A stretch of 64,000 nt of DNA from positions 1 to 64,000 of the forward strand of contig JBEKCB010000010.1 of the NCBI GenBank assembly GCA_050015075.1. Reading direction: 5' to 3'. Made by a program: the position numbers and the translations under genes. This DNA is from Candidatus Brocadiia bacterium. GTDB lineage: Bacteria > Planctomycetota > Brocadiia > CAIUPP01. This document shows positions 1-64,000 of the stretch, piece after piece. Each line of letters opens with the position of its first letter. Within the stretch, counting starts at the first letter, position 1. Under the pieces are notes generated by a model that ran no database searches, was not told the origin of the DNA, and saw nothing but the letters and a program-made list of their open reading frames with translations.

Positions 1-2043
1 ACGATGACTGCCAACACAACGGCGTTCGCCCAGTACGCGCTGAACACCTACACGCTCAACGTGAATTCCGGGCCGATGCGTCCGTTGACCATCGGTTCGA
101 CCACAGGCGACGGCAACAAGACGCTCTACACGGTGCCGAGGGTCGCGTACGGGACGCCCGTGAACCTGGAGGCCCCGGCGACGGACCCGCCCGGATACAT
201 CTTCGAATTCTGGGGGGTGAACGGCGCGGAGCAGCCTTCCAAGTCCATCACGTTCACGATGACTGCCGACACAACGGCGTTCGCGCAGTACGCACCGATC
301 CCCGGATACACGCTCCTCGTGCAGTCCACTCCGCCGACCAAGTTGAGCATCGGTTCGAGCAACGTGGGCCAACGCGGCACGACGAACTACCCTGTTAACC
401 GCGTCCTCTACGGGACGAGCGTGAACCTGGTGGCCCCGGCGAAGGACCCGACCGGATACACCTTCTTGCAGTGGACGGTGAACGGCGCGCCGCAGCCAAC
501 GGCTCAGAAGACGGTCAGCTTCACCATGATCGGCAGCTCGATCGCGGCGATCGCCGTCTATACGCCCGTCGTCGGTTCAGGTGCCCATACGTCCATCGCC
601 ATTGCCAATGCCTTTACGCCCGTCACGGACCGCCTCACCGTCGAGTCCACGCCGCCGAGCCAGATCGTTATCACTTCGAGCACCGGCGACAGCGGCATAA
701 CGAACTACACGGTGTCGAGCGTCGCGCTGGGGACGAGCGTGAACTTGCAGGCTCCGGCGGCGGACCCGACCGGATACACTTTCTCGCAGTGGACGGTGAA
801 CGGCGCGGCGCAGACCGCCGGCCAGAAGTCCATCACGGTCACGATGACCTCGAACATGACAGCAGTGGCGCAGTACATATTGAACAGCTACTACACGCTG
901 ACCGTACAGTCCTTGCCGCCGACCGGGCAGAGCATCGCTTCGAGCACGGGCAACAATGGCACGACGAACTACTACACGCAGGTCAGCGTCGCGTCCGGGA
1001 CGAGCGCGAACCTGCAGGCGCCGGCGACGGACCCGGCCGGATACGCCTTCTCGCAGTGGACGGTGAACGGAATGGCTCAGACTGCCGGGCTGAAGAACGT
1101 CACGTTCACGATAGCCGCTGACACGACGGCCGTGGCGCAGTACACCCCACTGGGCACCACCGACACGCCGCCCGCTGGCACAACGGCGGCGCAGGACACA
1201 CCGAACAACGGCTGCACGCTGATTGTGCAGTCCACTCCGCCGACGGGGGTGAGCGTCAGTTCGAGCACCGGCGATAGCGGCACGACGAACTACACGGTGT
1301 CGAGCGTCACGCAGGGGACGAGCGTGAACTTGCAGGCTCCGGCGGCGGACCCGACCGGGTACACCTTCTCGCAGTGGACGGTGGACGGCGTGGCGCAGAC
1401 TGCCGGGCAGAGGGCGGTCACGTTCACGATGACCGCGGCCACGACGGCTGTGGCCCAGTACACGCCGAACGTCTACCCGCTGACGGTGCAGTCCACGCCG
1501 CCCACGGGGGGCATTATCACTTCGAGCACCGCCGACGGCGGGTTGACGAATTACACGGTGTCGAGCGTCGGGTACGGGACGAGCGTAAGCCTTCAGGCCC
1601 CGGCGGTGGATCCGGTTGGGTACACCTTCTCGCAGTGGACGCTGAACGGAGCGGCTCAGACTGCCGGGCAGAAGTCTATCACGTTCACGGTGTCTGAGGC
1701 CACGACGGCCGTGGCGCAGTACACCGCGAACACCTACGCGCTGACCGTCCGGTCGCCGCTTCCGACCGGCGTCCTCATCACTTCGAGCACGGGTGACGGC
1801 GGGACGACGAACTACACGGCGCCCGGTATCGCTTACGGGACGATCGTGAACCTGGCGGCTCCGGCGAAGGATCCGGTTGGGTACACCTTCTCGCAGTGGA
1901 CGCTGAATGGAGCGGCTCAGACTGGCGGGCAGGACCCCATCGCATTCGTTGTGATGTCCGCTGACATGAAGTCCATCACATTCGCGATGTCCGCTGACAT
2001 AACTGCGGTGGCGCAGTACACGCTGAACGTACCTGCACCCTGA
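1..2043 (+). CDS. Surface/secreted repeat protein, 5'-partial; 7 full ~88-aa repeats resembling InlB B-repeat / Listeria-Bacteroides repeat domains
   Basis: Frame is open from base 1. Recurring unit YTLTVQSTPPTG...GTTNYTV...GTSVNLQAPAxDPxGYTFSQWTVNG...KSITFTM..TTAVAQY; the GYTFxxW and terminal AxY pattern is typical of these repeats. Confidence 0.8.
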   Translation, partial: TMTANTTAFAQYALNTYTLNVNSGPMRPLTIGSTTGDGNKTLYTVPRVAYGTPVNLEAPATDPPGYIFEFWGVNGAEQPSKSITFTMTADTTAFAQYAPIPGYTLLVQSTPPTKLSIGSSNVGQRGTTNYPVNRVLYGTSVNLVAPAKDPTGYTFLQWTVNGAPQPTAQKTVSFTMIGSSIAAIAVYTPVVGSGAHTSIAIANAFTPVTDRLTVESTPPSQIVITSSTGDSGITNYTVSSVALGTSVNLQAPAADPTGYTFSQWTVNGAAQTAGQKSITVTMTSNMTAVAQYILNSYYTLTVQSLPPTGQSIASSTGNNGTTNYYTQVSVASGTSANLQAPATDPAGYAFSQWTVNGMAQTAGLKNVTFTIAADTTAVAQYTPLGTTDTPPAGTTAAQDTPNNGCTLIVQSTPPTGVSVSSSTGDSGTTNYTVSSVTQGTSVNLQAPAADPTGYTFSQWTVDGVAQTAGQRAVTFTMTAATTAVAQYTPNVYPLTVQSTPPTGGIITSSTADGGLTNYTVSSVGYGTSVSLQAPAVDPVGYTFSQWTLNGAAQTAGQKSITFTVSEATTAVAQYTANTYALTVRSPLPTGVLITSSTGDGGTTNYTAPGIAYGTIVNLAAPAKDPVGYTFSQWTLNGAAQTGGQDPIAFVVMSADMKSITFAMSADITAVAQYTLNVPAP

Positions 2044-2445
2044 CCGCGCAGTCCGCGCCGCAGGCCGACCCGAGTGTCGGTTCCGGCACTGGCCACGCTG
2101 GGACGCCGGCTGTCTCCTCGAGGCCGCCCTCGGGAAGGCGCTACTTTTGGCATGTAGTCAAGATAGCACGGCCGGCACCCCCAGGGCGCAACTGCCCGGG
2201 CGTGCCCAGGAGCAGAATCGGCCCGACAGGGCCGGCTCTGAACCGACCATGGCGGCGCAAGGCCCGCTGCCACAACCGCACCCCGACAGCGCCAAGAAAA
2301 CGCGCGCGGATCGCCATGGGCACCGTACACTCAGCCGCCGAAACGTACCTGGACTCAGTAGCGTCAAACCGGTTCCAGACACGCCGCGCCTGGCGCTTCT
2401 ACCGAGCGCCGCCGCACCGGATGTAATTCCGGCGGCCGGATTTTC

Positions 2446-4719
2446 CTATTTCGCCGGAACCGTTTCGTACTTGTAGGGTATTGTGCCGCGCAGCACTGTC
2501 AGTTCAATCGGCAGACCGGCCTTCTCCGGCGCCGTGCCTGGGGCCGGCGAGATGGTCAATTCCGCCCGCAGCGGTTCCGGCGGCGCGCCGGCTTCGGGAG
2601 GCGGAGTAGTTGTCGGGCCAGTGATGACCAGGTGCGTCGGCTTGAGGATGACCAGCCGGAACGTCTCGCCGATTCGCCCCTTGGCGGCGAAGTCGCCGGA
2701 AATTTCGATCTCCGCGTCCGCCGCGAGCAACTTAGGCCAGCCGCTGAGTTTCTCGGCCACCGCCACGACCGCGCCCTGAGGACTCTTGATCGCCACCGGT
2801 ACGCCGACCGTCACCGGGTATTCGCCGATCTCGATCACGAAGTCGCTCGCCTGCGTGCCATTAGGCCGGATGGTCATCGTCGAAGTCCGCGTCAACTGGC
2901 CGTCCTTGGTGAAAGTCTGCGTGGACCAGATCGGATATTGCCGCGGGAAGAGGTACCCCAGGTCTTTCGGCGGCGGCGCGGCTGACATGTCGTCAACCAG
3001 GATGCTCATGTGAGCGCCCAAGGGATAGCCGCGGGCGTGCGACGCGTAGCTGAAATGGTTGCCCGGCCGTTTCTCCCACGCGGTCCAGACGGGCATGCCG
3101 CAATTGTAGCCCCACTGGGCGATGATCGGCAGCTTGTGCTTCAGGCCGACCTGGGCGGTGGCGTCGGGCAGGATCAGCTCCGCCGGCTCCGTGCCCTGGT
3201 GCCGCTCGGAAATCAGCGGCAGGATGCCCGTCCCGGTGGAGTCCATCGCCGCGGCGAAGACCGTCTGGTAGCGTTCGAGCATCTTCACCAGCAGCGGGTC
3301 GCCCGTGCGCTGCACGCCGACGACCAGGAAGTCCATGTGCGTGCGCACGTAGCCGGCGTCGTAGTGAATGCCGCGGCCGTTGAACCTGTCGCCCTCGCCG
3401 AGCAGCGGGAACCCGCCGGAGTATTTGCCCTGGGCGTCGGCGATCTGCTGCATGACCGGCTGGTAATGGTCGAGCACCTCCTTCTTGCGGGCCGCGTCGG
3501 TCAGCACGTCGGCCACCTCGCGCATGGCGATGGCGTAACCGAGCACGCGGTTGGCCCCGGTCATGAGCGTGTCGCCGCCGATAATATCGTCGCGATACTG
3601 CGACGGCAGAGCGGCGGTGCGGGCCATGGCTCCGCGGTAGAGCATCCGCTGATAGGCTTCGCGGCGCGTCAGAGTCGTCGGGCCGAAGGTCAGTTTCTCG
3701 GCCAACTCGGGCCGCCGGGCCTGTTCCATGGCCTGGTAACCGTCGAGCAGACCGTAGATCGTGAAGCCGAAAGTATATTCGCCGCTGGCCACGGTGTGCG
3801 GCGGGCGGCGGCCGTCCAGGAACGAGCCATCCCAACACTGCGTGCGCGCCGAAAAGTCAAGCGACTCAATGGCCGATTTCAGCCCCGCCTCGCCGCCGAA
3901 CCGGGCCACAATGCCGCTGACTTCCTGCGTGCGGTGCTGCAGGGTCAGGTCGCGCTCGCTGCTCGGCCGCCATTTGCCGGACGACTCGTCGAACTCCAGC
4001 CACTGCCGGCTCGGATCGTAGGAGCCCTTGAGGTAATCCACGAGCCGCAGGTTCGCGATGGCGAACTTCGCCGCTTGCGGCCCCGTGCTCGGCGCGTTTT
4101 GCGGGGCCCGCTGAATCCCCGCCGCGGTGATCTCGATGGCCTCGACGGATTGCAGCGTCCCCATGACCTCGGCTTCCCGGCCGTAGCCGATGAACGCCCA
4201 GTCGAAATAGACCTCGCGCGGATTCTCGCCCCAGGGGCTCAGCACTGGAATGCGCGGCCTCATCTCGGCGACCTGCCGGCCGCCCGCGCCGATGAGCCTG
4301 AACCCCAGCCGCACTTCCGGCGAGCAGCCGTCCTCGGTCTTGATGTTGAAGGTCAGCCCGCTGTAATGCGTGACCACGTCCGTCGCCTTGGGCAGCTTGA
4401 TGCGCACGAACGACTCCGGGCTTTTGTTCCATGCTTCCGGCTCCGCCGTGACTTCGATGGCCAGCGACTCGGCCGATTTGGCGGTGAGCTTCAGCCCGCC
4501 ACCGGCCGACACGTCCGCCGGGAAGGCGATGGCCACCGGCTCCGCGGCGGTCGTCTTCTGCTGCTCCATGGCGTGTTGAGCCGCGGAGGTCAACAGCTCC
4601 TTCTTGATCTCCTGCACCCGTCCCCAATCGGCCGCCCAACCTGTGGCGGCAAAAGAGCCGGTGATCGCCAGCGCGACGACGGACGGCAGCGTCAGGCCGA
4701 GATTCTCCGTGAACGTCAT
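2446..4719 (-). CDS. Secreted hypothetical protein (~757 aa)
   Basis: Long ORF; AGGAG RBS upstream of ATG 4719 (alternative start 4725); hydrophobic N-terminus ending GWAA suggests a signal peptide. No family recognised. Confidence 0.75.
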   Translation of the reverse strand: MTFTENLGLTLPSVVALAITGSFAATGWAADWGRVQEIKKELLTSAAQHAMEQQKTTAAEPVAIAFPADVSAGGGLKLTAKSAESLAIEVTAEPEAWNKSPESFVRIKLPKATDVVTHYSGLTFNIKTEDGCSPEVRLGFRLIGAGGRQVAEMRPRIPVLSPWGENPREVYFDWAFIGYGREAEVMGTLQSVEAIEITAAGIQRAPQNAPSTGPQAAKFAIANLRLVDYLKGSYDPSRQWLEFDESSGKWRPSSERDLTLQHRTQEVSGIVARFGGEAGLKSAIESLDFSARTQCWDGSFLDGRRPPHTVASGEYTFGFTIYGLLDGYQAMEQARRPELAEKLTFGPTTLTRREAYQRMLYRGAMARTAALPSQYRDDIIGGDTLMTGANRVLGYAIAMREVADVLTDAARKKEVLDHYQPVMQQIADAQGKYSGGFPLLGEGDRFNGRGIHYDAGYVRTHMDFLVVGVQRTGDPLLVKMLERYQTVFAAAMDSTGTGILPLISERHQGTEPAELILPDATAQVGLKHKLPIIAQWGYNCGMPVWTAWEKRPGNHFSYASHARGYPLGAHMSILVDDMSAAPPPKDLGYLFPRQYPIWSTQTFTKDGQLTRTSTMTIRPNGTQASDFVIEIGEYPVTVGVPVAIKSPQGAVVAVAEKLSGWPKLLAADAEIEISGDFAAKGRIGETFRLVILKPTHLVITGPTTTPPPEAGAPPEPLRAELTISPAPGTAPEKAGLPIELTVLRGTIPYKYETVPAK

Positions 4720-4755
4720 AACCATCTCCTTAAAAGGCGCGGATTGAAAAATTAC

Positions 4756-5610
4756 TCATTCGATGACGAAAACGGCCGCCTCAGCCGGCTTGTGGTACCG
4801 GGACCGCATTTTCTCGGAAAGCGCGAGCGCTAATTCGTCCGGGTAGCCTACGGTCCAGAAAGCGTTCTCGGGTGTGACCCGGTACGTTTCGAAATGCTGC
4901 GGGAAGACGTGCTTCGGCTTGAGGTGCTCGATCAGGAAGGCGGCCCGCTCGACATGCATATTGTGCTCGGTCGGAGAGATGAACAGCACGTCGAGCCGGC
5001 CCAGCGCGAGATGATCATCCAGGAGCACGGTGTCGCCGGGGTGGAAGAGCTTTTTGCCGCCGATGGTCAGAAGGTAGCCGCAATCGTCGAGGTTCGCCGA
5101 GGCCCAAACTGCGCCGTGGCGATGGCCGTGGAGCGCCCGCTGGGGCGCGACATGGATTCCGAGGATCTCGAAGGGAAAGAAATGGCCGTCCGGGACCGCA
5201 GGCCGTCGAACGCCGGCGGGCTGCGGCCTGGACGCGACGACGTGAATCCGTTCCTTGGGTATTCCGATATCCGTAATGGCCTTGACGGTGCAGTTGGCGG
5301 GCAGGACAAAACGGCATTGGGACTTCGCCGCCAGCGCGCGGCAGGTGAAGGTATTGAAGTGGTCGTCGTCGCCGTGCGTGATGAAGAGGGCGGAGAGCCT
5401 GGGAGCGACCTCCTCAACGTGGATGAGCGGTTCCGCAAGCCGATGGCCGGGCGGCTCCAGGTCGAGATCAATCCCGATCAGCATGCCCTGATGTCCAAGC
5501 AGCCAACCGGCATTCCGGGTCCAACAGAGAGCCAGGCCCCGGCATTCTGTCAGGGCGTCAAGTGCGTTCACCCGATTCTGCTCCTCGCGCGAGCGACCGG
5601 AATCTGCCAT
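4756..5610 (-). CDS. MBL-fold metallo-hydrolase (UlaG/NAPE-PLD-like)
   Basis: Motifs FITHGDDDH, ALHGH, LFHPGDT, VFPQHF; GGAGG RBS before MADSG (ATG 5610). Confidence 0.85.
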   Translation of the reverse strand: MADSGRSREEQNRVNALDALTECRGLALCWTRNAGWLLGHQGMLIGIDLDLEPPGHRLAEPLIHVEEVAPRLSALFITHGDDDHFNTFTCRALAAKSQCRFVLPANCTVKAITDIGIPKERIHVVASRPQPAGVRRPAVPDGHFFPFEILGIHVAPQRALHGHRHGAVWASANLDDCGYLLTIGGKKLFHPGDTVLLDDHLALGRLDVLFISPTEHNMHVERAAFLIEHLKPKHVFPQHFETYRVTPENAFWTVGYPDELALALSEKMRSRYHKPAEAAVFVIE

Positions 5611-5650
5611 TTGACCATCCTCCACAGGACGGTCAGCCGTCCAAAGTCGC

Positions 5651-5679
5651 ATTCTGGCCATCAGAATCCCGCTTGTCAA
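5651..5679 (-). promoter_or_regulatory. Putative sigma70 promoter for the MBL gene, with an overlapping inverted repeat
   Basis: Minus strand TTGACA-N17-CAGAAT; ATTCTG-N5-CAGAAT inverted repeat at 5651-5667. Confidence 0.55.
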
Positions 5680-5862
5680 CTGAACCACCGCGACAAAACA
5701 GAGCGTATTTGCAACCAGGTCATGAATGCTGTAGGCTACACGACTGCTTACGGATCGCGAGTGCAGTCAGGTGCGCCGAAAGGAATACTCACCCCAGAAA
5801 ACGCGCGAGGTGTCCAAGGCTTTCTCCTCCGAGGCCGGTAACCGCCGGGTGGGAGGATCGGT

Positions 5863-7560
5863 TTGAGAAACGCCGTACTCTTCCTGCTGCTGCTCATAGC
5901 GCCGGCCGCCGAGGCGCTCGACGTCGTCGAGGTGCGCTGGGGCCTTGACGGGCGCGCCGTGCCCGACCGCATCAACCCGGTTTCGATCTTCCTCTCCAAT
6001 CCGTCCAATCAGCCCTATGATGGCCTGCTGGCGCTCAGCAAGAGCGACACGTTCGGGACGCAACTCGGCGCGGCGGTCGTGGAGCCGTGCTATCTCTCTC
6101 CATCGGCCCGCCGCTGGGTGCAATTCTATGTTCCCGTCGAGGACCCGGAAGAGACGTGGACCTTGACCTGGGGCGAAGGGCCCTCCGGGCGGGCGGCCCT
6201 GCCCGTGGCCCGGCTCGGTCCGCCGGCCACGGTGATGCTCGACGATCCCGATCAAAGCAGGTATGTAACAGGGGAGATCGCGAGGCTTCCCGACCAACTC
6301 TTCCCCACGGACGTGTCCGGCCTGGACGGTTTACACAGCGTGATCCTGGATCATGCGCCGCGGTGGGAGCCCGTCCGGCGGCAGGCGTTTCTCGACTGGC
6401 TTCGCCTCGGCGGCATCGTCCACGTGTTGCACGGCGAGGACGGCAAGTTTCCCGTTTTCCCCGAAGAACTGGCCGCGCTGAACGGCCTCAGCTCCGGCCG
6501 CGCGCGCTTTGGCGCGGGGTTGATTGTCTGGCAGGAGGTTTCGCGGGATCAGGTCAAGGGAGGTTACCTGGCGTCCAAAGGCTTTCCGCCCCTGGAACTC
6601 AAGCTTTCGACCGTGGAGCGCTCCGAGCTGATTGAGGATGTCGTTTTCAGGAAGCTGGAAAGTCTCTCGGAGCTGCGGCACAACTGGTCGCTGATCTACG
6701 GTCTGGCCGCGTGCTACATTGTGCTGATCGGGCCTGTGGCCCTGGTCATCGGCCGCCTGTGGCGGGACTGGCGCAGGACGCTCGTCATCTATCTGGGGGT
6801 TGTCGCGCTCTTCGGGGCCCTTTTCCTCTTTGTCGGACGCCAGAGCGCGGCCGGGGGCGCCGTCGTTTACACGTTCTCCTACGCGCGGCCGCTCGGACAA
6901 GGAAACTGGGATGTCAGCCAATGGTCGAGCGCCTTCGTCACTTCCAGCGGCCACTACCTGGTCCGCCATCCATGCCCGTTCAGCCTGTATGCGGTATGGA
7001 AACGGCGGGAGACGGTGAACGGGACGATCCGGAATGGCCGCGACGCGCTCTTCGAGGTGGAGGTCCCGCTTTTTTCCTGGCGCACTTTCGCGCATCGCGG
7101 GCGATTCCGCGCGGACCCGCTGAACCTGGCCGTGGCCACCTGGGAAGGATCGGACGACCTGGCGGACTTTTCGGTGACCGGCGTCGTCCCCGCAGGCACG
7201 CTGGCGGCCTGCGCTTTCTACAATGGAAACTTGTATCTGCTCTCCCTGGAGACCAATCGGCTCAGGCTGGTGGGAAGACAGCAGGCGCTCTTGTTCGAGC
7301 TTGAACAAACAGGGCAGGTTGAGGCCGAAGCCGCCGGCAGCGACGTGGAGCGACAGTTCAAGGAGATGCTGACGCCGTTGGTCCTGTGGACCACCGGACG
7401 ACCGGAGGGCGCCCTTTACTATTGGGACCGGCGCGCGGCCCGTGACGAAATCCAGGTCTTTATCCTTGCCCCGAGCCCGAACGCCTTTAACCTGTCCCAG
7501 GGCGGCCTGGGACGCGAGACGGGATATACCGTTTATCACCTGACGTTCTTTAAAGGATAG
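5863..7560 (+). CDS. Secreted/membrane accessory protein of an ABC module; paralog of 17999-19786
   Basis: GGAGG RBS, TTG start, signal peptide, two central TM helices; shares WGxDG..P.R.NPVS and EPCYL.P...RWVQF with 17999-19786. Confidence 0.85.
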   Translation: MRNAVLFLLLLIAPAAEALDVVEVRWGLDGRAVPDRINPVSIFLSNPSNQPYDGLLALSKSDTFGTQLGAAVVEPCYLSPSARRWVQFYVPVEDPEETWTLTWGEGPSGRAALPVARLGPPATVMLDDPDQSRYVTGEIARLPDQLFPTDVSGLDGLHSVILDHAPRWEPVRRQAFLDWLRLGGIVHVLHGEDGKFPVFPEELAALNGLSSGRARFGAGLIVWQEVSRDQVKGGYLASKGFPPLELKLSTVERSELIEDVVFRKLESLSELRHNWSLIYGLAACYIVLIGPVALVIGRLWRDWRRTLVIYLGVVALFGALFLFVGRQSAAGGAVVYTFSYARPLGQGNWDVSQWSSAFVTSSGHYLVRHPCPFSLYAVWKRRETVNGTIRNGRDALFEVEVPLFSWRTFAHRGRFRADPLNLAVATWEGSDDLADFSVTGVVPAGTLAACAFYNGNLYLLSLETNRLRLVGRQQALLFELEQTGQVEAEAAGSDVERQFKEMLTPLVLWTTGRPEGALYYWDRRAARDEIQVFILAPSPNAFNLSQGGLGRETGYTVYHLTFFKG

Positions 7561-7593
7561 AACTGATATGCTGCCGCAGGGGTGGATGCGCTC

Positions 7594-9144
7594 ATGAGCA
7601 TGCCGATACTTGCGCTCTTCGGGTTCGCGCGGCGGCTCGAATCGCGCCATTACCTGACGTACCTGGCGCGGACCGCCGTGGCCGGAGTGATCCTTCTCTA
7701 CTTGATCCTGGCTCACGCGGGCGGGAGCATGACCGGCGCGCCCGGCTTGGAGTTTTTCACGGCCGTCGTGTACGTCAACTTCGCCTTCATCACGCTTGCC
7801 GGATTGAGCTATTTTGCATCCGCCATTGCGGAAGAGAAGGAGGAAGCGACGCTGGGTCTCCTGCGCATGACCAGGCTAAGCCCGCTGGCGATCCTGCTGG
7901 GCAAGTCCGCGTCGCGATGGATCGGCGTCACTCTGCTGCTGCTGGTTCAACTCCCGTTCACGTTCCTGGCGATCACGCTGGGGGGCGTCTCGCTGGCGCA
8001 GATCCTGGCGGCGTACGTCACGCTGGTCGCCTATCTCGTCTTCGTCAGCGGCCTTGCGGTCTTCTGCTCCCTTGTGGCGCCGAACACGGCGAAGGCGGGG
8101 TTCCTGGTCGGCGCTGCGTTGGGGGTGTTCTACATAGCGCCTTTTGGCGGCAACTCACTCCTGGATTTGCTGGTCCAAAAAGGCTGGTTGATTAAGAACG
8201 GGCCGGTGCAGACCGATGTCCAGGACTTTCTCGTGCTGGTCCGGCAGAGTTCTCCTGTCGAACGCATCCAGGAAATTCTGGCAACCGGGTTCAGCGGTTC
8301 TCCGCTGGGGTTCCAGGTCCTGACGAATGTGGCCATGGGAGTCATCCTGTTCCTGCTCGCCTGGCCGCTCTTCGACTGGTTGACACGGGAGCAGAAGGAA
8401 CCCGCCCCGTATCGCGGGATGCTTTCCACCCGGCGGCGCTTATTTTCCCCAGGCCGTCCAGGGCGTAATGCGCTGATGTGGAAGGATTTCCACTTCTTGA
8501 CCGGCGGCATGGTGATCATGGGCGGCAAGTTCATTTTCTATGGCGCGCTCATCGCCGGAGCCTTTATCTGGCTGCATCGTGAAGACCCCAGGCTGAAGTT
8601 CACTCCCGATTACTGTCAGGGGCTCAGGTACGTGATGCTGATGGCGGTCCTGATCGAGATGCTGATCTATGCGTCGCGGATCTTCAACGAGGAGACGACA
8701 TGGCGGACGCTTTCCAGTATCTACGTTCTGCCTCTTTCCACGGCGAAATTGGCGGCGGACAAAGCGCTGGGCTGCCTGTTGGGCATCCTGCCGGCGGCCG
8801 CCTACACCGCCGCGGCATGGGCGTTGTCGCTGCGTTCCGTAGGGGCCGACGAAGACGTCAGGTCGGAGTTGCTGCTGATGGCAACCCTGCTATGCCAGTT
8901 GGTGTTCCTGGCTCATCTCGTCGTCTACCTGTCGTTGCGGATGAAGCGGGGGGCGGTCGCCATGGCGTTCCTGATCAGTGTCGTGGGCATGCCGATCCTC
9001 TTCAGTTTCATAGGGGTGATGGGCGTTTTTTACCTTGGTGAGTTTGCATGCCTGGGAGGATACGCCGCGTTTCTGCTCATCGGCAGCATTGTGTTGGAGA
9101 CCAGGATCATCCGCGCGCTTCACGAGGCGGCGGCCGCGGCGTAG
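7594..9144 (+). CDS. ABC-2 type permease (double-length); paralog of 15428-16984
   Basis: Multiple TM helices; FITLAGLSYFASAIAEEKEEATLGLLRMTRLSP is nearly identical to the 15428-16984 motif. Confidence 0.88.
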   Translation: MSMPILALFGFARRLESRHYLTYLARTAVAGVILLYLILAHAGGSMTGAPGLEFFTAVVYVNFAFITLAGLSYFASAIAEEKEEATLGLLRMTRLSPLAILLGKSASRWIGVTLLLLVQLPFTFLAITLGGVSLAQILAAYVTLVAYLVFVSGLAVFCSLVAPNTAKAGFLVGAALGVFYIAPFGGNSLLDLLVQKGWLIKNGPVQTDVQDFLVLVRQSSPVERIQEILATGFSGSPLGFQVLTNVAMGVILFLLAWPLFDWLTREQKEPAPYRGMLSTRRRLFSPGRPGRNALMWKDFHFLTGGMVIMGGKFIFYGALIAGAFIWLHREDPRLKFTPDYCQGLRYVMLMAVLIEMLIYASRIFNEETTWRTLSSIYVLPLSTAKLAADKALGCLLGILPAAAYTAAAWALSLRSVGADEDVRSELLLMATLLCQLVFLAHLVVYLSLRMKRGAVAMAFLISVVGMPILFSFIGVMGVFYLGEFACLGGYAAFLLIGSIVLETRIIRALHEAAAAA

Positions 9145-9166
9145 GAGAAAGTTGCCCGGAGCCTGG

Positions 9167-9604
9167 TCACTCCGTGCGCCACGAGAGGACGCGGACGCTC
9201 CAAGCCGCGGCCTGGCTGGAACGCGTCAACGCAGCCTTGACCCGCACGGTTCGCCTCGGGGTCCCAGGTTCGCCCGTGCGCGCCCAGCCGGTCGAAACGA
9301 CCTCGAAAACATCCTGGTCCGAGCCGGCGGGCCGCCAATCCACCCGGAAATTTCCCCGCCCGAGTCGCCGCTCGGCCGTGCCGCCCTCCGGCCGCGCGGC
9401 CAGGCGATGCAGCGCCTCCTCCACGCCCGACTCGGCCAAACGGAACGCCTGGGCGCTGTCCTGTCGCAGCCTCAGATACTTGCGCTGCGCGACGTTGTGC
9501 CGCATAGCCGCCGCGATCATGGCCATAAGGAACGCCAGCAGCACCAGCGTCTGAAGCGTAGCGAACGCGCCGCGCCGGGCTGCACGCTGACCGATGGCTC
9601 TCAT
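9167..9604 (-). CDS. Minor pseudopilin, GspK/PilX-like
   Basis: Basic leader RAARRG followed by a hydrophobic helix without Glu5; QAFRLAESGVEEA is a PilX-like motif; last gene of the pilin cluster. Confidence 0.75.
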   Translation of the reverse strand: MRAIGQRAARRGAFATLQTLVLLAFLMAMIAAAMRHNVAQRKYLRLRQDSAQAFRLAESGVEEALHRLAARPEGGTAERRLGRGNFRVDWRPAGSDQDVFEVVSTGWARTGEPGTPRRTVRVKAALTRSSQAAAWSVRVLSWRTE

Positions 9605-10146
9605 GGCCTGTTCCTCAAAGCCGTCCGCAGGCTCAGCATCGGGTGAGAAACCCCGATCAGTGGCGGCTCGTCCCAGGCGATCGTGGTCGCCGCCCAGCGC
9701 GCCGACGCGGGTGTGACGGCCTCGAGATCGAAGGAGACCTGGAGCCGAGGCGTCTGTGTCACGAGCGCCGTCTGCCGCGCGCCGGTCGCCAGCTCGATGC
9801 GTTCCACGCCCTTGCGGCCGGCGCGGTAAATCACCGTCGCCGGTCCGGAGTCCAGGATCAGCGTGCTGCGGTCGGACCGGAATTCCGCCGCGGAGTCCCG
9901 GAACGCCCGCGCCGCGCGGACGTCCTTCGCGACGCGGCGCAGAAGATAGTCGGCTGTGTCCATGCGCTGCTGGTATCGCTCCTGCGCGCCGCGCAGCCGT
10001 ATCACCTCGACGAAACAGATTGCGCCGAGCGAGAGAATTGAGAGCAGAAGGGAGACGAAGATCATCGTTTCGAGCAGGGTGAATCCCCTCGTGCGCCTGC
10101 GGAGTTGAAGCGCCTCCATGGCCGGCGTCCTGCGGATCATCCTCAT
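9601..10146 (-). CDS. Pseudopilin with prepilin cleavage/methylation site (GspJ/PilW-like)
   Basis: RRRTRG|FTLLE followed by a hydrophobic helix; ATGA overlaps with both neighbours. Confidence 0.85.
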   Translation of the reverse strand: MRMIRRTPAMEALQLRRRTRGFTLLETMIFVSLLLSILSLGAICFVEVIRLRGAQERYQQRMDTADYLLRRVAKDVRAARAFRDSAAEFRSDRSTLILDSGPATVIYRAGRKGVERIELATGARQTALVTQTPRLQVSFDLEAVTPASARWAATTIAWDEPPLIGVSHPMLSLRTALRNRP

Positions 10147-10553
10147 GGCCGGCCCTCCCGCGCGAACAGCCCGATCGCTTCGGCGTGCATCGGAATCCCG
10201 GAGGGCGTCCGCCACTCGACGCGCACCGTCGCCGACTTCAACCCGGCCTCGATCTCCGTCACCAGAATCCTGCCGTGCGCTTCCCGCAATTGTTTCGCGG
10301 CCGGCAGGGTCAGCGGGGCGTTCTCGTCGGTCCGCATTTCGTCGTAAGGAAGCGCGCGCAACCGCTCCATCTCGCTCTCCGCGATGAGCTGCGCGGCGAA
10401 CTGTTCATGCGCGCCGCGGAGTTCCCGCACCTCCGTCCGAAAGAAGACGACCGCGGCGAACACCCCAACGCCCAGGACCATCAGGGCGGCGGCGCCGTCC
10501 ACCAGCAGAAAGCCCTTTGACCCGGCGCGCGATTCCCGGTTCGCTCTCACCAT
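10143..10553 (-). CDS. Minor pseudopilin (GspI/PilV-like)
   Basis: GSKG|FLLVD leader, hydrophobic helix, AQLIAESEMERLRALPY motif. Confidence 0.78.
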   Translation of the reverse strand: MVRANRESRAGSKGFLLVDGAAALMVLGVGVFAAVVFFRTEVRELRGAHEQFAAQLIAESEMERLRALPYDEMRTDENAPLTLPAAKQLREAHGRILVTEIEAGLKSATVRVEWRTPSGIPMHAEAIGLFAREGRP

Positions 10554-11770
10554 GCCGCCCCCCAAAAGGCGATGTAGGGCGAGAGCACCGCCAGGGCCAG
10601 CAGGAACACCAGCACTCCCAGGATGACGGACAGCGCCGGCGGCAGGCAGCGGATGAACGTCTGGGCCTTGCGCTCGTACCGGACGCGATAGTCATCGGCC
10701 AGGGCGGAGAGCGCCTCCGCCAGCGAGCCGCCGATCTCGCCGGCGAGGATGCTGCGCGTGAACGCCCACGGAATCGCGCGGTCTTCGCGCGCCGCCTGGG
10801 AAAGCGGTTTCCCTTTCTCAGCCTCCGCGCCCAGTTGCTCCAGCGCCGCCGACAGCCGCGCCGAGCCGGAAGCCTCAGCGGTAAGCCGCAGCGCCAACGG
10901 CGCGGGGACCCGCGCCCGGATCAGCAGGGCCAGCGTGTCGGCCGCGTTGGACCAGAGCAACGCCTCGTACAGCTCGCCGAGGAACGGCAGCCTGACGCAT
11001 ATCGCTTCGCGGAGCCTCCGAAAGGCCCGCTCCCGGCCCATCCAGCGCCAGACTCGGAACAGAAAGACGACCAATGCTCCCAGGATCACCAGGTACAGCA
11101 TGCCGGACGCCGTCCGTGCGGTCATGAGGGTCGTCACGGCCGGGATCTTCATGCCCAGCGAGTCGGCCACGGGCGTGATCTTCCCCTGGAGAATGACGAC
11201 GGCGAACGCTCCGAGGAAGCTGCACGCCACAATGAAGAGCAGGACGGGGTAAACGAAAGCCTCGAAGACGCCTTTTCGGAACCGGAGGCTCGCGCGGATA
11301 TTGCGGCTCAGCGCGAGCAGCACGTCCGAGAGATTGCCCGCAGCCGCCCCGGCCTGCAGCAGCCTTCCGTAAAGACGCGGGAATCCGCACCGCTCCAAGG
11401 CGAACGCCTCGCTCGGCGGCTCGCCCCGTTCGAGCGCGCTCATGACCAGCGCCAGCGCCTCCTGAAACCGCCGCCCCTGGGCGCCGCGCGAGAGATCGCG
11501 CATCCCTTCCAGCAGCGGCACGCCGCGTTGAATCGCCGAGGCCAGGAGTTCATTGAACCGGGCGAAGTCCTCGGCCGAGATGCCCGGCGGCTTAAGTCGG
11601 TCCGGCGCCAGCCGCCGGGCGAAGCTCACCCGGCCGCCCGCCTTCCGCACTTTCTCCTCCGCGGCGACCACGTCCGCGGCATCGGACGCCGTCACGGTCA
11701 TCGGCGCGCCGGTCGGGTCATAACCGACCATCTCCACGCGAGCGCCTTCCTGCGGCGGCGACTCCGGCAT
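10547..11770 (-). CDS. Type II secretion / type IV pilus platform protein, GspF/PilC family (copy 1)
   Basis: Two T2SSF-like domains (GVPLLEG...AGAAAGNL; AGEIGGSLAEAL), YP before the TM helix, C-terminal TM. Confidence 0.88.
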   Translation of the reverse strand: MPESPPQEGARVEMVGYDPTGAPMTVTASDAADVVAAEEKVRKAGGRVSFARRLAPDRLKPPGISAEDFARFNELLASAIQRGVPLLEGMRDLSRGAQGRRFQEALALVMSALERGEPPSEAFALERCGFPRLYGRLLQAGAAAGNLSDVLLALSRNIRASLRFRKGVFEAFVYPVLLFIVACSFLGAFAVVILQGKITPVADSLGMKIPAVTTLMTARTASGMLYLVILGALVVFLFRVWRWMGRERAFRRLREAICVRLPFLGELYEALLWSNAADTLALLIRARVPAPLALRLTAEASGSARLSAALEQLGAEAEKGKPLSQAAREDRAIPWAFTRSILAGEIGGSLAEALSALADDYRVRYERKAQTFIRCLPPALSVILGVLVFLLALAVLSPYIAFWGAAW

Positions 11771-11774
11771 GCGC

Positions 11775-12983
11775 TCAGCCTCCCAACGAATTCATCACCT
11801 TGAGGATCGGAAGGTAAAGCCCGATGACCACGCAAGCTACGAGGACCCCGATGGCGATGATCGCCAGCGGCGGCGCGGTCCGGGCCGCGATCGAAGCGAG
11901 CCAGGAAAAGTTCGCGGCGTAATCATCCCCCAATCGCATCAGCCCCTCGGACAAATCCGCGCGGTCGGCCAAACTGCGGGCGAACCAGGCGGCGCGGCGG
12001 TCCACGGCCGCCTGGTCCATCGCGTCGCCCAGCGCAACTCCGCGCTCGGCCAGGTCCGCCGCGCGCCGCACGCGCTCCCGAAACCACGGATTCAGGGTGC
12101 CTTCGGCGATGACCCGGAGCGCCCGGTGCGCCGGCGTCCCGACGCGCAGCAGCATGGCCAGCTCCCGGCAAAATTCCCTCAACTGCGCTCGACGCATGGA
12201 GTGCTGATAGAACGGTATCGCGTACGCGGCCCTGACCCATGGCGCAACCGTTGGCCCGGCCGCGCGAAGGAACGGCCTGCGCAGGCTGTGGCGAAGGCCG
12301 AAGGCGATAAACAGGACGAGCAGCGCAATCGGAAGAGTCCACAGGTGAATGGCGGCCCAATGCCGCATCTGCATCACGTGCTGCGTCAGGGCTGGAAGCT
12401 GCACATCCATTTCGGTGAACATCTGGGCATAGCGCGGAAGGATTATAAGGACGATGACCGCGAAAAGGCCGCTCAAGGCCATCGCCAGGACCAGGGGATA
12501 GACGAATTCGGCCACAAGCTGGCCGCGCAATTCGGCGAACCGCCGGCGTTCCTGGACCACCAGGTCCAGCGCGTCCGGGAGGTTCCCGCTCATCTCGCCG
12601 ACCCGGAGCACCTCCGCCTCGGCGGCGGAGACGAGTTTCCGGGAAGGCCAGAAGCGCGCCCATCGGCCCAGCCGCCGGTCCGACTCGATGGCCACCGAGG
12701 CGAGCGCGTCGCCGACCAGTTGCCCCTCGGCCAGGCCTTCCGTCACGAGGCGCAGCGCTTCCTGGCGGCCGTGGGACAGCCGCTGGGAACTCTGGCCCAG
12801 GCCGTTCGTGAGCGGCAGGTGGAGCCGCGTCAGCGCGCGGATGTGCTCCAGGAGGAACGTGCTGAACAGCCGCCGGCGCGCGGCCAGCAGGGCGTGGATC
12901 AAAAGCAGCGCCGCCGCGATCCACGCCATGGTCAAACCCGCACCGACGACGAACGCGCCGAGAGCGTTTTGTTCCTCGCCCAT
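11775..12983 (-). CDS. GspF/PilC family protein (copy 2) with an extra N-terminal TM helix
   Basis: VGEMSGNL, VYPLV, ILPRYAQMF, C-terminal GLYLPI; start MGEEQ lies just after the upstream stop. Confidence 0.88.
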   Translation of the reverse strand: MGEEQNALGAFVVGAGLTMAWIAAALLLIHALLAARRRLFSTFLLEHIRALTRLHLPLTNGLGQSSQRLSHGRQEALRLVTEGLAEGQLVGDALASVAIESDRRLGRWARFWPSRKLVSAAEAEVLRVGEMSGNLPDALDLVVQERRRFAELRGQLVAEFVYPLVLAMALSGLFAVIVLIILPRYAQMFTEMDVQLPALTQHVMQMRHWAAIHLWTLPIALLVLFIAFGLRHSLRRPFLRAAGPTVAPWVRAAYAIPFYQHSMRRAQLREFCRELAMLLRVGTPAHRALRVIAEGTLNPWFRERVRRAADLAERGVALGDAMDQAAVDRRAAWFARSLADRADLSEGLMRLGDDYAANFSWLASIAARTAPPLAIIAIGVLVACVVIGLYLPILKVMNSLGG

Positions 12984-12985
12984 TA

Positions 12986-14056
12986 TCACCAGCCCCCCAA
13001 ACCGTACGTGCCTGTGAACATTCTGAACAAAATCAGAAGCGGTGACAACATGATGACCGCCGTCACGCCTACGGCCTGAAACGCCAGAATGGCGAAGATC
13101 AGACGGAGGAAAAAGGAAGCCACGTAGCCGTAGTCCTCCGCCTGACGTTGATACAGGCCCTGCGCGATCGGCCAGACCTGCCGGTGGCTGCCGGACTTGG
13201 CGGAGGCGGTCACCATCCAATTCAGCTCGTCGGGGAAAAACCGTTCCTGCTGCATCGCTTCGCCGAGCTTCACTCCGCGGATGATCTGCGCCTGCACGTT
13301 TCGGCTGGCTTTCTGCACGCGCGCATTGCCGGAGCTGTCTCCGGCCAACTGCACCGCGGCCGGTTCCGCGACTCCGGCCTCGAACAGCATCCCCGCCGTA
13401 CCGCACCACCGCGCGACGTGCTGCCGATGGATCACCCGCCCGATCAAGGGGACCTTCATCCGGACGAGGTCCAGCCAGCCATGGCCGGGGAGGCGGCGCA
13501 ACGGCATTAGGTAAAGAAGGACGAGAAGACTCGCCGGGAGGAGCAGCGACACGACCGCTTCAATCTCGAAAAACAGAAAGAACGGATTCTTCCAACCGAT
13601 GCGGAAAGGAACCGTGACGTCCAGAGCCTCGATGATGCCCTGCTCGAACGCCGTGAACTGCGGCAGGACCCAGGCATTCAGGAAAAGCATCATGGCGAGC
13701 GCGGCGAAGGCGATGACCAGGGGATAAAGGATGGCGTGAGCGATGTTGTAGTGCAAGGTCTGTTGAGTGCGCGCATGATCGGACAGGGCGCGCAGCACCT
13801 CGGCCAGCCGGCCGCTGCGCTCGCCCGCCTCGATCGCTTGCGGGACGCCGAGCATGAAAACCCCGGTCTCGTCCGCCGCGGCGGAAAGACTGCGGCCCCG
13901 GCGCATGGCCTCGGCCAGCCGCCGGGCGACTTTCCCCCGGCGGCCTCCGGCGCCGCCCAGTTCCTCCAGCGCCTCGGGCAGCGGCCTTCCGCGGGAGACG
14001 GCCTGCGCGGTCTCCATGAACAGCCAGTCCTGGTCGGAACTGCGCAACATGCTCAT
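12986..14056 (-). CDS. GspF/PilC family protein (copy 3)
   Basis: AGERSGRLAEVL, AILYPLVI, VLPQF, KVPLIG motifs. Confidence 0.88.
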   Translation of the reverse strand: MSMLRSSDQDWLFMETAQAVSRGRPLPEALEELGGAGGRRGKVARRLAEAMRRGRSLSAAADETGVFMLGVPQAIEAGERSGRLAEVLRALSDHARTQQTLHYNIAHAILYPLVIAFAALAMMLFLNAWVLPQFTAFEQGIIEALDVTVPFRIGWKNPFFLFFEIEAVVSLLLPASLLVLLYLMPLRRLPGHGWLDLVRMKVPLIGRVIHRQHVARWCGTAGMLFEAGVAEPAAVQLAGDSSGNARVQKASRNVQAQIIRGVKLGEAMQQERFFPDELNWMVTASAKSGSHRQVWPIAQGLYQRQAEDYGYVASFFLRLIFAILAFQAVGVTAVIMLSPLLILFRMFTGTYGLGGW

Positions 14057-14214
14057 AGGCCGGCCGTCCTCGTCATGCGCGCGACCGGCGGACGATCAGC
14101 GATGATCGGATACGGGTCCGCCTTCGCCAAGATTGTACCGCGGCGGCTTCGATTTGTCTTGCGTTTATCAGTATTCATTCTTTTCATTTCGCACTCGCAT
14201 TGGCGGCATGGCAT
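14053..14214 (-). CDS. Possible 53-aa small ORF coupling gspE to gspF
   Basis: Its ATG overlaps the gspE stop (TGATG) and its stop overlaps the gspF start (ATGA). Translation: MPCRQCECEMKRMNTDKRKTNRSRRGTILAKADPYPIIADRPPVARMTRTAGL. Confidence 0.3.
   Translation of the reverse strand: MPCRQCECEMKRMNTDKRKTNRSRRGTILAKADPYPIIADRPPVARMTRTAGL
14132..14160 (-). promoter_or_regulatory. Possible internal sigma70 promoter upstream of the gspF/pilin genes
   Basis: AAGACA-N17-TACAAT on the minus strand; same TACAATCT -10 context as the candidates at 38547 and 62393. Confidence 0.35.
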
Positions 14215-15431
14215 CAGCCTCCCAGCACGCGGCGAATCTCGGCCCGGGAGGTCACTCCGTCGCGGACCGCCTGCTCGGCGGCCTCGCGGAGGCTCCGCAT
14301 TCCCGGTGCGACCGCCGCCTGGATCGCCTCGATGGGAGACCGTTCGAGGATCTTCTGCCGGAGGTCCCCGCTCATCGTCAGGGCTTCGGCCAGGACCGTC
14401 CGCCCGCGGTAGCCGGTCTGGAAGCAGCTCTCGCAGCCCACGGGCGCATATCCGGCAATGGAGGCGCCCGCGCCGCGCTCACCGGAAGGCTTTCGGCATC
14501 CGGTGCAGAGCTTGCGGACGAGACGTTGCGCGACGACGAAATTCACCGACGACGCGATCAGGTACGGCTGGGCGCCCATGTCGAGCAGTCGCGCGAAAAC
14601 CCCCGGCGCCGTCCCGCTGTGGATGGTGCTGAGGACCAGGTGCCCGGTCAGCCCGGCCTCGGTGGCGATCTCGGCCGTCTCCCGGTCGCGGATCTCGCCC
14701 ACGACGATTACCTCCGGGTCCTGCCGCATCAGCGACCGCAGGCAGCGCGCGAAGGTCAAGCCCGACGGCGGATGCACCTGGGTCTGCGAGACGCCCGCCA
14801 GCGCGCGCTCCACCGGGTCCTCCACGCTCACGATGTTCCGCTCGCCCCTGGCCTGCTCCAGGATGAACCGGAGCGCCGCGTAGATGGAGGTGGTCTTGCC
14901 GGAGCCGGCGGGGCCGGTGAAAAGGATCGTCCCGGTCGGCTGGACAAGCTGGTGCTCCAGGGAGAGGCGGAGTTCGTCGGGATAGCCGAGGTCCTCCAGG
15001 CGGACGTCCTGCGTCGCCGGATCGAACAACCGGATCACCACCTTTTCGCCATGGACGGTCGGGAAGGTGGAAGCGCGGAGGTCCGCGGGCGCGCCGACTT
15101 TGTCCCGGCTGATCCGGCCTTCCTGCGGCACGTCCGTCTGGTACGTCAGCAGGTCCGCCAGCACCTTGACGCGCGCGATGACGTTCTGCGCCAGCGCGGT
15201 CCGGCTGGCGACGGGCGGATGCAGCACCCCGTCCAGCCGGAACCGCACCAGGACTTCCTCGCCGGCGGGCTCGATGTGGATGTCGCTGGCGCCGCGGCGG
15301 ATGCCTTCGCGGATCACTTCATCCACCCACGCGACGGCGCCTTCGGACCCTTTGTCGGCCAGCGCCTGGAGACGAGACTTGAAGTCCAATGCCTTCTCCC
15401 CGGTCTGCGATTCTTTGTTGCGAGCGTTCAT
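14214..15431 (-). CDS. GspE/PilB/ComGA family assembly ATPase (short, no N1 domain)
   Basis: ASDIHIEP, Walker A GPAGSGKTT, VEDPVE Asp box, RQDPEVIVVGEIRD, GHLVLSTIH, CxxC...CxxC. Confidence 0.95.
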   Translation of the reverse strand: MNARNKESQTGEKALDFKSRLQALADKGSEGAVAWVDEVIREGIRRGASDIHIEPAGEEVLVRFRLDGVLHPPVASRTALAQNVIARVKVLADLLTYQTDVPQEGRISRDKVGAPADLRASTFPTVHGEKVVIRLFDPATQDVRLEDLGYPDELRLSLEHQLVQPTGTILFTGPAGSGKTTSIYAALRFILEQARGERNIVSVEDPVERALAGVSQTQVHPPSGLTFARCLRSLMRQDPEVIVVGEIRDRETAEIATEAGLTGHLVLSTIHSGTAPGVFARLLDMGAQPYLIASSVNFVVAQRLVRKLCTGCRKPSGERGAGASIAGYAPVGCESCFQTGYRGRTVLAEALTMSGDLRQKILERSPIEAIQAAVAPGMRSLREAAEQAVRDGVTSRAEIRRVLGG

Positions 15432-16984
15432 TCGTTGGCTGCAACCTTCGCGAGCCGCCGTCCGATTTGCCGGTGCAGCACCGCCGCGATGACGAGCGGA
15501 ATAGCACCGAAGAAGATAATTACGGTTTCGTTCCCGCTTCCCAGCAGGAACGCAAAGAGAAAATTGAGCATGGCGGTAGTCAACGTTTCCCCGACGAACA
15601 TGAGCGCCAGCGCCGCGAGGATGGCTCCGTACTTGAGCACCAGTGAAAGATAAACCGCCAGGTGGAGGAAAAGCACAGCCTGAGCAAAGCCGATGAAACA
15701 AACCTCAAACCAATCGTTGCCGCTTAGCTCGCCACGAATCCAGATGGAGACGGCCACAGCCAGGAACGTGTACGTAGCCGAAGGGATGAGGCCCAGCAGG
15801 CAACCGGCGACCTTGCGGTATGCCAGCGACGGAATGGAAACGGGCAGCAGGACAACGGCCGCGAGCGTCTGCCACTTCATCTCTTCGTTGAAGGCGCGCG
15901 ACGCGACCCAGGCCAGCTCGAAGATCAGGACCAACCCCATAACGTATCCGACGCCGAGGCAATACTCTCCGAGCGGCGTGCGGCTCCCATGCGATGTTGC
16001 GGCATATATCCCCACCAATGCCAAGCCTATGACCCAGAACTTGATGAGCACCATCGTCCAGCCGCCGGCGACGAAGTTGAAATCCTTCCACACGAGCGCG
16101 TTCGGCCAGGCGCGCCCCGGACTGAAGATGCGGAACCGCGACTTGCTCTTCGCCAGGAGTCCGCGCGCGGGAGAGGCTTCTTTCTGCTGCCGCGTGAAGC
16201 GGTCGAATCCCGCCCACGCTGCGAGGAAGAACACCGCGCCCGCCAGCACGTTGCTCACGACCTGCCAACCGACCGGGAAGGCGGAGAACCCCGTCTGCAT
16301 GATCTGTTCGACGCGCGAGAACGGGGACGCACTGACTGCCCATTTGAAAATGAATTCCAGCGCGCAGTATAAAACACCCGACGGGTCCAAGTCCGTCTTA
16401 TTTTTCAGCCCGGCCAGCATGTCCTGCCCGAGCAGCGGACCGAAAAAGAACCCCGCGAGCATGATGCCCACAAGCCAGCCGGCGCCGGAGTTCCGGGAGG
16501 CGACGACGGAACAGCATAGCGCCAGGCCGCTGACGAAGACCACGTACGCCAGGAGCGTGGCATAGGCGGCGACGATCTGGACAGGGGCTATGCCGCCCAG
16601 TGTCACGGCCAGGAGCGTAAACGGAAACTGGACGGCCAGGAGAATGATCGCACCGATCATACGGGCGGTGGACTTGCCGAGGAGGATCGAGAGCGGGCTC
16701 AGACGCGTCATCCGCAGCAGCCCCAGCGTCATCTCCTCCTTCTCTTCCGTAATGGCGGAAGCGAAGTAGCTCAAACCCGCCAGCGTAATGAAGACCAGGT
16801 TGATCATGACGACGCTCTCGAAAAACGTCAGCCCCGGCGCACCGTAGAACCGACTGAGGCTCTGGAACTCCAGCAGGTAAAAACCGATCACGACCAGCAG
16901 CGCGAGCCGACCGAGGTAGAGCGTGAGCTGGCGCGATTCCACCCGGAGCGAGCGCGTGAACAACGCGAAGATCGGCAGGCTCAT
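15428..16984 (-). CDS. ABC-2 type permease (double-length)
   Basis: Many TM helices; SAITEEKEEMTLGLL and a second half AFNEEMKWQTL. Confidence 0.88.
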   Translation of the reverse strand: MSLPIFALFTRSLRVESRQLTLYLGRLALLVVIGFYLLEFQSLSRFYGAPGLTFFESVVMINLVFITLAGLSYFASAITEEKEEMTLGLLRMTRLSPLSILLGKSTARMIGAIILLAVQFPFTLLAVTLGGIAPVQIVAAYATLLAYVVFVSGLALCCSVVASRNSGAGWLVGIMLAGFFFGPLLGQDMLAGLKNKTDLDPSGVLYCALEFIFKWAVSASPFSRVEQIMQTGFSAFPVGWQVVSNVLAGAVFFLAAWAGFDRFTRQQKEASPARGLLAKSKSRFRIFSPGRAWPNALVWKDFNFVAGGWTMVLIKFWVIGLALVGIYAATSHGSRTPLGEYCLGVGYVMGLVLIFELAWVASRAFNEEMKWQTLAAVVLLPVSIPSLAYRKVAGCLLGLIPSATYTFLAVAVSIWIRGELSGNDWFEVCFIGFAQAVLFLHLAVYLSLVLKYGAILAALALMFVGETLTTAMLNFLFAFLLGSGNETVIIFFGAIPLVIAAVLHRQIGRRLAKVAANE

Positions 16985-17997
16985 GTCGGCACCCCCGGTT
17001 CCGTCAGGTCCATGAACGCGCGGTTGAGCTGGCCGGTGTCCTCCTGAAGGGAGGCCAACTCGCCGCCGCTGGCGATGATCGCCGACAGGACGGCGTTCAC
17101 CCCGAGCTTCTCGGCGTCGAAGGTGACGCGGTACGCCGCCTCTTCGTCCATCGGGCTGACGCCGGTCACGCCATCCATCTTCCGCAGCATCTCCTCGACG
17201 GGCGGGTGCGACCGGGCCAGCGCGATCACGTAACTGTGAATGCGCCCGTCCTGGACGAGCAGCGCGTGCTTTGAACCGGTGTATTTCACCACGCCGCGGT
17301 CAATGATGGTGAAGCTGTCGCACAGGGTGGCCAGTTCGCTCAGGATGTGCGAGCTGATGAAGATCGTCTTCCCCATCCGTCGCAGTTCCTTGAGGATCTC
17401 CATCAGCTCGATCCGCGCGCGCGGGTCCAGGCCGCTGGCCGGCTCGTCGAGGAGCAGGAGTTCCGGGTCGTGCACCAGGACCCGGGCCAGGCTGACGCGC
17501 TGCTGCATGCCGCGGGAGAGCGTCCGGATCAGGTCGTTCTGCCGCCCTTCCATGTCCGTGAGTTTCAGCACGTCGTGGATCACGCGGTCTCGCTCGGCCA
17601 GGGCCTGGCCGTAGGCCGCGGCGAAGAAGTCCAGGTACTCGAATATGGTCATCTGACGGTACATGCTGAAGTGGTCCGGCATGAAACTGAGCTTCGCGCG
17701 CACTTTCTTGTAGTCGCGGACGGCGTCCAGCCCGAAGAGGCGCGCTTCGCCCGACTTCGGCTTGAGCAGGGTCGCGAGGATTTTCAACATCGTGGTCTTG
17801 CCCGCGCCGTTCGGCCCCACGAAGCCGTGGATGGAACGGGGCTCGACCGAGAAGCTCACGCCGGAGAGCGCGCGGTGATTCTTGTACGAGAAATAGAGGT
17901 CCTTCACCTCGACGGCCGGCGGCGCGGACCGGCCCTCGGCGAGGCGAGCCGCGGGGAGTTCATGCGCTGCGGCCGGAACGTCGTTCGATTCGGCCAT
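16981..17997 (-). CDS. ABC transporter ATP-binding protein
   Basis: GPNGAGKTT, LSRGMQQR, LLLLDEPASGLDP, SSH. Confidence 0.95.
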   Translation of the reverse strand: MAESNDVPAAAHELPAARLAEGRSAPPAVEVKDLYFSYKNHRALSGVSFSVEPRSIHGFVGPNGAGKTTMLKILATLLKPKSGEARLFGLDAVRDYKKVRAKLSFMPDHFSMYRQMTIFEYLDFFAAAYGQALAERDRVIHDVLKLTDMEGRQNDLIRTLSRGMQQRVSLARVLVHDPELLLLDEPASGLDPRARIELMEILKELRRMGKTIFISSHILSELATLCDSFTIIDRGVVKYTGSKHALLVQDGRIHSYVIALARSHPPVEEMLRKMDGVTGVSPMDEEAAYRVTFDAEKLGVNAVLSAIIASGGELASLQEDTGQLNRAFMDLTEPGVPT

Positions 17998-17998
17998 G

Positions 17999-19786
17999 TC
18001 AGGTCTCCGGCTTGTAAAAAGTGAGATGGTAGAGCACGTAACCCTCTTCCCGGCCAAGGCCGGACTGCGTCATCTTCAAGCTGTCCGGCGCGCGGGCGAA
18101 GAGGAAAAGCTGGACCGCGTCGCCCGCCTGCGGCAGCACGAATTCATGACGAAACACGCCCGCTCCGCCGACCGCCCGGGCCATGAGCGGGCGAAGCATC
18201 TTTTGGAACCGCTCATCTGTTTTCAGGTCTTCGGAGTCTATTCGGCCCATCCGCCCGCCGAACTGAAACATCGTGAACTGGTCCGGCGGAAAGAATTGCT
18301 CGGCAGGTCGGCCGGCCCCGGCCGTCTGGATGCGACCGCCGAATGCAGCCATCGGGTAGCCGCAGCCTCGATAAAACGCCCAGGCTTCGACCATTCCGTT
18401 GGGCGGCGCGCCTTCCACCGCGAACGACTCCAGTTGCTCGCCGCCCTTCCATGTGACCACGTTCAGGCTCAGGTCGGGCCCGGAGAACCTTCCCCGGTGA
18501 AGTAGGGCGCGCGACGAATACAGGGGAATATCCACGCGGAAGTTTCCGTCGCGGCCGTTCTGAACCGTGCCGTTCACCGACTCCATTTGCGAGCAGGTCG
18601 AATACAGGTTCTGCGGGCACGGATGAGTCAACGTATAGTAAGCGCCGTCAATGACGAAGACATTCGTCCACTGGGAGACGTCCCACGCGCCGTGACCGAG
18701 CGGGCGCGCATAAGACAGGGTGTGGATCGCAGTGCTTTCGCCGTAACCGCGCCGCCCCACGACGCTGAACAACCATGCGAAGAGGGCGACCGCAACCAGG
18801 CAGAACGCGATCGTCCGGCGATAGTCGCGCCACTTCCGGCCCACGTAGAAGTTGACCGGCACGACGAGGATGACATAGACGGCGAGCAGCCCGTAGATGA
18901 TCGACCAGTTGTCCGCCGGTCGAGTCATGCTCTTCAGGTCGTCGAAGAGAAGGTCCTCCGGGCCGCCCATCATTGCTTTTTCGCTTACGTTCAGCTCGGG
19001 CATCGGGAACCCGTGAACCGCGAGGAAGTTCTCGCCGATCTCGCGCGCCGCCGCCGGGTGGCGGACGATCAGTCCCGCGCCCACGCGCAGGCGCTCGCCC
19101 GGCGCATTCAGCTCGGACATGTCCTCGGGGAAAACCGGGTATTTCCCGGTCGCGTCTTGGGCCAGGTGGACGATGCCGCCGGCCCGCGCCCAGTCCATGA
19201 AGGCCTGCCTGCGCGCCGCCTCCCAGTGCGGGACATGGTCCAGCACCACGCTGTGGAGCGTCTCCGCCGCGGAGACGCACGACGGGAAAAGGTTGTCCGG
19301 GAAACGCTTCAGGCCCGCCCAGACCTGGGATACCGATTCCGGGTCTTGCAGGCAGACGCACGCGGGCGGGCCCAGCCGCGGCGCGGGCAGCACTTCACGC
19401 CCACCCCGCTTCGGATCCCAGGTCAGCACCCAGGATTCATCTTCCTCGCGAACGTACACGTCGAACTGGACCCACCTTGCGGTGAAGGGCGCCAGGTAAC
19501 ACGGCTCGACGATCTCTTCCCCGACGCGTCCGCCAAGCCCATCGGTCCTGTGGAGCAACAGCGCTCCGTCATAGGCCGAGGGCGAGGGGTTCTCCAGGAG
19601 GACGGAGACCGGATTGAACCGTCCCGGCATGACCTTTCCGTCGAAGCCCCAGAGCGCGTCGCGGACCTCCAGCGCGGCGGCGCTGGAAGCGATCAATAGC
19701 ACGCCGGCCGCCGCGCAGAGGCCACGGTGGAAGCGGTCTCGCCGCAAGCGCCCGCCTTCGCATCCGGAACGACAAGGCCCCTTCAT
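17999..19786 (-). CDS. Secreted/membrane accessory protein of an ABC module
   Basis: Signal-like segment ending SAAA, two central TM helices (YVILVVPVNFY); paralog of 5863-7560. Confidence 0.85.
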   Translation of the reverse strand: MKGPCRSGCEGGRLRRDRFHRGLCAAAGVLLIASSAAALEVRDALWGFDGKVMPGRFNPVSVLLENPSPSAYDGALLLHRTDGLGGRVGEEIVEPCYLAPFTARWVQFDVYVREEDESWVLTWDPKRGGREVLPAPRLGPPACVCLQDPESVSQVWAGLKRFPDNLFPSCVSAAETLHSVVLDHVPHWEAARRQAFMDWARAGGIVHLAQDATGKYPVFPEDMSELNAPGERLRVGAGLIVRHPAAAREIGENFLAVHGFPMPELNVSEKAMMGGPEDLLFDDLKSMTRPADNWSIIYGLLAVYVILVVPVNFYVGRKWRDYRRTIAFCLVAVALFAWLFSVVGRRGYGESTAIHTLSYARPLGHGAWDVSQWTNVFVIDGAYYTLTHPCPQNLYSTCSQMESVNGTVQNGRDGNFRVDIPLYSSRALLHRGRFSGPDLSLNVVTWKGGEQLESFAVEGAPPNGMVEAWAFYRGCGYPMAAFGGRIQTAGAGRPAEQFFPPDQFTMFQFGGRMGRIDSEDLKTDERFQKMLRPLMARAVGGAGVFRHEFVLPQAGDAVQLFLFARAPDSLKMTQSGLGREEGYVLYHLTFYKPET

Positions 19787-21561
19787 GCAGCGCCCTTTCG
19801 CGCTTCACCCGGCTCCGTCAGCCGACCGGCCCCATGCCGGAATCTCCACCATCCGCCGCCTCGCGACATGCGGCCCAGGAGCCGGTCCGCACCGTTCAGG
19901 CACCGACGCCGGAAGTATAGCAGAATCCCGGCGTACCAGAGATAATTGAGAAGGATCAGCGGCCATATATCTGACTTGTTCGAGATCATAGGAAAATCAT
20001 TCAATTCTGTGGAAATCAAGGCGACTCCCGGACTCAGATAAATCGAAAAACCCCAATTGTTGCCAGGCCTGTCCCACCCCATGATCACGGCTATGACACA
20101 GGGCAGCACGCACCATAGGACGAGGACAATGAGGCTGACGAGGATCGCCCGCATTCGGGTGGCGCACTTCATCCCGATCCAGAGCGCGACCCAGGCCAGC
20201 ATCTGCGGGTAGATGAGGATTGCAAGCAACGACGAGGCCAGGTAGGTCGCGAGCGTGCCGTCGTTGCGCCGTATTTCAAAAAACACTTCCAGGAAGACGA
20301 GGGTCAAGAGCGGGACGGAGAGAACAACGATCAGTCGCCGCATCGCGCCCATCTTCTGCCGCACGATCTGGCCCCCGGAGATCGGCGTGGTGAGGAGCAC
20401 TTCCAGCGTCTGGTCGGTGCGGTCGCCGGCGACTACGTTCGCCGCGGCCGCCACGATCCACAGCGCCGAGATCGTCCATAGGACGAACAGCATCCAGGAT
20501 ATCCCGGAGTCAGACTGCAGGCCGTGGCGATCGTAGCCGGCGATTGTCGCGAGGAATATGGCGGGCACTTCCAGAAGGAGCAGCACCCGGAAAAGGTAGA
20601 CCGGCTTGCCCAGCGACTTCCTGCTCGTCTCGCGCCAGAAGATCGGCGTGTCCGCGGGAAGGGTGTTCCTGTCCTCGATGAGGACAATGCCGCCGGTGAG
20701 GAAGTTCAGGCCCTCGTAGAACCGGTCCAGCCGCTTGAAGAACTGGAGGAGGGCGCTCCGGGGTTGGACGAACGCCCGGCGGAAGAGTTGGGATTTCGCG
20801 AAGGAAAGGAATAACACCGTCGAAGCTGTGATCGGCAAGCTATCCAACAGGATGAATTCCGCCAGGGATGATCGTGGGGACCTATCAAGGATGAAGGGAG
20901 GCAGAAGGATTAGCCACTGGTCCGCCCTGAAGCTTGTGTCGAAAAATCCGCTGAGAATGGAAATGAACAGCAGTGGGCTGAGATAGAAAAGACCGCAGCC
21001 GACATAGGAGCAGAGGAAGGCGCTCAGGGACGTCCGGCAGTAGGAGGAGCACATCAGCGCAAACGCTCCGACCTGGAGGCACGTGAGCAGGACCATGTAG
21101 CCGCTGCGGATGAGGTCGTCGAGCGTGATCCCGCCCATGGAGTAAGCCAGAGCCGTCAACGGCATGGAGAGCAGCAGGAACGTCAGCATCGGGATCAGCC
21201 GGCCCAGGTATTTCTGGAGGATGATCTCCCAGGGCCGCAGATCGGTGAGGAACAGCAGCGAAAGCGAGTCTCGTTCCTTTTCATAAGTGAGCACTCCGGA
21301 CATCATCGCCGGCAGGAAGGCGAATACCGTGCCGAATTGAAGGAACACGATGGCCCGAAAGAGGCTCCGCCCGCTCCCGAGGACGCTTTCCGGGTTCGTC
21401 CCTGCGTATCCAAAAAGTTCCGACCGCAGCATCAGGAGAAAACAGGCGAACAGCCCGGCGGCGTACACGACGCGGATGAGGTAGGTGCGCCGTCGCGCGG
21501 CCTGCTCGGTCAGTTCTTTGACCAGGAGAGGAAGCCGGGATTTTCTCGCCCAGCGCTTCAT
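19783..21561 (-). CDS. ABC-2 type permease (double-length)
   Basis: PLLVKEL start; two halves, SGVLTYEKERDSLSLLFLT and VAGDRTDQTLEVLLTTP. Confidence 0.88.
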   Translation of the reverse strand: MKRWARKSRLPLLVKELTEQAARRRTYLIRVVYAAGLFACFLLMLRSELFGYAGTNPESVLGSGRSLFRAIVFLQFGTVFAFLPAMMSGVLTYEKERDSLSLLFLTDLRPWEIILQKYLGRLIPMLTFLLLSMPLTALAYSMGGITLDDLIRSGYMVLLTCLQVGAFALMCSSYCRTSLSAFLCSYVGCGLFYLSPLLFISILSGFFDTSFRADQWLILLPPFILDRSPRSSLAEFILLDSLPITASTVLFLSFAKSQLFRRAFVQPRSALLQFFKRLDRFYEGLNFLTGGIVLIEDRNTLPADTPIFWRETSRKSLGKPVYLFRVLLLLEVPAIFLATIAGYDRHGLQSDSGISWMLFVLWTISALWIVAAAANVVAGDRTDQTLEVLLTTPISGGQIVRQKMGAMRRLIVVLSVPLLTLVFLEVFFEIRRNDGTLATYLASSLLAILIYPQMLAWVALWIGMKCATRMRAILVSLIVLVLWCVLPCVIAVIMGWDRPGNNWGFSIYLSPGVALISTELNDFPMISNKSDIWPLILLNYLWYAGILLYFRRRCLNGADRLLGRMSRGGGWWRFRHGAGRLTEPGEARKGAA

Positions 21562-22493
21562 GCCGTCTTCCCTTCGGTCAGCTTCATGAAGACCGTCTCC
21601 ATGTCCATCGCCTCCGGCTGGTACATGCGAACCCGCGCGCCGAGTTGGTGCAGCCGGATCAGGAGGTCCTCGACCTGGATGACGTCCTCACGGATGTGGA
21701 TGGAAAGGCGGTCAATCGCCGGCTCGGCCGATGCGACGCCCGGGATCGCCCGGATGCTCTGAAGCATGGCCTCGGAAAGGTTGACGATCTGAACGTGGAT
21801 CACGCGCTTCAAGTCGAGGCGCCGGTAGATGTCGGTCAGCGATCCTTCCGCGACCAGTCGCCCGGCCTCGATGATGCCGATCCGCGTGCAGATCTGCGAG
21901 AGTTCGTGGAGGATGTGGCTGGAGATGATGATGGTCTTGCCCATTTTCTGGAGTTCTTTGAGGAGTTCGCGCATCTCGATCCGGGCGCGCGGGTCGAGGC
22001 CGCTGGCGGGCTCGTCCAGAAGGAGCAGGTCCGGGTCGTGAATGAGGATGCGCGCCAGCCCCAGGCGCTGCTTCATGCCGCGCGAGAGCGCGTCCACGGG
22101 CGAGTCCTTCTTTCCGGTGAGATCGGTCAGCGCCAGGACGTCCTCCACCACCGCCATCCGCCGGCCGTGATCAACCCGATACGCGGCGGCGAAGAAATGC
22201 AGGTAATCGCTCGTTGTGAGGTCGTCGTACACGCCGAAGAAGTCCGGGACGTATCCGATCCGGCGGCGGATTTTCTGCGGCTCTTTGGTCACGTCCATGC
22301 CGTCAATCCGGGCGAAGCCGCCTGACGGCCGGAGCAGGGTGGCGAGCACCTTGATGGTCGTGGTCTTGCCCGCTCCGTTCGGGCCGATGAATCCGAAGAC
22401 TTCACCCTTGGAGACGGCGAAGCTGATGTCGCGCACGGCCAAGGTCCGGCCGTACGACACGAAGAGCCTTTCGATTTCGACCAGCGCAGGCAT
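21558..22493 (-). CDS. ABC transporter ATP-binding protein
   Basis: GPNGAGKTT, LSRGMKQR, LLLLDEPASGLDP; paralog of 16981-17997. Confidence 0.95.
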   Translation of the reverse strand: MPALVEIERLFVSYGRTLAVRDISFAVSKGEVFGFIGPNGAGKTTTIKVLATLLRPSGGFARIDGMDVTKEPQKIRRRIGYVPDFFGVYDDLTTSDYLHFFAAAYRVDHGRRMAVVEDVLALTDLTGKKDSPVDALSRGMKQRLGLARILIHDPDLLLLDEPASGLDPRARIEMRELLKELQKMGKTIIISSHILHELSQICTRIGIIEAGRLVAEGSLTDIYRRLDLKRVIHVQIVNLSEAMLQSIRAIPGVASAEPAIDRLSIHIREDVIQVEDLLIRLHQLGARVRMYQPEAMDMETVFMKLTEGKTA

Positions 22494-22561
22494 GAGCGAA
22501 CTCGTTTCAATCTTCCGAGCACATTAGCCGCGCCGACGGCTGCACGGCTGGTGCATCAACT

Positions 22562-22588
22562 GAAAATGCGCGCCCAGCGCGCATTTTC
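22562..22588. terminator. Intergenic hairpin (terminator/attenuator or mRNA stabiliser)
   Basis: Perfect 12-bp stem GAAAATGCGCGC-cca-GCGCGCATTTTC between two co-oriented genes. Confidence 0.5.
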
Positions 22589-22596
22589 TTAGGAGT

Positions 22597-24723
22597 TTAC
22601 CGGTCCCAATACAGCCGCCGATACACGACGATCCCGTCTTCCGTCTGGCTGATCACGGCCAGCAGCCACGAGTTCGGATCCGTCGGGTCGAGCAAGGCGA
22701 AGTCTTCGATGTTATTCCCGCCGGTTGGGGAGACTTGGGAGAGGACGGAAAACAGGCCGAATTGAGGGCATGCGCTGGTGAATTGTATCAGTTGTTCAAC
22801 GCTGCCTGCTGGCGGCATAGGCAAATGGCCGGCCTCGGGGCTAGTGCTCCCCGTCTGCGGAAAAAAATCCCCGCTGGGGTCGGCGCTAATAAGAAGATTC
22901 GGGTCTGCGAGCGAGCTGAAGATTTCATATCCGTGGCAAATGACCACGCTTCCCTTGAACGGCCGGCCACCCATCAAGCTTGTCGCCGCCTCCGGCCACC
23001 GTGGCTTGTCGCGCAACATTGCCGGAGTGACGGCATCCCAATGGAAGTCCGCGACCGATTTTCCTGCCTCGATGGAACATGCCCGGTTCAACTGCGGCCG
23101 CCACTGCAGAACTTCCTGGGTTACGGAATACGCCGACGGAACGGACCCGCGGTACGTCAGGATATGCCAGCCGTCTTCCGTGCCGGATGCTGGAGATCTA
23201 TAGTTATAACCCGCGGCAGATTCGCTGAAAGACGGGTTATGAGTGAGGTCGCCGAAGAGCGCATTCGCCAGGCGCGTCTCCCGGGTCGCCTGCCTGGCGG
23301 CAAAGATCAGTTCGCACCGGTTTGTGCGCAGGACGCGACCGCCCTTGCCCACGTCGCAGATCACCAGCGCCGTTCGCTGATCGAGCCGCCCCATGAAATG
23401 GGAAGACAACGCAACCATCGCGATGGTGAATCCGAAACAGGCGGCGGGAAGGAGAACCCAGGTGTATTTCCGCCGTTTCAACGCCCCGAGCAGGAAATAG
23501 TCCAGCGGCCCAATCACGGCGAGGAAGCCGCAGAGCATCAGCGCGATAAGGCCGAGCGGGATAAGCCGAACGGACCTCGGCATCAGTATCTGCGCAAGCG
23601 AATCGCTCGCCGGATTGTGCTGAGGCGAAAACTGCCCCGCGGTCCACGAATCGCCGCCAGAGGGTATGCGCGGATCCTCCGATGGACCGGTGTTCCACGC
23701 GCCGGCGCGGACTACCGAATTGGTATGACTGAAACGCAGCTTCCACAGGAAAGCCACCATCCGCCGCCAGCTGGGAGTATCCATGTCCTCCTTGACGTTC
23801 ACCGGGCTGAGGATAACGGCCGTCCGGCCGAGTTCCGAGCGGTAGAGGTCAATCCCGGAAGCGGGCCGCCCGCCCGCGTAGCCCACAGAGCCTTCTGCCG
23901 TCAACTCGAAGCGCTGAGAGGGCTCGCCCGGTTGCACCGCCAAGTCATTCAGGAAACGGAGTTGGTCATCTCTCAGTCCGCGCCCCGGAATCACACACAG
24001 GCTGCCCCCAGCCTCGACCCAGCTCTTGAGCGAGTCCAACTGTCGCGGGCGCAGGAGAGAGAATGCGTCCTCCGGCAGAAACACCAGGTCATACTCGCAG
24101 TAGCCGAGCGGATGCGCAGGAAAGTCCTCGATCTGTACAAAGGCCGCCGCGGTCGCCAGGCTGAGTGCGGTTCTGGGCATTCGCTCGGGATCAAACCGCT
24201 CAATGCGAAGAGCCTGGGTCGTAGCGATAACATTCGGGTTCGGCTCGCCGCCTTCCAGTGCTTCTCCGACGCAGATCAGCAAGGCGCGCTCAGCCGGGTT
24301 AGGCACCCTCAGCGGGAATTCGCCCAGCTCGAACTCGCCGCGTTCGCCAATGAACCGCATGCGGACAGCGACCTGGGAGTCGCCCGACATCGCCTGCACC
24401 GCCGGGACCACCAACCGGAAGGTCTGCGCCCCGGCGGCCAGGGCCAAGTCCGCGCTTTGGACGATAACGAGAGGCTTGCCGTATTGCATGAAGGCGAGTT
24501 CCACGCACCCTTCGAGCAGACCGCGGCCACGATAATCGAGACTCACTTCCAGCGTCATGGGCGCGTCGGACCGCTTTCGCACGACCTGCGAGGAAACCTT
24601 GCCCTTGAGAACCCCCTGTCCCTGAGCCAGAAGCGGTCCGGGGCCGAACGGCCCTTCGGCTGCACAGCAGATGGCCAGGGCCGCGACGACGACCCCGAGC
24701 CGGATGAAGGACGGCTTCTTCAT
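22597..24723 (-). CDS. Secreted/membrane accessory protein (distant relative of 17999-19786)
   Basis: Signal peptide; LKSWVEAGGSL; TM pair FLAVIGPLDYFLL...TWVLLPA; ATGA overlap with the upstream gene. Confidence 0.8.
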   Translation of the reverse strand: MKKPSFIRLGVVVAALAICCAAEGPFGPGPLLAQGQGVLKGKVSSQVVRKRSDAPMTLEVSLDYRGRGLLEGCVELAFMQYGKPLVIVQSADLALAAGAQTFRLVVPAVQAMSGDSQVAVRMRFIGERGEFELGEFPLRVPNPAERALLICVGEALEGGEPNPNVIATTQALRIERFDPERMPRTALSLATAAAFVQIEDFPAHPLGYCEYDLVFLPEDAFSLLRPRQLDSLKSWVEAGGSLCVIPGRGLRDDQLRFLNDLAVQPGEPSQRFELTAEGSVGYAGGRPASGIDLYRSELGRTAVILSPVNVKEDMDTPSWRRMVAFLWKLRFSHTNSVVRAGAWNTGPSEDPRIPSGGDSWTAGQFSPQHNPASDSLAQILMPRSVRLIPLGLIALMLCGFLAVIGPLDYFLLGALKRRKYTWVLLPAACFGFTIAMVALSSHFMGRLDQRTALVICDVGKGGRVLRTNRCELIFAARQATRETRLANALFGDLTHNPSFSESAAGYNYRSPASGTEDGWHILTYRGSVPSAYSVTQEVLQWRPQLNRACSIEAGKSVADFHWDAVTPAMLRDKPRWPEAATSLMGGRPFKGSVVICHGYEIFSSLADPNLLISADPSGDFFPQTGSTSPEAGHLPMPPAGSVEQLIQFTSACPQFGLFSVLSQVSPTGGNNIEDFALLDPTDPNSWLLAVISQTEDGIVVYRRLYWDR

Positions 24724-26603
24724 CGGAGCGATCCTCTGGTGCGCCGATTGAAATACCACCACTCCGCGAGCAGAACGCCGAAGGCCAGGAGCGCGGGATA
24801 CTTCCACAGCGAGCGGTCGGACCTCGTCGCGGCGACGGAGGCCGTGACGGACAAGTTTTCGTTGAACTGGATCTGCTCGGTGCTCGTGAGCAGGGTCGTA
24901 TTCGAACTCAGAAGGCTCGCGCCGAGCCAGGCGCGCTCCGCGCCGCCGTCGAGCACCCGGTAGACGCCGACGCGGGGCGCAGAGACGCCGGCCAGGTTCC
25001 CGGCCGCGTCCGTCTTCTCCTCCTGCGAAGTCCCGTCCGGGCCTTTCACGACGTACGTCCGGTCCGGCGCCAACGGGGGCGCTCGGAGCACGCCCGTCCG
25101 CTGCGCCTGCGCTTCCGCCAGGCCCGCATCGAACAGGGAGAGCCGCACGAGGTTGGAGACCAGGATCGGGAACCCCACGCGGTAGGGCAGCGTGGACCGG
25201 TCGGTGTGGAAGAGCAGGTGAAAGGCGTTTTTTCCTCCCGAGCGTTTCTCCAGCAGCAGCGGCCCGCCGCGGCCGTGCACCAGGATCTCGTAGCCCAGGT
25301 TGTCATAGTCGCTCTCCCGGACGCCGTCGTTCGACTGGACCTGTTCGAGGGTAAGCAAGTCGCCCAGTTCGACGTGCTGAAGCAGCTCCGCGCTGCGCTG
25401 CCAGTCCACGACGGCGCCTCCCTCTTTGCGCACCGTCAGCAGCCGCCGGAGGTCCTCCGGGATGATCCCGACGGTGAGCCACGTCCGCGCCTGGAGGCCG
25501 AGGTCCTCCGGCCGATCGGTCACCACAAGGTCGAAATTCGTCTCAGTCGCCTCGGCTCCCGCCTGCGGAAAGAGTCGGATGCCGGAGACGGCGCCCAGCG
25601 CATGGCGATAGGTCGCCAGCGAGACTGGACAATAGACCCACAGCGGCCGCACTGCGGGCAGCTCGATGAACGCGACGTTGTCGGAGGCCAGGGAGTCGAA
25701 CCCGTCCGGGCGCAGCCGCACCTGGACCTGAGAGGCCTTCTCGCCGGAGACCCGGAACAGCATGCGCTCGACTTTCCCCTTGCCCAGGGAAAGCGTTTCC
25801 TCATGGACCAGCTTGTCGTCCTGTATAAGTTCGACCGCCGTAGTGCCTTCGGCCTGCGGCGAACCTTCGATGTTGACGAAGACGTCCCAGTTCCCGTCCT
25901 CGGAACGGCGCGCGCTGAGCGCGGTAATGCCGATGTTCGGGCCGGCCGGCGGCAGGCGGCGATACTTCAAGGCGAATGAGAGCTCGAAGTGCGTCTGCGT
26001 CGGAAAATTCCCGTCCGAGAGGAGGAGAACCTCGTCGAAGGACTCGCCGCGCGCCAGGGCCTGCGTCATTCGCAAGGCGTCCTCGATGTCGCTGGATACG
26101 TCTTCCACCGCGATGGCCGCGAGGGCCTCGCGGAGGAGCCGCTTGTCGTTGGTGAAGCTGGTGCGCTTCCGGGCCGTGCGGCTGAACGAGATGAGACAAA
26201 GCTCCTGGTCCGGGAGCATGCCGTCAACCAACTTCTCCACCTCCGCCTTGGCGGCGTCCAGCCGCGAGACGCCGTTCGGCTTGTCGAGCGCGGCCATGCT
26301 GGCCGAGCAGTCAATCAGGATGGGCAAACGCCGCACGCGGGCGGACTGGCCTCGCCAGAACGGCTGCATCGCCGCCAGCACGACCAGCGCCAGGAGAGCG
26401 ATCTGGAGGAACAGGAGAATGTTCCGCTTGAACCTCTGGAACGGCGAGTTGACTCGCTGGTCGGTGAGCACCTGCCGCCATAGCACCAGGGAAGGGATCT
26501 CCTGTTTCGGCCGCTTCAGCTTCAGGAAATAAAACGCCACCAATGGCGCAAGGAGCGCGAACAGCCATGCGCCGCTGAGGGCATAGAAACCGAAAAAGCT
26601 CAT
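24720..26603 (-). CDS. BatA N-terminal + vWA domain membrane protein
   Basis: FYFLKLKRPKQEIPSLVLW (BatA-like), MIDAS DCSAS, LLSDG, C-terminal TM LLAEWW. Confidence 0.9.
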   Translation of the reverse strand: MSFFGFYALSGAWLFALLAPLVAFYFLKLKRPKQEIPSLVLWRQVLTDQRVNSPFQRFKRNILLFLQIALLALVVLAAMQPFWRGQSARVRRLPILIDCSASMAALDKPNGVSRLDAAKAEVEKLVDGMLPDQELCLISFSRTARKRTSFTNDKRLLREALAAIAVEDVSSDIEDALRMTQALARGESFDEVLLLSDGNFPTQTHFELSFALKYRRLPPAGPNIGITALSARRSEDGNWDVFVNIEGSPQAEGTTAVELIQDDKLVHEETLSLGKGKVERMLFRVSGEKASQVQVRLRPDGFDSLASDNVAFIELPAVRPLWVYCPVSLATYRHALGAVSGIRLFPQAGAEATETNFDLVVTDRPEDLGLQARTWLTVGIIPEDLRRLLTVRKEGGAVVDWQRSAELLQHVELGDLLTLEQVQSNDGVRESDYDNLGYEILVHGRGGPLLLEKRSGGKNAFHLLFHTDRSTLPYRVGFPILVSNLVRLSLFDAGLAEAQAQRTGVLRAPPLAPDRTYVVKGPDGTSQEEKTDAAGNLAGVSAPRVGVYRVLDGGAERAWLGASLLSSNTTLLTSTEQIQFNENLSVTASVAATRSDRSLWKYPALLAFGVLLAEWWYFNRRTRGSLR

Positions 26604-26664
26604 GTCTCACCCTGATGCGGGATCAGCAGCCAGTCTCGCCGTTTCGCACTCTGCATCTGCATTA

Positions 26665-27579
26665 TTACCTGGCCCATCCCTTCCGCCGGAGCAGGTCGAA
26701 GAGCACCCACTCGATGGTGTCCGCCGTGCTGATCGTGAGGAAGCGACCCGAGCGTTGCTGGCAGAGCGCGGCCACATTGCGCTCGTAGGCGATCCGGTGC
26801 TCCTGGTAGAGCGGCAGAAGGTCATCCGCGGCGGAGACGTCCAGCGTGGCCGCGGTCTCGGAATCCACAAAGCGCGTGTCGCCGCCTACCTCGGGATCAA
26901 TCTCCGTGGGACCGAGGAGCTGCAGGCCGAAGATCTCCAGCCCCGCGGTAAAGAGACGGTTCATCGCGCGCCCCAGGTCGCCGAAGGTCAGGAAGTCCGA
27001 GAGCACCACGACCACCCCGCGACCCGTGTGGTGCTTCAACAGGGATTCCATGGCGACTTCCAGGGGCACGTCGCCGCCTCCTTCGACGGCTTCCACCGCG
27101 GCGAAGAGGCCTTTCATGCTCGCCCGGCCGCGGCAGGGCGCGAGCCTGTGCGGCGGGGCGTCGCGCCGCCGGAAAGAATACAAACTCAGGCGTTCCGTTC
27201 CGTTCAGGGCCATCACGCCGAAGGCCGCGGCGAGTTCTTTGGCCCAGTCCAGCTTCCGTTCGAACAGCATCGAGGTGGAGCCGTCCACGAGCAGCACCAC
27301 GTGCACTTCTTCTTCCTGGTGGTAAAGCTTCAAGTAGGGGCGGTTCAGCCGGGCGAAGATGTTCCAGTCCACGAAGCGGACATCGTCGCCGGGGACGTAG
27401 TCCCGGTAGTCGCAGAACTCCGTGCTGGCGCCGCTGCGTCCGGCCAGGTGCTCGCCCCGGCTTCGATTCGTGAAGCGCCGGCGGGACTGGATGCGCATGC
27501 GCTCCAGGCGCGACAGCGCCTCGTTGCTCAGGAGAGGCGTCAGTTGCGGCTTCTCAGCGGCCGGCTCCTCATTCTCCAT
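26665..27579 (-). CDS. DUF58 family protein (MoxR-associated)
   Basis: EFCDYRDYVPGDDVRFVDWN, LVDGSTSM, VVLSDF. Confidence 0.93.
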   Translation of the reverse strand: MENEEPAAEKPQLTPLLSNEALSRLERMRIQSRRRFTNRSRGEHLAGRSGASTEFCDYRDYVPGDDVRFVDWNIFARLNRPYLKLYHQEEEVHVVLLVDGSTSMLFERKLDWAKELAAAFGVMALNGTERLSLYSFRRRDAPPHRLAPCRGRASMKGLFAAVEAVEGGGDVPLEVAMESLLKHHTGRGVVVVLSDFLTFGDLGRAMNRLFTAGLEIFGLQLLGPTEIDPEVGGDTRFVDSETAATLDVSAADDLLPLYQEHRIAYERNVAALCQQRSGRFLTISTADTIEWVLFDLLRRKGWAR

Positions 27580-27629
27580 CACGAATTCCTTGCCCTGGTT
27601 TGCCGATTCCGCGCTCCGCCTGCCGAGGC

Positions 27630-28628
27630 TCACGCTTCTTCCTTGACCTGCTCCAGGAGTTCCCTGATGAGGTCCTGAACGCGGATGTTCTCCGCCTGGC
27701 CGTCGTAGTTGAGGAGGATTCGGTGCTGAAGGACCTCCTCGGAAAAGTACCGCACGTCGTCGAACGCCACGTGAGCGCGGCCTTCCGCCAGGGCGCGCAC
27801 GCGACCCGCGCGGATCAGCGCCTGGCCGGCGCGCGGGCTGGCGCCCCATTTCACGTACTTGCGGACGGCCTCGAAGGCGAACTCCGAGTCGGCATGCGTC
27901 GCCAGCACCAGGCGCACGGCGTAATCGCGTATCGGGTCCGCGACGACGACGGCCTCGAGAATCTTCCGCAGCGCCAGGATCTGTTCGCCGTCGAGCACCT
28001 CGGCCACCGCGGCGGCGCGCTGGAGGATCGTCCGGCTCACGACTTCGTTCAGGTCCTTCCGATTGAGGAACGGCACGTTGACCTTGAACATGAAACGGTC
28101 GAGTTGCGCTTCGGGGAGCGGGTAGGTCCCTTCCTGTTCGATGGGGTTCTGGGTGGCCAGCACGAAGAACGGCGGCGTGAGCTGATAGGTGGTCCCGCCG
28201 GTGGTGACGGACCCTTCCTGCATGGTCTCGAGGAGCGCCGACTGCGTCTTCGGCGTGGCGCGGTTGATCTCATCGGCGAGGAGGAGTTGCGTGAAAATCG
28301 GCCCGCGCCGGAACTCGAAGCGATAGCGTCCGTCCGGGTCGGCCGTCATGACCGTCGTGCCGATGATGTCGGCGGGCATGAGGTCCGGCGTGAACTGGAT
28401 GCGCCGGAATTGAAGGGTCAGCGCGCGGCCGAGCGTCTTGACCAGCTCGGTCTTCCCCAGGCCGGGCACGCCTTCGAGGAGGACGTTGCCTCCGCAAAGG
28501 ATGGCGGTGATGGTCGCCTCCACCACCCGCTCCTGGCCCACGATCACCTTGGCAACTTCCTGGCGAATTCGCTCCATGTCCTGCCGGAACCGGTTCGTTT
28601 CAGCTTTCAGCGTCGCTTCGTCCGTCAT
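27630..28628 (-). CDS. moxR: MoxR family AAA+ ATPase
   Basis: LLEGVPGLGKT, RIQFTPDLMPADI, LLADEINRATPKTQSALLE, ATQNPIEQEGTYPLPEAQLDRF. Confidence 0.96.
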   Translation of the reverse strand: MTDEATLKAETNRFRQDMERIRQEVAKVIVGQERVVEATITAILCGGNVLLEGVPGLGKTELVKTLGRALTLQFRRIQFTPDLMPADIIGTTVMTADPDGRYRFEFRRGPIFTQLLLADEINRATPKTQSALLETMQEGSVTTGGTTYQLTPPFFVLATQNPIEQEGTYPLPEAQLDRFMFKVNVPFLNRKDLNEVVSRTILQRAAAVAEVLDGEQILALRKILEAVVVADPIRDYAVRLVLATHADSEFAFEAVRKYVKWGASPRAGQALIRAGRVRALAEGRAHVAFDDVRYFSEEVLQHRILLNYDGQAENIRVQDLIRELLEQVKEEA

Positions 28629-28680
28629 GGCCTGTTCTCCTGCGTTTGGCGAAACGCTTCGAAGACAATAACCCACATGC

Positions 28681-31656
28681 TCAACCGGGGTCCTTCTTCC
28701 ACTTCTTCTTTATCTCCAGCAGCCTCTGCGTCATCGGACGCTCTTCGGCGGGAGGCTGGCCCGCCGCGGGCTTCGGCGCGGCCTCCTCAGCAGGGCGAGC
28801 CGCTTTTCTCCGTTCCGGGATGCCGATGCCGGCCGGCAAATGCCCGGGCAGGCGTTTCTCACCCGGCTCCTCGGGCGCGAACTTGATCTCCTGCTTTCGG
28901 CGAAGCAGCGCGCCCAAGGTCGTGCCCGACTCACCCTTTAGACGTCCGAACCTGAGCATTCCTTTGAGGACGTCCAGGTCGAGTTGCACGCGGCGGATGC
29001 CGACGTCCAGCGGAATCAGGCAAGCCAGAAGGATGAGAAACCAATCCATGACCGGCCGCGAGCTGCGTCGTAACTGGCGGTCTTTCAAGAAGATATCCTG
29101 ACTGGTCTCGCTTCCGGTGAGCATCCGGCCGCCGGTCCTTTGCGCGATCAGTTCCAGCGTGGGCGTGCTCGATCGGAAGCGGAGATATTCCGGAGAATAG
29201 GGCACGGCAAATCCGTCCGTGGCGCGCTCGTTCCGTCCGTCGCCCGCCGCCGCGGCTACGACCTGGTACCGTCCCATGCCCCAGAGCGGAAACTCCGCCT
29301 GATAGCGCCCGGGCGCAACCTGCTTCAGGAGGACGTTCTCGCTCCGCTGCTGCGGCCCCGTCACGCGCGCCTGGACCTCGAGGAAGGATTCCTTCGGGCT
29401 GAAGTCCTCGACGCTGACCACGCCGGAGTCGCCTTCCGCGAAAGTGCGCAGTTGCAAATCGCTTTTCTCCTCGACGCGCGAGATGTCAATCATCAACTGT
29501 TTCACGAAGGCGTCATAACGGTCCCATTCGACCCAGGCCGCGGCCCAGTTCACCGAAAGGTCTGAAGTGAACGCGGCGGCCCTTCCGACGCCATACCGCC
29601 AGGTGGCCAGAACCGGGTCGGTTTCCTCCGTCTCCGGACTTCGGAGGACGACTTCGGAACGCGGTTTGGGCGTCGTCAAGACGTAGCCGCGGAGCGGGGG
29701 CATCTCACCGATACCTTTCAGGATCGGCGACGGGAATTCCACGCGCGGCGTGAAGGTCTGGTTTTGGATCATACTGCGCCGCAGCGTCTTCGCTTCCTTG
29801 ATGAAGATGGAAGGCAGCAAGTTCGGGTCCTGCGGATAGTAATACCGGCCGCCAGTCACGCCGGCGATGGTTTTCATGACCGACACTTCCTCGCCCCCGT
29901 GCGGGAAGATGGCGACCGTCGAGACGCTGACCTTGTTGGCGACGAATTCCTTCATGAGGTCCGGCGGAGGCGGCGAGGGGTCTCCATCCGAGATGATGAT
30001 CATGTGCTTGGTGCCCGCGTCGCTCCCCATCAGCGCGCCCAGGCCCATTCGCATCGGGTCGGTGAACGTGGGCATGTCGCTGATCTCGGCCTGGTTGATG
30101 AGCGTCACCAGCCGCTCATATTCGCCGGCCGGCGTGAGGGGGAAAAGCCAGACCTCGCCCTGCGAGCCGTAAACCAGGACGCCGACTTCGTCCTTGGCGC
30201 CCAGGCAGCGGATCGCTTCCTTGGCGACGCGCTTTCCCCAAGTGTTCCCTTCCGGGAATTCGCATGTGTGCAGGACGATCACCAGCGCGCCCTTGGGGAG
30301 CACCTTTTTCTGAGTGATGTCCATGGTCACCGGCAGCGCCTCTTCCACCGGGGTGCGGTGGTATCCGCCCGGGCCGAAGCTGTTCTTTCCGCCGACCATG
30401 AGGAAGCCCACGCCTAGGTTGAAGACGGCGTCCTTCACCGCCTGAAGCTGGACTGCGTCGAAGGCATCCGCGGCAACGTTCGCGAAGATGATGCAGTCGT
30501 ACGGCAGGAGGGAAAGGGAATCTCTCGGGAACTGGTAGGCCGGCTGCTGAACGACCTCGCGACGACTCCGTTTCAGCGATTGGGCCAGGGTCTCCCAGTC
30601 GCGCGCGTCGCCGTTGGGGTCGGTCACCAGGAGCACCTTTCCCTCGCCCTTGAGGTAGAGGTGGTTGATGGCGATATTGTTCTGGGGCCAGCCGTCCATG
30701 CCCGGCGGGACCTCGATGCGCGCGACGTATTCATAGTATCCGGGCTCGCGGAGATAAATGGGGAGCACGTAGCGGTTCTTGCCCGCCGCGAACTGCACGT
30801 CCTGTTTGAAAATGAGGTTGTCATTCTCCTTCAGCGTGAGCACCCCTGAGCCGGGCGCCAGCGAGCTGAGGATGATCGCGGCCTCGTAAGTCTCGCCCGC
30901 CTTCACGGTCTTGGGCAGTTCCAGTTTCTCCAGCCACACCTCGTGCTCGAACTGGTACTGGATCGGCAGCACGTCCACCGGGACGTGGCGGGCGGAGAGT
31001 TGGTCGAGGGCTGCGGAGAGATTTCCCTCAGTCGGGACGCCGTCGCTGATGAGTACGATCCGTCCCGGGTGATCTTCGGGGAGCATGGCGGCGGTCAGCG
31101 ACAGTCCTTTCTCCAGGTTGGTGGCGTCTTTGCCGACGCGGGAGTTGATCGCCTCGAGAGGAAAAGTTGCGCGGGGCGGAAGCTCCACGGCGGCCTCGCG
31201 GCCGAAGACCACCAGGCCCGCCTCGTCCTTTTCCGGCTTGCCCGCCACCGTCCTGGTGACGAAATTCAGGGCCGAGTCGGATGCCTGATCGCCGATCGAG
31301 TCGGAGACGTCGAGGGCATAAATGACCGCAAGGACGTTGCTCGTCCTGACCGCGCGCGGCTCCGCAAGAAGCATGACAAACGCGCCGATGAGGCACAGGC
31401 GGACCAGCAGCGCGAGCGCGCCCCGCGCGCGCGTCAGCCCGCTCGAACCGGCCATGTGCATCCACCAGACCCACGGGGTCGTCAGCAGCAGCAGGAACGC
31501 CCAGGGTTTGGAGAACAGCAGGATGCCGTGCCACACCAGGAAGAGGTTTCCGCCGATGAACAGGAGCAGGAACGCTCCGAGCGGCGCCAATGCGCCCGCA
31601 GTCAGCGCCCTGCGCCGGGGCGGAAAAATGCTCCTTGCCACTGCCGCGATGTTCAC
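28681..31656 (-). CDS. Membrane protein with vWA domains and a class I glutamine-amidotransferase-like domain
   Basis: MIDAS DVSDS, LISDG, MVGGKNSFGPGGYHRTPVEEALPV, second IISDG, N- and C-terminal TM helices. Confidence 0.88.
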   Translation of the reverse strand: MNIAAVARSIFPPRRRALTAGALAPLGAFLLLFIGGNLFLVWHGILLFSKPWAFLLLLTTPWVWWMHMAGSSGLTRARGALALLVRLCLIGAFVMLLAEPRAVRTSNVLAVIYALDVSDSIGDQASDSALNFVTRTVAGKPEKDEAGLVVFGREAAVELPPRATFPLEAINSRVGKDATNLEKGLSLTAAMLPEDHPGRIVLISDGVPTEGNLSAALDQLSARHVPVDVLPIQYQFEHEVWLEKLELPKTVKAGETYEAAIILSSLAPGSGVLTLKENDNLIFKQDVQFAAGKNRYVLPIYLREPGYYEYVARIEVPPGMDGWPQNNIAINHLYLKGEGKVLLVTDPNGDARDWETLAQSLKRSRREVVQQPAYQFPRDSLSLLPYDCIIFANVAADAFDAVQLQAVKDAVFNLGVGFLMVGGKNSFGPGGYHRTPVEEALPVTMDITQKKVLPKGALVIVLHTCEFPEGNTWGKRVAKEAIRCLGAKDEVGVLVYGSQGEVWLFPLTPAGEYERLVTLINQAEISDMPTFTDPMRMGLGALMGSDAGTKHMIIISDGDPSPPPPDLMKEFVANKVSVSTVAIFPHGGEEVSVMKTIAGVTGGRYYYPQDPNLLPSIFIKEAKTLRRSMIQNQTFTPRVEFPSPILKGIGEMPPLRGYVLTTPKPRSEVVLRSPETEETDPVLATWRYGVGRAAAFTSDLSVNWAAAWVEWDRYDAFVKQLMIDISRVEEKSDLQLRTFAEGDSGVVSVEDFSPKESFLEVQARVTGPQQRSENVLLKQVAPGRYQAEFPLWGMGRYQVVAAAAGDGRNERATDGFAVPYSPEYLRFRSSTPTLELIAQRTGGRMLTGSETSQDIFLKDRQLRRSSRPVMDWFLILLACLIPLDVGIRRVQLDLDVLKGMLRFGRLKGESGTTLGALLRRKQEIKFAPEEPGEKRLPGHLPAGIGIPERRKAARPAEEAAPKPAAGQPPAEERPMTQRLLEIKKKWKKDPG

Positions 31657-33479
31657 GGGATCAGTTCCACTATCCGACGATTTCCGGTGTCCGCCACGCG
31701 GATGCGCCCTCTCGAGTCAACCGAGATCCCCCACGGCGTCGCAAATTCTCCGGTCCCGCCGCCCGTTCGACCGTATCGCCCGAGCAACTCCCCGTCCAAG
31801 CTCACTCGGGAGACCCGTCCAGCCGCATATTCGACGACGTACAGCGAATCATCCGGCCCCAACTGCAACGCGTAGGGAAGACCGAGCGACAGGGGCTTTT
31901 CCGGCGATCCCAGGACGCCGATGAACCGCCCGCTGTCCGAGAATACCTGAATGCGGTTGTTGATGGCATCCGCGACATATAATTTCCCGGCGCGCCATAC
32001 CATCCCGGACGGCCGCTGGAATTGCCCGGGGGCCGTGCCGAATGTGCCAAAGGCGAGGAGGAAGTCGTCGCCTTTCGAGAATTTCTGAATCCGGTCATTC
32101 GAGCCGTATTCGCAGACGTACCAGTTCTCCTGATCGTCCTGGACTATCGTCACGGGATAAACGAACTCGCCCGGACCGCGTCCCTCGCGCCCGAGCATCT
32201 TCAGGACGCGGCCGTGCTCGTCGAAGAAAACGATCCGGTGATAATGCGTGTCCGCTACCGCGATCCTCCCGTCCTTAAACACGCAGGAGCCTTCCGGATT
32301 GCCGGCGGTAGTCTCGGGCATCTTCCATTGCCGAAGCAGCGTCCCCGCGTCGTCGTAAACCAGAACTCGCGCCGCCGTATCCAGCACCAGAAGCTCGCCG
32401 TTCGGTCCTATACTCATCGCGCGCGGGGCGGGAATCCTCGTTTTCTCCGGGACCATGGGCCACGTGTGCACCTGCGACACGGAAAGCACAGGCTCGCTCG
32501 GGCGCGAGCAGGCCGCCAACACGAGCAGCACCAGGCTCAGGAGGAGTTTCAGCACAACGCGGTCGCCCGGCCGCAGGCCGTCCGAAGAAGGCCGGTGCCA
32601 GAACCGCCGGACGGAGTCATCCCGCTCGTGCTTCAGGACCACTTCCGCAAGCGCGCCCTTGAAACTGGAGGACTGGACAATCGCCGGACCGTCGGCGGCC
32701 GGCTCGACGGCGATCTGTTCAGGCCGGTAGCACCGCGGCTTGGCCTCTTCGCGCTGCAGCCACAGCCGCGACTCCTTCGGCAGCATCCAGTTTGCTTCGC
32801 CGAGGCATTCGGCGGCCTCCGGGTTGGGCGGACGCCGATAGAGTCCGTCCACTTCGCCGGCGTAGAGCACTCGCCCCTCTTTCAAGCAGATCACGCGTTG
32901 CGCCTCGCCGATCACCATGCGCGGGGAATGGGTGCTGTACACGAGAGACGCGCCGCTCGCGGCCGCCCGCTCCCGGATGACGCGCCAGAACCGGTCCGCT
33001 CGCGCTACGTCCACGCTCGCCAGCGGCTCGTCAATCACCAGCACCGCCGCGTTCGCCAGCAGCGCCCGCGCCGCCGAGACTCTCGACCGCTCTCCTCCGG
33101 AAAGCTCATCCGGGTAGGACGCCGCCTTGTCCTCCATGTCGAACGAGGCCAGCATCTCCGCCACGGCGCTTTCGCCTGCCCCTTTGGGCAGGACGGTCTC
33201 CAGGTGTCGGCGCACGGTCAAGTGCGGCCACAGCCCGCCGTTTTGCGGCACCCAGAAGAGCGGGAGAGAATGGCCCTGCGTCCGCAGCGTGGCGGAAATC
33301 TCGCCCCCGTCGGGCGCCTCGAAGCCGACCAGGAGGTTGAGGAGCGAGGTCTTGCCCGCGCCCGAACAGCCGAGCACCGCGGTGACGCCTTGCCGAATCT
33401 CCAGGGTGATGTCCTGGAGCCGCGCGAGTGAGTTTCCGCCGAGCCGGATGCCGCTCAATCTCCAAAGGGGTTCACCCAT
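31653..33479 (-). CDS. ABC importer ATPase fused to a hydrophobic/lipobox segment and an NHL-repeat beta-propeller
   Basis: GCSGAGKTS, LSGGE, VIDEP, STH; then LKLLLSLVLLVLAAC; then repeats such as G.GPGEF.YP and VADT.N.RI. Confidence 0.88.
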   Translation of the reverse strand: MGEPLWRLSGIRLGGNSLARLQDITLEIRQGVTAVLGCSGAGKTSLLNLLVGFEAPDGGEISATLRTQGHSLPLFWVPQNGGLWPHLTVRRHLETVLPKGAGESAVAEMLASFDMEDKAASYPDELSGGERSRVSAARALLANAAVLVIDEPLASVDVARADRFWRVIRERAAASGASLVYSTHSPRMVIGEAQRVICLKEGRVLYAGEVDGLYRRPPNPEAAECLGEANWMLPKESRLWLQREEAKPRCYRPEQIAVEPAADGPAIVQSSSFKGALAEVVLKHERDDSVRRFWHRPSSDGLRPGDRVVLKLLLSLVLLVLAACSRPSEPVLSVSQVHTWPMVPEKTRIPAPRAMSIGPNGELLVLDTAARVLVYDDAGTLLRQWKMPETTAGNPEGSCVFKDGRIAVADTHYHRIVFFDEHGRVLKMLGREGRGPGEFVYPVTIVQDDQENWYVCEYGSNDRIQKFSKGDDFLLAFGTFGTAPGQFQRPSGMVWRAGKLYVADAINNRIQVFSDSGRFIGVLGSPEKPLSLGLPYALQLGPDDSLYVVEYAAGRVSRVSLDGELLGRYGRTGGGTGEFATPWGISVDSRGRIRVADTGNRRIVELIP

Positions 33480-34884
33480 TGAACTCTGCCCGCAGGAGCA
33501 ACGCCCTGAACCCGGCCGCCGCTCCCAGAAGGATCAGCGGCACACACAGCGCCGCGCAGACCATGGCGGAGAGCACAGCCATCTGGCCGTAATGCATCAG
33601 GTTATAGAGCCGGACGAACACCGGAGTCAGCCGCGTCGGCGCCAGGAGGGAGGAAGCAGTCAGGTCAAAGTAGCCCCAGGAGAACAGGAGGAACAAAACC
33701 CAGAACCGACCGCGGGTCTGGATGAATCGGGAAATCGCCTGGCCGCGACCTCGCACGGAAGCCGAGGTTGATTCCCCAAGAAGCCGCGCCGCGTGAAGCG
33801 CCTCGACGGGCCGATGGATCGTCAGCAGCATCCTCAGCAGCAGCGCAAACGGCAGGAACAGGAGCGTCAGCGCGAGCAACAGCGGAAGGGGAGTGTCGTA
33901 GGCGGCGCGCAAACCAGGGAGTTGAAAAACCGCGAGGATGAGGAGCCCCAATACCAGCGGACCCAGCAGCCCGGGAAAACAAGCCACGAAAGCCCATCCC
34001 ATTCGCTTCCTGCCGTACGACCACGTGCTTGCCACGAGGTAAGCGCACGCCGCGCCGGCAACGGCAAAAATCAGACTCGCCACAATGTCCTTTCCCAGCA
34101 CAAAGTCCTGGAACAGCACGCTGATACCCTGGACCGTGCCGCGCAGGACAATCGTCAACGGCGCCACGGTAACGACGCCGAAATCAACAGCCAGGAAGCC
34201 CCACGCCGACCGGCCGCTCTGCGGCAGATCACGGCTTCTCTCACGGGAAAGCCGATGCGCCGGAGGCCGGATTCCAACGAGGACCGCCATCCCCGCGAGC
34301 AGGATTGCCGCTTCCACGACGGCCGGGAGAAAAACCAGTCGCAGCGACTGCGTCAGTTGCAGCCCGCCGGCATGCGCGTCAAACAAGACCACCGTCCAGG
34401 TCTTGATCCCCACCAGCGACGCGATCTCGAATTCGGTGAAGGCGGAAAGGAAAACGAGCGCAAACGCCGCTCCGCTCGGCCGCGCGGACCCGCGGACGCG
34501 AAAGAGGAAGTCTCGGATTCGCCGCGCGGGGCTGCGAGTCGTCAGAAGGCGATGGCAATGGATCGCCTCGGATGAGAGCGCCGACGGGGCAAAGTACAGC
34601 ACCAGCGCCGCGAGGGGAGCGAGCTTCAGCCAAAGGAGCGCGCCGTAGAACACTTGGTTCCATGCCGGGTGATGCAGCAGCGAGAGCGCGAAGCTGCCGT
34701 ACGCATAACCGACGACGGGCGCCGGAGTCAGGTACGGCGTCAGGAGAAGAAACCACGCGGCGGCCCGTTCTCGCCTGGATGCCGTGACGATGAGATCGCG
34801 GACTAAATGTCCGACGATCAACGCGGCGACAGCGACCGCGAATGCTCGAATCAGAGCCCAGCCGCATTCCGAGGCCAGGCTCAT
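33472..34884 (-). CDS. ABC importer permease (Fe3+/FbpB-like)
   Basis: Multi-TM; EALHAARLLG EAA-like loop; lies between the binding protein and the ATPase. Confidence 0.8.
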   Translation of the reverse strand: MSLASECGWALIRAFAVAVAALIVGHLVRDLIVTASRRERAAAWFLLLTPYLTPAPVVGYAYGSFALSLLHHPAWNQVFYGALLWLKLAPLAALVLYFAPSALSSEAIHCHRLLTTRSPARRIRDFLFRVRGSARPSGAAFALVFLSAFTEFEIASLVGIKTWTVVLFDAHAGGLQLTQSLRLVFLPAVVEAAILLAGMAVLVGIRPPAHRLSRERSRDLPQSGRSAWGFLAVDFGVVTVAPLTIVLRGTVQGISVLFQDFVLGKDIVASLIFAVAGAACAYLVASTWSYGRKRMGWAFVACFPGLLGPLVLGLLILAVFQLPGLRAAYDTPLPLLLALTLLFLPFALLLRMLLTIHRPVEALHAARLLGESTSASVRGRGQAISRFIQTRGRFWVLFLLFSWGYFDLTASSLLAPTRLTPVFVRLYNLMHYGQMAVLSAMVCAALCVPLILLGAAAGFRALLLRAEFNG

Positions 34885-35939
34885 TGGACGTACTCGGCTT
34901 TCAACCACGCCAGGCAGGCTTCCGGAGCGCTCCCGAGGGCCGACAATGGATATCCCTCCGCCGCCCAGGCCTTCATTCGGACCACCTCCTCGGGCAAGTC
35001 CGCCTCGTTCACCGGGCCGAGAGGAATCTGCCGGGATTTCGCTCTCGCGAGTGCGACCTCGGTCTCCTGGGAGAGCAGGTAGTCCGCGAGCTGACTCGCT
35101 TCCGCCGGCCGCCGGGTCCCCTCGATAATCGAAACCGTGTTGGGAATGCAGATCGTCCGGCCGTCCTCAAGCCGGATCGGCAGCATCGCCACCGGCTTCC
35201 CGTCGTCTTTGGCCACGAAGAAATCATCGGAGTCGGTATAGCCCAGGTCGCACGTCCCTTCGGCCACCGCGCTCCTGACTTGCGCGTTCCCGGCTACCTC
35301 GCGTATTCCCCTCGCGCGGCAATCCCCGTGCCAGCTCTTCAGCTTCTGCTCTCCCCACAGGTTCCACAGAATGCAGTACTGCGTGAAGGTGGTTCCGTAG
35401 AGCGGTTTGGCGATCGCCACTCGGTCCAGCGGGCCGGCCAGGAAGCCATCCACCGTTTCCTGACTCGCGCGCAAGCGATTCGTGTTGACGATCCAGACGC
35501 GCAGGCGCGCGGCGAAACCGACCCAATGACCGTCCGGGTCTTTGAAGGAGGCCGGAATCCGGTCAAATCCCGGTCCCTTGTAAGGGTGCAGGACGCCGCT
35601 CTTCTGGAGGCGCATCGTGCCGAGGACTTCGTTGTTCCAGAACACGTCGCATCGCGGCGCGGCCTTCTCCTCCAGGATCATCTCGACGAGACCGAGGGAC
35701 TTCGTGGCCTCGGTGTCGTAGCGCACAGCCACGGGGATACCGGTGCGCGCTTCGAAGGCCCGGAGGATCCCATCGGCATAGATCGAATCGTGCGCGCAAT
35801 ACACGACCAGCGGGGCGGGACCGCGGGAGATGAACAGACGATACGAGGCGACCACGACCACGACCAGAACCGCGACGGCGCCCACACGCAGGAGCAGCGC
35901 CCGGTGTTTATCGGCCAGAGGGCTTGGCAACGTCCTCAC
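34881..35939 (-). CDS. Extracellular solute-binding protein (Fe3+-type)
   Basis: VVYCAHD, FEARTGI, CDVFWNNE, AIAKPLYGTT, YTDSDD, IPNTV; N-terminal TM anchor. Confidence 0.88.
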   Translation of the reverse strand: MRTLPSPLADKHRALLLRVGAVAVLVVVVVASYRLFISRGPAPLVVYCAHDSIYADGILRAFEARTGIPVAVRYDTEATKSLGLVEMILEEKAAPRCDVFWNNEVLGTMRLQKSGVLHPYKGPGFDRIPASFKDPDGHWVGFAARLRVWIVNTNRLRASQETVDGFLAGPLDRVAIAKPLYGTTFTQYCILWNLWGEQKLKSWHGDCRARGIREVAGNAQVRSAVAEGTCDLGYTDSDDFFVAKDDGKPVAMLPIRLEDGRTICIPNTVSIIEGTRRPAEASQLADYLLSQETEVALARAKSRQIPLGPVNEADLPEEVVRMKAWAAEGYPLSALGSAPEACLAWLKAEYVQ

Positions 35940-37539
35940 CTACCGTTTCAAAATACTTGCGGATGGCCTCGTGGTAGCCCGGCGGGACCTGTTCCTGCAG
36001 AATGGCTTCGCTGACTCCCTGCTTGACCTCGGAGACTTTCTCTTTGTAGTTCTCTTCGGTGGAGCCAACGTCGGACATTCCCTGGGTCTTCCATTGCAGG
36101 AGGATCTTGCCGGCGGTGAGGGCGGAGCGGGATTGTTCGCTCTTGAAATCGCTCTTGACCGAGTCGTCTTCCGGGCGAGCGCTCGCGGCAAGACCCTCGC
36201 CCTCCGTGCCCATGCCGACCTCCTGCGCTCTCTCCAGAAGCTCGGCGTAGAGCGCGGCGTAGTCTTCCATCCCCTGAAGCGCCTTCCCGGCCTCGCCATC
36301 GAGTTCCCCGGCGTCGTTCAAGCGCTTTGCGAGCTGGAGAGCCCGCAGCGCTTCCTCCAGGGCCTTGAGATCGCGGATGTTCTGCGCAAGACTTGCGACT
36401 TCCAATTCCGTGAGCTTCAGCGACTCCTGGAGCCCCTTCAGCGCGTCGGCCGACAGCCCCGCCGCCCCGGCCTCCGCGAGCTGGTCCAGCGCGCGATTGA
36501 GCGCGGCATTGGCCGGCAGCGAGTTGAGGTCCCTGGCCATGAAGTCCGCCAACGCCGTCATCCGCTCCTTCATTTGCTCCCGGAGCTTGTCCGCGTCATC
36601 GTTCTGCGGCATCTCCGCCAGCTTCTGGGCCAGGTCCTTCAGTTCCTCGAGTTCCTTATTGAGCTTGCGAGCGTCGCCGCGTTCCAACTGCTCCTTCCAC
36701 TCGGCCAGCTTCGGCGGGCCCCCTCCGAACTGCTGGGCGGGCGGCGTCCGATCGAACGCCTCCTTCAGCTTGCGCTCGCCGGCCTGCCGCCAAAGATCGG
36801 TCAGGTTCTTCTGCTCCAGGTTCAAGACCGCGAGGTTCGCCTGCTTGTCCGGCGGCTTCATGGCGTTGAAGGCCGTTTTCAGTTCCGCCAACTGCTGTCC
36901 CACCTCCTTGGAGAGTTCGGCATCCAGCGGCTGCCTCTTCAGCAGGGCGGAGCGGAGTGCGACCTCCTTGCGGCTTTCCTCGAGTTGCTTCTGGCGGTTG
37001 AGGACGCGCTGCCGAGCCTGTTCCCTGCCGAACGGATCTAGTTGCGGGAGGAACAGGACGCCGGCCGTCAGTGCGGCCATCGCGAGCGCCAGGTTTCGGA
37101 ATCCCCGTTTCCACCGAAGCGGGGCGACCTCGGCCGCCCGGATCGAGCCGGCGCGTTCCTCTGCTTCCCGGAGCACCAGCGGCTTGAACTCGCCCAAGGC
37201 CGGCTCGATGAGCAGCGCCGTGAGAAACAGGTCCTTTGTCCCCATGCGCGCGTCCACAAGCCGGGCCGCTTCAGCCGCGGAGGGCCGCCGGGAAAAGATC
37301 AGCGCCAGGACCGGCGCCAGGACCAGCGGCGCAAGCAAAGTGACGGGGGTAAACCGGTTCGGAAGGATCGCCAGTAGTCGGGCGCAGCACAGGAGCACGG
37401 CATACAGCGCGGCGAGAATGAGAAGGAAAAAATGCAGTCGGCGCGCGATCTCCGCCAGCCTTTGCCGGGCGCTTACCCGCCGCAGCAACTGTTCGCTCGC
37501 CCGGCCGGCTTTGGACGGTTTTGCCATCTCGATGGCCAT
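35908..37539 (-). CDS. Membrane-anchored coiled-coil protein
   Basis: Three N-terminal TM helices, AARLVD motif, long heptad region, C-terminal EQVPPGYHEAIRKYF seen in MoxR/vWA-cluster proteins. Confidence 0.8.
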   Translation of the reverse strand: MAIEMAKPSKAGRASEQLLRRVSARQRLAEIARRLHFFLLILAALYAVLLCCARLLAILPNRFTPVTLLAPLVLAPVLALIFSRRPSAAEAARLVDARMGTKDLFLTALLIEPALGEFKPLVLREAEERAGSIRAAEVAPLRWKRGFRNLALAMAALTAGVLFLPQLDPFGREQARQRVLNRQKQLEESRKEVALRSALLKRQPLDAELSKEVGQQLAELKTAFNAMKPPDKQANLAVLNLEQKNLTDLWRQAGERKLKEAFDRTPPAQQFGGGPPKLAEWKEQLERGDARKLNKELEELKDLAQKLAEMPQNDDADKLREQMKERMTALADFMARDLNSLPANAALNRALDQLAEAGAAGLSADALKGLQESLKLTELEVASLAQNIRDLKALEEALRALQLAKRLNDAGELDGEAGKALQGMEDYAALYAELLERAQEVGMGTEGEGLAASARPEDDSVKSDFKSEQSRSALTAGKILLQWKTQGMSDVGSTEENYKEKVSEVKQGVSEAILQEQVPPGYHEAIRKYFETVGEDVAKPSGR

Positions 37540-37639
37540 CGGATGCCGCTCCCCTCTGTTGCGCTGGAGACTCCTGACGCCTCAGCAAATGGCCTGGCCG
37601 CGCTATCCTACTGCTTCCGCGTGTCGCTGTAAAGCGCCC

Positions 37640-38392
37640 CTATTCGGACGCCGGCTTGGCGGTCGCGCCGGCCTGGGCGGGCTCGGCGACGAAGTCATCG
37701 AACGATGACGCGGCGTCCGCCTTCGACCAGAATCCGACGCCGCCGGCGCCCGTGAAAGTCTTGTCCGTCACCTCGAGCAGCTTCTTGCCATCGAGCCAAC
37801 CTTCCATCTTCTCCCCATGGACCACGATCTTCATCGTGAACCACTCGCCGGTCTTGATGGGCAAGTCGTCGGCGCCGGCCAACTGAACCCGCTTGCCGTT
37901 CTTGACATAATAGAGACGGAAATTGGTCTCCAGCGGGTTGTATCGGGCGACGTAATAGTTCATAGCGTCGGCCGCCCGCCAGATCAGCCCGCCGCCTTGG
38001 TCCTTCTTGCCGGTGTTGGCTCGGATCTTCACTTCCAGCGTGCCGTCCTTCAACTGGACCGCCTGGGTCCAGCACAGGTTGAAATGCCCGCTGGAGCTGT
38101 CCGGGATTTTCGTGATCGAAAGGACGTTGGGCTTGCCGGGAGCATGGTCGTCGGCGACCACCTGCCACTCAGCCGGCTCGCCTTTGGGATTGGTCGCGTC
38201 AACCTTCCAGCCCCTGGGCAACTCGCCCGGCTTCACGTCGTCGAAGGACAGTCTGCACGCTTCACCTGCGCGTTCACTTGCCGAGGCGTTCACCCCGGGA
38301 GCCGACGCGGCGGGCTGGGATGCGTCCATCACTGCCGGCAAGCCCAGCAGACCCGCGGCAACCGCAGTCAACAGCAACCGCGTGAGCCTCAT
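37640..38392 (-). CDS. Secreted DUF1080 (3-keto-disaccharide hydrolase-like) jelly-roll protein
   Basis: Signal peptide; DQGGGLIWR, NYYVARYNPLE, GGVGFWSKADA. Confidence 0.8.
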   Translation of the reverse strand: MRLTRLLLTAVAAGLLGLPAVMDASQPAASAPGVNASASERAGEACRLSFDDVKPGELPRGWKVDATNPKGEPAEWQVVADDHAPGKPNVLSITKIPDSSSGHFNLCWTQAVQLKDGTLEVKIRANTGKKDQGGGLIWRAADAMNYYVARYNPLETNFRLYYVKNGKRVQLAGADDLPIKTGEWFTMKIVVHGEKMEGWLDGKKLLEVTDKTFTGAGGVGFWSKADAASSFDDFVAEPAQAGATAKPASE

Positions 38393-38546
38393 GGAATCAT
38401 CCTTATTACGGGATCAACGGGATGGGCTCTTCATGGCCGCCGACGCCGTTGCCATGAAGAGAGATCCCATGTATCCGCTAAATGCTGCCAAACTGACATT
38501 TCCCATTTGACCGTCTTCCAAGGGACAGTCGGCTTTCAAACATGAG

Positions 38547-38574
38547 ATTGTACTCTCGAAGTGTCCGCAGTCAA
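38547..38574 (-). promoter_or_regulatory. Putative sigma70 promoter heading the long minus-strand gene run
   Basis: TTGACT-N16-TACAAT about 155 bp upstream of the 38392 start. Confidence 0.55.
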
Positions 38575-38906
38575 GCAGTTTCTCGGCGGTCAGTCGGCCT
38601 TGAATATCTCCACACGGCCCCGACCACGGCGGACATCGACCTACTGAAGGCACAGCCTCTCCTATCGTCTATTTGACGTGCTCAACCCACGATTTCTTTG
38701 GCAAAAAGACGATTTCCTATAACATGAACGTTCGCAGTGCGTTACAACCTGTCCGGAAGCACGTCTGCGGCGACAGAAGTTTTGTGGCTTACCCCCCAAT
38801 ATGCCCTTTGACCGCCTGCGGCAAGCGACGGCCGTTAACTTCAAGCCGGGTATGGGTGACCCTGAACTCGGTGCTCCATATCAGCCTGCAATTTCAGACG
38901 ATGGTT

Positions 38907-39332
38907 TCATGACTCTCTTCCGGGCGGTTGGTCGCGCAGCTGGTAGTTGTGCCAAGCGATCGTCAGCAGCCATCGCACTTGAAACGCCAAAGTTGCTACA
39001 CCTGCGGCGAAATCACCGTAGTTGAGCAGTTGGCCCGGTCCTACCCCTTTATGAAGTTCGGCCAAGCTAAAATACTCCAACACCGCGTAAGTCGGCAGGA
39101 ACAGCGCGAGAAACACGCAGGCGAGCATCCACAGGCCGCGCTCATGCTTCCATTTCCCGAACGCGCCGCCGCTCGCACCGAGGCCGATCAGGAAAACGCA
39201 TGTGCACAGTCCCAGACCGCTGGACAGGCGGCATCCCAAGGCGAACAGCGCCGCCCCGGCCAGCATGATCCACCGAAAGCGCCGGATCACCCAGTCAACT
39301 GTTTCAGGCTTCAGAAAGAGTGACATCTGCAT
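38907..39332 (-). CDS. Small multi-TM membrane protein
   Basis: About four hydrophobic segments; starts 21 bp after the CHAT-1 stop on the same strand. Confidence 0.7.
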   Translation of the reverse strand: MQMSLFLKPETVDWVIRRFRWIMLAGAALFALGCRLSSGLGLCTCVFLIGLGASGGAFGKWKHERGLWMLACVFLALFLPTYAVLEYFSLAELHKGVGPGQLLNYGDFAAGVATLAFQVRWLLTIAWHNYQLRDQPPGRES

Positions 39333-39352
39333 TCCCGCGCGGGATCCGCCAA

Positions 39353-42106
39353 TTATCGGTAATCGCCGTAAAGCACGAACGCTCCCCAGTAATAAGGATT
39401 CTCGTACTTCTTCATCATCGTAAGCTGCGCCTTTTGAAGCGCTTCAGACTTCGTGAGCCCTGCCAGGAGGTTCTTGTAGAAGAGTTCCATAAGCTCTGCG
39501 GTCGCGCGGTCGTCCACGCACCAGAGGCTCGCCAGGACGCTCGGCGTGCCGGCATACAGGAAGGCGCGCGTCATGCCCATGAACTCGAACCCGCTTCCGG
39601 TGACCTCGCCTGTGCCGGTATTGCAGGCGCTCAGGGTAACCAGGCCGGCGTCGAGGTTCAGATCGAAGATCTCCCGCACGGTGAGCACGCCGTTGTTTTC
39701 ATTATCCCCCGCCAGCCGAAGATTCGAGAGCATCGGCTCCGTCTGATCCATGACGCCGTGACAGGCCAGGTGCAGCACGTCGTAACCCGGAGACAGCTTG
39801 ACGAAGGCGCTCTTGCTCGCCTCGGCGCCTCGCAGGAGGACGCTCTGCGGGAATAGCTTCCCCACGGACTCCGCCTCGACCTCCGCGAACTTCAGTACCG
39901 AGCCGGCCTCCACCAGTTGCGGATTGGCAAGGATCAATGCCTTTTCCATCTTCGGTTTACGTTTTGCCTGACAGAACTTCAGGACAGATCCGCTGGGCGC
40001 GCAGGAGATCGAATAATCCTCCAAGAGATAACGCCCGTTCTCGTCCTTCAGGCAGGCGAACGGGACCAGGTTCATGCCGCCGTATGGCACAATGATGATT
40101 TGCTTCGTTTTTATATAGGGCCTGACGGGTTTGAAGAATTCTTTGTACAGTTCTTGACAGGCTTTGTCCCAGTCTGGATCGGCCCGGGCCTTGGCGGCGG
40201 AATTATCGCCGGCTTTCCGGAAACGCTGGCACAGGCGCTGAACTCGATCATACTGAAAGTCCACACCATGAATGACCTGGAAGCTGTCTCGTGTGACAAT
40301 AGCAATGAAACACTCGTCGTCCTCCCCATTGATCCCTGGCCCGGTTTGGCCGGAATACTCGATCAGCGTGGCCTCGCCGAGGATTTCCTGGATCTGCGGC
40401 AACGTCAGCGGGTCCACCCGGGTCAACGACGTGATTTCCTGATCGGCAAGGCGGACATGCGCTTGCACGGTTTCGAGCGCCTGCGACTGGACCGCCAAGT
40501 CGCGTCGGGCGCTGCGAAGCCCATCCGCCTGACCCGTTTTTTGCAGGAGCGCGACTTGATCCTGGAGTTGAGCCACTTGTGTTTGCAGAGCCTGCACTTG
40601 CATGCGCCGCTGATCATTGAGTTGCTCCCGTGTCTGAGTCGTCTTCCCGCCCATGAGAGCCAGGAACGACGCGGCCCTCGCCCGCTCCGAGGTGAGAAAG
40701 ACCTCCTCGTACCGGCCCAGATGCAAGCAGGCCGCTATTACGGAGCCATATGTGAAGCGGAAGCTCTCAAAACTCAAGGCGGCCCGTTTGGCGCGCTCAT
40801 CAATAACCCGGTTCACATCTTTCTCAAAGTTTGTGACCTGCGCCATTGACTGCTCGTATTCGGATTTGAAGTAATGTTGGTCCTTCTCCGGGTCGGGGTC
40901 AACGGGAGGATAACCACATTCGCGCAAGAGCGCATTCTCCTTATCATAATTCTTCATCTCCGCATATCTTAAGGCCATCGTGTACTTGCACAGCGTCGCC
41001 TCCCCGTTCCATCCGTGCTTTTCGGCGATGGCCAGGGCGTGCTCCAACTCGCCGATAGCCAAGTCGTAGCGAAACTGGCCGGACCAGACCCAATAACTGT
41101 TCGCCAGCACATGGTAAGCGTCGTAAAGCGTCCGATCATCGTTGCCCCGCTTTGCCGCTTCCACTGCAGCCAGAGCGTGCTCATGAGCGGGTTTGCCGCG
41201 CGGGCCCCGCACTTCCTCTACCCGGTTGGCGAAGCCATGATACATGAAAATTTGCGCGGCGGCCGCGTGCGCCCGACTTAGAAGGCAAGGGTCCTTGGAT
41301 TTTTCCGCTGCCGTGATGGCGCGCGGGATAAACGCTTCACCCCTGTCGTAGTCATTCATCACAGTGGCGCAATTGATCCGCGCGATCAGGGCCTCTGTGT
41401 GTTCAGGATTGATCGCGATCGCCTTGTCAAGCCAAAGCGCCTCCTGCGACGGCCTTGTGAGTCTGTTATACCCCTGGCTGACGCGGAAAGCTGAATCCGC
41501 CGAAGGCTTGTCCATGAACTCTTTCTCTGCGGCGCGGATGGACTTGGTCGCGTCGTCATTTCTCTTGATCCAGTACTCGACTTCCTGAACCTTAGCCTGC
41601 GCTCCGACGCGCTGGTAGTGCGCCAGCGCGCGAGGCGCGTCATTGGCGCCGGACCGGTCAGGAGTCCAGCGCGGGACGAAACCATAGTAGTAGTCGCCCA
41701 GGAGAATATCCGGTTGAGCAGCGTGAATGCGCACGTAACGCACCTTCGGGTACATCTCGGCGGCTAGGGAGAGAAATTTCTCGCCCTGGACTGTCGCGCC
41801 CGTTTTCATGCAAGAGTCGCCCAGCCGATAGAGCAGTTCGAAGTCCCGGCAACCCAGTTCGTAAGCCTTTTCAAAACTCAAGCGCGCCTTGAACGCGTCC
41901 TCCTCGACAAGCAAGAGCTCGAGTCCGTCGCGGACGCAGTTGTCCCACTTGGGATCATGTTGGCCGATTTCCATATACTCGACGAGGCTGCACTGATATT
42001 CGCATCTGGGCTGGTCCGGCTGGGGCGAGGCGAGACTGCCGCGCATGCAGAAACCGCCGGCGAACAAAACGGCCAATGTGAACACGGCCTTCTTCGCATT
42101 TTCCAC
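39353..42106 (-). CDS. Signal-peptide TPR-CHAT caspase-like protease (CHAT-1)
   Basis: IIVPYGGMNLVPF, catalytic HLACHG and VTLSACNTG, SLWCVDD, NPYYWGAF; TPR-like N-terminal half; hydrophobic N-terminus. Confidence 0.93.
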   Translation of the reverse strand: MENAKKAVFTLAVLFAGGFCMRGSLASPQPDQPRCEYQCSLVEYMEIGQHDPKWDNCVRDGLELLLVEEDAFKARLSFEKAYELGCRDFELLYRLGDSCMKTGATVQGEKFLSLAAEMYPKVRYVRIHAAQPDILLGDYYYGFVPRWTPDRSGANDAPRALAHYQRVGAQAKVQEVEYWIKRNDDATKSIRAAEKEFMDKPSADSAFRVSQGYNRLTRPSQEALWLDKAIAINPEHTEALIARINCATVMNDYDRGEAFIPRAITAAEKSKDPCLLSRAHAAAAQIFMYHGFANRVEEVRGPRGKPAHEHALAAVEAAKRGNDDRTLYDAYHVLANSYWVWSGQFRYDLAIGELEHALAIAEKHGWNGEATLCKYTMALRYAEMKNYDKENALLRECGYPPVDPDPEKDQHYFKSEYEQSMAQVTNFEKDVNRVIDERAKRAALSFESFRFTYGSVIAACLHLGRYEEVFLTSERARAASFLALMGGKTTQTREQLNDQRRMQVQALQTQVAQLQDQVALLQKTGQADGLRSARRDLAVQSQALETVQAHVRLADQEITSLTRVDPLTLPQIQEILGEATLIEYSGQTGPGINGEDDECFIAIVTRDSFQVIHGVDFQYDRVQRLCQRFRKAGDNSAAKARADPDWDKACQELYKEFFKPVRPYIKTKQIIIVPYGGMNLVPFACLKDENGRYLLEDYSISCAPSGSVLKFCQAKRKPKMEKALILANPQLVEAGSVLKFAEVEAESVGKLFPQSVLLRGAEASKSAFVKLSPGYDVLHLACHGVMDQTEPMLSNLRLAGDNENNGVLTVREIFDLNLDAGLVTLSACNTGTGEVTGSGFEFMGMTRAFLYAGTPSVLASLWCVDDRATAELMELFYKNLLAGLTKSEALQKAQLTMMKKYENPYYWGAFVLYGDYR

Positions 42107-42155
42107 GGCGCTGCTCCTGGTCGTCTCGCTTTCGGCTCAAAAAGCGATCCGACGG

Positions 42156-43715
42156 TTACTGGGACACGGAAACACTGAACTTCCGCGTTCTAGCATCGAA
42201 CTGAAGGCGCTGCTTGTTCGCCTGAAACCACGCCCGCAACTCTTCGTCGCTGCCGCGCTGATCGGTGTAAGTCAGCATCAGGTCTCGGGGCGAGAGGCGA
42301 TAGTCCTCCGGGATCCAAGGTTTGGAGAGGAAGTCCGCCGCGAATTCCAGCCCTTCGACCATGCCGTAGTCAAGCAACACCACGACCATTCTCGTGCGCC
42401 ACCTATTCCCGGAACGCAGCCATGCTTTTTGAATCAACGCCGGCGGCAGGACAAGGCCCGGGATGCGCTGGATGGCTTCATAAGTAATGCCCGGATCGGT
42501 GCCATAGGCGAAGTACCACTTCAGGTCTTCGTATGTGGCCGGATCGCGCAGGTCGGCGACCGCTTCGAGCCACTCCGCGGGCAGGTAATCCGGATGCTCA
42601 GCGAGGCGTTTAACCAGAATCGGCTTGGCTTCCTGGGTCCACTGACGCAAGCGCACGACCGAGGCAAGATCGTAATCCATCTCAAGCGATCCCAGAATCA
42701 GGGACTTGTCCTCGTCGGTGGCCATCCGTTCGATGCATCGAAGGCATGCCCGCCCGATGTATGGATCGGCCCGATTCAAAAGAAGGAGGTCCAGGTAGTT
42801 GTGGCCGACCGGCTCCAGGTAGGCCGCGATCCACTCCGAATCCGCGGGGTCGTCGGACGCGCGCGCGGCCTCTGCTACCTGCCGCAAGTACATCCGGACC
42901 GCGTCCCGGTCAGCGCCGGAGGGCAACCTGAGTTGTTCTGACTGGCCCGTTTTTTCGTCATGCGCCAAGTCGAGATTCCAAGGCAGCTTGACCCACGGGC
43001 TGTCGGAGTCTGTGCGAAACTTTTCGAGCAGCTTTTTGTATTCCTCTCCTTCGCGCAGAGTTTGTTGCAGCGACCAGAAACGCCGGCCGATGAGATAGTT
43101 GTTTCCAAGGTCTTCCCACGAGTCAAATGTGCTCTGCAAAGCCCGGGCGACAGGCATGATGCGCTCCCAGGCTTCGGCTTCCGACAGGTAGCCGACACAG
43201 TATCCCCAGCGGCATACCGAAACATAGCGGCAGTAGTCCCAACCCAGGATACTTTTCTTGCCCAGCCGCTTGTAATATTGCGCTGCAACCTCCATAGCAG
43301 AGTTCGCCTGCGCATTGTTCTTATTCTTCGCCCTGAGGGTGTTCAGCTCATCAGGAGTCAGCGCGGCGATGGTGGACCCCATCCTCTCAAACCGCGCGCG
43401 GTGTCCCTCTTGTTGGAGCCAGCGCAGCGTGTTAAGGAGGTCCTCGCGGTTCGAGACGCTCCACGATCCTCGGAGGGACATCTTCCACCCGCTGATGTCG
43501 CTTGCAGTCCTCTCGCACCCGGCGAGCAGGTCATGACGTCCATGGTTCCGTTCCGTGAGAAGTGCGCACGTCGCAAGCGCCCAGAGTTTTTGGTCACTGA
43601 GTTTGTGCAGCGAGGCAAGGTCCGCCGATCGCTCATCTTTGTCGGACGGCGTCCCGCCTTGCGCTGCCGCGCCAACAACGACCGCGCAAAAGAACAATGA
43701 GACAAATCGCATCAT
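42156..43715 (-). CDS. Secreted DUF1266 (YbeU/YbeR-like) protein with a C-terminal domain shared with 46615-48000 and 48119-49549
   Basis: Signal peptide; GWDYCR...RWGYCVGYLSEAEAW...FDSWEDLGNNYLIGRRFW; C-terminal LRDPATYEDL...WFQANK. Confidence 0.82.
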   Translation of the reverse strand: MMRFVSLFFCAVVVGAAAQGGTPSDKDERSADLASLHKLSDQKLWALATCALLTERNHGRHDLLAGCERTASDISGWKMSLRGSWSVSNREDLLNTLRWLQQEGHRARFERMGSTIAALTPDELNTLRAKNKNNAQANSAMEVAAQYYKRLGKKSILGWDYCRYVSVCRWGYCVGYLSEAEAWERIMPVARALQSTFDSWEDLGNNYLIGRRFWSLQQTLREGEEYKKLLEKFRTDSDSPWVKLPWNLDLAHDEKTGQSEQLRLPSGADRDAVRMYLRQVAEAARASDDPADSEWIAAYLEPVGHNYLDLLLLNRADPYIGRACLRCIERMATDEDKSLILGSLEMDYDLASVVRLRQWTQEAKPILVKRLAEHPDYLPAEWLEAVADLRDPATYEDLKWYFAYGTDPGITYEAIQRIPGLVLPPALIQKAWLRSGNRWRTRMVVVLLDYGMVEGLEFAADFLSKPWIPEDYRLSPRDLMLTYTDQRGSDEELRAWFQANKQRLQFDARTRKFSVSVSQ

Positions 43716-43773
43716 GGCGTCATCCTTTTTAGGCGCGCAAGTCCGCAACAACGCCTCAGACCGATACTTCCAA

Positions 43774-46590
43774 TCATCTATAGTCTCCGTACAACACAAA
43801 CGCTCCCCAGTAATAAGGGTTCTCATACCTCTTCATCATCACCAGTTGCGCCTGCTGCAATGCCTCGGCGCGGCCCATGGTTTTCAGGTTCTTGTAGAAT
43901 TCGGCCATCAGTTCGCTGGTCGCGCGGTCATCGAGCTTCCAGAGGCTGACCACGACCGACGGCGCGCCGGCGAGGAGCCACGCGCGGCTCATGCCGACGA
44001 GCTCGACCCAGCCGGTGGACATGCCGCCGGATCCGCTTTCGCACGCGCTGAGCACCACCAGGCCTGCCTTCACCGGATAGCTGCAGATCTCGCTGGCGGT
44101 CAGCCTGCCGTCGCTTTGATCGTCGGGCGCCAAAGCCAGCGCGGATTTCATCGGGTAATCCGCGTTCAGCAATCCGTGACAGGCGAAATGCAGGACGTCG
44201 GCCGTGGTCAGCGCCTGCTTGACCGCCGTCGCGGTGGCTTGCGCGCCGAGGAGCACGTTCGCCTTCGGGAAGACTTCGCGGATCGCGGCGGCTTCCATTT
44301 CGGCGAACTTGAGCGATGAGTTCGGGTTGGGCAGCGCGGGGTTGGCGATGACGGTGACTTCGCCGCCGACCCGGCGGTTCCGGGCCAGAGCATAGCGCAG
44401 GACGCCGAAGCTGGGGACGTAACTGACGCTGTGCTCCTCGAGCAGCAGCTTGCCGGCCGGGTCGCGCAGCAGGTGCATCGGCACTTGGACGAGCAGCCCG
44501 CCGGGAATGATGATCAGATGCTTGCGCGACTTGATGTCGTCGGCGACCGGCTTGAGGAGCAGTTCGTAGAGCGCGTCGTTGGCCTTGCGCAGTTCGGCGG
44601 GATCGGGCCCGGGCGCAGGCGTCTGGATGGCTTTGACGTAGAGTTGCACGATGGGCTCGATACCCGGCTTTGTGTCACCCGCATCCGGGAGGAAGAGCCC
44701 GCGGCAAGGGTAAACCTTGCATTCCGTGTCGGTCACAAAGGCAATGAAGCCTTCATCCACGAAGCGCACCCACGGGACGAAATACAGGAGGACCGCCGCG
44801 TCGGCAGGCAGCAGCGCCTGCATCTGCTTCACCGTCATGTGCGGCGGGATCTTCGCGCCGGTGACCTCGAGTTCGTCGGCCGCGACGTCGGCGCTGACCT
44901 GTTGAAGGGCGGTGGCCTGGACCTGAAGGTCCCGCTGGACGGATTCGACGGCGGCGGCATCGGAAGTCTGCCGCGCCAGGGCCAATTGGCGAGTGAGCGC
45001 GGCCACGTGCGATTGCGCCGCCGACTGGGCGTCCTTGCGCTGCGCCAGGGAGGCGGCCTTGCTCTCTTCGAATTTGGCGCCGAGGATCATGCCGAGGGTG
45101 CGGTTCAGCAGGCGCTCGGCGATCTCAACGGCCTCGTCCTGCTTCCCGAGGTGCATACAGGCCGTAATGGCATAGTCATATGCCCCGCGCTGGTTAGCGC
45201 CGACGACCTCGCGCTGGAGCCGTTCATTGGGCGCACGCAGCGTCATTTGCTCGAAACCGTCTATGCTGGGCTTCTCGTGGTCATAGATGTACTGCCAGTC
45301 ACCGCGCTGGACGCGAACGACGATGTGCGGTTGGATGCCGGCCTTTCGGGCCCATTCTTCGGACTCATCCAGCTTGCCCATAAAGGCGAGACGCTGCGCA
45401 ATCATGAACATCGAGTCGTGGGTGCGGTCGGTCCAATGATTTTTCTGCGCCAGCGCGAAGGCCTTTTCGTAATATTCGACGGACGTATCGCCTCCGACCC
45501 CGAGAAAGCCCATTTGGATAAAAGCGCGGAAGCGCAGGTTGTCATTGTTCAATTCTTCGGCAATGGCCCCGGCGCGCGCCGCCAGTTCACGGCGGTTGTA
45601 CTGGCGGAGCCTCTCGATGTTCGCCGGATCGGGATTTTCGAGGAGGTTATCCCAGACAAAAGCCGCCTGCGTGTGGAGCACCCAGAACAGACACTCGCGG
45701 TCCCCGGACTTCTCGACGATCTGGATCGCTTTAACACCGAAATCCTCCGCCTCTTTCCACTTCTTGACCCCGCACAAAATGAAGTGGTGCATGCGAACGA
45801 CGTCGGGGTCTTCGGGCGCATTGGCCAGGAGCACCTCCGAGGCCGGCAGGGCTTTGGCGAAGTCCATCCACTTGTGGTGATTCTCCCAATCATCAGCCCG
45901 GTGACCGTTCGCCGTGCCTGGCAGATTGTTAAATGGGCTCCAGTTGCGCTCGGCCTCCGCTTCAAGGACTTTAAGGACTTTCCTGGCCGCGGCCACGCTG
46001 GGTTCGGCGGCGGCTTTCGCCAATGTGTCTGCTTTTTCCTCTTCACCTTTGGCGAGGGACTCTATCGCCGGCAGGTTATCCGCCAACTGCTGCTTCTCGG
46101 GGCAGTCCGGGTAGGCCTCCAGCGCCGCGCGGACCAGCTTGCCGGCTTCCACCACTTCCGCCGGCCGTCCCTGGCCGAGATCAGCGTAGGCCTGCCATTG
46201 CAGGCATGCGCCGCGCACCCAGGTGCGCACCCACTCGGGCCGGCCGGGCTCTGCGGCGGCCGCAGCGCCCTTGCCCAGGATGTCGTGGCTCGCGGACAGG
46301 TCGTTCGATTCGAACAGGAGGTATCCATACATGAGGAGCACCGTCGGGTCTTTGGCGCCGCCCTCGATGAGCGGCTTCAATTCCGCCAGCGCTTCGTCAC
46401 GATTCTTCCTGAGCGCGAGCGCAGCCTTGTAAACGGCTGCATCAACCTTGAGGTCCGGCTCGCCGTAGGCGGAGTAGAGACTGTACCAACTGAATTGGGA
46501 CCAGAGGGTGATCCGGTACCCTTGGTCAGCACTCGCGGCCACGCTCGTCATTCCGAGCGCCAGTGCGAGTGCAATCATTTTGAAGCGCAT
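43774..46590 (-). CDS. Signal-peptide TPR-CHAT caspase-like protease (CHAT-2)
   Basis: Clear signal peptide MRFKMIALALALGMTSVAASA; HFACHG, VVLSACESG, SLWKLDD; C-terminus YENPYYWGAFVLYGDYR identical to CHAT-1. Confidence 0.93.
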   Translation of the reverse strand: MRFKMIALALALGMTSVAASADQGYRITLWSQFSWYSLYSAYGEPDLKVDAAVYKAALALRKNRDEALAELKPLIEGGAKDPTVLLMYGYLLFESNDLSASHDILGKGAAAAAEPGRPEWVRTWVRGACLQWQAYADLGQGRPAEVVEAGKLVRAALEAYPDCPEKQQLADNLPAIESLAKGEEEKADTLAKAAAEPSVAAARKVLKVLEAEAERNWSPFNNLPGTANGHRADDWENHHKWMDFAKALPASEVLLANAPEDPDVVRMHHFILCGVKKWKEAEDFGVKAIQIVEKSGDRECLFWVLHTQAAFVWDNLLENPDPANIERLRQYNRRELAARAGAIAEELNNDNLRFRAFIQMGFLGVGGDTSVEYYEKAFALAQKNHWTDRTHDSMFMIAQRLAFMGKLDESEEWARKAGIQPHIVVRVQRGDWQYIYDHEKPSIDGFEQMTLRAPNERLQREVVGANQRGAYDYAITACMHLGKQDEAVEIAERLLNRTLGMILGAKFEESKAASLAQRKDAQSAAQSHVAALTRQLALARQTSDAAAVESVQRDLQVQATALQQVSADVAADELEVTGAKIPPHMTVKQMQALLPADAAVLLYFVPWVRFVDEGFIAFVTDTECKVYPCRGLFLPDAGDTKPGIEPIVQLYVKAIQTPAPGPDPAELRKANDALYELLLKPVADDIKSRKHLIIIPGGLLVQVPMHLLRDPAGKLLLEEHSVSYVPSFGVLRYALARNRRVGGEVTVIANPALPNPNSSLKFAEMEAAAIREVFPKANVLLGAQATATAVKQALTTADVLHFACHGLLNADYPMKSALALAPDDQSDGRLTASEICSYPVKAGLVVLSACESGSGGMSTGWVELVGMSRAWLLAGAPSVVVSLWKLDDRATSELMAEFYKNLKTMGRAEALQQAQLVMMKRYENPYYWGAFVLYGDYR

Positions 46591-46614
46591 GGGCGGAGTC
46601 CTTTCTGCGGTTTC

Positions 46615-48000
46615 TTACGGTGCCGGCACGAACCTTCGCCGGTTCTCGTCGAACGCAAGTTTCCCTTTATTGGCTTCAAACCATGCGTGGATATCCTTGT
46701 CCGACCCGCGCAGGCCCGTCCGTTCGCGTATTGCCTTGCCCAACTTTTCACTGTACCAATCATTTGTGGCCGGCGAATCAAATCTCGCCACAGCGAATTC
46801 CAGTGCATCCATGAAGCCGTAATCCATGGCCGCCGCGGCCACCTGGCACCGGAACTCTGCTTTGATGCCGGTCCACGACTTCGAGGCAGTCCACACGCGT
46901 GCGACAGCGTCCTTTAACTGAATGCCGGGCAGATTCTTGATGTCGTCGTAAATATTGAGGCCGTTCTGGTTGTTCTCAAAATGCCAGACGAGGTCATCAT
47001 AGGCGGCAGGATCGCGCAGTGCGGCGGCAGCGTGCAGGACCCCCACGTCCGTGTACGGCGAGCGCTCCGCGATGCGCTCCAGGAGGAATGGGCGCATCTC
47101 CTGAATCCATCCCAGGCGCTGCATGGGATCGGCAAGGAATTCCCGGAGGGGCAACCATTTCAGCAGCAACGCCTTGTGCTCGGGCCGCACCAGGCTCTTC
47201 ACGGCCGCCTCCACGTCATTGTGAGTTATCAATATCTGCAGGCCGGAGGTCACGTTGGTGCCCCAGATTTCAAGGAGCACGTCGAGGTTCTCCGGCCCCA
47301 CCTTTTCCAGCATAGCGATTTCCGGGTCGTTCCATGCGGGGGCGGGTCTCTTAACGGCCTGCAAAAGGACCTGACGGGCGTAGGCGCGCGCCTGTTCCTT
47401 GGTCGGATGGGAGGGCAAGGTGAGCGCGGCCAGGTGACTGCTTTGTTCCTGTTGGACCGCGAGTTGCTTTTTGGCCTGCTGCAGACCGGACTCGGCCTCC
47501 TTGCGGATCTGTTCGTCAACCTCGGGCGCGCGGATGGAGAGCGCCAGTTCGAAGGACTCAACAGCCTCTTTATATTTGCCGCGTGACTGGTAATTCCATC
47601 CCTGCAAATTCTCGCAGTAAAAGCGAATGAAGTCCAGTTCCGGTTTTCCCGCGGAACGCGCGAGCGCCAATTTGAAACGTTCGACGTTGGTGCCGTAGTT
47701 GTTGCCGGTCAGGGCTAGGTTCCGGGCGTCAATGAAGAGCGTGACGGGGGAGCGGCAGCCCGCCGCGTACGCCTTCTCCAGCGCCTCCACCGAAAGGGCC
47801 AACTGCGCCGAGTCTGTGCGGCCGGTCTTTGGGTCGTACGCCTTCGCCCAGTGGTCAATCCCCTCGCGGACAAGGGCGTCCCACTTCGGGTCCGTATCGC
47901 CGAGTTTCTGATACTTCTCATACCACCAATTTGCATCTTGGCCGAAAGCCGTCGCCGAGAGCAGAAATACCAGCATCGAGAATGCGAAACGGAGTTTCAT
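46615..48000 (-). CDS. Secreted TPR-containing partner protein A
   Basis: Signal peptide ending TAFG; DPKWD motif; TPR GKYKEAVESFELAL; shared C-terminal domain. Confidence 0.85.
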   Translation of the reverse strand: MKLRFAFSMLVFLLSATAFGQDANWWYEKYQKLGDTDPKWDALVREGIDHWAKAYDPKTGRTDSAQLALSVEALEKAYAAGCRSPVTLFIDARNLALTGNNYGTNVERFKLALARSAGKPELDFIRFYCENLQGWNYQSRGKYKEAVESFELALSIRAPEVDEQIRKEAESGLQQAKKQLAVQQEQSSHLAALTLPSHPTKEQARAYARQVLLQAVKRPAPAWNDPEIAMLEKVGPENLDVLLEIWGTNVTSGLQILITHNDVEAAVKSLVRPEHKALLLKWLPLREFLADPMQRLGWIQEMRPFLLERIAERSPYTDVGVLHAAAALRDPAAYDDLVWHFENNQNGLNIYDDIKNLPGIQLKDAVARVWTASKSWTGIKAEFRCQVAAAAMDYGFMDALEFAVARFDSPATNDWYSEKLGKAIRERTGLRGSDKDIHAWFEANKGKLAFDENRRRFVPAP

Positions 48001-48104
48001 GTCAATCCCTCATTTGTCATCACCGGCTTCAACTCCGCCAGCGCCGCGCCACGGACCTTCCTGAGGCCGAGCGCCAGTACGAGGGCGATCATTTTGAAGC
48101 ACAT
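47997..48104 (-). pseudogene. Internally deleted remnant of a CHAT-2-like 5' end (35 codons)
   Basis: MCFKMIALVLALG-LRKVRGAALAELKPV matches CHAT-2 MRFKMIALALALG[46 aa]LRKNRDEALAELKPL; the upstream AAAGGACT RBS region is also conserved. Confidence 0.85.
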
Positions 48105-48118
48105 GGGTGAAGTCCTTT

Positions 48119-49549
48119 TTACGGAGTTGGCACGAACATTCGCCTGTTCTCGTCGAACACGAGTTTGCCTTTATTGGCTTGAAACCATGTGCGGATATCG
48201 TCGTCCGATCCACGCTGGCCGGTCCGTTCGCGTATCGCCAGGCGCAATTGGTCATTGTTCCATTTGCCCAACTCCGGCGAACCCAATTTCGCGACGGCAA
48301 ATTCCATGGCTTCCGTCACGCCGTAATCCATGGCCGCACGTGCCATCGAGTACCGGCGGGGTGCCCTCCAGTCGGTCCATGACTTCGATGCCGCCCACAT
48401 ACGCACCACTGCGTCCTTCAACTGAATGCCGGGCAGATTCTTGATGTCGTCATAAATATTGGCGCCGTTCTGGTTGTTCTCAAAATGCCAGACGAGGTCA
48501 TCATTGGTGGCAGGATCGCGCAGTGCCGCGGCGGCCTGCAGGACTTCCACACACGTGTACTGTGAGCGCTCCGCGATGCGCGCCAGGAGAAATGGGCGCA
48601 TGTCCTGGCCCCATCCTTTGCGCTGCATGATCTCGACAAGGTCTTCCCGGAGTGGCAGCCATTTCAGCAGCACCGCCTTGTTCTCGGGCCGTACAAGGCC
48701 GTCCACAGCAATCTTCACAAAGTTGTCAACCCTCACGCTCTGCAGTCCTCCGGTGGTCCCCCAGATTTCGAGGAGCACGTCAAGGTTCTCCGGCCCCACT
48801 TTTTCCAGCATGGCGATTTCAGGGTAGACCAGGTCAAGGCGCTCCCGCGCCACTTTGTCCAGCATTGCGATTTGCCCAGGGCTGCTTCCGCCTTGCTTCC
48901 TGCCGATCAGGAGAAGAACCCCGCGGACGTATGCGCACGCCTGTTCCTTGGTCGGATGGGGCGGCAAAGTGAGAGCAGCCAGTTGGCGGCTTTGCTCCTC
49001 GTCGGCCGCCACTTTCTCCCTGGCCTGCTGCAGACCGGCCCTGGCTTCTTTGAGAATATCCTCCTCGACATCGGGCGAGCTGAGCGACAGCGCCATCTCG
49101 AAGTACGGGATAGCCTCCTTGTACTGGCCCCCGCGCGCGTATCGCCATGCCAGGGCATTTGCGCAAGAGATGCGAACGAAGATGAGATCCGGCTTGTTCT
49201 CGGTCCGCTTGAGCGACTCGTCAAAGCGAACAAACACCGTCGTGCCATCGTTGTTGACCTGAGCGAGGTTCCGCGCGTCAATGAAAAGCGCGATGGGGCA
49301 GCGGCAACCGGCCGCGTAGGCCTTCTCCAACGCCTTCACCGAAAGCGCAAGTTCCGCCTGCGGGTTGCCGCCCGTCGTCGCATTTCCAGCCGCCTCCCAA
49401 TGGTCAATCCCCTCGCGCACGAGCGCATCCCACTTCGGGTCCGTCTGGCCGAATTTCTGGTACTTGTCATACCACCAATTCGCGTCATAGCCGAAGGCCC
49501 GCGCCGAGAGAAGAAAGACCAGCGTCATGAACACGGGGCGCAGTCTCAT
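48119..49549 (-). CDS. Secreted TPR-containing partner protein B (paralog of A)
   Basis: DANWWY.KYQK.G.TDPKWDALVREGIDHW and long near-identical DNA blocks shared with 46615-48000. Confidence 0.85.
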   Translation of the reverse strand: MRLRPVFMTLVFLLSARAFGYDANWWYDKYQKFGQTDPKWDALVREGIDHWEAAGNATTGGNPQAELALSVKALEKAYAAGCRCPIALFIDARNLAQVNNDGTTVFVRFDESLKRTENKPDLIFVRISCANALAWRYARGGQYKEAIPYFEMALSLSSPDVEEDILKEARAGLQQAREKVAADEEQSRQLAALTLPPHPTKEQACAYVRGVLLLIGRKQGGSSPGQIAMLDKVARERLDLVYPEIAMLEKVGPENLDVLLEIWGTTGGLQSVRVDNFVKIAVDGLVRPENKAVLLKWLPLREDLVEIMQRKGWGQDMRPFLLARIAERSQYTCVEVLQAAAALRDPATNDDLVWHFENNQNGANIYDDIKNLPGIQLKDAVVRMWAASKSWTDWRAPRRYSMARAAMDYGVTEAMEFAVAKLGSPELGKWNNDQLRLAIRERTGQRGSDDDIRTWFQANKGKLVFDENRRMFVPTP

Positions 49550-50412
49550 CTCAAGCCCTCCGATTCCAGAAAGCGGTTCAGGGTCTTGCGGAACCTGAAT
49601 CGGTCCACGAACCGCCCCAGGCCGGCGAAGCCGATTGTGGCAGCCCCAACAGCGTGCGTCGGCAGTCTCTGCTTCACGCAGAAAAACCAAGCGTATGCAA
49701 GCCCGAACCCAACGAGGGGCACCGTCAAGTCCGAGGCCAGGCTGGACATGCTTGGGATCATCCGGAGCAATCTGCCGGCGAGATCTTTATTTGCAGCCAC
49801 GGCATCTTCGTCGCCGGGGCATTGCCGCTCAATCTCCGAGAAGAATTCCTTGACCTCCCGGGCCTCTTTCTGCGCCGCTTCCTGGTCTTCCGCCGTGCAA
49901 AGCAATAGGGGGCCGATGTCGGTAGTGACGATCACGCCCCAATATCGGAGCGGGCCGAAGAAGTCGAATCCAAGGCCGAGGTTTATCTCGCGCACGTCCG
50001 GCAATTTCGAGGGCAACTGGAAGTCCGCGTGGTAATCTTTGCCTGAACTCAGGTAGTGGACAGCCCCGCCCGGTGACTGCCGGTCAAGGGTGACTTCGTA
50101 AGCTACGGTGTTCGTGCGCCGGCCGATCAGGAGCGCGCCGGCCGGGCCGAGGAAGAGCAGCGCCATGACAACATCGCTCCCATTGAGCGATAACAAGAAG
50201 AAACCGATCATCGCCAGTGAGACCAGAAGTTCGATATTAAGGAAGTAGAGGCCCGGCGCCGGAGGCAGGCCCAGGCCGTAAAGCCGGCGGCGGCTCATCG
50301 CCGAAAGCCGGCGCAGGCGCAGACCCAATTTGCCGTCAGCGCCGATGCCGCGCGGCATGTACCACCCCGCATCGCTCCCGTGAACCCACTTATACCACCA
50401 TCCCGGTTTCAT
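49546..50412 (-). CDS. Hypothetical membrane protein (~4 TM)
   Basis: Two pairs of hydrophobic segments; stop overlaps the partner-B start (ATGA). Confidence 0.65.
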   Translation of the reverse strand: MKPGWWYKWVHGSDAGWYMPRGIGADGKLGLRLRRLSAMSRRRLYGLGLPPAPGLYFLNIELLVSLAMIGFFLLSLNGSDVVMALLFLGPAGALLIGRRTNTVAYEVTLDRQSPGGAVHYLSSGKDYHADFQLPSKLPDVREINLGLGFDFFGPLRYWGVIVTTDIGPLLLCTAEDQEAAQKEAREVKEFFSEIERQCPGDEDAVAANKDLAGRLLRMIPSMSSLASDLTVPLVGFGLAYAWFFCVKQRLPTHAVGAATIGFAGLGRFVDRFRFRKTLNRFLESEGLR

Positions 50413-50447
50413 GATGGCGCGAGCCTTATTATCCCGGCGCTCTCAGA

Positions 50448-50771
50448 CTACGGTTCCGTCGTGTACATGTCGCTCCCGACGCTATCGCGCAAGAGCTGTT
50501 TGAGACGTGAGCGCAACAGCAGATGGTCTCCGAATCTGTTGAGTCCGGTCCACCCTACAAGCAGTGGAATGATGGCAAAACTAGGCACACGGACCCGGTC
50601 CGCCGAGTTGCACGCGATGAGTAGAAAAAGGCCGTTGCCGAGGCAGGCCACTAACGAGTCAAGAATGAGGTCCCATCCGCTCGGCTTCATCCGGCGTAAC
50701 CGCTCGACGATGACTGAAATATCTGCTTGCACCGCACTACGGGCTTGCTTGGCGTTATCACTCTCCGTCAT
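50448..50771 (-). CDS. Small 2-TM membrane protein
   Basis: ATGA overlap with the upstream gene; two hydrophobic segments. Confidence 0.6.
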   Translation of the reverse strand: MTESDNAKQARSAVQADISVIVERLRRMKPSGWDLILDSLVACLGNGLFLLIACNSADRVRVPSFAIIPLLVGWTGLNRFGDHLLLRSRLKQLLRDSVGSDMYTTEP

Positions 50772-51775
50772 GGCTTTTTCTCCAGAGTCGTGTCGCCTTT
50801 CACCTCAAACTCAAAACTCCCCTCCGCCCACGCCGTCTCGTCCAGGCCCTTGATGGTGATGGCCAGGTCGCGCGTGACAGAGCCTTCCGTCTTCGGGTCG
50901 AGCGAGCGGAAAGCGCTGACGTTATACTGCTCGGGCAGGAGCGGAACGTTGTTCTCCGTGGCGAAGATTTTCAACTTCTCCAGGCCCGCGGGGCCTTCCG
51001 CCTTGATGGTGAAATTCTGGAAGCGGCCGGGGATGCTGTAAACCTCGTCCTTCTTGACGTAGTTGGTGGCGTAGAACCGATTCGGGAAGAGGACGGTGAT
51101 CTGGCCGCTGCTGCCCATGTTGAAGATGGTGACGTAGCAGGAGCGGTCGGCCTTGAACTTGATGACCAGCTCATCGCCGACTTTGTATTCGGTCTTGTCG
51201 GTCCAGACCGAGATACTGAACCGCTCCTTGTTGCTCTGCTTGACCTTCTCGATGTCCTCCCAGAGCGGCGTAGTGGGCGTCTTGATCCGCTTGTCCAGCA
51301 GGAAACTCTCCTGCGCGACGACCTTCGACTGCGTGTCCACGATGCGCAGCGTCAACTGCAACTTGTGCCCCAGGTCCACGGTATGGCCGAAGATGAATGC
51401 GTTCACGCCGGCGATTGTTCCCAACTCCGGCGCCGTCGCCGGATCGAGCATGCCCTTCTCGGAGAGCTTGTGCTCCTCGACGATCTGCGCCAGCTTCTCG
51501 CGCTCCAGGAGGTCGACCTTCCCGCTCTTCGCGAGGTCCATAAACAGCTCATCGGCCAGCAAACGCCCCTCGACCGAGAAACTGCCGTCGAGGTAGCTGA
51601 ACGGCAGGATCGCAATCCGATTGCCGCCGAGCTTGGGAACGGAGGAGATGACGAAATCGGAGAGCGCGGCAACCTGTTTCGCGCTATCGGCCTGGCTCTC
51701 CTGCGCCGACGTTCCACTTGCGGCGCTGCAAGCGAGCAGAACCAGAACGACCAGCGCGTGCTTCGACTGTGTCAT
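50768..51775 (-). CDS. Secreted FlgO/CsgG-like + DUF4384 protein
   Basis: Signal with possible lipobox LLAC; IAILPF, LLEREKLAQIVEEHKLS..G..D; DUF4384-like VWTDKTEYKVGD...CYVTIF...VLFPN...GPAGLEKLKIFAT. Confidence 0.85.
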   Translation of the reverse strand: MTQSKHALVVLVLLACSAASGTSAQESQADSAKQVAALSDFVISSVPKLGGNRIAILPFSYLDGSFSVEGRLLADELFMDLAKSGKVDLLEREKLAQIVEEHKLSEKGMLDPATAPELGTIAGVNAFIFGHTVDLGHKLQLTLRIVDTQSKVVAQESFLLDKRIKTPTTPLWEDIEKVKQSNKERFSISVWTDKTEYKVGDELVIKFKADRSCYVTIFNMGSSGQITVLFPNRFYATNYVKKDEVYSIPGRFQNFTIKAEGPAGLEKLKIFATENNVPLLPEQYNVSAFRSLDPKTEGSVTRDLAITIKGLDETAWAEGSFEFEVKGDTTLEKKP

Positions 51776-51799
51776 ATGACGTTCCTCCTGTGTGCGCGT

Positions 51800-54700
51800 T
51801 CATCTTGGGTTTCCCTGCGGCGTCACGGCCGCGGCGGCCGCATTGACCTGAAACTCATCCACCGGAACCGTTATCCAGGTTCCGTGTGCGATCACGGCGA
51901 CGCAGCCGTTCCCGCTCTCATCTTCCGCGGTACTTCCTTGTCCCTCATCCAGCGGAAGCAGCATCACGGTGCTCGGGAGTTTCGTCAGCCGGATCGGCGG
52001 CGTGAAGTCCTCCTTGTAGAGCGCCTCGTTGCTCAGGCGCGCTCCGGCGATCCGGCCGTTGAACCGGCGACCGATCAGCAGGTTGTTGTCATTGGTCGTC
52101 AATTGAGGTTCCTCGGCGCACGCCGACACTTTCCGGCCGTTGATGTAGTTGCGGAGTTCCTGCCCATCGAAAACCATCGCAATGTGCAGCCAAGTCTTCG
52201 TCGGGAGCGGATAGTACGTATTCTCAGGCGAAGGCTTCCAGTTGAACGGCGCAACATCCGACTCGAGTTTGCCGTCAGGGGTGATCCGAAGCTGCCAGGG
52301 GCCGAGCTTCGGAGTATCGCGGGTCATAATAATGCCTCGCGCCGGATCATCGGCCCAGATCCAGGCTTCTGCGGTCATGGCCTTGGTCATGTTGAAGACA
52401 GGATTGTACTGAACGGCGATCTCGCCTTCATTTCCGTCGAACGAGATGACCGGACGCTGCGGAACGAGTGTGCCCTGCGGTCCGGGTTTTGGCGGCGGGT
52501 GTCTCATCTGCTCTTTGATCCGCCGTGTCTCCGCCGCTATCTGTTTTACCTCTGCCTCATGAGCCGGATCGGGCTGAAACTCATCCACCGGCACCGTCAT
52601 CCAGGTCCCGTTCACGATCGTGGCGATGCAGCCGTTCCCGCTCTCGTCTTCCGCGGTAATTCCTTGTCCCTCGTCCAGCGGAAGCAGCATCACGGTGCTC
52701 GGGAGTTTCGTCAGCCGGGCTGGCGGCGTGAAGTCCTCCTTGTAGAGCGCCTCGCTGCTCAGGCGCGCTCCGGCGATCCGGCCGTTGAAAAAGCGGCCGA
52801 TCAGCAGGTTGTTGTCATTGGTCGTCAATTGGGGTTCCTCGGGGCATGCGGACACTTTGTGGCCGTTGATGTAGTTGCGCAGTTCCCGCCCGTCGAAGAC
52901 CATCGCAATGTGTAGCCACGTCCGCGTCGGCAGGCGGCGGTAAGTGCTCTCGGGCGAGGGGTTCCAGTTGGCCGGCGCAACATCCGACTCGAGTTTGCCG
53001 TCAAGGGTGATCCGAAGCTGCCATGGACCGAGCTTCGGAGTATCGCGAGTCATAATCTCGCCATGGGTCGGATCATCTGCCCAGATCCAGGCTTCTGCGG
53101 TCATGGCCTTGGTCATATTATTAAAGACTGGGTTGTATCCAACGCGGATCTCGCCGGTGCTGGCGCTTTGGTCGAACGAGATGACCGCGCGCTGCGGAAC
53201 GGGTGTTCCCTGCGGCCCCGTTATTGGCGGCGGGCGTTTCATCTGCTCTCTGAACAGCTTCACCTCTGCCTCCGACCGCTTGACCTCTGCCTCTGACCGC
53301 TTCACCGCTTCCTCTAGCCGCTCGAAGGATGGGGCGCCTCCCTTATCGCGTACGGCGAAAACCGGGGTCGAGTCTTCGCCCGCAATTACTACCGCGTCCC
53401 TGCATTCCACGGCCAGCAACTGCTGGCCGAGAATGTCCTGCGCCCGCAGCGTAAGCGGCGGCTGATCGTTGAAGAACTCCACCTTCACCTGTGAGGATAT
53501 CACGTTGGGCCAATCGGGATCAGGCTCACATATAATCTTGTCGCCAAACACTCCGACCGGCCAATATTCGCGGACGGGCCCGCACGGCCAAGGGTCTTTC
53601 TTAGAGCGGGTGTAGGCGTGTTCGGTCAGGTAACAGATGCTATCGGTCGCGGGATCATAGAGGCCGATGCCTTGGATAAGGATTCGGTCGAAGCACCAGC
53701 GAGCGTGAGCGCGCTCGATATGTTCCAGCCGCTCGGATGCAAAGCTGATTTTTCGCGAGGCGGCGTCGAATTTCCAGAGTCCCCGCCGCGTTTCGTGCCC
53801 CTGCGTATTGTTGATGCCGAACCAGATGCAGTTTCGCACGGGATCAGACAGGATGTACGGCACGTCGTACGTGGGCAGCCCGTCAAACAGGTTTTGCGGC
53901 GCCTCGGATCGGCGGCACGAGCACAGTGTGGCGGAACGGCCTGTCTTCGGATCAAACTCAACGATTGCCCCAGGCGACGTCCCGAGGTACCACTTGCCGT
54001 TCAGACACGCAAATGACGTCAGTTTGAGTGACGGCAACCCATCGGCTTCTGTCCAAAGCCTCGTCTTTCCTTTCTCGAAGGTCACGATCCCTATGTCACT
54101 CATGGACGCGAGCCACTGTCCTGCCTCGTCCCGCGTCAAAACCGCAGTGCAATGCAGATTTCGCTTTGCCGCTGGCTTGAGCATAATCTCGCCGAGAATG
54201 CTGCGATTGCCCCCATCCAGCGGAACGGCCACGAGCCGAACGCGATCGCCTTGGTCGCCCTCGCTCCCCGCCTCAAGAAGAACTGCGCGATTGCCGTCAG
54301 GCTGGATCGCATTGACCCGGTAACCAGTCTCTGTCGTCAAGAGCTTCACGACGAACTGTTCCGGCCTGAGATCGGGCGCCTGCGGTTTGGGAGCGGGCGG
54401 AGCCGCCAGTCCCAGTTGCCTTTCCAGGAAACCTATATGTGACTTTGCATCTCCCTGGGCGTCAAGGTTGGGTGGAAAGGTGACATTGACTGTGTCCTGA
54501 AAGTCCTTCGCGATCTCGTAGGCTTCCCGGAAACGACCTTCGTTCTCAAAGGCTGACAACCAGAACTTAATGCAATTTGCCCAATTCCACTCTGACGCCA
54601 GCCTCGCATGCTCAAGACGAAGCATCGGACGAAGAATCGCATCCCCGTACTTGATAAGAAGGTCCGGGTCATTGTTATAGGTCCAGAGGAATATATCCAT

Positions 54701-56602
54701 CCATCTGTGCGCCCATAAACCGTCCCTCGCTAACGGATTTTCTTTTTCACCCGGCAGGATCGCGGGAATTTCGCGGGCCAGCATTTGAAGGCACGTCTCG
54801 GCATCCTTTGAGTATCCCCAGCCATCCTGGAACGCCGCCGCGTACGTGGCAAACCGCACCACCGGATCCGGGTGATTCATCAACCAGTGAAACGCCTCTT
54901 GAATGCCGGGATAGAGCGCCGAGTACGCCGCCTTCGGATCTTCCGACGGGAGAAGATTGTTGAACACCCGGGGAAAACATGCCTCCATGGCATATTTCAG
55001 AGGAACATATTTCCAGACTTGGCCCGTCATCCTGGGCGCGCCGGGCGGCGGATTCTCGATCTGGCCCACGACCTCCTGGATACTGGCCAGCCACTCCTCG
55101 GCGCTTCCCGCTATGTCGTGACCGTAGCGAAGACGTTCCGCCAGCAGATCCATCCAAACGTTCGCGGTGCCCTTTGTTCGACAGATTTCCGTTGCGATGG
55201 CCATCGCCTCACGATATTGACGCAGCCAGGCTTGCTGAAGTTCAGCGAAGAGCTGGCGGGCCTCGGCTGATCCTGTTTCACGGACGGCCCTCCTATAGCC
55301 GTATAAATCCTTATTGACATACAAATCGTGACCGCCCACCAGAAAGATCTGACTAAGCGAATTCCCGCAAAGTTCGCCTTCATCAACCTCGTGATTCTTT
55401 TCCCACCGACTGAGAACCTTATCGCGAAAACCTTGATATTGCGCCTTTTGATAGAGGACCAGCGCATGCAAACCCTCGATCGTTGCGTGTGTCCTGGCTT
55501 CCATGGGGAGTTCGCGATCATAGGCGCGAGTATCATAGAGTGCGACGCGAAAATACATCCCCTTCGCCCTTGCCACTATTTCGTCGGACGGATCCAGCGC
55601 CACAGCGGCCTGCGTACGGGCAATTACGCCGTCAGTGCCGAACGCGGATTCGGTTTCCGCCTGATTCATGAAGAGCTTGGCTTCCTCGGCCGGCGATAGC
55701 GTTCGAAGGCCGGCCGGTTCAGAGTTGAGTTTCTCCGCGATCTCGCTGACCATCTGCGTCCGTAATCCCGCAAGATTCTCAAGGGAACCGTTGATGTGGA
55801 CATACTCTGTCTTATCCCCGTTCAACGATTGCAACTCCACTGTGGCCACCACCTCATTCCGGGTTGCGCCGTAGGCTAATCCGCCCTTCAGAAGCACCGC
55901 CGAGGTTCGCAAAGCCACCTCCGCGCCGGCCAGCGTTTTTTCCGCGGTCAAGTGCTCGAGACGCTCGCGCTCCAGGACGATGACATTGGGCGAATTGGCA
56001 AGATCATTGAGAAGGAACATCGAAAGCATATCGGCCAGCGAATCGAGCGAGTCGTCCAAAGCCTCGCTTCGAAACACAAGGAGGGCCACGTACCGTCTGT
56101 TGTTCGGCGGATAGCTCAGCTTGCGGCTCGCCAGATCAATGAGCGACGTGACGCCGGACAAGTCGGTGAGCAGCGTCTCCTGCAACTGCATGCAGGAACA
56201 CAGGATGATCCCGGTGCGCGCTTCCACCGCTCGAATTCTGCAAGTGGGTCGCACGGACTCCTTCGCTGCCTCGAATAGTGCAGGCGGCGGCGGAGGAGCA
56301 TCAACGACCAGAAACATGTCTACGCCCAGTATTTGCCCGACCTGGATCGCTTTGCTCGGCTCCATGAGTCCTGCCGCCGACAACTGCTGCTCCGCCAGGA
56401 CCTTATTGATCAGCGCGCGCTCGACCAGCGTAACCTGCGATTCCTTCGACAGGCCCGCTTCGATGGTTGGCACAACGAAGTCCGCCAGCGTCGACTTGCC
56501 CTTTTCGCCGATCACCGCCACGCGGGTGGCCGCCGCCCATGCTGCGGAGGGCAGAGCGATCGCCAGCGCCACAATCAGCAAACCTTCTCGCACCCTTGCC
56601 AT
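51800..56602 (-). CDS. Large secreted protein: two CsgG/HfaB-like domains, helical region, probable beta-propeller, two LamG-like domains
   Basis: Signal peptide; LVERALINKVLAEQQLS and VLERERLEHLTAEKTL; TEADGLPS propeller motif; duplicated MTAEAWI...WLHIAMVFDG..LRNYING...FNGRI. Confidence 0.85.
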   Translation of the reverse strand: MARVREGLLIVALAIALPSAAWAAATRVAVIGEKGKSTLADFVVPTIEAGLSKESQVTLVERALINKVLAEQQLSAAGLMEPSKAIQVGQILGVDMFLVVDAPPPPPALFEAAKESVRPTCRIRAVEARTGIILCSCMQLQETLLTDLSGVTSLIDLASRKLSYPPNNRRYVALLVFRSEALDDSLDSLADMLSMFLLNDLANSPNVIVLERERLEHLTAEKTLAGAEVALRTSAVLLKGGLAYGATRNEVVATVELQSLNGDKTEYVHINGSLENLAGLRTQMVSEIAEKLNSEPAGLRTLSPAEEAKLFMNQAETESAFGTDGVIARTQAAVALDPSDEIVARAKGMYFRVALYDTRAYDRELPMEARTHATIEGLHALVLYQKAQYQGFRDKVLSRWEKNHEVDEGELCGNSLSQIFLVGGHDLYVNKDLYGYRRAVRETGSAEARQLFAELQQAWLRQYREAMAIATEICRTKGTANVWMDLLAERLRYGHDIAGSAEEWLASIQEVVGQIENPPPGAPRMTGQVWKYVPLKYAMEACFPRVFNNLLPSEDPKAAYSALYPGIQEAFHWLMNHPDPVVRFATYAAAFQDGWGYSKDAETCLQMLAREIPAILPGEKENPLARDGLWAHRWMDIFLWTYNNDPDLLIKYGDAILRPMLRLEHARLASEWNWANCIKFWLSAFENEGRFREAYEIAKDFQDTVNVTFPPNLDAQGDAKSHIGFLERQLGLAAPPAPKPQAPDLRPEQFVVKLLTTETGYRVNAIQPDGNRAVLLEAGSEGDQGDRVRLVAVPLDGGNRSILGEIMLKPAAKRNLHCTAVLTRDEAGQWLASMSDIGIVTFEKGKTRLWTEADGLPSLKLTSFACLNGKWYLGTSPGAIVEFDPKTGRSATLCSCRRSEAPQNLFDGLPTYDVPYILSDPVRNCIWFGINNTQGHETRRGLWKFDAASRKISFASERLEHIERAHARWCFDRILIQGIGLYDPATDSICYLTEHAYTRSKKDPWPCGPVREYWPVGVFGDKIICEPDPDWPNVISSQVKVEFFNDQPPLTLRAQDILGQQLLAVECRDAVVIAGEDSTPVFAVRDKGGAPSFERLEEAVKRSEAEVKRSEAEVKLFREQMKRPPPITGPQGTPVPQRAVISFDQSASTGEIRVGYNPVFNNMTKAMTAEAWIWADDPTHGEIMTRDTPKLGPWQLRITLDGKLESDVAPANWNPSPESTYRRLPTRTWLHIAMVFDGRELRNYINGHKVSACPEEPQLTTNDNNLLIGRFFNGRIAGARLSSEALYKEDFTPPARLTKLPSTVMLLPLDEGQGITAEDESGNGCIATIVNGTWMTVPVDEFQPDPAHEAEVKQIAAETRRIKEQMRHPPPKPGPQGTLVPQRPVISFDGNEGEIAVQYNPVFNMTKAMTAEAWIWADDPARGIIMTRDTPKLGPWQLRITPDGKLESDVAPFNWKPSPENTYYPLPTKTWLHIAMVFDGQELRNYINGRKVSACAEEPQLTTNDNNLLIGRRFNGRIAGARLSNEALYKEDFTPPIRLTKLPSTVMLLPLDEGQGSTAEDESGNGCVAVIAHGTWITVPVDEFQVNAAAAAVTPQGNPR
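51848..53235. repeat. Near-identical tandem duplication of the LamG-like domain (period ~726 bp)
   Basis: CTGAAACTCATCCACCGG starts at 51848 and 52574; long identical blocks follow both. Confidence 0.9.
53259..53306. repeat. 21-bp tandem repeat encoding (VKRSEAE)x2
   Basis: ttcacctctgcctccgaccgc / ttgacctctgcctctgaccgc / ttcacc. Confidence 0.85.
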
Positions 56603-56687
56603 CGCCCAACGTCCCTTCGGAATCGCATGTCGTTCCGCAAACTGCCGCCCGGCATGACGAGCGCATCGCTCCACGCAACGGCGTTTA

Positions 56688-57482
56688 TCATTCCTGCAGA
56701 TTGGCTTCCATGTGCACGTATTCAGCTCCATGCCAAAACGTGACTCTCACAACGATGTTATCGCTGACCCAGACATCCGACCTGATCCCGGGAAATGACT
56801 CCTTGTATCTGACGCAATCATAAAACTTCTTTCCGATTATAAGCCTTTCGGTCCCCTCGCACGTTATGGTACCTGCCTGCACCGCCCAAATATCAAAAAG
56901 GACCGGCTCTGCATACTGCGTGAAGGTGTAGACGCCGCCGATGTTTCGAGGAAGCAGTGGGGCGAGTCTCAGCAGCGCGTTGAACGTCAGAATGCCCTCC
57001 TGGAAATTCCATTGTTCCGTCCGGACAGGTCCGCGGCCATTGGGATCATCGAGTATCTTTGCTGTTCCATTCTCATAACTCATTTCGCGCACTGTTCTGT
57101 CGTCTTTGCTGATATCCAGAGTGATCTGCTGTGGACGGAGCAAATCACCTTTTGGAAATCGCACCATTCGGTCGAAGACCATGCCGCCAAAGGCCGGCAC
57201 CACGGCGATAGTGTCATGCAAGACAATGTCGTCTTTGTCAGATTGAGTGGACACGACCATCTTTCCGTATTCCTTGCTTTCTCCCTTCAGGACGATGGCC
57301 GTCCATGTGTAAGTGTGGCTTCCGCCCTTTTCCAGTTTCTGCAGGTCAAAGGTTACGTCCTTCAGCGGCTTTGGTGGGACGCTTTCGTCCGCCGCCAGCG
57401 CCTGCATCGTGAAAGTAATACATGACAAAACGGCTAAGGCCGCCGGGATGACCGTCACGGTAGAACGATTCTTTCTCGTCAC
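56688..57482 (-). CDS. Secreted beta-rich hypothetical protein, visibly lower GC
   Basis: GGAGA RBS before GTG 57482; signal peptide ending QALA. Confidence 0.7.
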   Translation of the reverse strand: MTRKNRSTVTVIPAALAVLSCITFTMQALAADESVPPKPLKDVTFDLQKLEKGGSHTYTWTAIVLKGESKEYGKMVVSTQSDKDDIVLHDTIAVVPAFGGMVFDRMVRFPKGDLLRPQQITLDISKDDRTVREMSYENGTAKILDDPNGRGPVRTEQWNFQEGILTFNALLRLAPLLPRNIGGVYTFTQYAEPVLFDIWAVQAGTITCEGTERLIIGKKFYDCVRYKESFPGIRSDVWVSDNIVVRVTFWHGAEYVHMEANLQE

Positions 57483-57614
57483 GCGATCTCTCCATGGGTG
57501 CACACTATGGCGTGTACGTGCATTTCCTCCCGCCTGCGATTAGATTTCACCTCTCCCCGCCGGCGCCGCCGGTCGGCCTTCGCCGGCTAGTCTATGCTTC
57601 ACCTCTGCAACAAT

Positions 57615-58676
57615 CTACTTTTTCTGCTCGGCCAGTTTTGTGCGGGCCTCCACGGCCTCCGGGATGAGCTTCAGGGCGATTTCCGCGGCGGCTTTTTGTA
57701 GCGCGGACTTCCCGGCGATATTCTCGGCGAGGTCCACGGCTGTGGTCGTGGCGCGGCCGACGGCGAGGATCTTGCCGCTCTTGACGTCCACCGCCTTCAT
57801 CTCCACCCGCGCCTTGACGGAGATGAGCTTCTCGGTGGTCCCGGCGTATTCGCTGAACCCCTCGCCGACGATGATGATATCCGCTTCGCTGAGGCCGTTC
57901 GGGATCTCCTTGCCGGTTTCCTTGAGGAAGTCCCTCGCCCAGTCGCTCAGCCCGGCGTTCTTCGTGCTGATGAGCGTGGCGCCGACGGATTCGAGGAGGT
58001 AGCCCACTTCCGTCTCGGCGGCCGGATCAATGGTCATACGCCCGACGTGCGTTTCGCAAATCAGGACGGCGAATTTCGGCAATGTCTTGCCCTCAAGCCG
58101 CTTCTGCAGCGCCGCGATCATGTCCTTTTCGGTCACCACTTTCGGCATCATGGCGGCGGCCTTGTCGGCCATGTATGCGCTGATCTTGGTCCCCAGGTCC
58201 TGGACGATCTCGTCGAGTTTCCCGTCGGTGGGTCCCTTGGCGATGAGCGCGCCGACCTGGCTGGTCTCGGTGCTCATGATCTTGGCGGTGATGAAGAGCT
58301 GCTGGCCGACGATCATGGCCCGGCCGGTGATAAGGAACTTCGCGCCGGTCAGCTTGCCGATCTTCGCCTTGGTGGCCTCATCCACGATCCCGGTCTGCCC
58401 CAGGGCCATTTCCTCGAGGATCTTCTTGATCTGGGCCCGCTCGACCAGTTGCAGATTGCTGTCCGCCGTCAGGAACGCGGTCAGCAGGTCGGGGATCGCC
58501 TCGCCATAAGAAGTCGTCTCCTTGGTGCCGGTCTCGAAGTTCAGCACGGCGACGAGATAGGGTCCTCCCGGCGCCTGCGCGGCCTTCTCCGGAGCCTTCT
58601 CCTGAGCCAGTCCTGCCGTCGCCAACCACGCCAGGGCCAGCACGGCCACGCTCACAAACAATCTCCCGCACTTCAT
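57615..58676 (-). CDS. CsgG/HfaB family secreted protein
   Basis: GGAGGAGG RBS; signal peptide; VAVLNF, LVERAQIKKILEEMALGQTGIVD...KIGKLTGAKFLITG; second related domain. Confidence 0.85.
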   Translation of the reverse strand: MKCGRLFVSVAVLALAWLATAGLAQEKAPEKAAQAPGGPYLVAVLNFETGTKETTSYGEAIPDLLTAFLTADSNLQLVERAQIKKILEEMALGQTGIVDEATKAKIGKLTGAKFLITGRAMIVGQQLFITAKIMSTETSQVGALIAKGPTDGKLDEIVQDLGTKISAYMADKAAAMMPKVVTEKDMIAALQKRLEGKTLPKFAVLICETHVGRMTIDPAAETEVGYLLESVGATLISTKNAGLSDWARDFLKETGKEIPNGLSEADIIIVGEGFSEYAGTTEKLISVKARVEMKAVDVKSGKILAVGRATTTAVDLAENIAGKSALQKAAAEIALKLIPEAVEARTKLAEQKK

Positions 58677-58719
58677 GGTCCTGCCTCCTCCCAAAAATAA
58701 ATTTCGCTGCCCCTTGTGC

Positions 58720-60315
58720 CTATTGACCATCCTTGTCCTCCTCCAGCATCATGTTCGCGAGAATCTGCCTCACCAAGCGCGCTTGCGATTCGTTCTCCGG
58801 GTCCTCCACCGGCAGCGCGCACAAAACCAACCTCGCCTTGCCTCGTCTGAATTCCGCCAGCAAGCCCGGCTCGGTGATGGCCAGGAATTCCGGGACATCC
58901 GGCTCGGCGTTGAGGCTGCGACGATCTTCCGCTTCTCCAAGGCTCTGCTGGAAGTCTTCCGCCGAAATGCCCCAGGCCAGCGGCTTGGCGTATCGGATCT
59001 GGATGGGCCTCTGGTCCTCCACGGATGCTGCCACGAACCTTGGCAGGGGAAGATACGGTTTGTCCTGCCAAGCGGAGCGAGCCAGATGGTTCACCGCCTC
59101 CAAGAATTCCGGCCCGAATGGAGACTGGACAAAGAGCTTTCCGCCATCGGCCATGTAGCTGTCCAGGTCGAAGCCCGGAGTTATGGAGCCTTCATCCCCT
59201 TTGGGAAGAAGGAGGACAATCACCCCGGCCGCGCTTTTCAAGTCCTCCTTCTTCGGCTCCAGAACGAATCGCGTCGTGTTGAATTTTCCGTCCGTCAACG
59301 CCTCGGGCGGGACCGCGAAACGCGCGGCCTTGCGCCGGGCCGGCAGAGGGACTTCCCGAGCGTAGGAGAGCAGGTTGCGGAGGACCAACTGCGCCACCGG
59401 CTCCTTCGCAAGCCGGCGACCTACTTCCAACTGGCACACGATGACGCGCCCATTCTCGCCCCAGTACTGCGCAACCAGCGGCAGATTGTCCTTTCCCTCG
59501 CCTCCGGTGAGCCAGGCCTGGTAACCCGGACATTCCGGCCAGGCGAGGACGTGCGAGGCCACCTCTCCCGAGCCGGCCCAGTCGGCCAGATCTCCGTCCA
59601 GAAGATCGCGCAGCAGAATGTGCTTCTCGCCAACCAGTTTCCGAGCTGATGAGACCGCCCGTTTCACGACTTCCACCGGCTTCTCAGGGTCGAAGAACCC
59701 AGTTCTCGGCAAACTCTGCTCCAGGAAGATCACTGTCCCGCCGCGCTCGATCAACTCTTGAATCCCGCTCATCGGCTCGGACAGCGTCTCCGGCTGATTC
59801 GGGCCGACGAGGACGAGCTTGCTCTCCAGTGTCCGCACTTGCAGGTCCGTCTTGAGGAGTTCGTACTTTACGCCCGCTTTCTCAAGGATCGGAGCCAGGA
59901 GCTTTTCAGGGTCGCAGAGCCCGACCGGCGGCATATCGGCCGTCGCCCGGCCCAGCTCGGGCAGGGCGTCTCTCGAAAAAAGTGCCAGGGTGAACTCACC
60001 TTCGGCCAGCACGTTGCCGTCGCGTTTAAGCTGGACCTGCTGGATCATGTCCACGCGCGCGCGGACCTCGGGAAGCGTCATCTCAATCGTCACATTCCCC
60101 GGAGCGTCCACCTTGCGGCTTCCGCGATTTACGATGCCCCGGAGCACGCGCGCCTCCCAGGCCATCTCGTACTGGCCCGCGCCCTCAATCTTGAACGTTC
60201 GCTTTATGGTCGTTCCTCCAAAGGTGCGCTGCGGTCCACCCACGAGCGAAAGGTGCGGCTCGCCCGCCTGCGCCAGCAGCGCTGCGGCGAGAGCCAGGAC
60301 AAGGCTCAACTTCAC
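58720..60315 (-). CDS. Secreted hypothetical protein with trimerisation/glutamine-amidotransferase-like segments
   Basis: GTGA overlap with the anti-sigma stop; signal peptide; ELIERGGTVIFLEQ, GRVIVCQL...EPVAQLVLRNLLSYA, loosely repeated. Confidence 0.7.
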   Translation of the reverse strand: MKLSLVLALAAALLAQAGEPHLSLVGGPQRTFGGTTIKRTFKIEGAGQYEMAWEARVLRGIVNRGSRKVDAPGNVTIEMTLPEVRARVDMIQQVQLKRDGNVLAEGEFTLALFSRDALPELGRATADMPPVGLCDPEKLLAPILEKAGVKYELLKTDLQVRTLESKLVLVGPNQPETLSEPMSGIQELIERGGTVIFLEQSLPRTGFFDPEKPVEVVKRAVSSARKLVGEKHILLRDLLDGDLADWAGSGEVASHVLAWPECPGYQAWLTGGEGKDNLPLVAQYWGENGRVIVCQLEVGRRLAKEPVAQLVLRNLLSYAREVPLPARRKAARFAVPPEALTDGKFNTTRFVLEPKKEDLKSAAGVIVLLLPKGDEGSITPGFDLDSYMADGGKLFVQSPFGPEFLEAVNHLARSAWQDKPYLPLPRFVAASVEDQRPIQIRYAKPLAWGISAEDFQQSLGEAEDRRSLNAEPDVPEFLAITEPGLLAEFRRGKARLVLCALPVEDPENESQARLVRQILANMMLEEDKDGQ

Positions 60316-61313
60316 AGGTGATTCCCTTTCCCCGGCGAAGGCCGGCTGCCGGCGGTGATGGACCGCATTCCGGCCCACATATAAAGCTCGTGCCGCCGAG
60401 TCGCGTCGCCGCTGGCGCCGAGGAGCACCGGCGTCCCTTCTTTCACCATGACCTCGGCGTTGATGGGCGAATCTATCACCGGTCTCTGTTCCGCAGCCTC
60501 CGGAACCTCGCAGTCGAAGGCAATCCGCGCACTGATCTGCCCGCTCTTTTCTTTCGCGGCTTTGACACGATAACGGAACAGGTCTCTCGAATCGCGGTCA
60601 CGGCCGGAGAGGCGTACCGAGGCCTCCTCACCCGGCAGCAGGACAAACTGCGGGTTCGACAAAATGGTGGTCTTATTGTCGCTTTGCCGCTCGACGTACT
60701 GAAGTGTGACGACGACGACCTCCCGCGCAGCGTTCTTTTCGCCGACCGTGTTTATCCCGGAGCCGGACATGCCGACTTCCACCTGGTTGCCGTCAATGGC
60801 CATCCAGCGCATGGCTCCGCCCAGGTAGTCCTGGACGGAAACGAATGCCTGGACTTGCTCCGCTGATCCGTTCTCGATCAGCGCGTTTTTCGGCAACCGG
60901 CCGGCCGGGAGCGGCATGAAACTGCTCCCACCCCTAGGAGCAGTTTCAATTGCCACACCCGGCTGCCGCGCTTCCTTCTGGCGGACATGCAGCCGCCATG
61001 CGAGCAGCATGACCGCCGTCGAGAGGATGAGGATCGCCGCGATCGCCATGATCCGGAACGAAAGAGAGACGGGGCGACGCTCCGTCATCTTGACTTTTCG
61101 CCAGATTTCCTCGCGCAGCCGCCGGGAATAATCCGGCGGAAGATCCGGCGCCGAAACGGAACGCACCGCCGTGTGCAGGCGACGCTGCTCCCATTCCTGC
61201 TTCTCGCAGGCCGGACACTGCGCCAGGTGTTCGTGCAGGGCCGCCTGCTCGGCGTCCGAGAGATCGTTGTCGAGCAGCCGGCTGATCAGTTGAGAGCTTG
61301 TCTCGCAATTCAT
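60312..61313 (-). CDS. Zinc-binding (zf-HC2) transmembrane anti-sigma factor
   Basis: MNC...HLAQCPAC (HxxxCxxC), single TM, directly downstream of the ECF sigma. Confidence 0.9.
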   Translation of the reverse strand: MNCETSSQLISRLLDNDLSDAEQAALHEHLAQCPACEKQEWEQRRLHTAVRSVSAPDLPPDYSRRLREEIWRKVKMTERRPVSLSFRIMAIAAILILSTAVMLLAWRLHVRQKEARQPGVAIETAPRGGSSFMPLPAGRLPKNALIENGSAEQVQAFVSVQDYLGGAMRWMAIDGNQVEVGMSGSGINTVGEKNAAREVVVVTLQYVERQSDNKTTILSNPQFVLLPGEEASVRLSGRDRDSRDLFRYRVKAAKEKSGQISARIAFDCEVPEAAEQRPVIDSPINAEVMVKEGTPVLLGASGDATRRHELYMWAGMRSITAGSRPSPGKGNHL

Positions 61314-61340
61314 GTCACGTCTCCCTGTCCCAAGTACTCT

Positions 61341-61913
61341 TCATGGCTCCAGATAATCCGCAAGCATGTCCCGCAGGAGCTGCCGGGCCTTCCAGACCCG
61401 CCAGGCCACAGTCCCTTCGGGGAAACTCAGTATGCGCGCGACCTCTTTGTACGAAAGCCCCTCCTGCACGATCAGGGTGAGCGCCGCGCGCTGGTCGTCG
61501 GGAAGTTTCATGATCGCGTCGCTCAGGAGCCCGGCGAACTCCTTTTCGCGCAACGTCTCGAGCGGGCCGCTTGAGGACGACCGCCGCGAGTCCGCCGGTG
61601 GATCGGCCAGCGAAACCGTTTCGTGGCTCGAATGTCGCTCGCGTCGCAGGTCCAGCGCCTTTCGCACGGCAATGGAATAGAGCCAGGTCATGAACCGCGA
61701 GCGCCCCTTGAACTGCCGCAACGAACAGTAGGCCTGGACAAAGGTATCCTGGGTCACCCCGTCCGCCTCGTTGGCACTGCCGGTCAATCGGCAGGCCAGG
61801 CGATAGACGCGTTCGTGGTGGGCTTGCATGAGCTGGTCGAATGCCTCGTGATCGCCGCGCTGGGACCGCCGGATCAGTTGGGTTTCGACGGTTTCATCCA
61901 CGCCTGCCTCCAA
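61341..61913 (-). CDS. ECF sigma-70 factor
   Basis: GDHEAFDQL, QDTFVQAY, FKGRSRFMTWLYSIA, GLSYKEVARILSFPEGTV. Confidence 0.95.
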   Translation of the reverse strand: MEAGVDETVETQLIRRSQRGDHEAFDQLMQAHHERVYRLACRLTGSANEADGVTQDTFVQAYCSLRQFKGRSRFMTWLYSIAVRKALDLRRERHSSHETVSLADPPADSRRSSSSGPLETLREKEFAGLLSDAIMKLPDDQRAALTLIVQEGLSYKEVARILSFPEGTVAWRVWKARQLLRDMLADYLEP

Positions 61914-61947
61914 CCCAAAGTGCGCGCGCCGGGTGCTTCTTAACCTA

Positions 61948-61999
61948 TTGGACGGATTTGCCGGAACTTATTTTGTCCAAGCCCCGAATTTTTTTCGGG
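61948..61999 (-). promoter_or_regulatory. Candidate ECF-type (auto)promoter/operator
   Basis: Minus strand A-tract, then GGACAAAA...CGTCCAA upstream of the sigma gene; TTGGAC/GTCCAA and CCCGAA/TTCGGG inverted repeats. Confidence 0.35.
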
Positions 62000-62370
62000 C
62001 CCCTGGCTGAGTCCCGGCGTGGCGCTTGCCCTGCGTAAAGGCGGTTGGATTATCTCACAACGCCTCAACCTCTTCCAGTTTTCGGATACGGCCGAGTGTC
62101 ATCGTAGTCTGCTGAAGTCCTGCCGCCTTTCTACCGGCTCCCCGAAGTCAGCCTTTTCGCAATGATTCTTCCTCGCGTCGGCCGGCTCCGCGCCCGGCGC
62201 CGGTCTGACGACGCGCCGGCGGTGATAAGGGACGGCCGGACACGATCAGCCATAGGGAAGGTGTGCGACCCTGACCTAAAAATGATTCGAAAGTGTCCTT
62301 TGGCCGGGATTCGAGGTTGCTCAAGGCCGTCGAAAGTTTTCCAAGAGTGGAAAACGGTCCGAAATGGACT

Positions 62371-62398
62371 TTGACAACGGCCGCTTGGCTGGTACAAT
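62371..62398 (+). promoter_or_regulatory. Sigma70 promoter with extended -10
   Basis: TTGACA-N16-TACAAT with a TGn before the -10; GGAGG RBS at 62440. Confidence 0.7.
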
Positions 62399-62451
62399 CT
62401 GCCCTTTGGACACGGCCGTCCTCGGCGGGGCGGTCAATTGGAGGATCCCGT

Positions 62452-64000
62452 ATGAAATTGTTCTGGACGTGCCTGAACCTATCCGTCGCAGCCGGGTTTT
62501 GCGGCGGCATGAGCCTGGCTGGCGGCGCTGCGCAGACGCCGGCACTGAAAGATCTGCCGTTGCAGGAGAGTGTTTCCCAATATGGGATAACTTGGAAGTT
62601 TGACAAGAAGGTCCCTGTGGGGCAGTTCGTCACCGGCGACTACTACGTTGTCGGGCCGGCGAAAGTGTTGGAGGTTACGCCGGCGCCGACGGGCACAGGC
62701 ACGGCTTTCCGGAATGGCTCGATGCTGAATCCGCCTGTGACGGTCTATACCGCCTACGATGGCCGGTTTGATAATGATTTTCGGGAGAATCTCATCACCA
62801 GGTATCCCTTGGAACTGAAGCCGGGGGATTCATTGGTTTCGACGATCAGCCTGGAAGTCGGAGAACCCATTGAAAAGTTGCCCGGAAACGAGCCGGGCCG
62901 CCTTAAGGCTGCTGCGGTGCTGACTTGTCTGGCGCAAGCCGTTTCGGCGGACACTTTCCGCCCCGGCTATTGCGATCAGAAGAAAGATAACTTTCATCGC
63001 GCCGCCGAAATTCACTGGGAACTGTTGCCCAGTGTGCCTGCGCCGACGAGCAAACCAAACTGGTCTTGGCCGGAATTGGAGCGCGTCTTTCAACGTCCAT
63101 GGATTGACCACGTTTACTCCTGGGAAAGTCGGGAGGTCCATCCTGCTGAGAATATGCCAGGTTACGGTTATCGGCTCGCGTGGGTGGTTTCAGAGGCCGC
63201 GTTGGAGCTTTGCACCGATGCGTCGCGCGATCAAAAAACCAGGTTGTGTCAGGAAATGATCCAGGTTGGCATAGATAACTGGGCTATTGCCAAGCGCGGA
63301 AAGCGCGGAGAGGCCGGCGGCTGGATTTCCCAGGGCGGGTTCGGCCCCGGGCGCAAATTCCCCATCGTTCTTGCCGCCGTCATGCTTCAGGATCAGGAGA
63401 TGATGAATATCAAAAAGAATGCTCCGGAGACCGCCTTCGGCGAGGATGAGGCTACTGAATTCGGACGGACCTGGACCGGCGCCAACGTCTGTTATACGGG
63501 CCAGTTTCCAGCGACCGGAACGCCTGACAGAGGTCCCTACGAAAACCTGTATCCGAGTATATGGCCCGGTCCAAGTCGCACCTTGGGTGAGGCATACCGA
63601 AGGGGCTCGTCCTTCAGCTCCTCCATTGGGGCGGCGCTGGCAGTACACCTCATGAAGGCCGAAAAAGTTTGGGACTATGACGCGTTTTTTGCTTATATGG
63701 ATCGCTGGATGTACGAAGACGACAGCGAAGCTGTAAAGAGTATTAAGATCGCTCTGGGTGTAGCGTATGGCCACAGAGCAGGATCTCATCGCCTGGATGC
63801 TTTCACCGACGAGATGTGGGCCAACTGCAGGCAGATTGTCGGAATCGCGCCTGTTGCGGTCTTCCAGAAAGAGATTGAGGAAAAAGGCGAGGTCAAGATC
63901 GGACCAAACCGGGAATTCCTTGTCAATGGCAAGAAGCTCTTTCCCCTCATGTTGTTCGCTCAAACCAACGTCAACATAAAGGATGCGGAGGCACATGGTG
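62452..64000 (+). CDS. Secreted hypothetical protein, 3'-partial (absent from the ORF track)
   Basis: Open frame to the window end: MKLFWTCLNLSVAAGFCGGMSLAGG...SVSQYGITWKFDKKVPVGQFVTGDYYVVGP...RNGSMLNP...ENMPGYG...FFAYMDRWM; RBS and promoter upstream. Confidence 0.85.
   Translation, partial: MKLFWTCLNLSVAAGFCGGMSLAGGAAQTPALKDLPLQESVSQYGITWKFDKKVPVGQFVTGDYYVVGPAKVLEVTPAPTGTGTAFRNGSMLNPPVTVYTAYDGRFDNDFRENLITRYPLELKPGDSLVSTISLEVGEPIEKLPGNEPGRLKAAAVLTCLAQAVSADTFRPGYCDQKKDNFHRAAEIHWELLPSVPAPTSKPNWSWPELERVFQRPWIDHVYSWESREVHPAENMPGYGYRLAWVVSEAALELCTDASRDQKTRLCQEMIQVGIDNWAIAKRGKRGEAGGWISQGGFGPGRKFPIVLAAVMLQDQEMMNIKKNAPETAFGEDEATEFGRTWTGANVCYTGQFPATGTPDRGPYENLYPSIWPGPSRTLGEAYRRGSSFSSSIGAALAVHLMKAEKVWDYDAFFAYMDRWMYEDDSEAVKSIKIALGVAYGHRAGSHRLDAFTDEMWANCRQIVGIAPVAVFQKEIEEKGEVKIGPNREFLVNGKKLFPLMLFAQTNVNIKDAEAHG

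Follow-up and report, generated by a model that had tools for sequence, protein, structure and literature searches.

A fifteen-gene locus of a Brocadiia bacterium combines an ECF sigma/anti-sigma module with a module of predicted exported TPR-CHAT proteins and a DUF4384 protein

The window, a stretch of 64,000 nucleotides from Candidatus Brocadiia bacterium (phylum Planctomycetota; contig JBEKCB010000010.1, positions 1 to 64,000), shows 15 tightly packed genes on the minus strand between positions 38907 and 61913: 14 open reading frames of 141 to 1643 aa and one of 107 aa. With gene starts re-set to the Met or Val bearing the signal peptide before measurement, the intergenic gaps range from -4 to +132 nt and include three 4-nt overlaps (g2/g3, g7/g7b and g8/g9). 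A preliminary description counted about 16 co-oriented genes headed by an ECF sigma/anti-sigma pair; the orientation and the head pair stand, but the count is 15. Its placing of the CHAT proteins in one operon-like unit behind this pair agrees with the gaps. Gene order is read directly from the DNA, unlike co-transcription, which we infer. The features are:

61948..61975, minus strand: CAAR-N17-CGTCYAA, a promoter motif of ECF type whose end lies 34 nt before the TTG of g1
61341..61913, minus strand: g1, ECF sigma factor, 190 aa, TTG start
60312..61313, minus strand: g2, single-pass zinc-finger (ZAS-type) anti-sigma, 333 aa
58720..60315, minus strand: g3, predicted exported protein, 531 aa from GTG 60315, head-module partner
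57615..58676, minus strand: g4, predicted exported protein, 353 aa, two tandem PelC/LpoB/CsgG-N-like alpha/beta domains
56688..57482, minus strand: g5, predicted exported protein, 264 aa
51800..56602, minus strand: g6, predicted exported giant, 1600 aa, two CsgG-N-like domains, a central part not assigned to a family and two Laminin_G_3 repeats
50768..51775, minus strand: g7, predicted exported protein, CsgG-N-like domain fused to DUF4384
50448..50771, minus strand: g7b, small membrane protein, 107 aa, two hydrophobic stretches
49546..50412, minus strand: g8, membrane protein, 288 aa, hydrophobic segment at residues 58-76
48119..49549, minus strand: g9, predicted exported alpha-solenoid protein, 476 aa, paralog of g10
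46615..48000, minus strand: g10, predicted exported alpha-solenoid protein, 461 aa, TPR-like N-half and HEAT-like C-domain
43774..46590, minus strand: g11, predicted exported TPR-CHAT protease, 938 aa, dyad H805/C850, CHAT 1e-69 (Pfam)
42156..43715, minus strand: g12, predicted exported DUF1266 protein with a HEAT-like C-domain of the g9/g10 type
39353..42106, minus strand: g13, predicted exported TPR-CHAT protease, 917 aa, dyad H783/C828, CHAT 6e-76 (Pfam)
38907..39332, minus strand: g14, small membrane protein, 141 aa, two hydrophobic segments, last gene of the cluster

The g1 product matches Sigma70_r2 (6e-15), r4_2 (6e-12) and Sigma70_ECF (2e-7) in Pfam and reaches 93 bits against the NCBIfam sigma70-ECF model, whose cut-off is 43; its orthologs in L082-L085 show 35-57% identity. 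The g2 product contains a zf-HC2 domain at residues 3-36 (Pfam, 1e-8), one hydrophobic segment at residues 88-106 and an extracytoplasmic part of about 225 residues without known family. It has 26 homologs of 35-96% identity, mostly full length, and syntenic copies in genomes G002, G003, G407 and G031. The GTG start of g3 overlaps the g2 stop by 4 nt and coincides with the start of the Atlas protein; g3 shows no family in Pfam, NCBIfam or PADLOC, and homologs of 23-41% identity occupy the equivalent position in G002, G407 and G031, with weaker ones in L088 and L089. The best-conserved gene of this region is g4, 43-61% identical in the same three genomes and with profile matches in 12 of 301 phylum genomes. 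Its product matches CsgG (1e-12, profile positions 11-97 of 210) and LpoB (7e-5) in Pfam and has no lipobox cysteine, and its AF2 model (pLDDT 74) gives Foldseek matches to HpaA, GNA1162, LpoB, CsgG, PelC, TolB-N and FlgT with E values of 1e-6 to 1e-4. For g5 there is no Pfam family and no tblastn homolog in the syntenic loci; it is possibly DUF3108-like, a lead only, from its three best-listed Atlas feature neighbours, which are DUF3108 clusters (scores 0.96-0.97). The g6 product shows Laminin_G_3 in two stretches (2e-29) and CsgG (8e-8) in Pfam, a local HMM finds its two N-domains, and g6-like proteins come after g4 in G002, G407 and G031. On g4, g6 and g7 the CsgG match covers profile positions 11-104 of 210 only, together with LpoB, so that the label "CsgG/FlgO" given earlier was too strong for what is a partial N-terminal fold. 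These domains have the PelC/LpoB/CsgG-N lipoprotein fold and are not a curli channel, and no curli, Pel or flagellar genes are found in the locus. Proteins of this fold commonly form rings or scaffolds beneath the outer membrane.

In the downstream part, g7 shows DUF4384 (8e-24) and CsgG (6e-8) in Pfam and is possibly lipidated at an LLAC motif. The ATG of g7b overlaps the g7 stop (ATGA), and this gene occupies an apparent gap of 355 nt. Neither g8 nor g14 shows a Pfam family. The g9 and g10 products are 63% identical; the C-terminal 270 residues or so of g9 are common to g12 (34%), and its residues 76-130 to the N-terminus of g13 (38%). The AF2 model of g10 (pLDDT 85) is wholly helical and gives only generic TPR/HEAT fold matches, all at E >= 0.01, and its C-domain profile finds 762 cluster representatives, one of them with a BlaR1-type Peptidase_M56 and PDZ. 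In g12, DUF1266 (3e-47, Pfam) precedes a C-domain 32-34% identical to those of g9 and g10. The closest relatives of g13 are P0011 (80%) and P0012 (66%), the latter annotated as Laminin_G_3 plus CHAT, and its relatives also include a zf-HC2 plus CHAT fusion (P0024). Between g13 and g14 lie 20 nt, and the next listed ORF on the strand ends 515 nt beyond g14.

Both TPR-CHAT proteins keep the His/Cys dyad, as described earlier: HFACHG at residues 801-806 and LSAC at 847-850 in g11, and HLACHG at residues 779-784 and LSAC at 825-828 in g13. H783 and C828 of g13 are nearly invariant in a 14-row alignment, and H783 and the LSAC cysteine align with the CHG and GAC of Csx29, whose catalytic residues are given as H615 and C658 in the excerpt of the Craspase preprint used here (bioRxiv 10.1101/2022.08.17.504292). 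Ten of the 15 products look Sec-exported (g3, g4, g5, g6, g7, g9, g10, g11, g12 and g13), four have TM helices (g2, g7b, g8 and g14) and g1 is cytoplasmic, which bears out the view that most products carry a signal peptide or a TM helix; these calls come from hydrophobicity and N-termini read by eye, not from a trained predictor. With signal-like N-termini on both (for g11, MRFKMIALALALGMTSVAASA), g11 and g13 are very probably extracytoplasmic, as proposed before, and catalytically intact. Domains and dyads are observed; export and protease activity are predicted from them.

The DNA of the locus is real. The public runs listed with the stretch number 24 (23 labelled as peat and one as wetland), and 15 of them contain at least half of the sampled words. 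Between 42300 and 62299, all 30 bins are covered in each of four runs that carry no flag as the potential source, and identical contig pieces span g12/g11, g11/g10, g9-g7 and g6-g4.

Comparison with other genomes shows that the locus is a composite of two recurrent modules, not one conserved system; the arrangement is new and its component parts each recur elsewhere. Module A comprises g1-g4 and g6, that is, the sigma factor, the anti-sigma, g3 and the predicted exported proteins of PelC/LpoB/CsgG-N fold. Of the four class loci fetched, three (G002, G407 and G031) keep g1-g2-g3-g4-g6-like in synteny, and the fourth, G003, retains g1-g2 only. In six more distant phylum loci, a near-full-length g4 homolog is accompanied at 1-3 kb by an ECF gene, which has the same orientation in five; all six carry further large CsgG-N-like proteins. 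Within the DNA fetched, CHAT is absent from eight of the nine other module-A loci, and the same-genus genome G001 (91% complete) shows no CHAT, DUF4384 or g2 match, so the set of 14-16 genes is not conserved as one system. In G002, of the same family, a Trypsin_2+PDZ (HtrA/DegS-type) protease gene and a PDZ protein gene follow the g6-like gene, which makes a periplasmic protease part of that version of the operon; this operon encodes at least seven PelC/CsgG-N-like proteins.

Module B comprises g7-g14: two TPR-CHAT proteases, g7, the solenoid adaptors g9, g10 and g12, and small membrane proteins. Its survey covered 57 loci surrounding the 60 best DUF4384 matches in 301 phylum genomes and used home-made HMMs, so that the family counts are lower bounds. 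CHAT lies within 10 kb of DUF4384 in 11 of the 57 loci (within 2.7 kb in 10 of the 11), Peptidase_C14 is present in 20 and one or the other in 30. An ECF gene is found in nine loci, five of them also with CHAT, and CHAT combined with a CsgG-like domain in none of the 57. The co-occurrence of CHAT, CsgG, DUF4384 and ECF genes considered earlier thus stands for CHAT near DUF4384, with ECF in five of these 11 loci, but not for CHAT with the CsgG-like domain. The DUF4384 partner in CHAT loci is usually a kinase-TM-DUF4384 protein; 13 of 15 kinase-DUF4384 proteins show exactly one hydrophobic segment between both domains, and 15 of 18 CHAT ORFs adjoining DUF4384 have a signal-like N-terminus. In L058 the kinase has no hydrophobic segment and the neighbouring CHAT no signal sequence.

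The two modules could be merely juxtaposed, an independent CHAT/DUF4384 cassette having been inserted downstream of an unrelated ECF operon with a common strand and uncoupled function. This is unlikely, even though the modules mostly occur apart (eight of nine A loci without CHAT, none of 11 CHAT-DUF4384 loci with a CsgG-like domain). The GC of the locus, 0.57-0.63 against 0.64-0.68 in the left flank, suggests, together with the absence from the same-genus genome, that module B alone or the entire locus may have been acquired recently. Against mere juxtaposition, g7 joins the module-A fold and DUF4384 in one protein, internal gaps do not exceed 132 nt, and an exact-match scan of the window finds CAAR-N17-CGTCYAA once, just upstream of g1, and no second copy inside the locus. 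The motif was picked out visually in five upstream regions, and its presence just upstream of the g1 orthologs in L082, L083 and L084 is by construction, since these loci served to derive it. An independent match lies about 115 nt upstream of the ATG of a g7 ortholog (74%) on the metagenome contig L096, where a g11-like CHAT gene follows directly (45% identity to g11 over residues 234-658), which ties the g7-CHAT pair to a g1-type sigma factor; exact matches in the own genome of 4.64 Mb number three, with two to eight in block shuffles and a background of about one per Mb. Independent neighbourhoods of the modules, or of the fold and module B, also argue against juxtaposition. In G042, the one distant genome with CHAT adjoining module A, an ECF-CHAT pair lies divergently beside ECF-g3-g4, and in G005 a C14 caspase, an exported CHAT and a CsgG-like-DUF4384 protein are in a row. 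LamG, the C-terminal domain type of g6, is also present on P0012. The diverged g7 orthologs of L094, L095, L098 and L100 have no CHAT on contigs 3.7-6.9 kb long.

The reading preferred here, with a little under even confidence, is that the locus is one ECF-sigma-driven transcription unit joining two envelope modules that recur separately in the phylum. It is favoured also by the module families being confined to this locus within the 4.64-Mb genome. Once freed, the sigma factor would direct transcription of all 15 genes from the promoter at 61948-61975. The CHAT proteases would act in the periplasm, binding or cutting g7, the scaffold that carries DUF4384, and perhaps also g6 or the solenoids; this would be a periplasmic counterpart of Csx29 cutting Csx30. 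The outcome would be remodelling of the scaffold or a signal back via the anti-sigma. These substrates, and any feedback on g2, are putative.

A related possibility, which seems doubtful, is a trans-acting switch of the DdvA type, in which the CHATs are site-1 proteases clipping the g2 ectodomain, an RseP-type protease finishes the cut, g1 is freed and the operon induces itself, the envelope signal being sensed by the TPR/HEAT solenoids or DUF4384. The excerpt of the source on Myxococcus xanthus describes DdvA as an anti-sigma that itself bears a periplasmic TPR-CHAT and is bound to the ECF sigma DdvS; its authors propose CHAT-mediated site-1 cleavage, then RseP, the CHAT cleavage itself being unproven (PMC11506125). 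The P0024 fusion, the HtrA/DegS-type protease in the G002 operon, M50 site-2 proteases encoded in the own genome and the g1 promoter, which looks autoregulatory, all favour such a switch. Against it, the g2 orthologs in G002, G003, G407 and G031 work without a nearby CHAT, the HtrA-type gene is present in only one of the nine other module-A loci, and any contact between a CHAT and g2 is putative.

Still less probable is a role in envelope assembly or maturation, in which the PelC/CsgG-N-like proteins would form a platform associated with the outer membrane that exports or anchors the LamG giant g6, and the CHATs would serve as its maturation or quality-control proteases outside signalling. The fold matches to PelC, CsgG, LpoB, FlgT and HpaA, all of them lipoproteins of rings or scaffolds, the many such proteins beside an HtrA-type protease in G002 and the LamG plus CHAT fusion are consistent with it. 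Opposed to it are the lack of polysaccharide synthesis, secretion-ATPase and curli subunit families among the locus proteins (Pfam, NCBIfam), a CsgG match without the channel-forming part of the profile, and the recurrence of kinases and sigma factors alongside DUF4384 and CHAT, which points to signalling. An anti-phage or inter-bacterial conflict system, in which an invader protein would be detected or broken down in the periplasm by the exported CHATs, the role suggested for DdvA in the excerpt of PMC11506125, is improbable: that precedent, the patchy distribution, the island-like GC and the frequency of CHAT as an effector in conflict systems (PMC10907252, excerpt) speak for it, but module A is vertically conserved across families, Pfam places none of 14 locus proteins in a nuclease, toxin, CBASS or CRISPR family, and PADLOC has no family for nine of ten proteins scanned and one weak match for g13 (BovA, E 0.0025).

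As a composite unit, the locus resembles several known systems in part. Like DdvS/DdvA, as far as the excerpt of PMC11506125 describes it, the locus has an ECF sigma beside a zinc-finger single-pass anti-sigma and TPR-CHAT whose His-Cys dyad lies in the periplasm, here by predicted export, and a link of CHAT activity to sigma release via RseP is a proposal in both. That periplasmic TPR-CHAT also makes outdated the earlier statement that characterised CHAT proteases are all cytoplasmic. Unlike in DdvA, there are two separate CHAT proteins, each with a predicted signal peptide, the g2 ectodomain is an unrelated domain of 225 residues, and the operon contains scaffold, DUF4384 and solenoid proteins in place of the CBASS/CRISPR island described there; phmmer with g13 finds no DdvA chain at E <= 0.01. 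The type III-E Craspase (Csx29, Csx30, Csx31, RpoE) likewise has a TPR-CHAT protein whose dyad aligns to g13, and in the excerpt of its preprint some C-terminal domains of Csx30, which binds RpoE, are DUF4384 (bioRxiv 10.1101/2022.08.17.504292), so that Craspase, too, connects CHAT, DUF4384 and an ECF-type sigma. It differs, in that excerpt, in being cytoplasmic, RNA-guided and Cas7-11-bound, whereas the partners here are predicted to be exported, and no Cas family has a Pfam match among the locus proteins.

The Sigma-E/RseA/DegS/RseP pathway, a case of regulated intramembrane proteolysis, shares the pairing of ECF sigma and single-pass anti-sigma, a pathway-encoded periplasmic protease (HtrA-type, in the relative G002) and genomic M50 site-2 proteases, but here the putative site-1 role falls to cysteine proteases of caspase fold instead of DegS, and an RseB-like partner is not recognised. 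The PelC, LpoB, CsgG-N, FlgT and HpaA lipoproteins share the fold of the g4 model and the CsgG and LpoB matches of g4, g6 and g7; in contrast, g4 is a tandem of two domains, and the N-terminal alpha/beta part of CsgG alone is matched. The Planctomycetes ECF-sigma/Ser/Thr-kinase loci L022, L023 and L058, a type of locus for which Jogler in 2012 reportedly gave an ECF-STK classification, show CHAT, DUF4384 and an ECF sigma within a few kb. There the TM transducer is a kinase carrying DUF4384, whereas at the present locus it is a zinc-finger anti-sigma, and DUF4384 is on a scaffold-fold protein.

The locus is located on the minus strand and shows 14 ORFs of 141-1643 aa, from g1, which encodes the ECF sigma factor, to g14, plus a small additional ORF, g7b. 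The features of the region and its flanks are:

38907-61913, minus strand: the locus, g1 first and g14 last
50448-50771, minus strand: g7b, a 107-aa two-helix membrane ORF which starts on the g7 stop codon
62293-64000, on to C10:65508, plus strand (L029:294-3509): gene encoding a 1071-aa protein with no Pfam family, divergent from g1 and 380 nt off
37640-38392, minus strand: gene encoding a 250-aa protein with a 3keto-disac_hyd match (DUF1080-like, lectin-fold), which ends 515 nt downstream of g14

The preliminary description counted about 16 co-oriented genes; the co-orientation behind the sigma/anti-sigma pair stands, but the number is 14 ORFs and g7b. With start codons shifted to the Met or Val preceding each hydrophobic N-terminal stretch, the genes are separated by -4 to +132 nt, with three 4-nt overlaps. 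By hydrophobicity and N-termini read by eye, 10 of the 15 products are Sec-export-like and four membrane-bound, leaving g1 as cytoplasmic, in agreement with the earlier claim that most products carry signal peptides or TM helices. We tentatively favour a single sigma-driven operon: the sigma factor would drive all the genes as one unit, and the periplasmic CHATs would have as targets or partners the scaffold protein with DUF4384 (g7) and the solenoid adaptors.

The locus DNA is not an assembly artefact. Part or all of the stretch is present in 24 public runs (23 labelled peat and one wetland), 15 of them with at least half of the sampled words; no RNA run is listed among them. In each of four runs without a possible-source flag, 30 of 30 bins of 42300-62299 are covered, and identical contig pieces span several gene junctions. 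Two peat runs, X7 and X9, also contain, beside the identical one, a second diverged g6/g5/g4 variant at 51900-52500 and 56400-57900, with numerous substitutions and 3 nt deleted at 56292, which points to co-existing strains. The GC content is 0.57-0.63 across the locus and 0.64-0.68 on the left flank, and ranges from 0.61 to 0.68 in 1-36000 of the window. The sigma-70 promoter scan found 7 sites (4.3 expected) and the terminator scan 11 (20 expected), and neither is informative. The 3keto-disac_hyd gene, preceded by a sigma-70-like promoter match at 38574-38547, is probably a unit separate from the locus. Past the divergent 1071-aa protein, an MFS transporter and an EAL+HDOD protein are encoded further out.

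Two genes, g11 and g13, encode TPR-CHAT proteins (PF12770; 235 and 256 bits against a curated cut-off of 24, E 1e-69 and 6e-76), and both show signal-like N-termini. Their catalytic motifs are intact by sequence, as the preliminary description had stated for the His/Cys dyad, and proteolysis is predicted: g11 has HFACHG/LSAC (H805/C850) and g13 has HLACHG/LSAC, whose H783/C828 align to the CHG and GAC of Csx29, the type III-E protease with catalytic residues reported as H615/C658 (bioRxiv 10.1101/2022.08.17.504292). The dyad His and Cys columns are almost invariant in the alignment A4. Only two close relatives of g13 were found, 80 and 66% identical, the latter (P0012) annotated as Laminin_G_3 plus CHAT, and a search with g13 alone found no relatives among genome contigs.

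Among 301 genomes of the phylum, DUF4384 is found in 61 and CHAT in 156. The neighbourhoods examined are 57 loci of up to 10 kb on each side of the top 60 DUF4384 matches, excluding that of the window. The scan used HMMs built from sequences of this analysis, so the counts below are lower bounds.

Genes in the neighbourhood of DUF4384 (57 loci)
CHAT at 10 kb or less: 11 loci, 10 of them at 2.7 kb or less
Peptidase_C14 at 10 kb or less: 20 loci, 7 fused
CHAT or C14 at 10 kb or less: 30 loci
Kinase fused to DUF4384: 16 loci
ECF sigma at 10 kb or less: 9 loci
CHAT plus ECF at 10 kb or less: 5 loci
CsgG-N-like domain at 10 kb or less: 8 loci (5 fused, 3 adjacent)
CHAT plus CsgG-N-like domain at 10 kb or less: 0 loci

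The chance expectation of a CHAT per locus, a rough value based on first-look CHAT candidate counts per genome, is at most a few percent, apart from about 13% in the most CHAT-rich genome. The co-occurrence that the preliminary description proposed to look for is found in part of these 57 loci for CHAT with DUF4384 and for both with ECF, and in none for CHAT with the CsgG-like domain. The distance between g7 and a caspase-fold protease, g11, is 4.2 kb in the window. Ten CHAT-adjoining DUF4384 proteins were analyzed with Pfam: six are Pkinase plus DUF4384, two show DUF4384 alone, one is C14 plus DUF4384 and one, in the same-class genome G005, combines a weak CsgG match with DUF4384. Signal-like N-termini are present in 15 of 18 CHAT ORFs neighbouring DUF4384, and among 15 kinase-DUF4384 proteins 13 show a single hydrophobic segment separating the kinase from DUF4384, sequence evidence that CHAT and DUF4384 would be in one compartment. 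Locus L058 (G298:C36, 4394-10419) shows CHAT, ECF sigma and kinase-DUF4384 genes in this order and co-oriented; its CHAT has no signal-like N-terminus and its kinase no hydrophobic segment, and it looks like a cytoplasmic version of the trio.

The first genes of the locus, together with g3, g4 and g6-like genes, are called here module A, and g7-g14, with the exported TPR-CHATs and the DUF4384 protein, module B. In Pfam, g1 is an ECF sigma with regions 2 and 4; it lies 27 nt upstream of g2, a zf-HC2 anti-sigma with one hydrophobic segment (residues 88-106), and both form an ECF sigma/class I (zinc-finger) anti-sigma pair. NCBIfam gave only generic sigma and anti-sigma names for the locus proteins. 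A putative autoregulatory promoter motif, CAAR-N17-CGTCYAA, precedes g1 as well as the g1 orthologs in L082-L084, but it was derived by eye from these upstream regions themselves, so those copies are there by construction. The single exact copy in the window stops 34 nt short of g1; with one mismatch there are 4 against 2.8 expected, which is not above chance. In the 101 loci retrieved there are four exact copies: three before g1 orthologs and one, the only site independent of the derivation, in contig L096, where the ATG of a g7 ortholog follows after about 115 nt. The background is about 1 per Mb (3 copies in the genome, 2-8 in shuffles). Classical ECF promoter patterns (GGAAC...CGT-type) have no match before g1 or its orthologs, except one site in L093.

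The g2 anti-sigma has 26 homologs (35-96% identity), with full-length or near-full-length matches in five of 132 class genomes. Synteny was checked in four of the five: the g1-g2-g3-g4-g6-like order is kept in G002, G407 and G031, with g4 43-61% identical, and G003 retains g1-g2 alone. At E <= 1e-10, the g4 profile matches 12 of 301 phylum genomes. All six loci with a near-full-length g4 match have an ECF gene 1-3 kb off, co-oriented in five, and all six have additional large CsgG-N-like proteins. Because of the class synteny and the ECF gene in six of six phylum loci, the conserved unit is, by gene content, a predicted ECF-headed operon for PelC/LpoB-fold envelope proteins. This defines a conserved and unstudied operon family (sigma, anti-sigma, g3 and the PelC/LpoB-fold proteins); the envelope of the phylum is itself poorly understood in its biology.

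The operon of the same-family relative G002 (L083, G002:C60, 2916-19998, and L087) opens with genes encoding ECF, anti-sigma, g3-like, g4-like (61%) and g6-like proteins. The genes after these encode a Trypsin_2+PDZ protease of the HtrA/DegS type and a PDZ protein of 782 aa, along with five or more additional CsgG-N-like proteins, of which one has weak BNR/GH43 matches. M50 site-2 proteases are encoded in the genome of the window. A sub-model in which the CHATs would cleave the anti-sigma itself is attractive but unlikely; the HtrA-type protease within the same operon of G002 speaks for it, though that gene was found in one relative only.

In the 4.64-Mb genome, all locus families except the sigma are confined to this locus. 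The locus as a whole, a set of 14-16 genes, is not a conserved system: neither CHAT, DUF4384 nor a g2 homolog was found in a same-genus genome (91% complete), and the modules recur separately. No CHAT, DUF4384 or C14 was found in the flanking DNA examined around module A of G002, G407, G031 and G003. The modules meet in g7, in which the module A fold is fused to DUF4384. In G005 (L011, G005:C76, 9125-14060), three co-oriented genes with exported products are in a row: the first encodes a C14 caspase whose N-terminus is lipoprotein-like, the next a TPR-CHAT of 756 aa that shares 36% identity with g13, and the last a CsgG-like-DUF4384 protein; a gene encoding a GGDEF protein is upstream of this trio. 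In G042, one of the six near-full-length g4 loci, an ECF-CHAT pair is divergently adjacent to module A. The motif copy ahead of the g7 ortholog in L096 and the Laminin_G_3 plus CHAT annotation of P0012 are two more links between the modules. A metagenome scan with g7 gave eight loci. In L096, the gene immediately after a 74% g7 ortholog encodes a g11-like TPR protein, with 45% identity across residues 234-658, up to the contig end, and because of this pairing g11 may be a better partner of g7 than g13. In four more contigs, all short, with diverged g7 orthologs no CHAT was found. The predicted complex of g13 250-917 with g7 25-335 scored 0.00 without control runs and carries no weight either way. 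Mere juxtaposition of the two modules, with no coupling between them, is likewise unlikely, and a coupled, sigma-driven operon remains the tentative preference.

The JGI contig L101 (2814 nt) contains a g6-like fragment, the g7 C-terminus (96%), the N-terminal 200 aa of a g9-like protein (63%) and the C-terminal 56 residues of a g11-like CHAT (93%), an odd combination that reflects either a deletion in a variant of the locus or a chimera made in assembly. Co-occurrence was also read from equal longest contigs (60803 for g2 85% and g13 80%; 65637 for g2 80% and g10 54%), but this reading was rejected as unreliable because L095 (6917 nt) has no g10 homolog, though the protein P0007 also lists 6917.

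Partial CsgG and LpoB Pfam matches are found on g4, g6 and g7. The AF2 model of g4 (four orthologs as input, pLDDT 74) shows two tandem alpha/beta domains, with Foldseek matches to HpaA, GNA1162, LpoB, CsgG, PelC, TolB-N and FlgT (E 1e-6 to 1e-4). The modelled fold is common to periplasm-facing outer-membrane lipoproteins, several of them ring-forming. The label "CsgG/FlgO" of the preliminary description is therefore retained as a partial CsgG match but not as a curli-type channel: the profile is covered only at its N-terminal positions 11-104 of 210, the structural matches spread over PelC, LpoB, HpaA and TolB-N too, and Pfam shows no curli families among the locus proteins. Envelope maturation as the role of the locus is quite unlikely.

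Pfam also shows two Laminin_G_3 repeats in g6, DUF4384 in g7 and DUF1266 in g12, and no family in g3, g5, g8 and g14. The g9 and g10 proteins are 63% identical; their C-terminal domain of about 270 aa recurs in g12 (32-34%), and a portion of the N-terminal region in the N-terminus of the CHAT protein g13 (29-38%). The g10 model (pLDDT 85) is an all-helical solenoid, for which Foldseek gave only generic TPR/HEAT matches, every E >= 0.01. The g10 C-domain profile matches 762 cluster representatives out of 1.84 billion proteins; the 10 examined comprise a BlaR1-type Peptidase_M56 sensor with PDZ, two proteins with weak HEAT_2 matches and seven without a family. By word search the g9/g10 family is apparently tiny (9 matches in 5.8 billion proteins), and the alignment search gave a single distant C-domain match, in the Verrucomicrobiae MAG contig L028. 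This 884-aa protein (8144-10798) has no Pfam family and a C-terminal HEAT-like domain of the g9/g10/g12 type, at 34% identity; 7 kb upstream is a gene for an ECF sigma, and tblastn found no CHAT nearby. The three best listed Atlas feature neighbours of g5 are DUF3108 clusters, a lead only, and those of g3 are unnamed proteins throughout.

Bacterial CHAT proteases are known mainly as cytoplasmic defence effectors, but a defence role of this locus is very unlikely: PADLOC gave no family for nine of 10 locus proteins scanned and one weak match for g13 (BovA, E 0.0025), and Cas or CBASS Pfam families are absent among the 14 scanned.

To our knowledge, DdvA, the anti-sigma of the Myxococcus xanthus ECF sigma DdvS, is the one periplasmic CHAT case studied, and we know of no signal or substrate for it. 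Its periplasmic domain is described as a TPR-CHAT, for which autoproteolysis is proposed as the site-1 step ahead of RseP (PMC11506125), so the earlier premise that characterised CHATs are cytoplasmic is outdated. As in DdvA, the cognate ECF sigma gene adjoins the anti-sigma gene here; unlike DdvA, which is defined by its fusion of CHAT to the anti-sigma, g2 has zf-HC2 and one TM segment with no CHAT, the CHATs are encoded by separate genes, and PADLOC and Pfam give the locus proteins no likeness to the CBASS/CRISPR defence island of the DdvA regulon. In type III-E systems, Csx29 is reported to cleave Csx30, which binds RpoE; Csx30 of some lineages has a C-terminal DUF4384, a domain described by the same authors as often protease-fused (bioRxiv 10.1101/2022.08.17.504292). 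The dyad of Csx29 aligns with that of g13, but Csx29 is cytoplasmic and works with Cas7-11, the context that defines Craspase, whereas the locus has no Pfam Cas family and its CHATs have signal-like N-termini. The literature search covered titles and abstracts, and found none on the module A operon family or the CHAT-DUF4384-kinase neighbourhood; the ECF reclassification (PMC7826278) has tables of genomic context that may be relevant here.

A broader proposal is doubtful: across Planctomycetota, exported TPR-CHATs and extracytoplasmic DUF4384 would be the parts of a widespread signalling relay of caspase-like type in the periplasm. In it CHAT would bind or cleave a DUF4384 'bait' borne by a Ser/Thr kinase, a PelC-like scaffold lipoprotein or a C14 caspase, and this event would be passed on to an ECF sigma. 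If true, the relay would correspond, in the envelope, to Csx29-Csx30(DUF4384)-RpoE, and the window would show it coupled to a classical anti-sigma and scaffold operon. In the locus and its relatives the exported CHATs are stand-alone proteins, with obvious candidate partners encoded alongside (the DUF4384 protein, the solenoid adaptors and the anti-sigma ectodomain), so the periplasmic CHAT substrate and the role of DUF4384 are directly testable with purified proteins. From the DdvA and Csx29-Csx30-RpoE precedents, the window is therefore a new wiring of a known theme: its exported CHATs are stand-alone and have a classical anti-sigma and a scaffold operon for neighbours.

Follow-up and report, generated by a model that had tools for sequence, protein, structure and literature searches.

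To our knowledge, almost no substrates or specificities have been established for CHAT proteases of bacteria apart from those of type III-E CRISPR, and DUF4384 has no assigned function. DdvA of Myxococcus xanthus is a transmembrane anti-sigma factor with a periplasmic TPR-CHAT and, in the passages of PMC11506125 that treat it, is a proposed site-1 protease cutting a linker in trans; in its dimer the CHAT active sites each face the other protomer. Self-cleavage of DdvA is itself a hypothesis in that text and is given there without a defined cleavage motif. According to the same passages, cleavage by separase follows R in an unstructured (S/D/E)xExxR site, and that by Craspase CHATs follows M (VGMKK) or L (IDLD). 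In the portion of 10.1101/2022.08.17.504292 that describes Csx30, the Craspase cut lies in a linker and not in the C-terminal domain, which in some Csx30 substrates is a DUF4384 domain. Literature passages on DUF4384 report that the domain recurs with caspase-fold proteases and is also fused to pseudo-orthocaspases lacking the catalytic dyad; an [RK]-D motif is not described in those passages.

Organisation of the gene cluster

The window, which is the whole stretch of DNA analysed (64,000 nucleotides from a Candidatus Brocadiia bacterium), carries a minus-strand cluster in which the following genes were assigned with Pfam profiles:

39353..42106, minus strand: CHAT-1, 917 aa, TPR-like helices and a CHAT domain at aa 648-915 (CHAT, E=6.5e-76)
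42156..43826, minus strand: DUF1266 protein, 556 aa, between the two CHAT genes
43774..46590, minus strand: CHAT-2, 938 aa, CHAT domain at aa 672-936 (CHAT, E=1.2e-69)
46615..49690, minus strand: two TPR proteins, 461 and 523 aa (TPR hints)
50768..51775, minus strand: exported CsgG/LpoB-like and DUF4384 protein, 335 aa (DUF4384, E=7.7e-24; CsgG, E=6e-8)
51800..56731, minus strand: giant protein, 1643 aa, CsgG-like segment and LamG-like domain
60312..61313, minus strand: zf-HC2 anti-sigma factor, 333 aa (zf-HC2, E=1.2e-8)
61341..61913, minus strand: ECF sigma factor, 190 aa, at the head of the cluster (Sigma70_r2, Sigma70_r4_2 and Sigma70_ECF)

The ECF sigma gene adjoins the zf-HC2 anti-sigma gene, and the two, as identified by their profiles, constitute a sigma/anti-sigma signalling module. 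The anti-sigma alignment showed a hydrophobic span as well as conservation of the C-terminal region, from which the protein would have one membrane span and an ectodomain. The C-terminal halves of both TPR proteins were paralogous to that of the DUF1266 protein (33-36% identity), and CHAT-1 and CHAT-2, which had been taken for homologous copies, were aligned at 35% identity. The proteins of the cluster appear to be exported. No CRISPR-Cas genes were noticed among the subset of window ORFs scanned with Pfam.

Among the contigs retrieved, one (L023) encodes a DUF4384 orthologue followed directly by a CHAT with RDL. Contigs of identical size (673703, 8698, 110035, 63151 and 65637) recurred among the CHAT, DUF4384 and anti-sigma orthologues and, judged by equal size only, suggest that these orthologues share contigs. 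CHAT-2-like and CHAT-1-like paralogues were found on equal-sized contigs in six cases (673703, 9165, 5967, 16669, 10149 and 8802), which by the same measure only suggests that CHAT-1 and CHAT-2 are a conserved pair. At the locus of a DUF4384 orthologue matched at 84% identity, no CHAT/TPR homologue was present within 5.8 kb downstream.

Location of the motif

The original prediction held that both CHATs and the DUF4384 protein share a motif, S-[AV]-x-R-D-L-x-[VI], as a candidate cleavage or docking site, with weaker matches in two further proteins. The sites were located by translation:

40490-40513, minus strand: SARRDLAV, aa 532-539 of CHAT-1
44920-44943, minus strand: SVQRDLQV, aa 550-557 of CHAT-2
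50858-50881, minus strand: SVTRDLAI, aa 299-306 of the DUF4384 protein
60576-60590, minus strand: SRDLF, a weaker match in the zf-HC2 anti-sigma factor
42273-42293, minus strand: SPRDLML, a weaker match in the DUF1266 protein

The three octapeptides and both weaker matches were real and were read from the minus strand; plus-strand translation at the three main sites gave unrelated peptides. The motif had also been placed just before the protease domain of both CHATs, and it was found about 115 residues upstream of the Pfam CHAT domain in each, among predicted long helices.

The RDL island of the CHAT proteases

CHAT-1 and CHAT-2 matched PF12770 far above the Pfam cut-off for that profile (24 bits), and CHAT-2 also matched Peptidase_C50 (E=2.4e-9). 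CHAT-2 is laid out as an N-terminal hydrophobic leader and a TPR array, followed by a pair of long helices with a short turn between them and then by the CHAT domain. H805 and C850 (CHAT-2 numbering) were invariant in 32 aligned sequences, CHAT-1 included, and from their HxxxHG and SAC contexts presumably form the catalytic dyad. The CHAT-2 AF2 model reached an overall pLDDT of 86.3 and retrieved Csx29, DdvA and separase chains in Foldseek (E 6e-16 to 1e-11), which identifies a TPR-CHAT fold. In this model SVQRDLQV opens a predicted helix (545-578) after a turn (542-544) that joins it to the preceding helix (499-541), and the motif region is helical with pLDDT blocks of 84-89.

R553, D554 and L555 of CHAT-2 were at least 90% conserved in the 32 sequences, and the non-window CHAT homologues read RDL in 26 of 27 cases and RDI in one. 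RDL is a conserved island inside an otherwise variable helical linker; the clade consensus is S-x-Q-R-D-L-x-V-Q, with S-[IVL]-Q-R ahead of D, and conservation extends to almost all positions and is not confined to one helix face. The island was kept only in the near clade and was lost in more distant TPR-CHATs, from homologue P0032 onward. G/S/P-rich sequence was seen immediately upstream of RDL in some CHAT homologues.

The C-terminal signature of DUF4384

The 335-aa protein comprises an LpoB/TolB-N/CsgG-like domain (~aa 30-165; LpoB likeness, Z=13.1) and a DUF4384 beta-sandwich (~aa 185-326). The Pfam DUF4384 match (PF14326) covers aa 196-275; the Pfam model (81 positions) stops before the motif-bearing extension, and homology spans ~140 residues. 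TRDLA (T301-A305) was invariant in 20 of 20 orthologues. With this, all three main sites withstood the refutation that the original prediction had named, absence of the motif from orthologues. Library proteins matching the C-terminal 151 aa numbered 2996 (E<=0.001). A survey of the domain covered 149 representative proteins with 227 aligned stretches, all less than 50% identical to the query. Position 302 was R in 67% and K in 24%, position 303 D in 77%, position 304 L in 57% and I in 35%, and position 306 V, I or L in 76%, with mainly L or V at position 308. The pattern [RK]D[LIVM].[VIL] was found in 78 of the 120 divergent stretches that cover the motif. The resulting signature, [RK]-D-[LI]-x-[VI]-x-[LV], lies ~14 residues upstream of a conserved W-A-E and recurs at the equivalent place in every repeat of tandem-DUF4384 proteins.

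Peptidase_C14 accompanied DUF4384 in 1 of 108 representatives and CHAT in 0 of 108; the remainder were stand-alone or fused to CsgG, FlgO, LPP20 or OmpA. The site reads MRGISIA in a distant FlgO-PEGA-DUF4384 relative, with no CHAT in 15 kb of its DNA. Judged from these alignments, the motif marks DUF4384 domains across the superfamily, regardless of protease context. In the structural model of the DUF4384 protein, built on an alignment of 20 close sequences, the motif falls in a stretch (278-308) between the last two modelled strands; the pLDDT there is below 50, and an exposed loop is therefore possible.

Significance of the cross-family match

Motif statistics were computed on a crude proteome of 3568 ORFs (1,455,472 aa). 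S[AV].RDL.[VI] matched four times, three of these being the sites described here, with ~0.96 matches expected by composition; the pattern was fitted post hoc, and two of its matches are paralogues. In an unbiased scan of every aligned CHAT-1/CHAT-2 8-mer against the remaining 42 ORFs of the window (19,622 aa), 10 pairs outscored the DUF4384 match and 3 tied with it. Counting matches in which four or more of the eight residues were invariant in both CHATs gave 596, whereas 100 shuffles gave 519 +/- 33. The match is thus an ordinary one in the window scans, and on the evidence of this genome alone the third copy does not exceed chance.

A matrix built from the 27 non-window CHAT homologues only ranked the DUF4384 site second among non-CHAT sites of the crude proteome, and the site was first or second in four consecutive CHAT-matrix windows, the cluster being 0.45% of the proteome. 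This corresponds to p of about 0.01 if the conserved linker island had been pre-chosen. Across 459 CHAT windows, nine windows in five islands yielded a top-2 proteome match inside the cluster; one of these islands reflected TPR likeness, and three others did not, yet still gave top-2 matches in cluster proteins. By these sequence scores the CHAT-DUF4384 likeness is not significant once every CHAT island is tried, and a cross-family match above chance is suggestive only.

Interpretation of the motif

The three octapeptides are real and conserved, yet we favour, at a probability of roughly 0.55, the reading that they represent two independent family-intrinsic motifs that are alike by chance. The DUF4384 motif is a general domain signature, its alternating hydrophobics probably forming a strand that closes or edges the beta-sandwich. 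The clade-specific CHAT motif is predicted to start the second of the two long helices connecting TPR array and protease domain, where its role would most likely be that of a contact (packing, hinge or latch) setting the protease's resting state. A shared cleavage site is unnecessary to explain the data. The original prediction of a site common to the CHATs and the DUF4384 protein holds as far as conservation within each family goes; as the DUF4384 copy typifies its entire domain family, coincidence is likelier than a common cleavage site.

It is unlikely that CHAT-1 and CHAT-2 recognise x-x-x-R-D-L-x-[VI] both in themselves, where it would serve processing in trans, and in the DUF4384 protein of the envelope. 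Such cleavage would feed the ECF sigma/anti-sigma pathway encoded at the cluster head, with the scissile bond after Arg (as in separase and metacaspases) or after Leu of D-L-x (as in Craspase). Conservation within both families, the second rank of the DUF4384 site under the CHAT-only matrix, the gene adjacency in L023 and the broader linkage suggested by equal contig sizes are consistent with this, as are the low-confidence loop that holds the DUF4384 motif and the N-terminal hydrophobic leaders or ectodomain that the sequences suggest for all parties, which would then occupy a common compartment. The DUF4384 domain on some Csx30 substrates of a CHAT protease and the self-cleavage in trans proposed for DdvA, as given in the passages cited above, would serve as precedents. 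Against it stand the family-wide spread of the DUF4384 motif, with a caspase-domain fusion in a single representative, its persistence in relatives that lack a CHAT in 15 kb of their DNA or in the 5.8 kb downstream, the occurrence of DUF4384 on dyad-less pseudo-orthocaspases in the literature cited, the predicted helix (modelled with good confidence) at the CHAT copy, the position of the described Csx30 cut in a linker, and the loss of significance after look-elsewhere correction. The weaker matches did not hold up as sites: RDL was kept in only 2 of 23 aligned anti-sigma sequences and in 0 of 5 homologues and paralogues of the DUF1266 protein, and the anti-sigma ectodomain accordingly offers no conserved site-1 motif matching that of the CHATs. 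Nor does family membership fix the cut after Arg that had been expected, since Leu or Met can also precede the cut made by CHAT proteases; the motif, moreover, misfits the separase consensus, the CHAT clade reading S-[IVL]-Q-R and the DUF4384 orthologues S-V-T-R, with no Glu at P4.

A role confined to the CHAT pair, with the DUF4384 motif unrelated, would make the RDL island an autoprocessing, pseudosubstrate or dimer-interface element, for example one facing the partner protomer's active site as the DdvA linker does. We consider this quite unlikely. Strong conservation at nearly all positions amid a variable linker, the six paralogue pairs on equal-sized contigs and the facing active sites of the DdvA dimer (PMC11506125, in the passages on its structure) point towards such a role; the predicted helix is unlike the state that a protease substrate needs, and the pairing is read from contig sizes only. 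TPR domains commonly bind short peptides, and several TPR-bearing proteins are encoded in the cluster. The TPR arrays of the CHATs, or the two cluster TPR proteins, might accordingly bind RDLxV uncut, recruiting the DUF4384 protein or holding the CHAT linker in place, in keeping with conservation of the motif in both families. The statistical and family-wide objections are identical to those raised against cleavage, and uncut docking appears most improbable.

In its fullest form, a functional reading would make x-x-x-R-D-L-x-[VI] the recognition element of paired secreted TPR-CHATs, which on an envelope signal would process each other's linkers at the motif and cut the matching loop of the LpoB-like/DUF4384 protein of the envelope, coupled to the adjacent ECF sigma/anti-sigma pair. 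We hold this to be rather improbable. If true, it would be the first rule of substrate choice for a CHAT protease of the envelope and would give DUF4384 a function; extended to the whole DUF4384 family, it would cast the [RK]-D-[LI] loop as bait or a docking site for caspase-fold proteases in general, which would explain the recurrence of DUF4384 with orthocaspases and in some Craspase substrates. As it stands, with two independent motifs as the favoured reading, the analysis defines a clade-specific conserved island in a TPR-CHAT linker, a family-wide DUF4384 C-terminal signature beyond the Pfam model, and a conserved ECF sigma/anti-sigma/paired CHAT/DUF4384 gene set parallel to DdvA and Craspase.

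Comparison with known systems

With its ECF sigma/anti-sigma genes and its pair of secreted TPR-CHATs, the cluster resembles both DdvA and Craspase. The CHAT-2 model matched DdvA (Foldseek 8rot_A, E=1.1e-15; PDB 8rot), and the DdvA/DdvS system likewise combines an ECF sigma factor with a zinc-finger anti-sigma factor and places its TPR-CHAT outside the cytoplasm, a location suggested here by the N-terminal leader of CHAT-2. Unlike DdvA, the CHATs of this cluster are separate secreted proteins forming a paralogous pair unfused to the anti-sigma factor, which is small (333 aa) and in which RDL is not conserved. Separase (Peptidase C50) has the CHAT fold in common with CHAT-2 (9hms_C, E=6.7e-13); its unstructured site differs from the motif, which has S and no E at P4 and is predicted to be helical in the CHAT. 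DUF4384 (PF14326) is an accessory domain of orthocaspases, kinases and envelope lipoproteins, and the 335-aa protein carries its family-wide [RK]-D-[LI]-x-[VI] ... W-A-E C-terminal extension. The CHAT-2 model was matched best by Csx29 of Craspase (8eey_B, E=6.4e-16). Craspase consists of Csx29 with its substrate Csx30 and RpoE in type III-E CRISPR, whereas the proteins here appear exported; the two share a CHAT protease, an ECF-type sigma factor and a DUF4384-bearing protein, which is the substrate in some Craspase systems (10.1101/2022.08.17.504292, in the portion on Csx30).

Motif copies and gene cluster

Translation of the window bore out the three octapeptides that had been proposed, as S-[AV]-x-R-D-L-x-[VI], to form a common cleavage or docking site, together with the two weaker matches, SRDLF in the anti-sigma factor and SPRDLML in the DUF1266 protein. 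The coding strand was minus in each case; plus-strand translation at the three octapeptide coordinates gave unrelated peptides. CHAT-1 and CHAT-2, both secreted TPR-CHAT proteases, were 35% identical, and their motif copies aligned with each other in a pairwise alignment.

Motif copies (from translation) and the genes that carry them (Pfam)
40490-40513, minus: SARRDLAV, CHAT-1 residues 532-539
44920-44943, minus: SVQRDLQV, CHAT-2 residues 550-557
50858-50881, minus: SVTRDLAI, DUF4384 protein residues 299-306
39353-42106, minus: CHAT-1 gene, 917 aa (CHAT, E=6.5e-76)
43774-46590, minus: CHAT-2 gene, 938 aa (CHAT, E=1.2e-69)
50768-51775, minus: DUF4384 protein gene, 335 aa (DUF4384, E=7.7e-24; CsgG/LpoB-like N-terminal domain)

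All three genes belong to a minus-strand cluster, annotated with Pfam, that begins with an ECF sigma factor and ends with CHAT-1.

Gene order of the cluster
Gene 1, 61341-61913, minus: ECF sigma factor
Gene 2, 60312-61313, minus: zf-HC2 anti-sigma factor
Gene 3, minus: 552-aa protein, unassigned family
Gene 4, 57615-58730, minus: CsgG/LpoB-like protein
Gene 5, minus: 271-aa protein, unassigned family
Gene 6, minus: 1643-aa CsgG-like/LamG protein
Gene 7, minus: DUF4384 protein
Gene 8, minus: 288-aa protein, unassigned family
Genes 9 and 10, 48119-49690 and 46615-48000, minus: two TPR proteins
Genes 11 to 13, minus: CHAT-2, DUF1266 protein (42156-43826) and CHAT-1

Hydrophobic leaders were read from the sequences at the N-termini of both CHATs and the DUF4384 protein, and suggest that these proteins and the anti-sigma ectodomain may share an envelope compartment. 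Adjoining the cluster at 22597-31656 (minus) are BatA, VWA, DUF58 and GATase1-like genes resembling an aerotolerance operon. A 608-aa ORF at 31653-33479 (minus) combines an ABC-transporter ATPase (aa 21-154) with NHL/six-bladed beta-propeller repeats (aa 401-604); either the fusion is an uncommon one or the ORF spans two separate genes.

Distribution of the cluster

Neither CHAT nor DUF4384 orthologues were found in a genome of the same genus (G001, 91% complete). Among 40 relatives' genomes, the DUF4384 protein had distant homologues and no orthologue, and no CHAT exceeded 36% identity. Because of these absences the cluster appears to be accessory. Genome contigs were also scanned by pattern for DUF4384 orthologues, and 0 of 112 pattern matches proved to be a relative. 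Proteins 60-96% identical are nevertheless present in metagenomes, and a CHAT with RDL directly follows a DUF4384 orthologue on one contig that was retrieved. Equal contig size, the sole basis used here, suggests that CHAT, DUF4384 and anti-sigma orthologues lie on common contigs (673703, 8698, 110035, 63151, 65637) and, again by size only, points to joint inheritance of the CHAT-1-like and CHAT-2-like paralogues (673703, 9165, 5967, 16669, 10149, 8802). Both members of these paired homologues carried RDL.

Weaker matches

The two weaker matches did not behave as conserved sites. At the SRDLF position of the anti-sigma factor, RDL was kept in 2 of 23 aligned sequences, the others having RELF, SDLF, ESLF and similar residues; at SPRDLML of the DUF1266 protein it occurred in 0 of 5 distinct aligned sequences (paralogues and distant homologues). 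The C-terminal half of the DUF1266 protein has paralogues in the corresponding halves of the two cluster TPR proteins, and four relatives' genomes hold related genes, partly in tandem. Over the C-terminal ~260 aa, the DUF1266 protein (42156-43826, minus) was 33-36% identical to both TPR proteins (46615-48000 and 48119-49690, minus). No Pfam family was assigned to this shared domain in these proteins, and a literature search returned no paper combining CHAT and DUF1266.

Conservation of the motif in the CHAT linker

With CHAT-2 residues 440-938 as the query, 8000 candidates were scored and 380 proteins passed E<=0.001; 120 of these were listed. R553, D554 and L555 of CHAT-2 were each at least 90% conserved in an alignment of 32 sequences, a level that just two further columns, E575 and L594, reached across residues 510-670; E492 is invariant. 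The near clade among the matches listed comprised 27 homologues from outside the window (P0004-P0031 minus P0024, the window's CHAT-1). RDL was present in 26/27 and RDI in 1/27, so that conservation among orthologues held on the CHAT side, with the consensus S-[IVL]-Q-R-D-L-x-V-Q. Flanking sequence was variable, and in several homologues G/S/P-rich immediately upstream. In 20 more distant rows aligning at the site, RDL was seen once, RSL twice and RDY once. RDL in the CHATs is thus a genuine clade-specific conserved island, given its near-uniformity in the near clade, the variable flanks and its near-absence in the distant rows. The distant CHATs of the relatives' genomes were not usable here because their linkers did not align across the motif region.

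In the AlphaFold2 model of CHAT-2 (mean pLDDT 86.3), the motif was placed at the start of a predicted helix (545-578), just past a turn (542-544) that itself follows helix 499-541; pLDDT blocks around it were 84-89.

The motif in the DUF4384 family

The window's DUF4384 protein was compared in an alignment with 19 full-length orthologues (63-87% identical). T301, R302, D303, L304 and A305 were invariant in 20/20 sequences, so the motif was also conserved among orthologues on this side; position 299, counted by hand from the alignment, was S in 16 sequences, with A and G in 2 each. Because the entire protein is highly conserved (mean column identity 66%), invariance among close orthologues says little by itself. 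The C-terminal 151 aa were therefore considered at family level, by searching 1.84 billion representatives: 2996 matched at E<=0.001, many over nearly the full query. From 149 listed proteins, 230 domain stretches were aligned, 227 of them below 50% identity to the query.

Residue frequencies in the 227 DUF4384 stretches below 50% identity
Position 302: R 67%, K 24%
Position 303: D 77%
Position 304: L 57%, I 35%
Position 306: V 46%, I 19%, L 11%
Position 308: L 41%, V 16%
Positions 316-318: W 82%, A 69%, E 63%

The form [RK]D[LIVM].[VIL] was found in 78 of 120 stretches covering the site and the full original pattern in 3 of 120; in tandem-DUF4384 proteins the motif stood at the same place in every repeat. 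A Pfam scan of 108 DUF4384 representatives detected Peptidase_C14 in 1 and CHAT in 0. MRGISIA occupies the motif's place in a distant FlgO-PEGA-DUF4384 relative, with no CHAT in the 15 kb covered, and at another locus (L022, DUF4384 orthologue matched at 84% identity) no CHAT/TPR homologue was found in 5.8 kb downstream. Given the family-wide occurrence, the tandem repeats, the lack of CHAT fusions and the CHAT-free loci, the motif of the DUF4384 protein stems from the family of its domain, with no tie to CHAT. A DUF4384 subfamily (P0239, P0275, P0222, P0228, P0192, P0206, P0284, P0264) has a second copy, G-A-R-D-[IV]-x-[VI], inserted directly after the first strand (VWT) (alignment A3); it keeps the usual C-terminal motif, so that its beta-sandwich is flanked on both sides.

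Positions 304, 306 and 308 alternate as hydrophobic residues, which would fit a beta-strand. In an AlphaFold2 model built from only 20 close sequences, pLDDT was <50 for residues 278-308, which connect strand 264-273 to the final strand (316-326), and this stretch may be an exposed loop. Mutual information over 86 full-length DUF4384 domains, too few to trust, gave a hint of covariation between 299-308 and S187 in the first strand. A PDB sequence search with the DUF4384 part returned nothing significant, the best match being potempin A, a protease inhibitor (E=0.48). A fold search with residues 184-326 (50798-51226, minus) gave only generic beta-sandwiches (macroglobulin, PKD, Ig-like) in the commonplace range of Z 7-7.9. 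The best of these were macroglobulin domains of CD109, alpha2-macroglobulin and complement C3/C5 (Z 7.2-7.9, 88-93 residues aligned); these and the potempin A match are within noise, yet point in the direction of protease-inhibitor-type domains.

Likeness between the two families

A crude proteome of the window's genome (3568 ORFs, 1,455,472 aa, some spurious high-GC ORFs included) contained 790 occurrences of RDL. S[AV].RDL.[VI] matched 4 times, 3 of them in the window, against 0.96 expected from composition; the pattern had, however, been fitted to the same three instances, two of them paralogues. In two unbiased scans the third copy, in the DUF4384 protein, is ordinary. When all aligned CHAT-1/CHAT-2 8-mers were compared with the 42 remaining ORFs of the window (19,622 aa), 10 pairs scored above the DUF4384 match and 3 equalled it. 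Counting every match in which 4 or more of the 8 residues are invariant in both CHATs gave 596 on 277 diagonals, versus 519 ± 33 in 100 shuffles. The fourth pattern match, SAHRDLGV, lies in a 771-aa ORF on another contig of the same genome (C29, 9314-11629, plus), in which no Pfam family was found and which may be a spurious high-GC ORF rather than a gene.

An 11-column matrix was built solely from the 27 non-window CHAT homologues and run over the crude proteome. CHAT-2 scored 24.8, CHAT-1 20.5, an unrelated TadE-like ORF 17.5 and the DUF4384 site 16.4, so that in 1.455 million residues a single non-CHAT site outscored the last. GDVQRDLARDA, also in the C29 ORF, ranked fifth overall and third among non-CHAT sites. 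The non-CHAT proteins of the cluster account for 0.45% of the proteome; had the linker island been chosen beforehand, the chance of such a rank would be about 1%. Applied to all 459 CHAT alignment windows, the same test produced a top-2 match inside the cluster for 9 windows, which form 5 islands: 482-483 (a TPR resemblance to the 461-aa TPR protein), 523, 547-550 (the RDL motif), 712 and 789. For ~40 independent windows, about 1 case in 5 should show a rank-1 island at some position (estimated from the per-window rate). The CHAT/DUF4384 likeness is suggestive, not secure.

Interpretation

We favor, at a probability of about 0.55, two family-intrinsic motifs that are alike by chance: a DUF4384 signature and a clade-specific motif at a helix start in the TPR-CHAT linker. 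The signature segment would have a structural role in its domain, and the helix start would serve in packing or as a latch. That the motif is instead a CHAT recognition site shared by the two families, putatively cleaved, is unlikely: the matrix rank of the DUF4384 site speaks for it, and the presence of the motif throughout the DUF4384 family, irrespective of CHAT, against it. A complex prediction for CHAT-2 residues 585-938 with DUF4384 residues 185-335, run on this pair without controls, gave no answer (score 0.00) and carries no weight either way. DUF4384 is described in passages of PMC7475262 and PMC6426788 as an accessory domain of orthocaspases, dyad-less variants included, and of kinases, so that published work does bear out its association with caspase-fold proteases.

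The cut between R and D-L had been argued from a preference for basic residues, which is not a CHAT rule: as given in part of PMC11506125, Craspases cleave after M in VGMKK or L in IDLD. Separase cleaves after R in (S/D/E)xExxR according to the same text, and the motif falls outside that consensus. If it were cut at all, a site after D-L would by analogy be as defensible as one between R and D-L. A regulatory or processing element confined to CHAT would accord with the clade-specific island; we consider such an element somewhat less probable still than a shared site. A docking peptide for a TPR reader would make use of the TPR proteins encoded beside the CHATs, and with a DUF4384 copy inherited irrespective of CHAT it is very improbable.

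Comparison with known systems

In Foldseek searches, the CHAT-2 model matched Craspase Csx29 (8eey_B, E=6.4e-16), the anti-sigma factor DdvA (8rot_A, E=1.1e-15) and separase (9hms_C, E=6.7e-13). DdvA is an anti-sigma factor with a periplasmic TPR-CHAT that is hypothesized, in a passage of PMC11506125, to cleave the linker of DdvA itself in trans. The window's cluster (39353-61913, minus) parallels the DdvS/DdvA and Csx29-Csx30-RpoE modules in its set of an ECF sigma factor, a zf-HC2 anti-sigma factor, three CsgG/LpoB-like proteins, two TPR proteins, the DUF1266 protein and two secreted TPR-CHATs. Unlike in those modules, the CHATs of the window are free, paired proteins.

Follow-up and report, generated by a model that had tools for sequence, protein, structure and literature searches.

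According to the available excerpt on DdvA, this protein is the sole exported TPR-CHAT protease that has been studied, and both its signal and its substrates are given as unknown (PMC11506125). In the excerpt at hand on the Craspase cluster, another TPR-CHAT protease, Csx29, is encoded together with the substrate Csx30, Csx31 and RpoE (bioRxiv 10.1101/2022.08.17.504292). In the literature that was searched, we found no description of an exported pair of a CHAT and a HEAT-repeat protein like the one treated here, nor one of the function of DUF1266.

The locus described here belongs to a peat bacterium. The window, that is, the whole stretch of 64,000 nucleotides that was analysed, contains a CHAT/partner region at 39353-49549 whose five genes are all on the minus strand. 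The features of the region and its surroundings are as follows.

38663-62290, strand not applicable: accessory island of 23.6 kb, from the ECF sigma gene to CHAT-1
39353-42106, minus strand: CHAT-1, a TPR-CHAT caspase-fold protease of 917 aa (PF12770, E 6.5e-76)
42156-43718, minus strand: DUF1266-headed partner of 520 aa (PF06889, E 2.4e-47, residues 81-247), with a signal peptide-like start and a HEAT-like domain at residues ~255-520 (window 42159-42956)
43774-46590, minus strand: CHAT-2, a TPR-CHAT protease of 938 aa (PF12770, E 1.2e-69; Peptidase_C50, E 2.4e-9)
46615-48000, minus strand: partner A, 461 aa, with a signal peptide-like start, a TPR-like head (~22-185) and a HEAT-like domain (window 46618-47418)
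47997-48122, minus strand: CHAT-2-like 5' fragment, consisting of a ribosome-binding site and a 35-codon ORF (48104-47997)
48119-49549, minus strand: partner B, a 476-aa paralogue of partner A, with no CHAT gene downstream
49546-50412, minus strand: ORF of 288 aa without a family match, its end sharing an ATGA with the start codon of partner B
50768-51775, minus strand: putatively exported CsgG-like and DUF4384 protein (PF14326, E 7.7e-24; CsgG, E 6e-8), in the same gene string
60312-61313, minus strand: single-pass zf-HC2 anti-sigma factor of 333 aa (Pfam), at the head of the same-strand string
61341-61913, minus strand: ECF sigma factor (Pfam), at the head of the same-strand string

The preliminary description stated that the three proteins encoded upstream of CHAT sequences end in the same domain. 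This was confirmed by alignment of the C-termini of the DUF1266 protein, partner A and partner B: a domain of ~260 aa is common to them, with 72 invariant columns, and all of the motifs that had been quoted are found in it. The domain of the DUF1266 protein is 35% identical to that of partners A and B. In the genome of this organism, a profile built from the three C-termini matched exactly three places (E 1e-121 to 1e-151), and these only copies all lie in the window. As judged from the sequences, the match among the three C-termini is far beyond chance. No model of Pfam or NCBIfam matches the copies in the window. The AF2 model of the domain of the DUF1266-headed partner (pLDDT 91.9, pTM 0.85) has 16 helices and a C-terminal beta-hairpin. 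Its top structural matches are HEAT/ARM solenoids with Z values up to 9.1 (rmsd 6.8 over 221 residues), and it also matches E. coli YibA (1oyz; Z 8.0, rmsd 6.5 over 232) and the phycocyanin lyase CpcE/F (5n3u; Z 7.5, rmsd 3.9 over 143); these values, 7-9.1, fall in the range below ~13 that is common for helical repeats. As modelled, the shared domain would be a HEAT/ARM-like alpha-solenoid. Foldseek found no match of the model in the PDB at E<=1e-3, the values being 0.025 or worse, and the Pfam HEAT families have no match at E<=0.1 in the three partners of the window. Several relatives match HEAT_2 (PF13646) weakly, with 29-33 bits against a cut-off of 27.7, and the ESM Atlas gave only HEAT-like leads (0.88-0.91), the recognition value of the query being below threshold. 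The N-termini of the partners had been described as either TPR or DUF1266. The DUF1266 head was recovered with 161.8 bits against a cut-off of 27 and over profile positions 1-175 of 175, whereas the best Pfam hit in the head of partners A and B stays below threshold (20.6 bits, cut-off 27); this head is called TPR-like here.

CHAT-1 and CHAT-2, the only two CHAT genes in the genome, score 256 and 235.3 bits with PF12770, for which the curated cut-off is 24. They are 35% identical over 684 residues (BLASTP, E 2e-104). The catalytic dyad of CHAT-1, His783 and Cys828, is intact and invariant in all 16 rows of the CHAT alignment (A5), CHAT-2 included. Both proteins begin with segments that look by eye like signal peptides, and neither carries a zf-HC2 domain. 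With the NCBIfam model of Csx29 (NF041237) they score 47.4 and 53.2 bits, below the cut-off of 300, and the Pfam scans of the window genes between 24.7 and 64 kb name no Cas protein. Proteases of the exported TPR-CHAT kind are common: homologues of CHAT-2 were present in 88 of 400 genomes sampled from the phylum. From signal peptides judged by eye, we infer that the partners and the CHAT proteins are exported, and all five proteins, the three partners and the two CHATs, appear to share one compartment.

The two complete pairs have the same gene order, partner followed by CHAT, with gaps of 24 nt between partner A and CHAT-2 and 49 nt between the DUF1266 partner and CHAT-1. A two-gene module repeated three times had been proposed. 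Two pairs of a partner and an intact CHAT gene stand, but the third CHAT is a 5' fragment with only 35 codons, so there are two complete modules and one partner with a 5' fragment. DNA alignment matches this remnant to the ribosome-binding site of CHAT-2 and to its codons 1-13 and ~59-74, leaving a gap of 138 nt between the two blocks of codons, and the stop of its ORF overlaps the start of partner A (ATGA). The junction is real and not an assembly artefact, since contigs of peat metagenomes from other public runs bridge it with zero differences (X12, 47830-48322; X7, 47722-48449). Protein identity between partners A and B is 63% and DNA identity 74%, and ~15 nt upstream of their start codons are common to both. 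The anatomy of the remnant and this shared upstream sequence fit one partial tandem duplication, of which the remnant is, most simply, a by-product. The dN/dS between partners A and B is ~0.42, pointing to purifying selection on both paralogues. Because partners A and B are recent paralogues, the three modules are not independent associations. The complete pairs are also related by duplication, and the adjacency therefore counts as one or two events; the local repeat is mostly duplication history and carries less weight. An AU test did not reject a single clade of the window copies and close representatives (p 0.245), and a whole pair may have been duplicated in situ.

The partner and CHAT genes of the island are probably co-transcribed. 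Terminator-like sites are not enriched (7 seen, 13.4 expected), and a scan for promoters and terminators gave no signal above the shuffled expectation. The genes of the ECF sigma and anti-sigma factors share strand and island with the CHAT genes and lie 14-22 kb upstream of them in the string. A genome of the same genus (G001) lacks the island, and in it ~2.2 kb of different DNA occupies the site; the contig of that genome is 92% identical up to window position 38662 and again from 62291. The G+C content is 0.57-0.63 within the island and 0.63-0.68 upstream of it.

A profile search of a library of 1.84 billion proteins, counted as representative clusters, assigned 761 representatives to the domain at E<=1e-3 and 253 at E<=1e-30. 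The N-termini of 40 short representatives show the usual form, a stand-alone protein in which a signal peptide, lipobox or membrane anchor comes first and the domain last, with a coiled coil and then an 'LPxNPT' motif between them. The interchangeable heads of the preliminary description were found well beyond the DUF1266 and TPR-like heads of the window: PDZ, thioredoxin/redoxin, BlaR1-M56 with CarboxypepD_reg, Reg_prop, HHH_3 and SPFH occur elsewhere, and some members have tandem copies of the domain. Among 55 long representatives, DUF1266 was the head in one, PDZ in four, a thioredoxin-like domain in two and M56 in one, and none contained a CHAT domain. These sequences indicate that the domain belongs to an extensive family of extracytoplasmic domains that has not yet been named. 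Of 131 further genomes of the class, 12 have the domain, and so have 18 in the sample of 400 from the phylum. Its loci in other genomes lack a conserved neighbour; sulfatases recurred at 4 loci, in addition to genus-level synteny, and were dismissed as uninformative. Searches of genome contigs with alignments A2 and A4 did not find any relative, those of metagenome contigs with alignment A2 recovered a single locus, 100% identical and thus of the same organism, and a tblastn search of the PLSDB plasmids with partner A gave no match.

CHAT is absent altogether from 16 of the 26 other domain-bearing genomes, one of which is 100% complete and has four copies of the domain. It is present in the other 10, and in none of the 26 does a CHAT match lie within 482 kb of the domain on the same contig. 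Six-frame searches found CHAT in 0 of 22 domain loci (positive controls 22/22) and the domain in 0 of 20 CHAT loci (positive controls 20/20). The nearest CHAT homologues have no partner-type gene upstream, and the profile of the TPR-like head matched none of the 22 domain loci. The proposal that the domain as such is a cognate partner of CHAT finds no support in these counts. When a profile of the C-termini was used to follow the adjacency of homologues, as had been suggested for checking the proposal, they were mostly unlinked to CHAT at the level of the whole family. The domain is widespread and presumably secreted, and in no other genome examined does CHAT adjoin it, so that the pairing seems to be a local feature and not a general one. 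All of the contexts surveyed in other genomes belong to different subclades from that of the window copies, and the absence of CHAT there says nothing on the window subclade.

We consider it somewhat probable that the shared domain is a generic exported scaffold or protein-binding module without catalytic activity and without specificity for CHAT, that its threefold pairing with CHAT is local island history, and that the partners are likely adaptors. The module would be attached to many heads, and the threefold adjacency would reflect what happened locally in a single accessory island of 23.6 kb. An older relationship would exist at the level of pairs, between the DUF1266 partner with CHAT-1 and partner A with CHAT-2, both components being ~35% identical. 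Later, a partial tandem duplication would have copied a partner gene and the first ~75 codons of CHAT-2 to give partner B and the remnant. The partners would then be adaptor or scaffold subunits of the exported CHAT proteases in the periplasm, and they may recruit substrates or hold the protease in check. This role seems the most likely one because partners and CHATs are probably exported and co-transcribed, and because partners A and B carry a head with homology to CHAT N-termini. From adjacency in one genome we infer a physical or functional coupling of partner and CHAT. A complex prediction with residues 250-917 of CHAT-1 and the domain of the DUF1266 partner, run without controls, gave no answer (score 0.00, mark 0.32) and speaks for binding as little as against it.

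It is also conceivable, though we think it unlikely, that exported TPR-CHATs have their cognate regulator, inhibitor or substrate in the branch with a TPR-like head and a HEAT-like tail, its DUF1266 derivative included, by analogy with securin and separase or Csx30 and Csx29. The branch should then adjoin TPR-CHATs in other organisms too. The three copies of the window do form one well-supported subclade (11 of 51 tree rows, SH-aLRT 98.7), which is also seen in a tree of 193 rows (SH-like support 93). This subclade carries the TPR-like head, to which residues 43-131 of CHAT-1 are homologous. Searches with the head profile recover CHAT-1 (E 2.2e-9) and CHAT-2 (E 6.4e-4), and hhalign aligned the head alignment (A4) with residues 1-250 of CHAT-1 at a probability of 95.8% (E 6.7e-9) and with CHAT-2 at 91.4%, which suggests that partner and CHAT genes have long resided together and exchanged sequence. 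The order of partner and CHAT has also been kept in both pairs, although their identity has fallen to ~35%. However, no second genome with the pair was found among the genomes searched, and the other members of the subclade are known from the protein library alone. The subclade is missing from 531 other genomes of the class and phylum samples, where the domain hits have no such head, and 0 of its 8 library representatives are fused to CHAT. Partner B is kept under purifying selection without a CHAT gene behind it. That partners and CHATs are functionally unrelated exported proteins, alternating through segment duplication in an island rich in secreted proteins, is equally improbable: the family lacks a conserved neighbour and does without CHAT in most of the genomes counted above, the nearest CHAT homologues lack such an upstream gene and duplicated pairs could inherit adjacency passively, but the gaps are short, the order is conserved in two pairs only ~35% identical, partners A and B share their head module with the CHAT N-termini, and all five proteins apparently reside in the same compartment.

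A sizeable domain family that lacks a Pfam or NCBIfam model is now delimited. Its boundaries are clear, its end motifs are conserved and its structure is modelled with confidence, and a database entry would be worthwhile, as it would lift the label 'hypothetical' from many exported proteins. A more specific view, in which the head-bearing subclade and its DUF1266 offshoot are dedicated periplasmic adaptors or inhibitors of secreted TPR-CHATs and the island corresponds, outside the cytoplasm, to separase-securin or Craspase-Csx30, is an analogy that we hold to be doubtful. If true, exported caspase-like proteases would be switched on by the ECF sigma/anti-sigma pair, and the interchangeable heads of the partners would set their targets or latency. 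A partner bound or cut by an exported TPR-CHAT would give a handle on the role of periplasmic caspase-like enzymes.

Among known systems, DdvA resembles the CHATs of the window in being an extracytoplasmic TPR-CHAT with a His-Cys dyad, export being likely for the window proteins, and in that genes for an ECF sigma factor and for a zinc-finger anti-sigma factor lie in the same cluster (PMC11506125). Unlike DdvA, the CHATs of the window are separate, presumably secreted proteins and not the periplasmic part of an anti-sigma factor, and the zf-HC2 anti-sigma factor is a separate gene of 333 aa. A HEAT-like partner gene, as found beside the window CHATs, is not mentioned for DdvA in the available excerpt (PMC11506125). 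Type III-E Craspase is alike in that the gene of a TPR-CHAT protease, Csx29, lies beside those of an alternative sigma factor and of a partner or substrate without catalytic activity, and some C-terminal domains of Csx30 are DUF4384, which also occurs in the island at 50768-51775; unlike the window CHATs, Csx29 is cytoplasmic and bound to Cas7-11, as far as the excerpt goes (bioRxiv 10.1101/2022.08.17.504292). The partner of the window is a HEAT-like solenoid by prediction, and not Csx30. Separase and securin, as cited in the available part of PMC11506125, also combine a CHAT-related caspase-fold protease with a helical-repeat N-terminus and a separate binding protein for control, and CHAT-2 itself matches Peptidase_C50 (E 2.4e-9). 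That system is eukaryotic and cytoplasmic or nuclear, unlike that of the window, and securin is an unstructured pseudosubstrate, whereas the window partner, known here from sequence and a model, is a predicted solenoid (cited in PMC11506125). With bacterial HEAT-like proteins (HEAT_2, HEAT_PBS, YibA, CpcE/F) the domain would share an all-alpha solenoid of paired helices. The family of the window differs from them as a distinct, probably exported unit of ~260 aa, with its own conserved 'LPxNPT' start and an end, 'RGSxxEL..W...NK..L.FD', that forms a beta-hairpin in the model.

It had been claimed in the preliminary description that three proteins encoded ahead of CHAT genes end in the same domain, and that this pair of genes is repeated three times. 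In transcription order the module genes, followed by two regions within them, are:

48119-49549, minus strand, partner B, 476 aa
between partner B and partner A, minus strand, a short CHAT-like fragment
46615-48000, minus strand, partner A, 461 aa
43774-46590, minus strand, CHAT-2, a TPR-CHAT protease of 938 aa (Pfam CHAT, E 1.2e-69)
42156-43718, minus strand, DUF1266 protein, 520 aa (Pfam DUF1266, E 2.4e-47)
39353-42106, minus strand, CHAT-1, a TPR-CHAT protease of 917 aa (Pfam CHAT, E 6.5e-76)
47430-47937, minus strand, TPR-like head of partner A
41714-41980, minus strand, residues 43-131 of CHAT-1, homologous to the partner head

The shared C-terminal domain is confirmed. The alignment of the three C-termini has 72 invariant columns, and their profile finds exactly three places in the 4.64-Mb assembly, namely these three upstream proteins. 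Identity is 63% between partners A and B along their full length, and 35% between the DUF1266 protein and either of them across the domain. The threefold repeat holds for two intact CHAT genes, but the third CHAT is only a fragment of 35 codons; a search of the assembly with the CHAT model PF12770 gives exactly two places, CHAT-1 and CHAT-2. Their catalytic His and Cys (H783 and C828 of CHAT-1) are invariant across 16 aligned rows, comprising both proteases and 14 homologues from the phylum. All five proteins (partners A and B, the DUF1266 protein, CHAT-1 and CHAT-2) start with a short charged segment, followed by hydrophobic residues and a motif of small residues; these N-termini are read, by eye, as predicted signal peptides.

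In the three upstream proteins no Pfam family matches the C-terminal ~260 residues, and the heads of partners A and B give TPR matches only below the Pfam threshold. An AlphaFold2 model of the domain, made from a 12-row alignment (pLDDT 91.9, pTM 0.85), has sixteen helices and a terminal beta-hairpin. Foldseek found no match to it in the PDB at E<=1e-3; designed armadillo proteins come first, at an E of about 0.03. In a VIA-align comparison with 48,161 chains, HEAT/ARM solenoids rank first: INTS4 (Z 9.1, rmsd 6.8, 221 residues), Kap95 (Z 8.6, rmsd 5.0, 236 residues), E. coli YibA (Z 8.0, rmsd 6.5, 232 residues) and CpcE/F (Z 7.5, rmsd 3.9, 143 residues), with Z values in a range, 7.5-9.1, that is frequent among helical repeats generally. 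Since these are the top matches and some relatives attain the Pfam HEAT_2 cut-off, while the three copies in the window miss it and no NCBIfam model matches, the domain is called, on the predicted structure, a HEAT/ARM-like solenoid of a distinct family. Most of its invariant positions are hydrophobic or structural, which would fit a role in binding better than one in catalysis.

A profile of the domain collected 761 representative clusters at E<=1e-3 (253 at E<=1e-30) from a library of 1.84 billion proteins. Among the best 150 representatives, 95 have 420 aa or fewer, and their usual form, from the N-termini of 40 of the 95, is a signal peptide, lipobox or membrane anchor, then a coiled coil of ~40 residues, an 'LPxNPT' motif and the domain. 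All 55 longer representatives were scanned with Pfam. They carry PDZ (four), TPR (three), HEAT_2 (three), thioredoxin-like or redoxin (two), CarboxypepD_reg (two), and BlaR1-type M56 peptidase, Reg_prop, HHH_3 and DUF1266 (one each; the last is P0002, 87% identical to the window's DUF1266 protein); CHAT occurs in none of the 55. An SPFH head and tandem double domains are also seen among genomic relatives. These are typical cell-envelope heads. At loci in two other phylum genomes, twice in one of them, a typical domain gene overlaps the ORF that comes after it, which has 340-370 aa and no Pfam match (L024, 7638-9793 and 11130-13309; L026, 7678-9842); these ORFs do not cluster between both genomes (BLASTP, E 1e-6).

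The domain had been supposed to be a cognate activator, inhibitor or substrate of CHAT on interchangeable sensor heads. The interchangeable heads are borne out, from DUF1266 and TPR-like to PDZ, thioredoxin, M56 and SPFH, but the CHAT-cognate part is not. Among 131 other genomes of the class, 12 carry the domain, and all 12 belong to a single family, different from that of the window; a phylum sample of 400 genomes has it in 18, and a search of the three other genomes of the window's family gave none. PF12770 finds CHAT in 10 of 26 domain-bearing genomes, always on a different contig or at least 482 kb off on the same contig, and gives no match in the other 16, one of which is rated 100% complete and has four domain copies. 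Six-frame searches found no CHAT in 22 domain loci (300 kb) and no domain in 20 loci (179 kb) that surround the nearest CHAT-2 homologues; as positive controls, each profile recovered all of its own loci. On three short domain contigs adjacency could span a contig break; in each case a long contig of the same genus is unlinked. No recurrent neighbour gene stands beside the domain across the loci examined.

The reach of this negative result is narrower than the family. A tree of 193 domain segments places the three window copies within one clade of 11 rows, together with the library proteins P0002, P0005, P0008, P0017, P0018, P0023, P0071 and P0085; the clade has SH-aLRT 98.7 in a second tree of these 11 rows and 40 random library-protein rows, in which genomic-locus rows were left out. 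Every member except the DUF1266 pair and the fragment P0008 has the TPR-like head, and none of the 22 domain loci has it. Thus, the negative linkage concerns the family outside this clade, which keeps the idea of a CHAT partner alive. An AU test did not reject the window copies as each other's closest kin (p 0.245).

This head is also found on the proteases. Partners A and B have a head homologous to the CHAT-1 N-terminus (BLASTP E 2e-6; hhalign probability 95.8%, E 6.7e-9, 88 columns; head profile without signal peptide, E 2.2e-9) and more weakly to CHAT-2 (hhalign 91.4%, signal peptide included; profile without it, E 6.4e-4). One module is thus borne by a protease in one gene and by a HEAT-like tail in the neighbour gene. 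Such sharing would fit either a common binding target or recombination between long-standing neighbours. The head (~90-150 aa, TPR-like, with a 'DPKWD' motif) is common to both partners and six library proteins, and more distantly to the N-termini of CHAT-1 and CHAT-2.

The 118-nt gap between partners B and A contains a ribosome-binding site and a 35-codon ORF. This ORF aligns with the beginning of CHAT-2 over codons 1-13 and again over codons of about 59-74, across an alignment gap of 138 nt, and its stop overlaps the partner A start codon as ATGA (47997-48000). Upstream of partner B, a 288-aa ORF overlaps its start in the same way (49546-49549), and the two overlaps suggest translational coupling kept through duplication; the 15 nt or so before both start codons resemble each other. 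In the simplest history, one tandem duplication would have copied a stretch beginning shortly before the partner gene and reaching roughly codon 75 of CHAT-2, and a small internal deletion would have come afterwards. It is possible that the fragment was a full third CHAT gene which later lost 2.6 kb, but this requires one extra event. Contigs of other peat metagenome runs cross the fragment junction without difference. With dN/dS between them at about 0.42, the two partners both seem to be maintained, in the case of B with no CHAT gene following. Partner B also has a diverged internal tandem repeat of ~18 residues ('...IAMLDKVARERLDLV' before 'EIAMLEKVGPENLDVL'; about residues 222-257, window 48779-48886), which is missing from partner A and present as the same insert in P0005.

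The module genes end a same-strand string, at the head of which stand the genes for an ECF sigma factor (61341-61913) and for a zf-HC2 anti-sigma factor of the single-pass type. Three proteins encoded in the string have a CsgG/LpoB-like region, one of them together with DUF4384:

50768-51775, protein with a CsgG/LpoB-like region
51800-56731, exported protein of 1643 aa with a CsgG/LpoB-like N-terminal region and two LamG (Laminin_G_3) repeats
57615-58730, protein with a CsgG/LpoB-like region

The LamG repeats, ~250 aa each, are nearly identical, with a proline-rich linker before each; a contig of a same-family genome has at least four tandem paralogues of the N-terminal part of this protein. 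From the ECF sigma gene to CHAT-1 the string is an accessory island of 23.6 kb (window 38663-62290), because a genome of the same genus matches the window at 92% identity as far as 38662 and from 62291 onwards, and has in between about 2.2 kb of different DNA with a different ORF of 502 aa. CHAT, the shared domain and the 1643-aa protein are all missing from that genome. The G+C of the island is below that of the DNA upstream, no tRNA genes were found in 37-64 kb of the window, and the stretch is present in many peat metagenome runs. Upstream of the island lies a BatA/VWA/DUF58 gene set of the aerotolerance-operon type (24720-31656), within the region that is conserved in the same-genus genome.

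The best reading takes the shared domain for a scaffold domain of a generic, exported kind that came to be paired, within one accessory island and mostly via duplication, with exported CHAT proteases. A joint role of the partners with the proteases is plausible but unproven. Known systems differ from this arrangement. In DdvA (PMC11506125), a periplasmic TPR-CHAT forms part of the anti-sigma factor itself, whereas the CHAT proteins here have no anti-sigma domain and were not classed with it in the membership test. In Craspase, a dedicated partner and a sigma factor accompany the CHAT protease (bioRxiv 10.1101/2022.08.17.504292). CHAT-1 and CHAT-2 score 47-53 bits as Csx29 against a cut-off of 300, and were likewise placed outside it. 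One likeness lies in DUF4384, which that source places on some Csx30 proteins, the Craspase substrates, and which is found here on an island protein with a CsgG/LpoB-like region.
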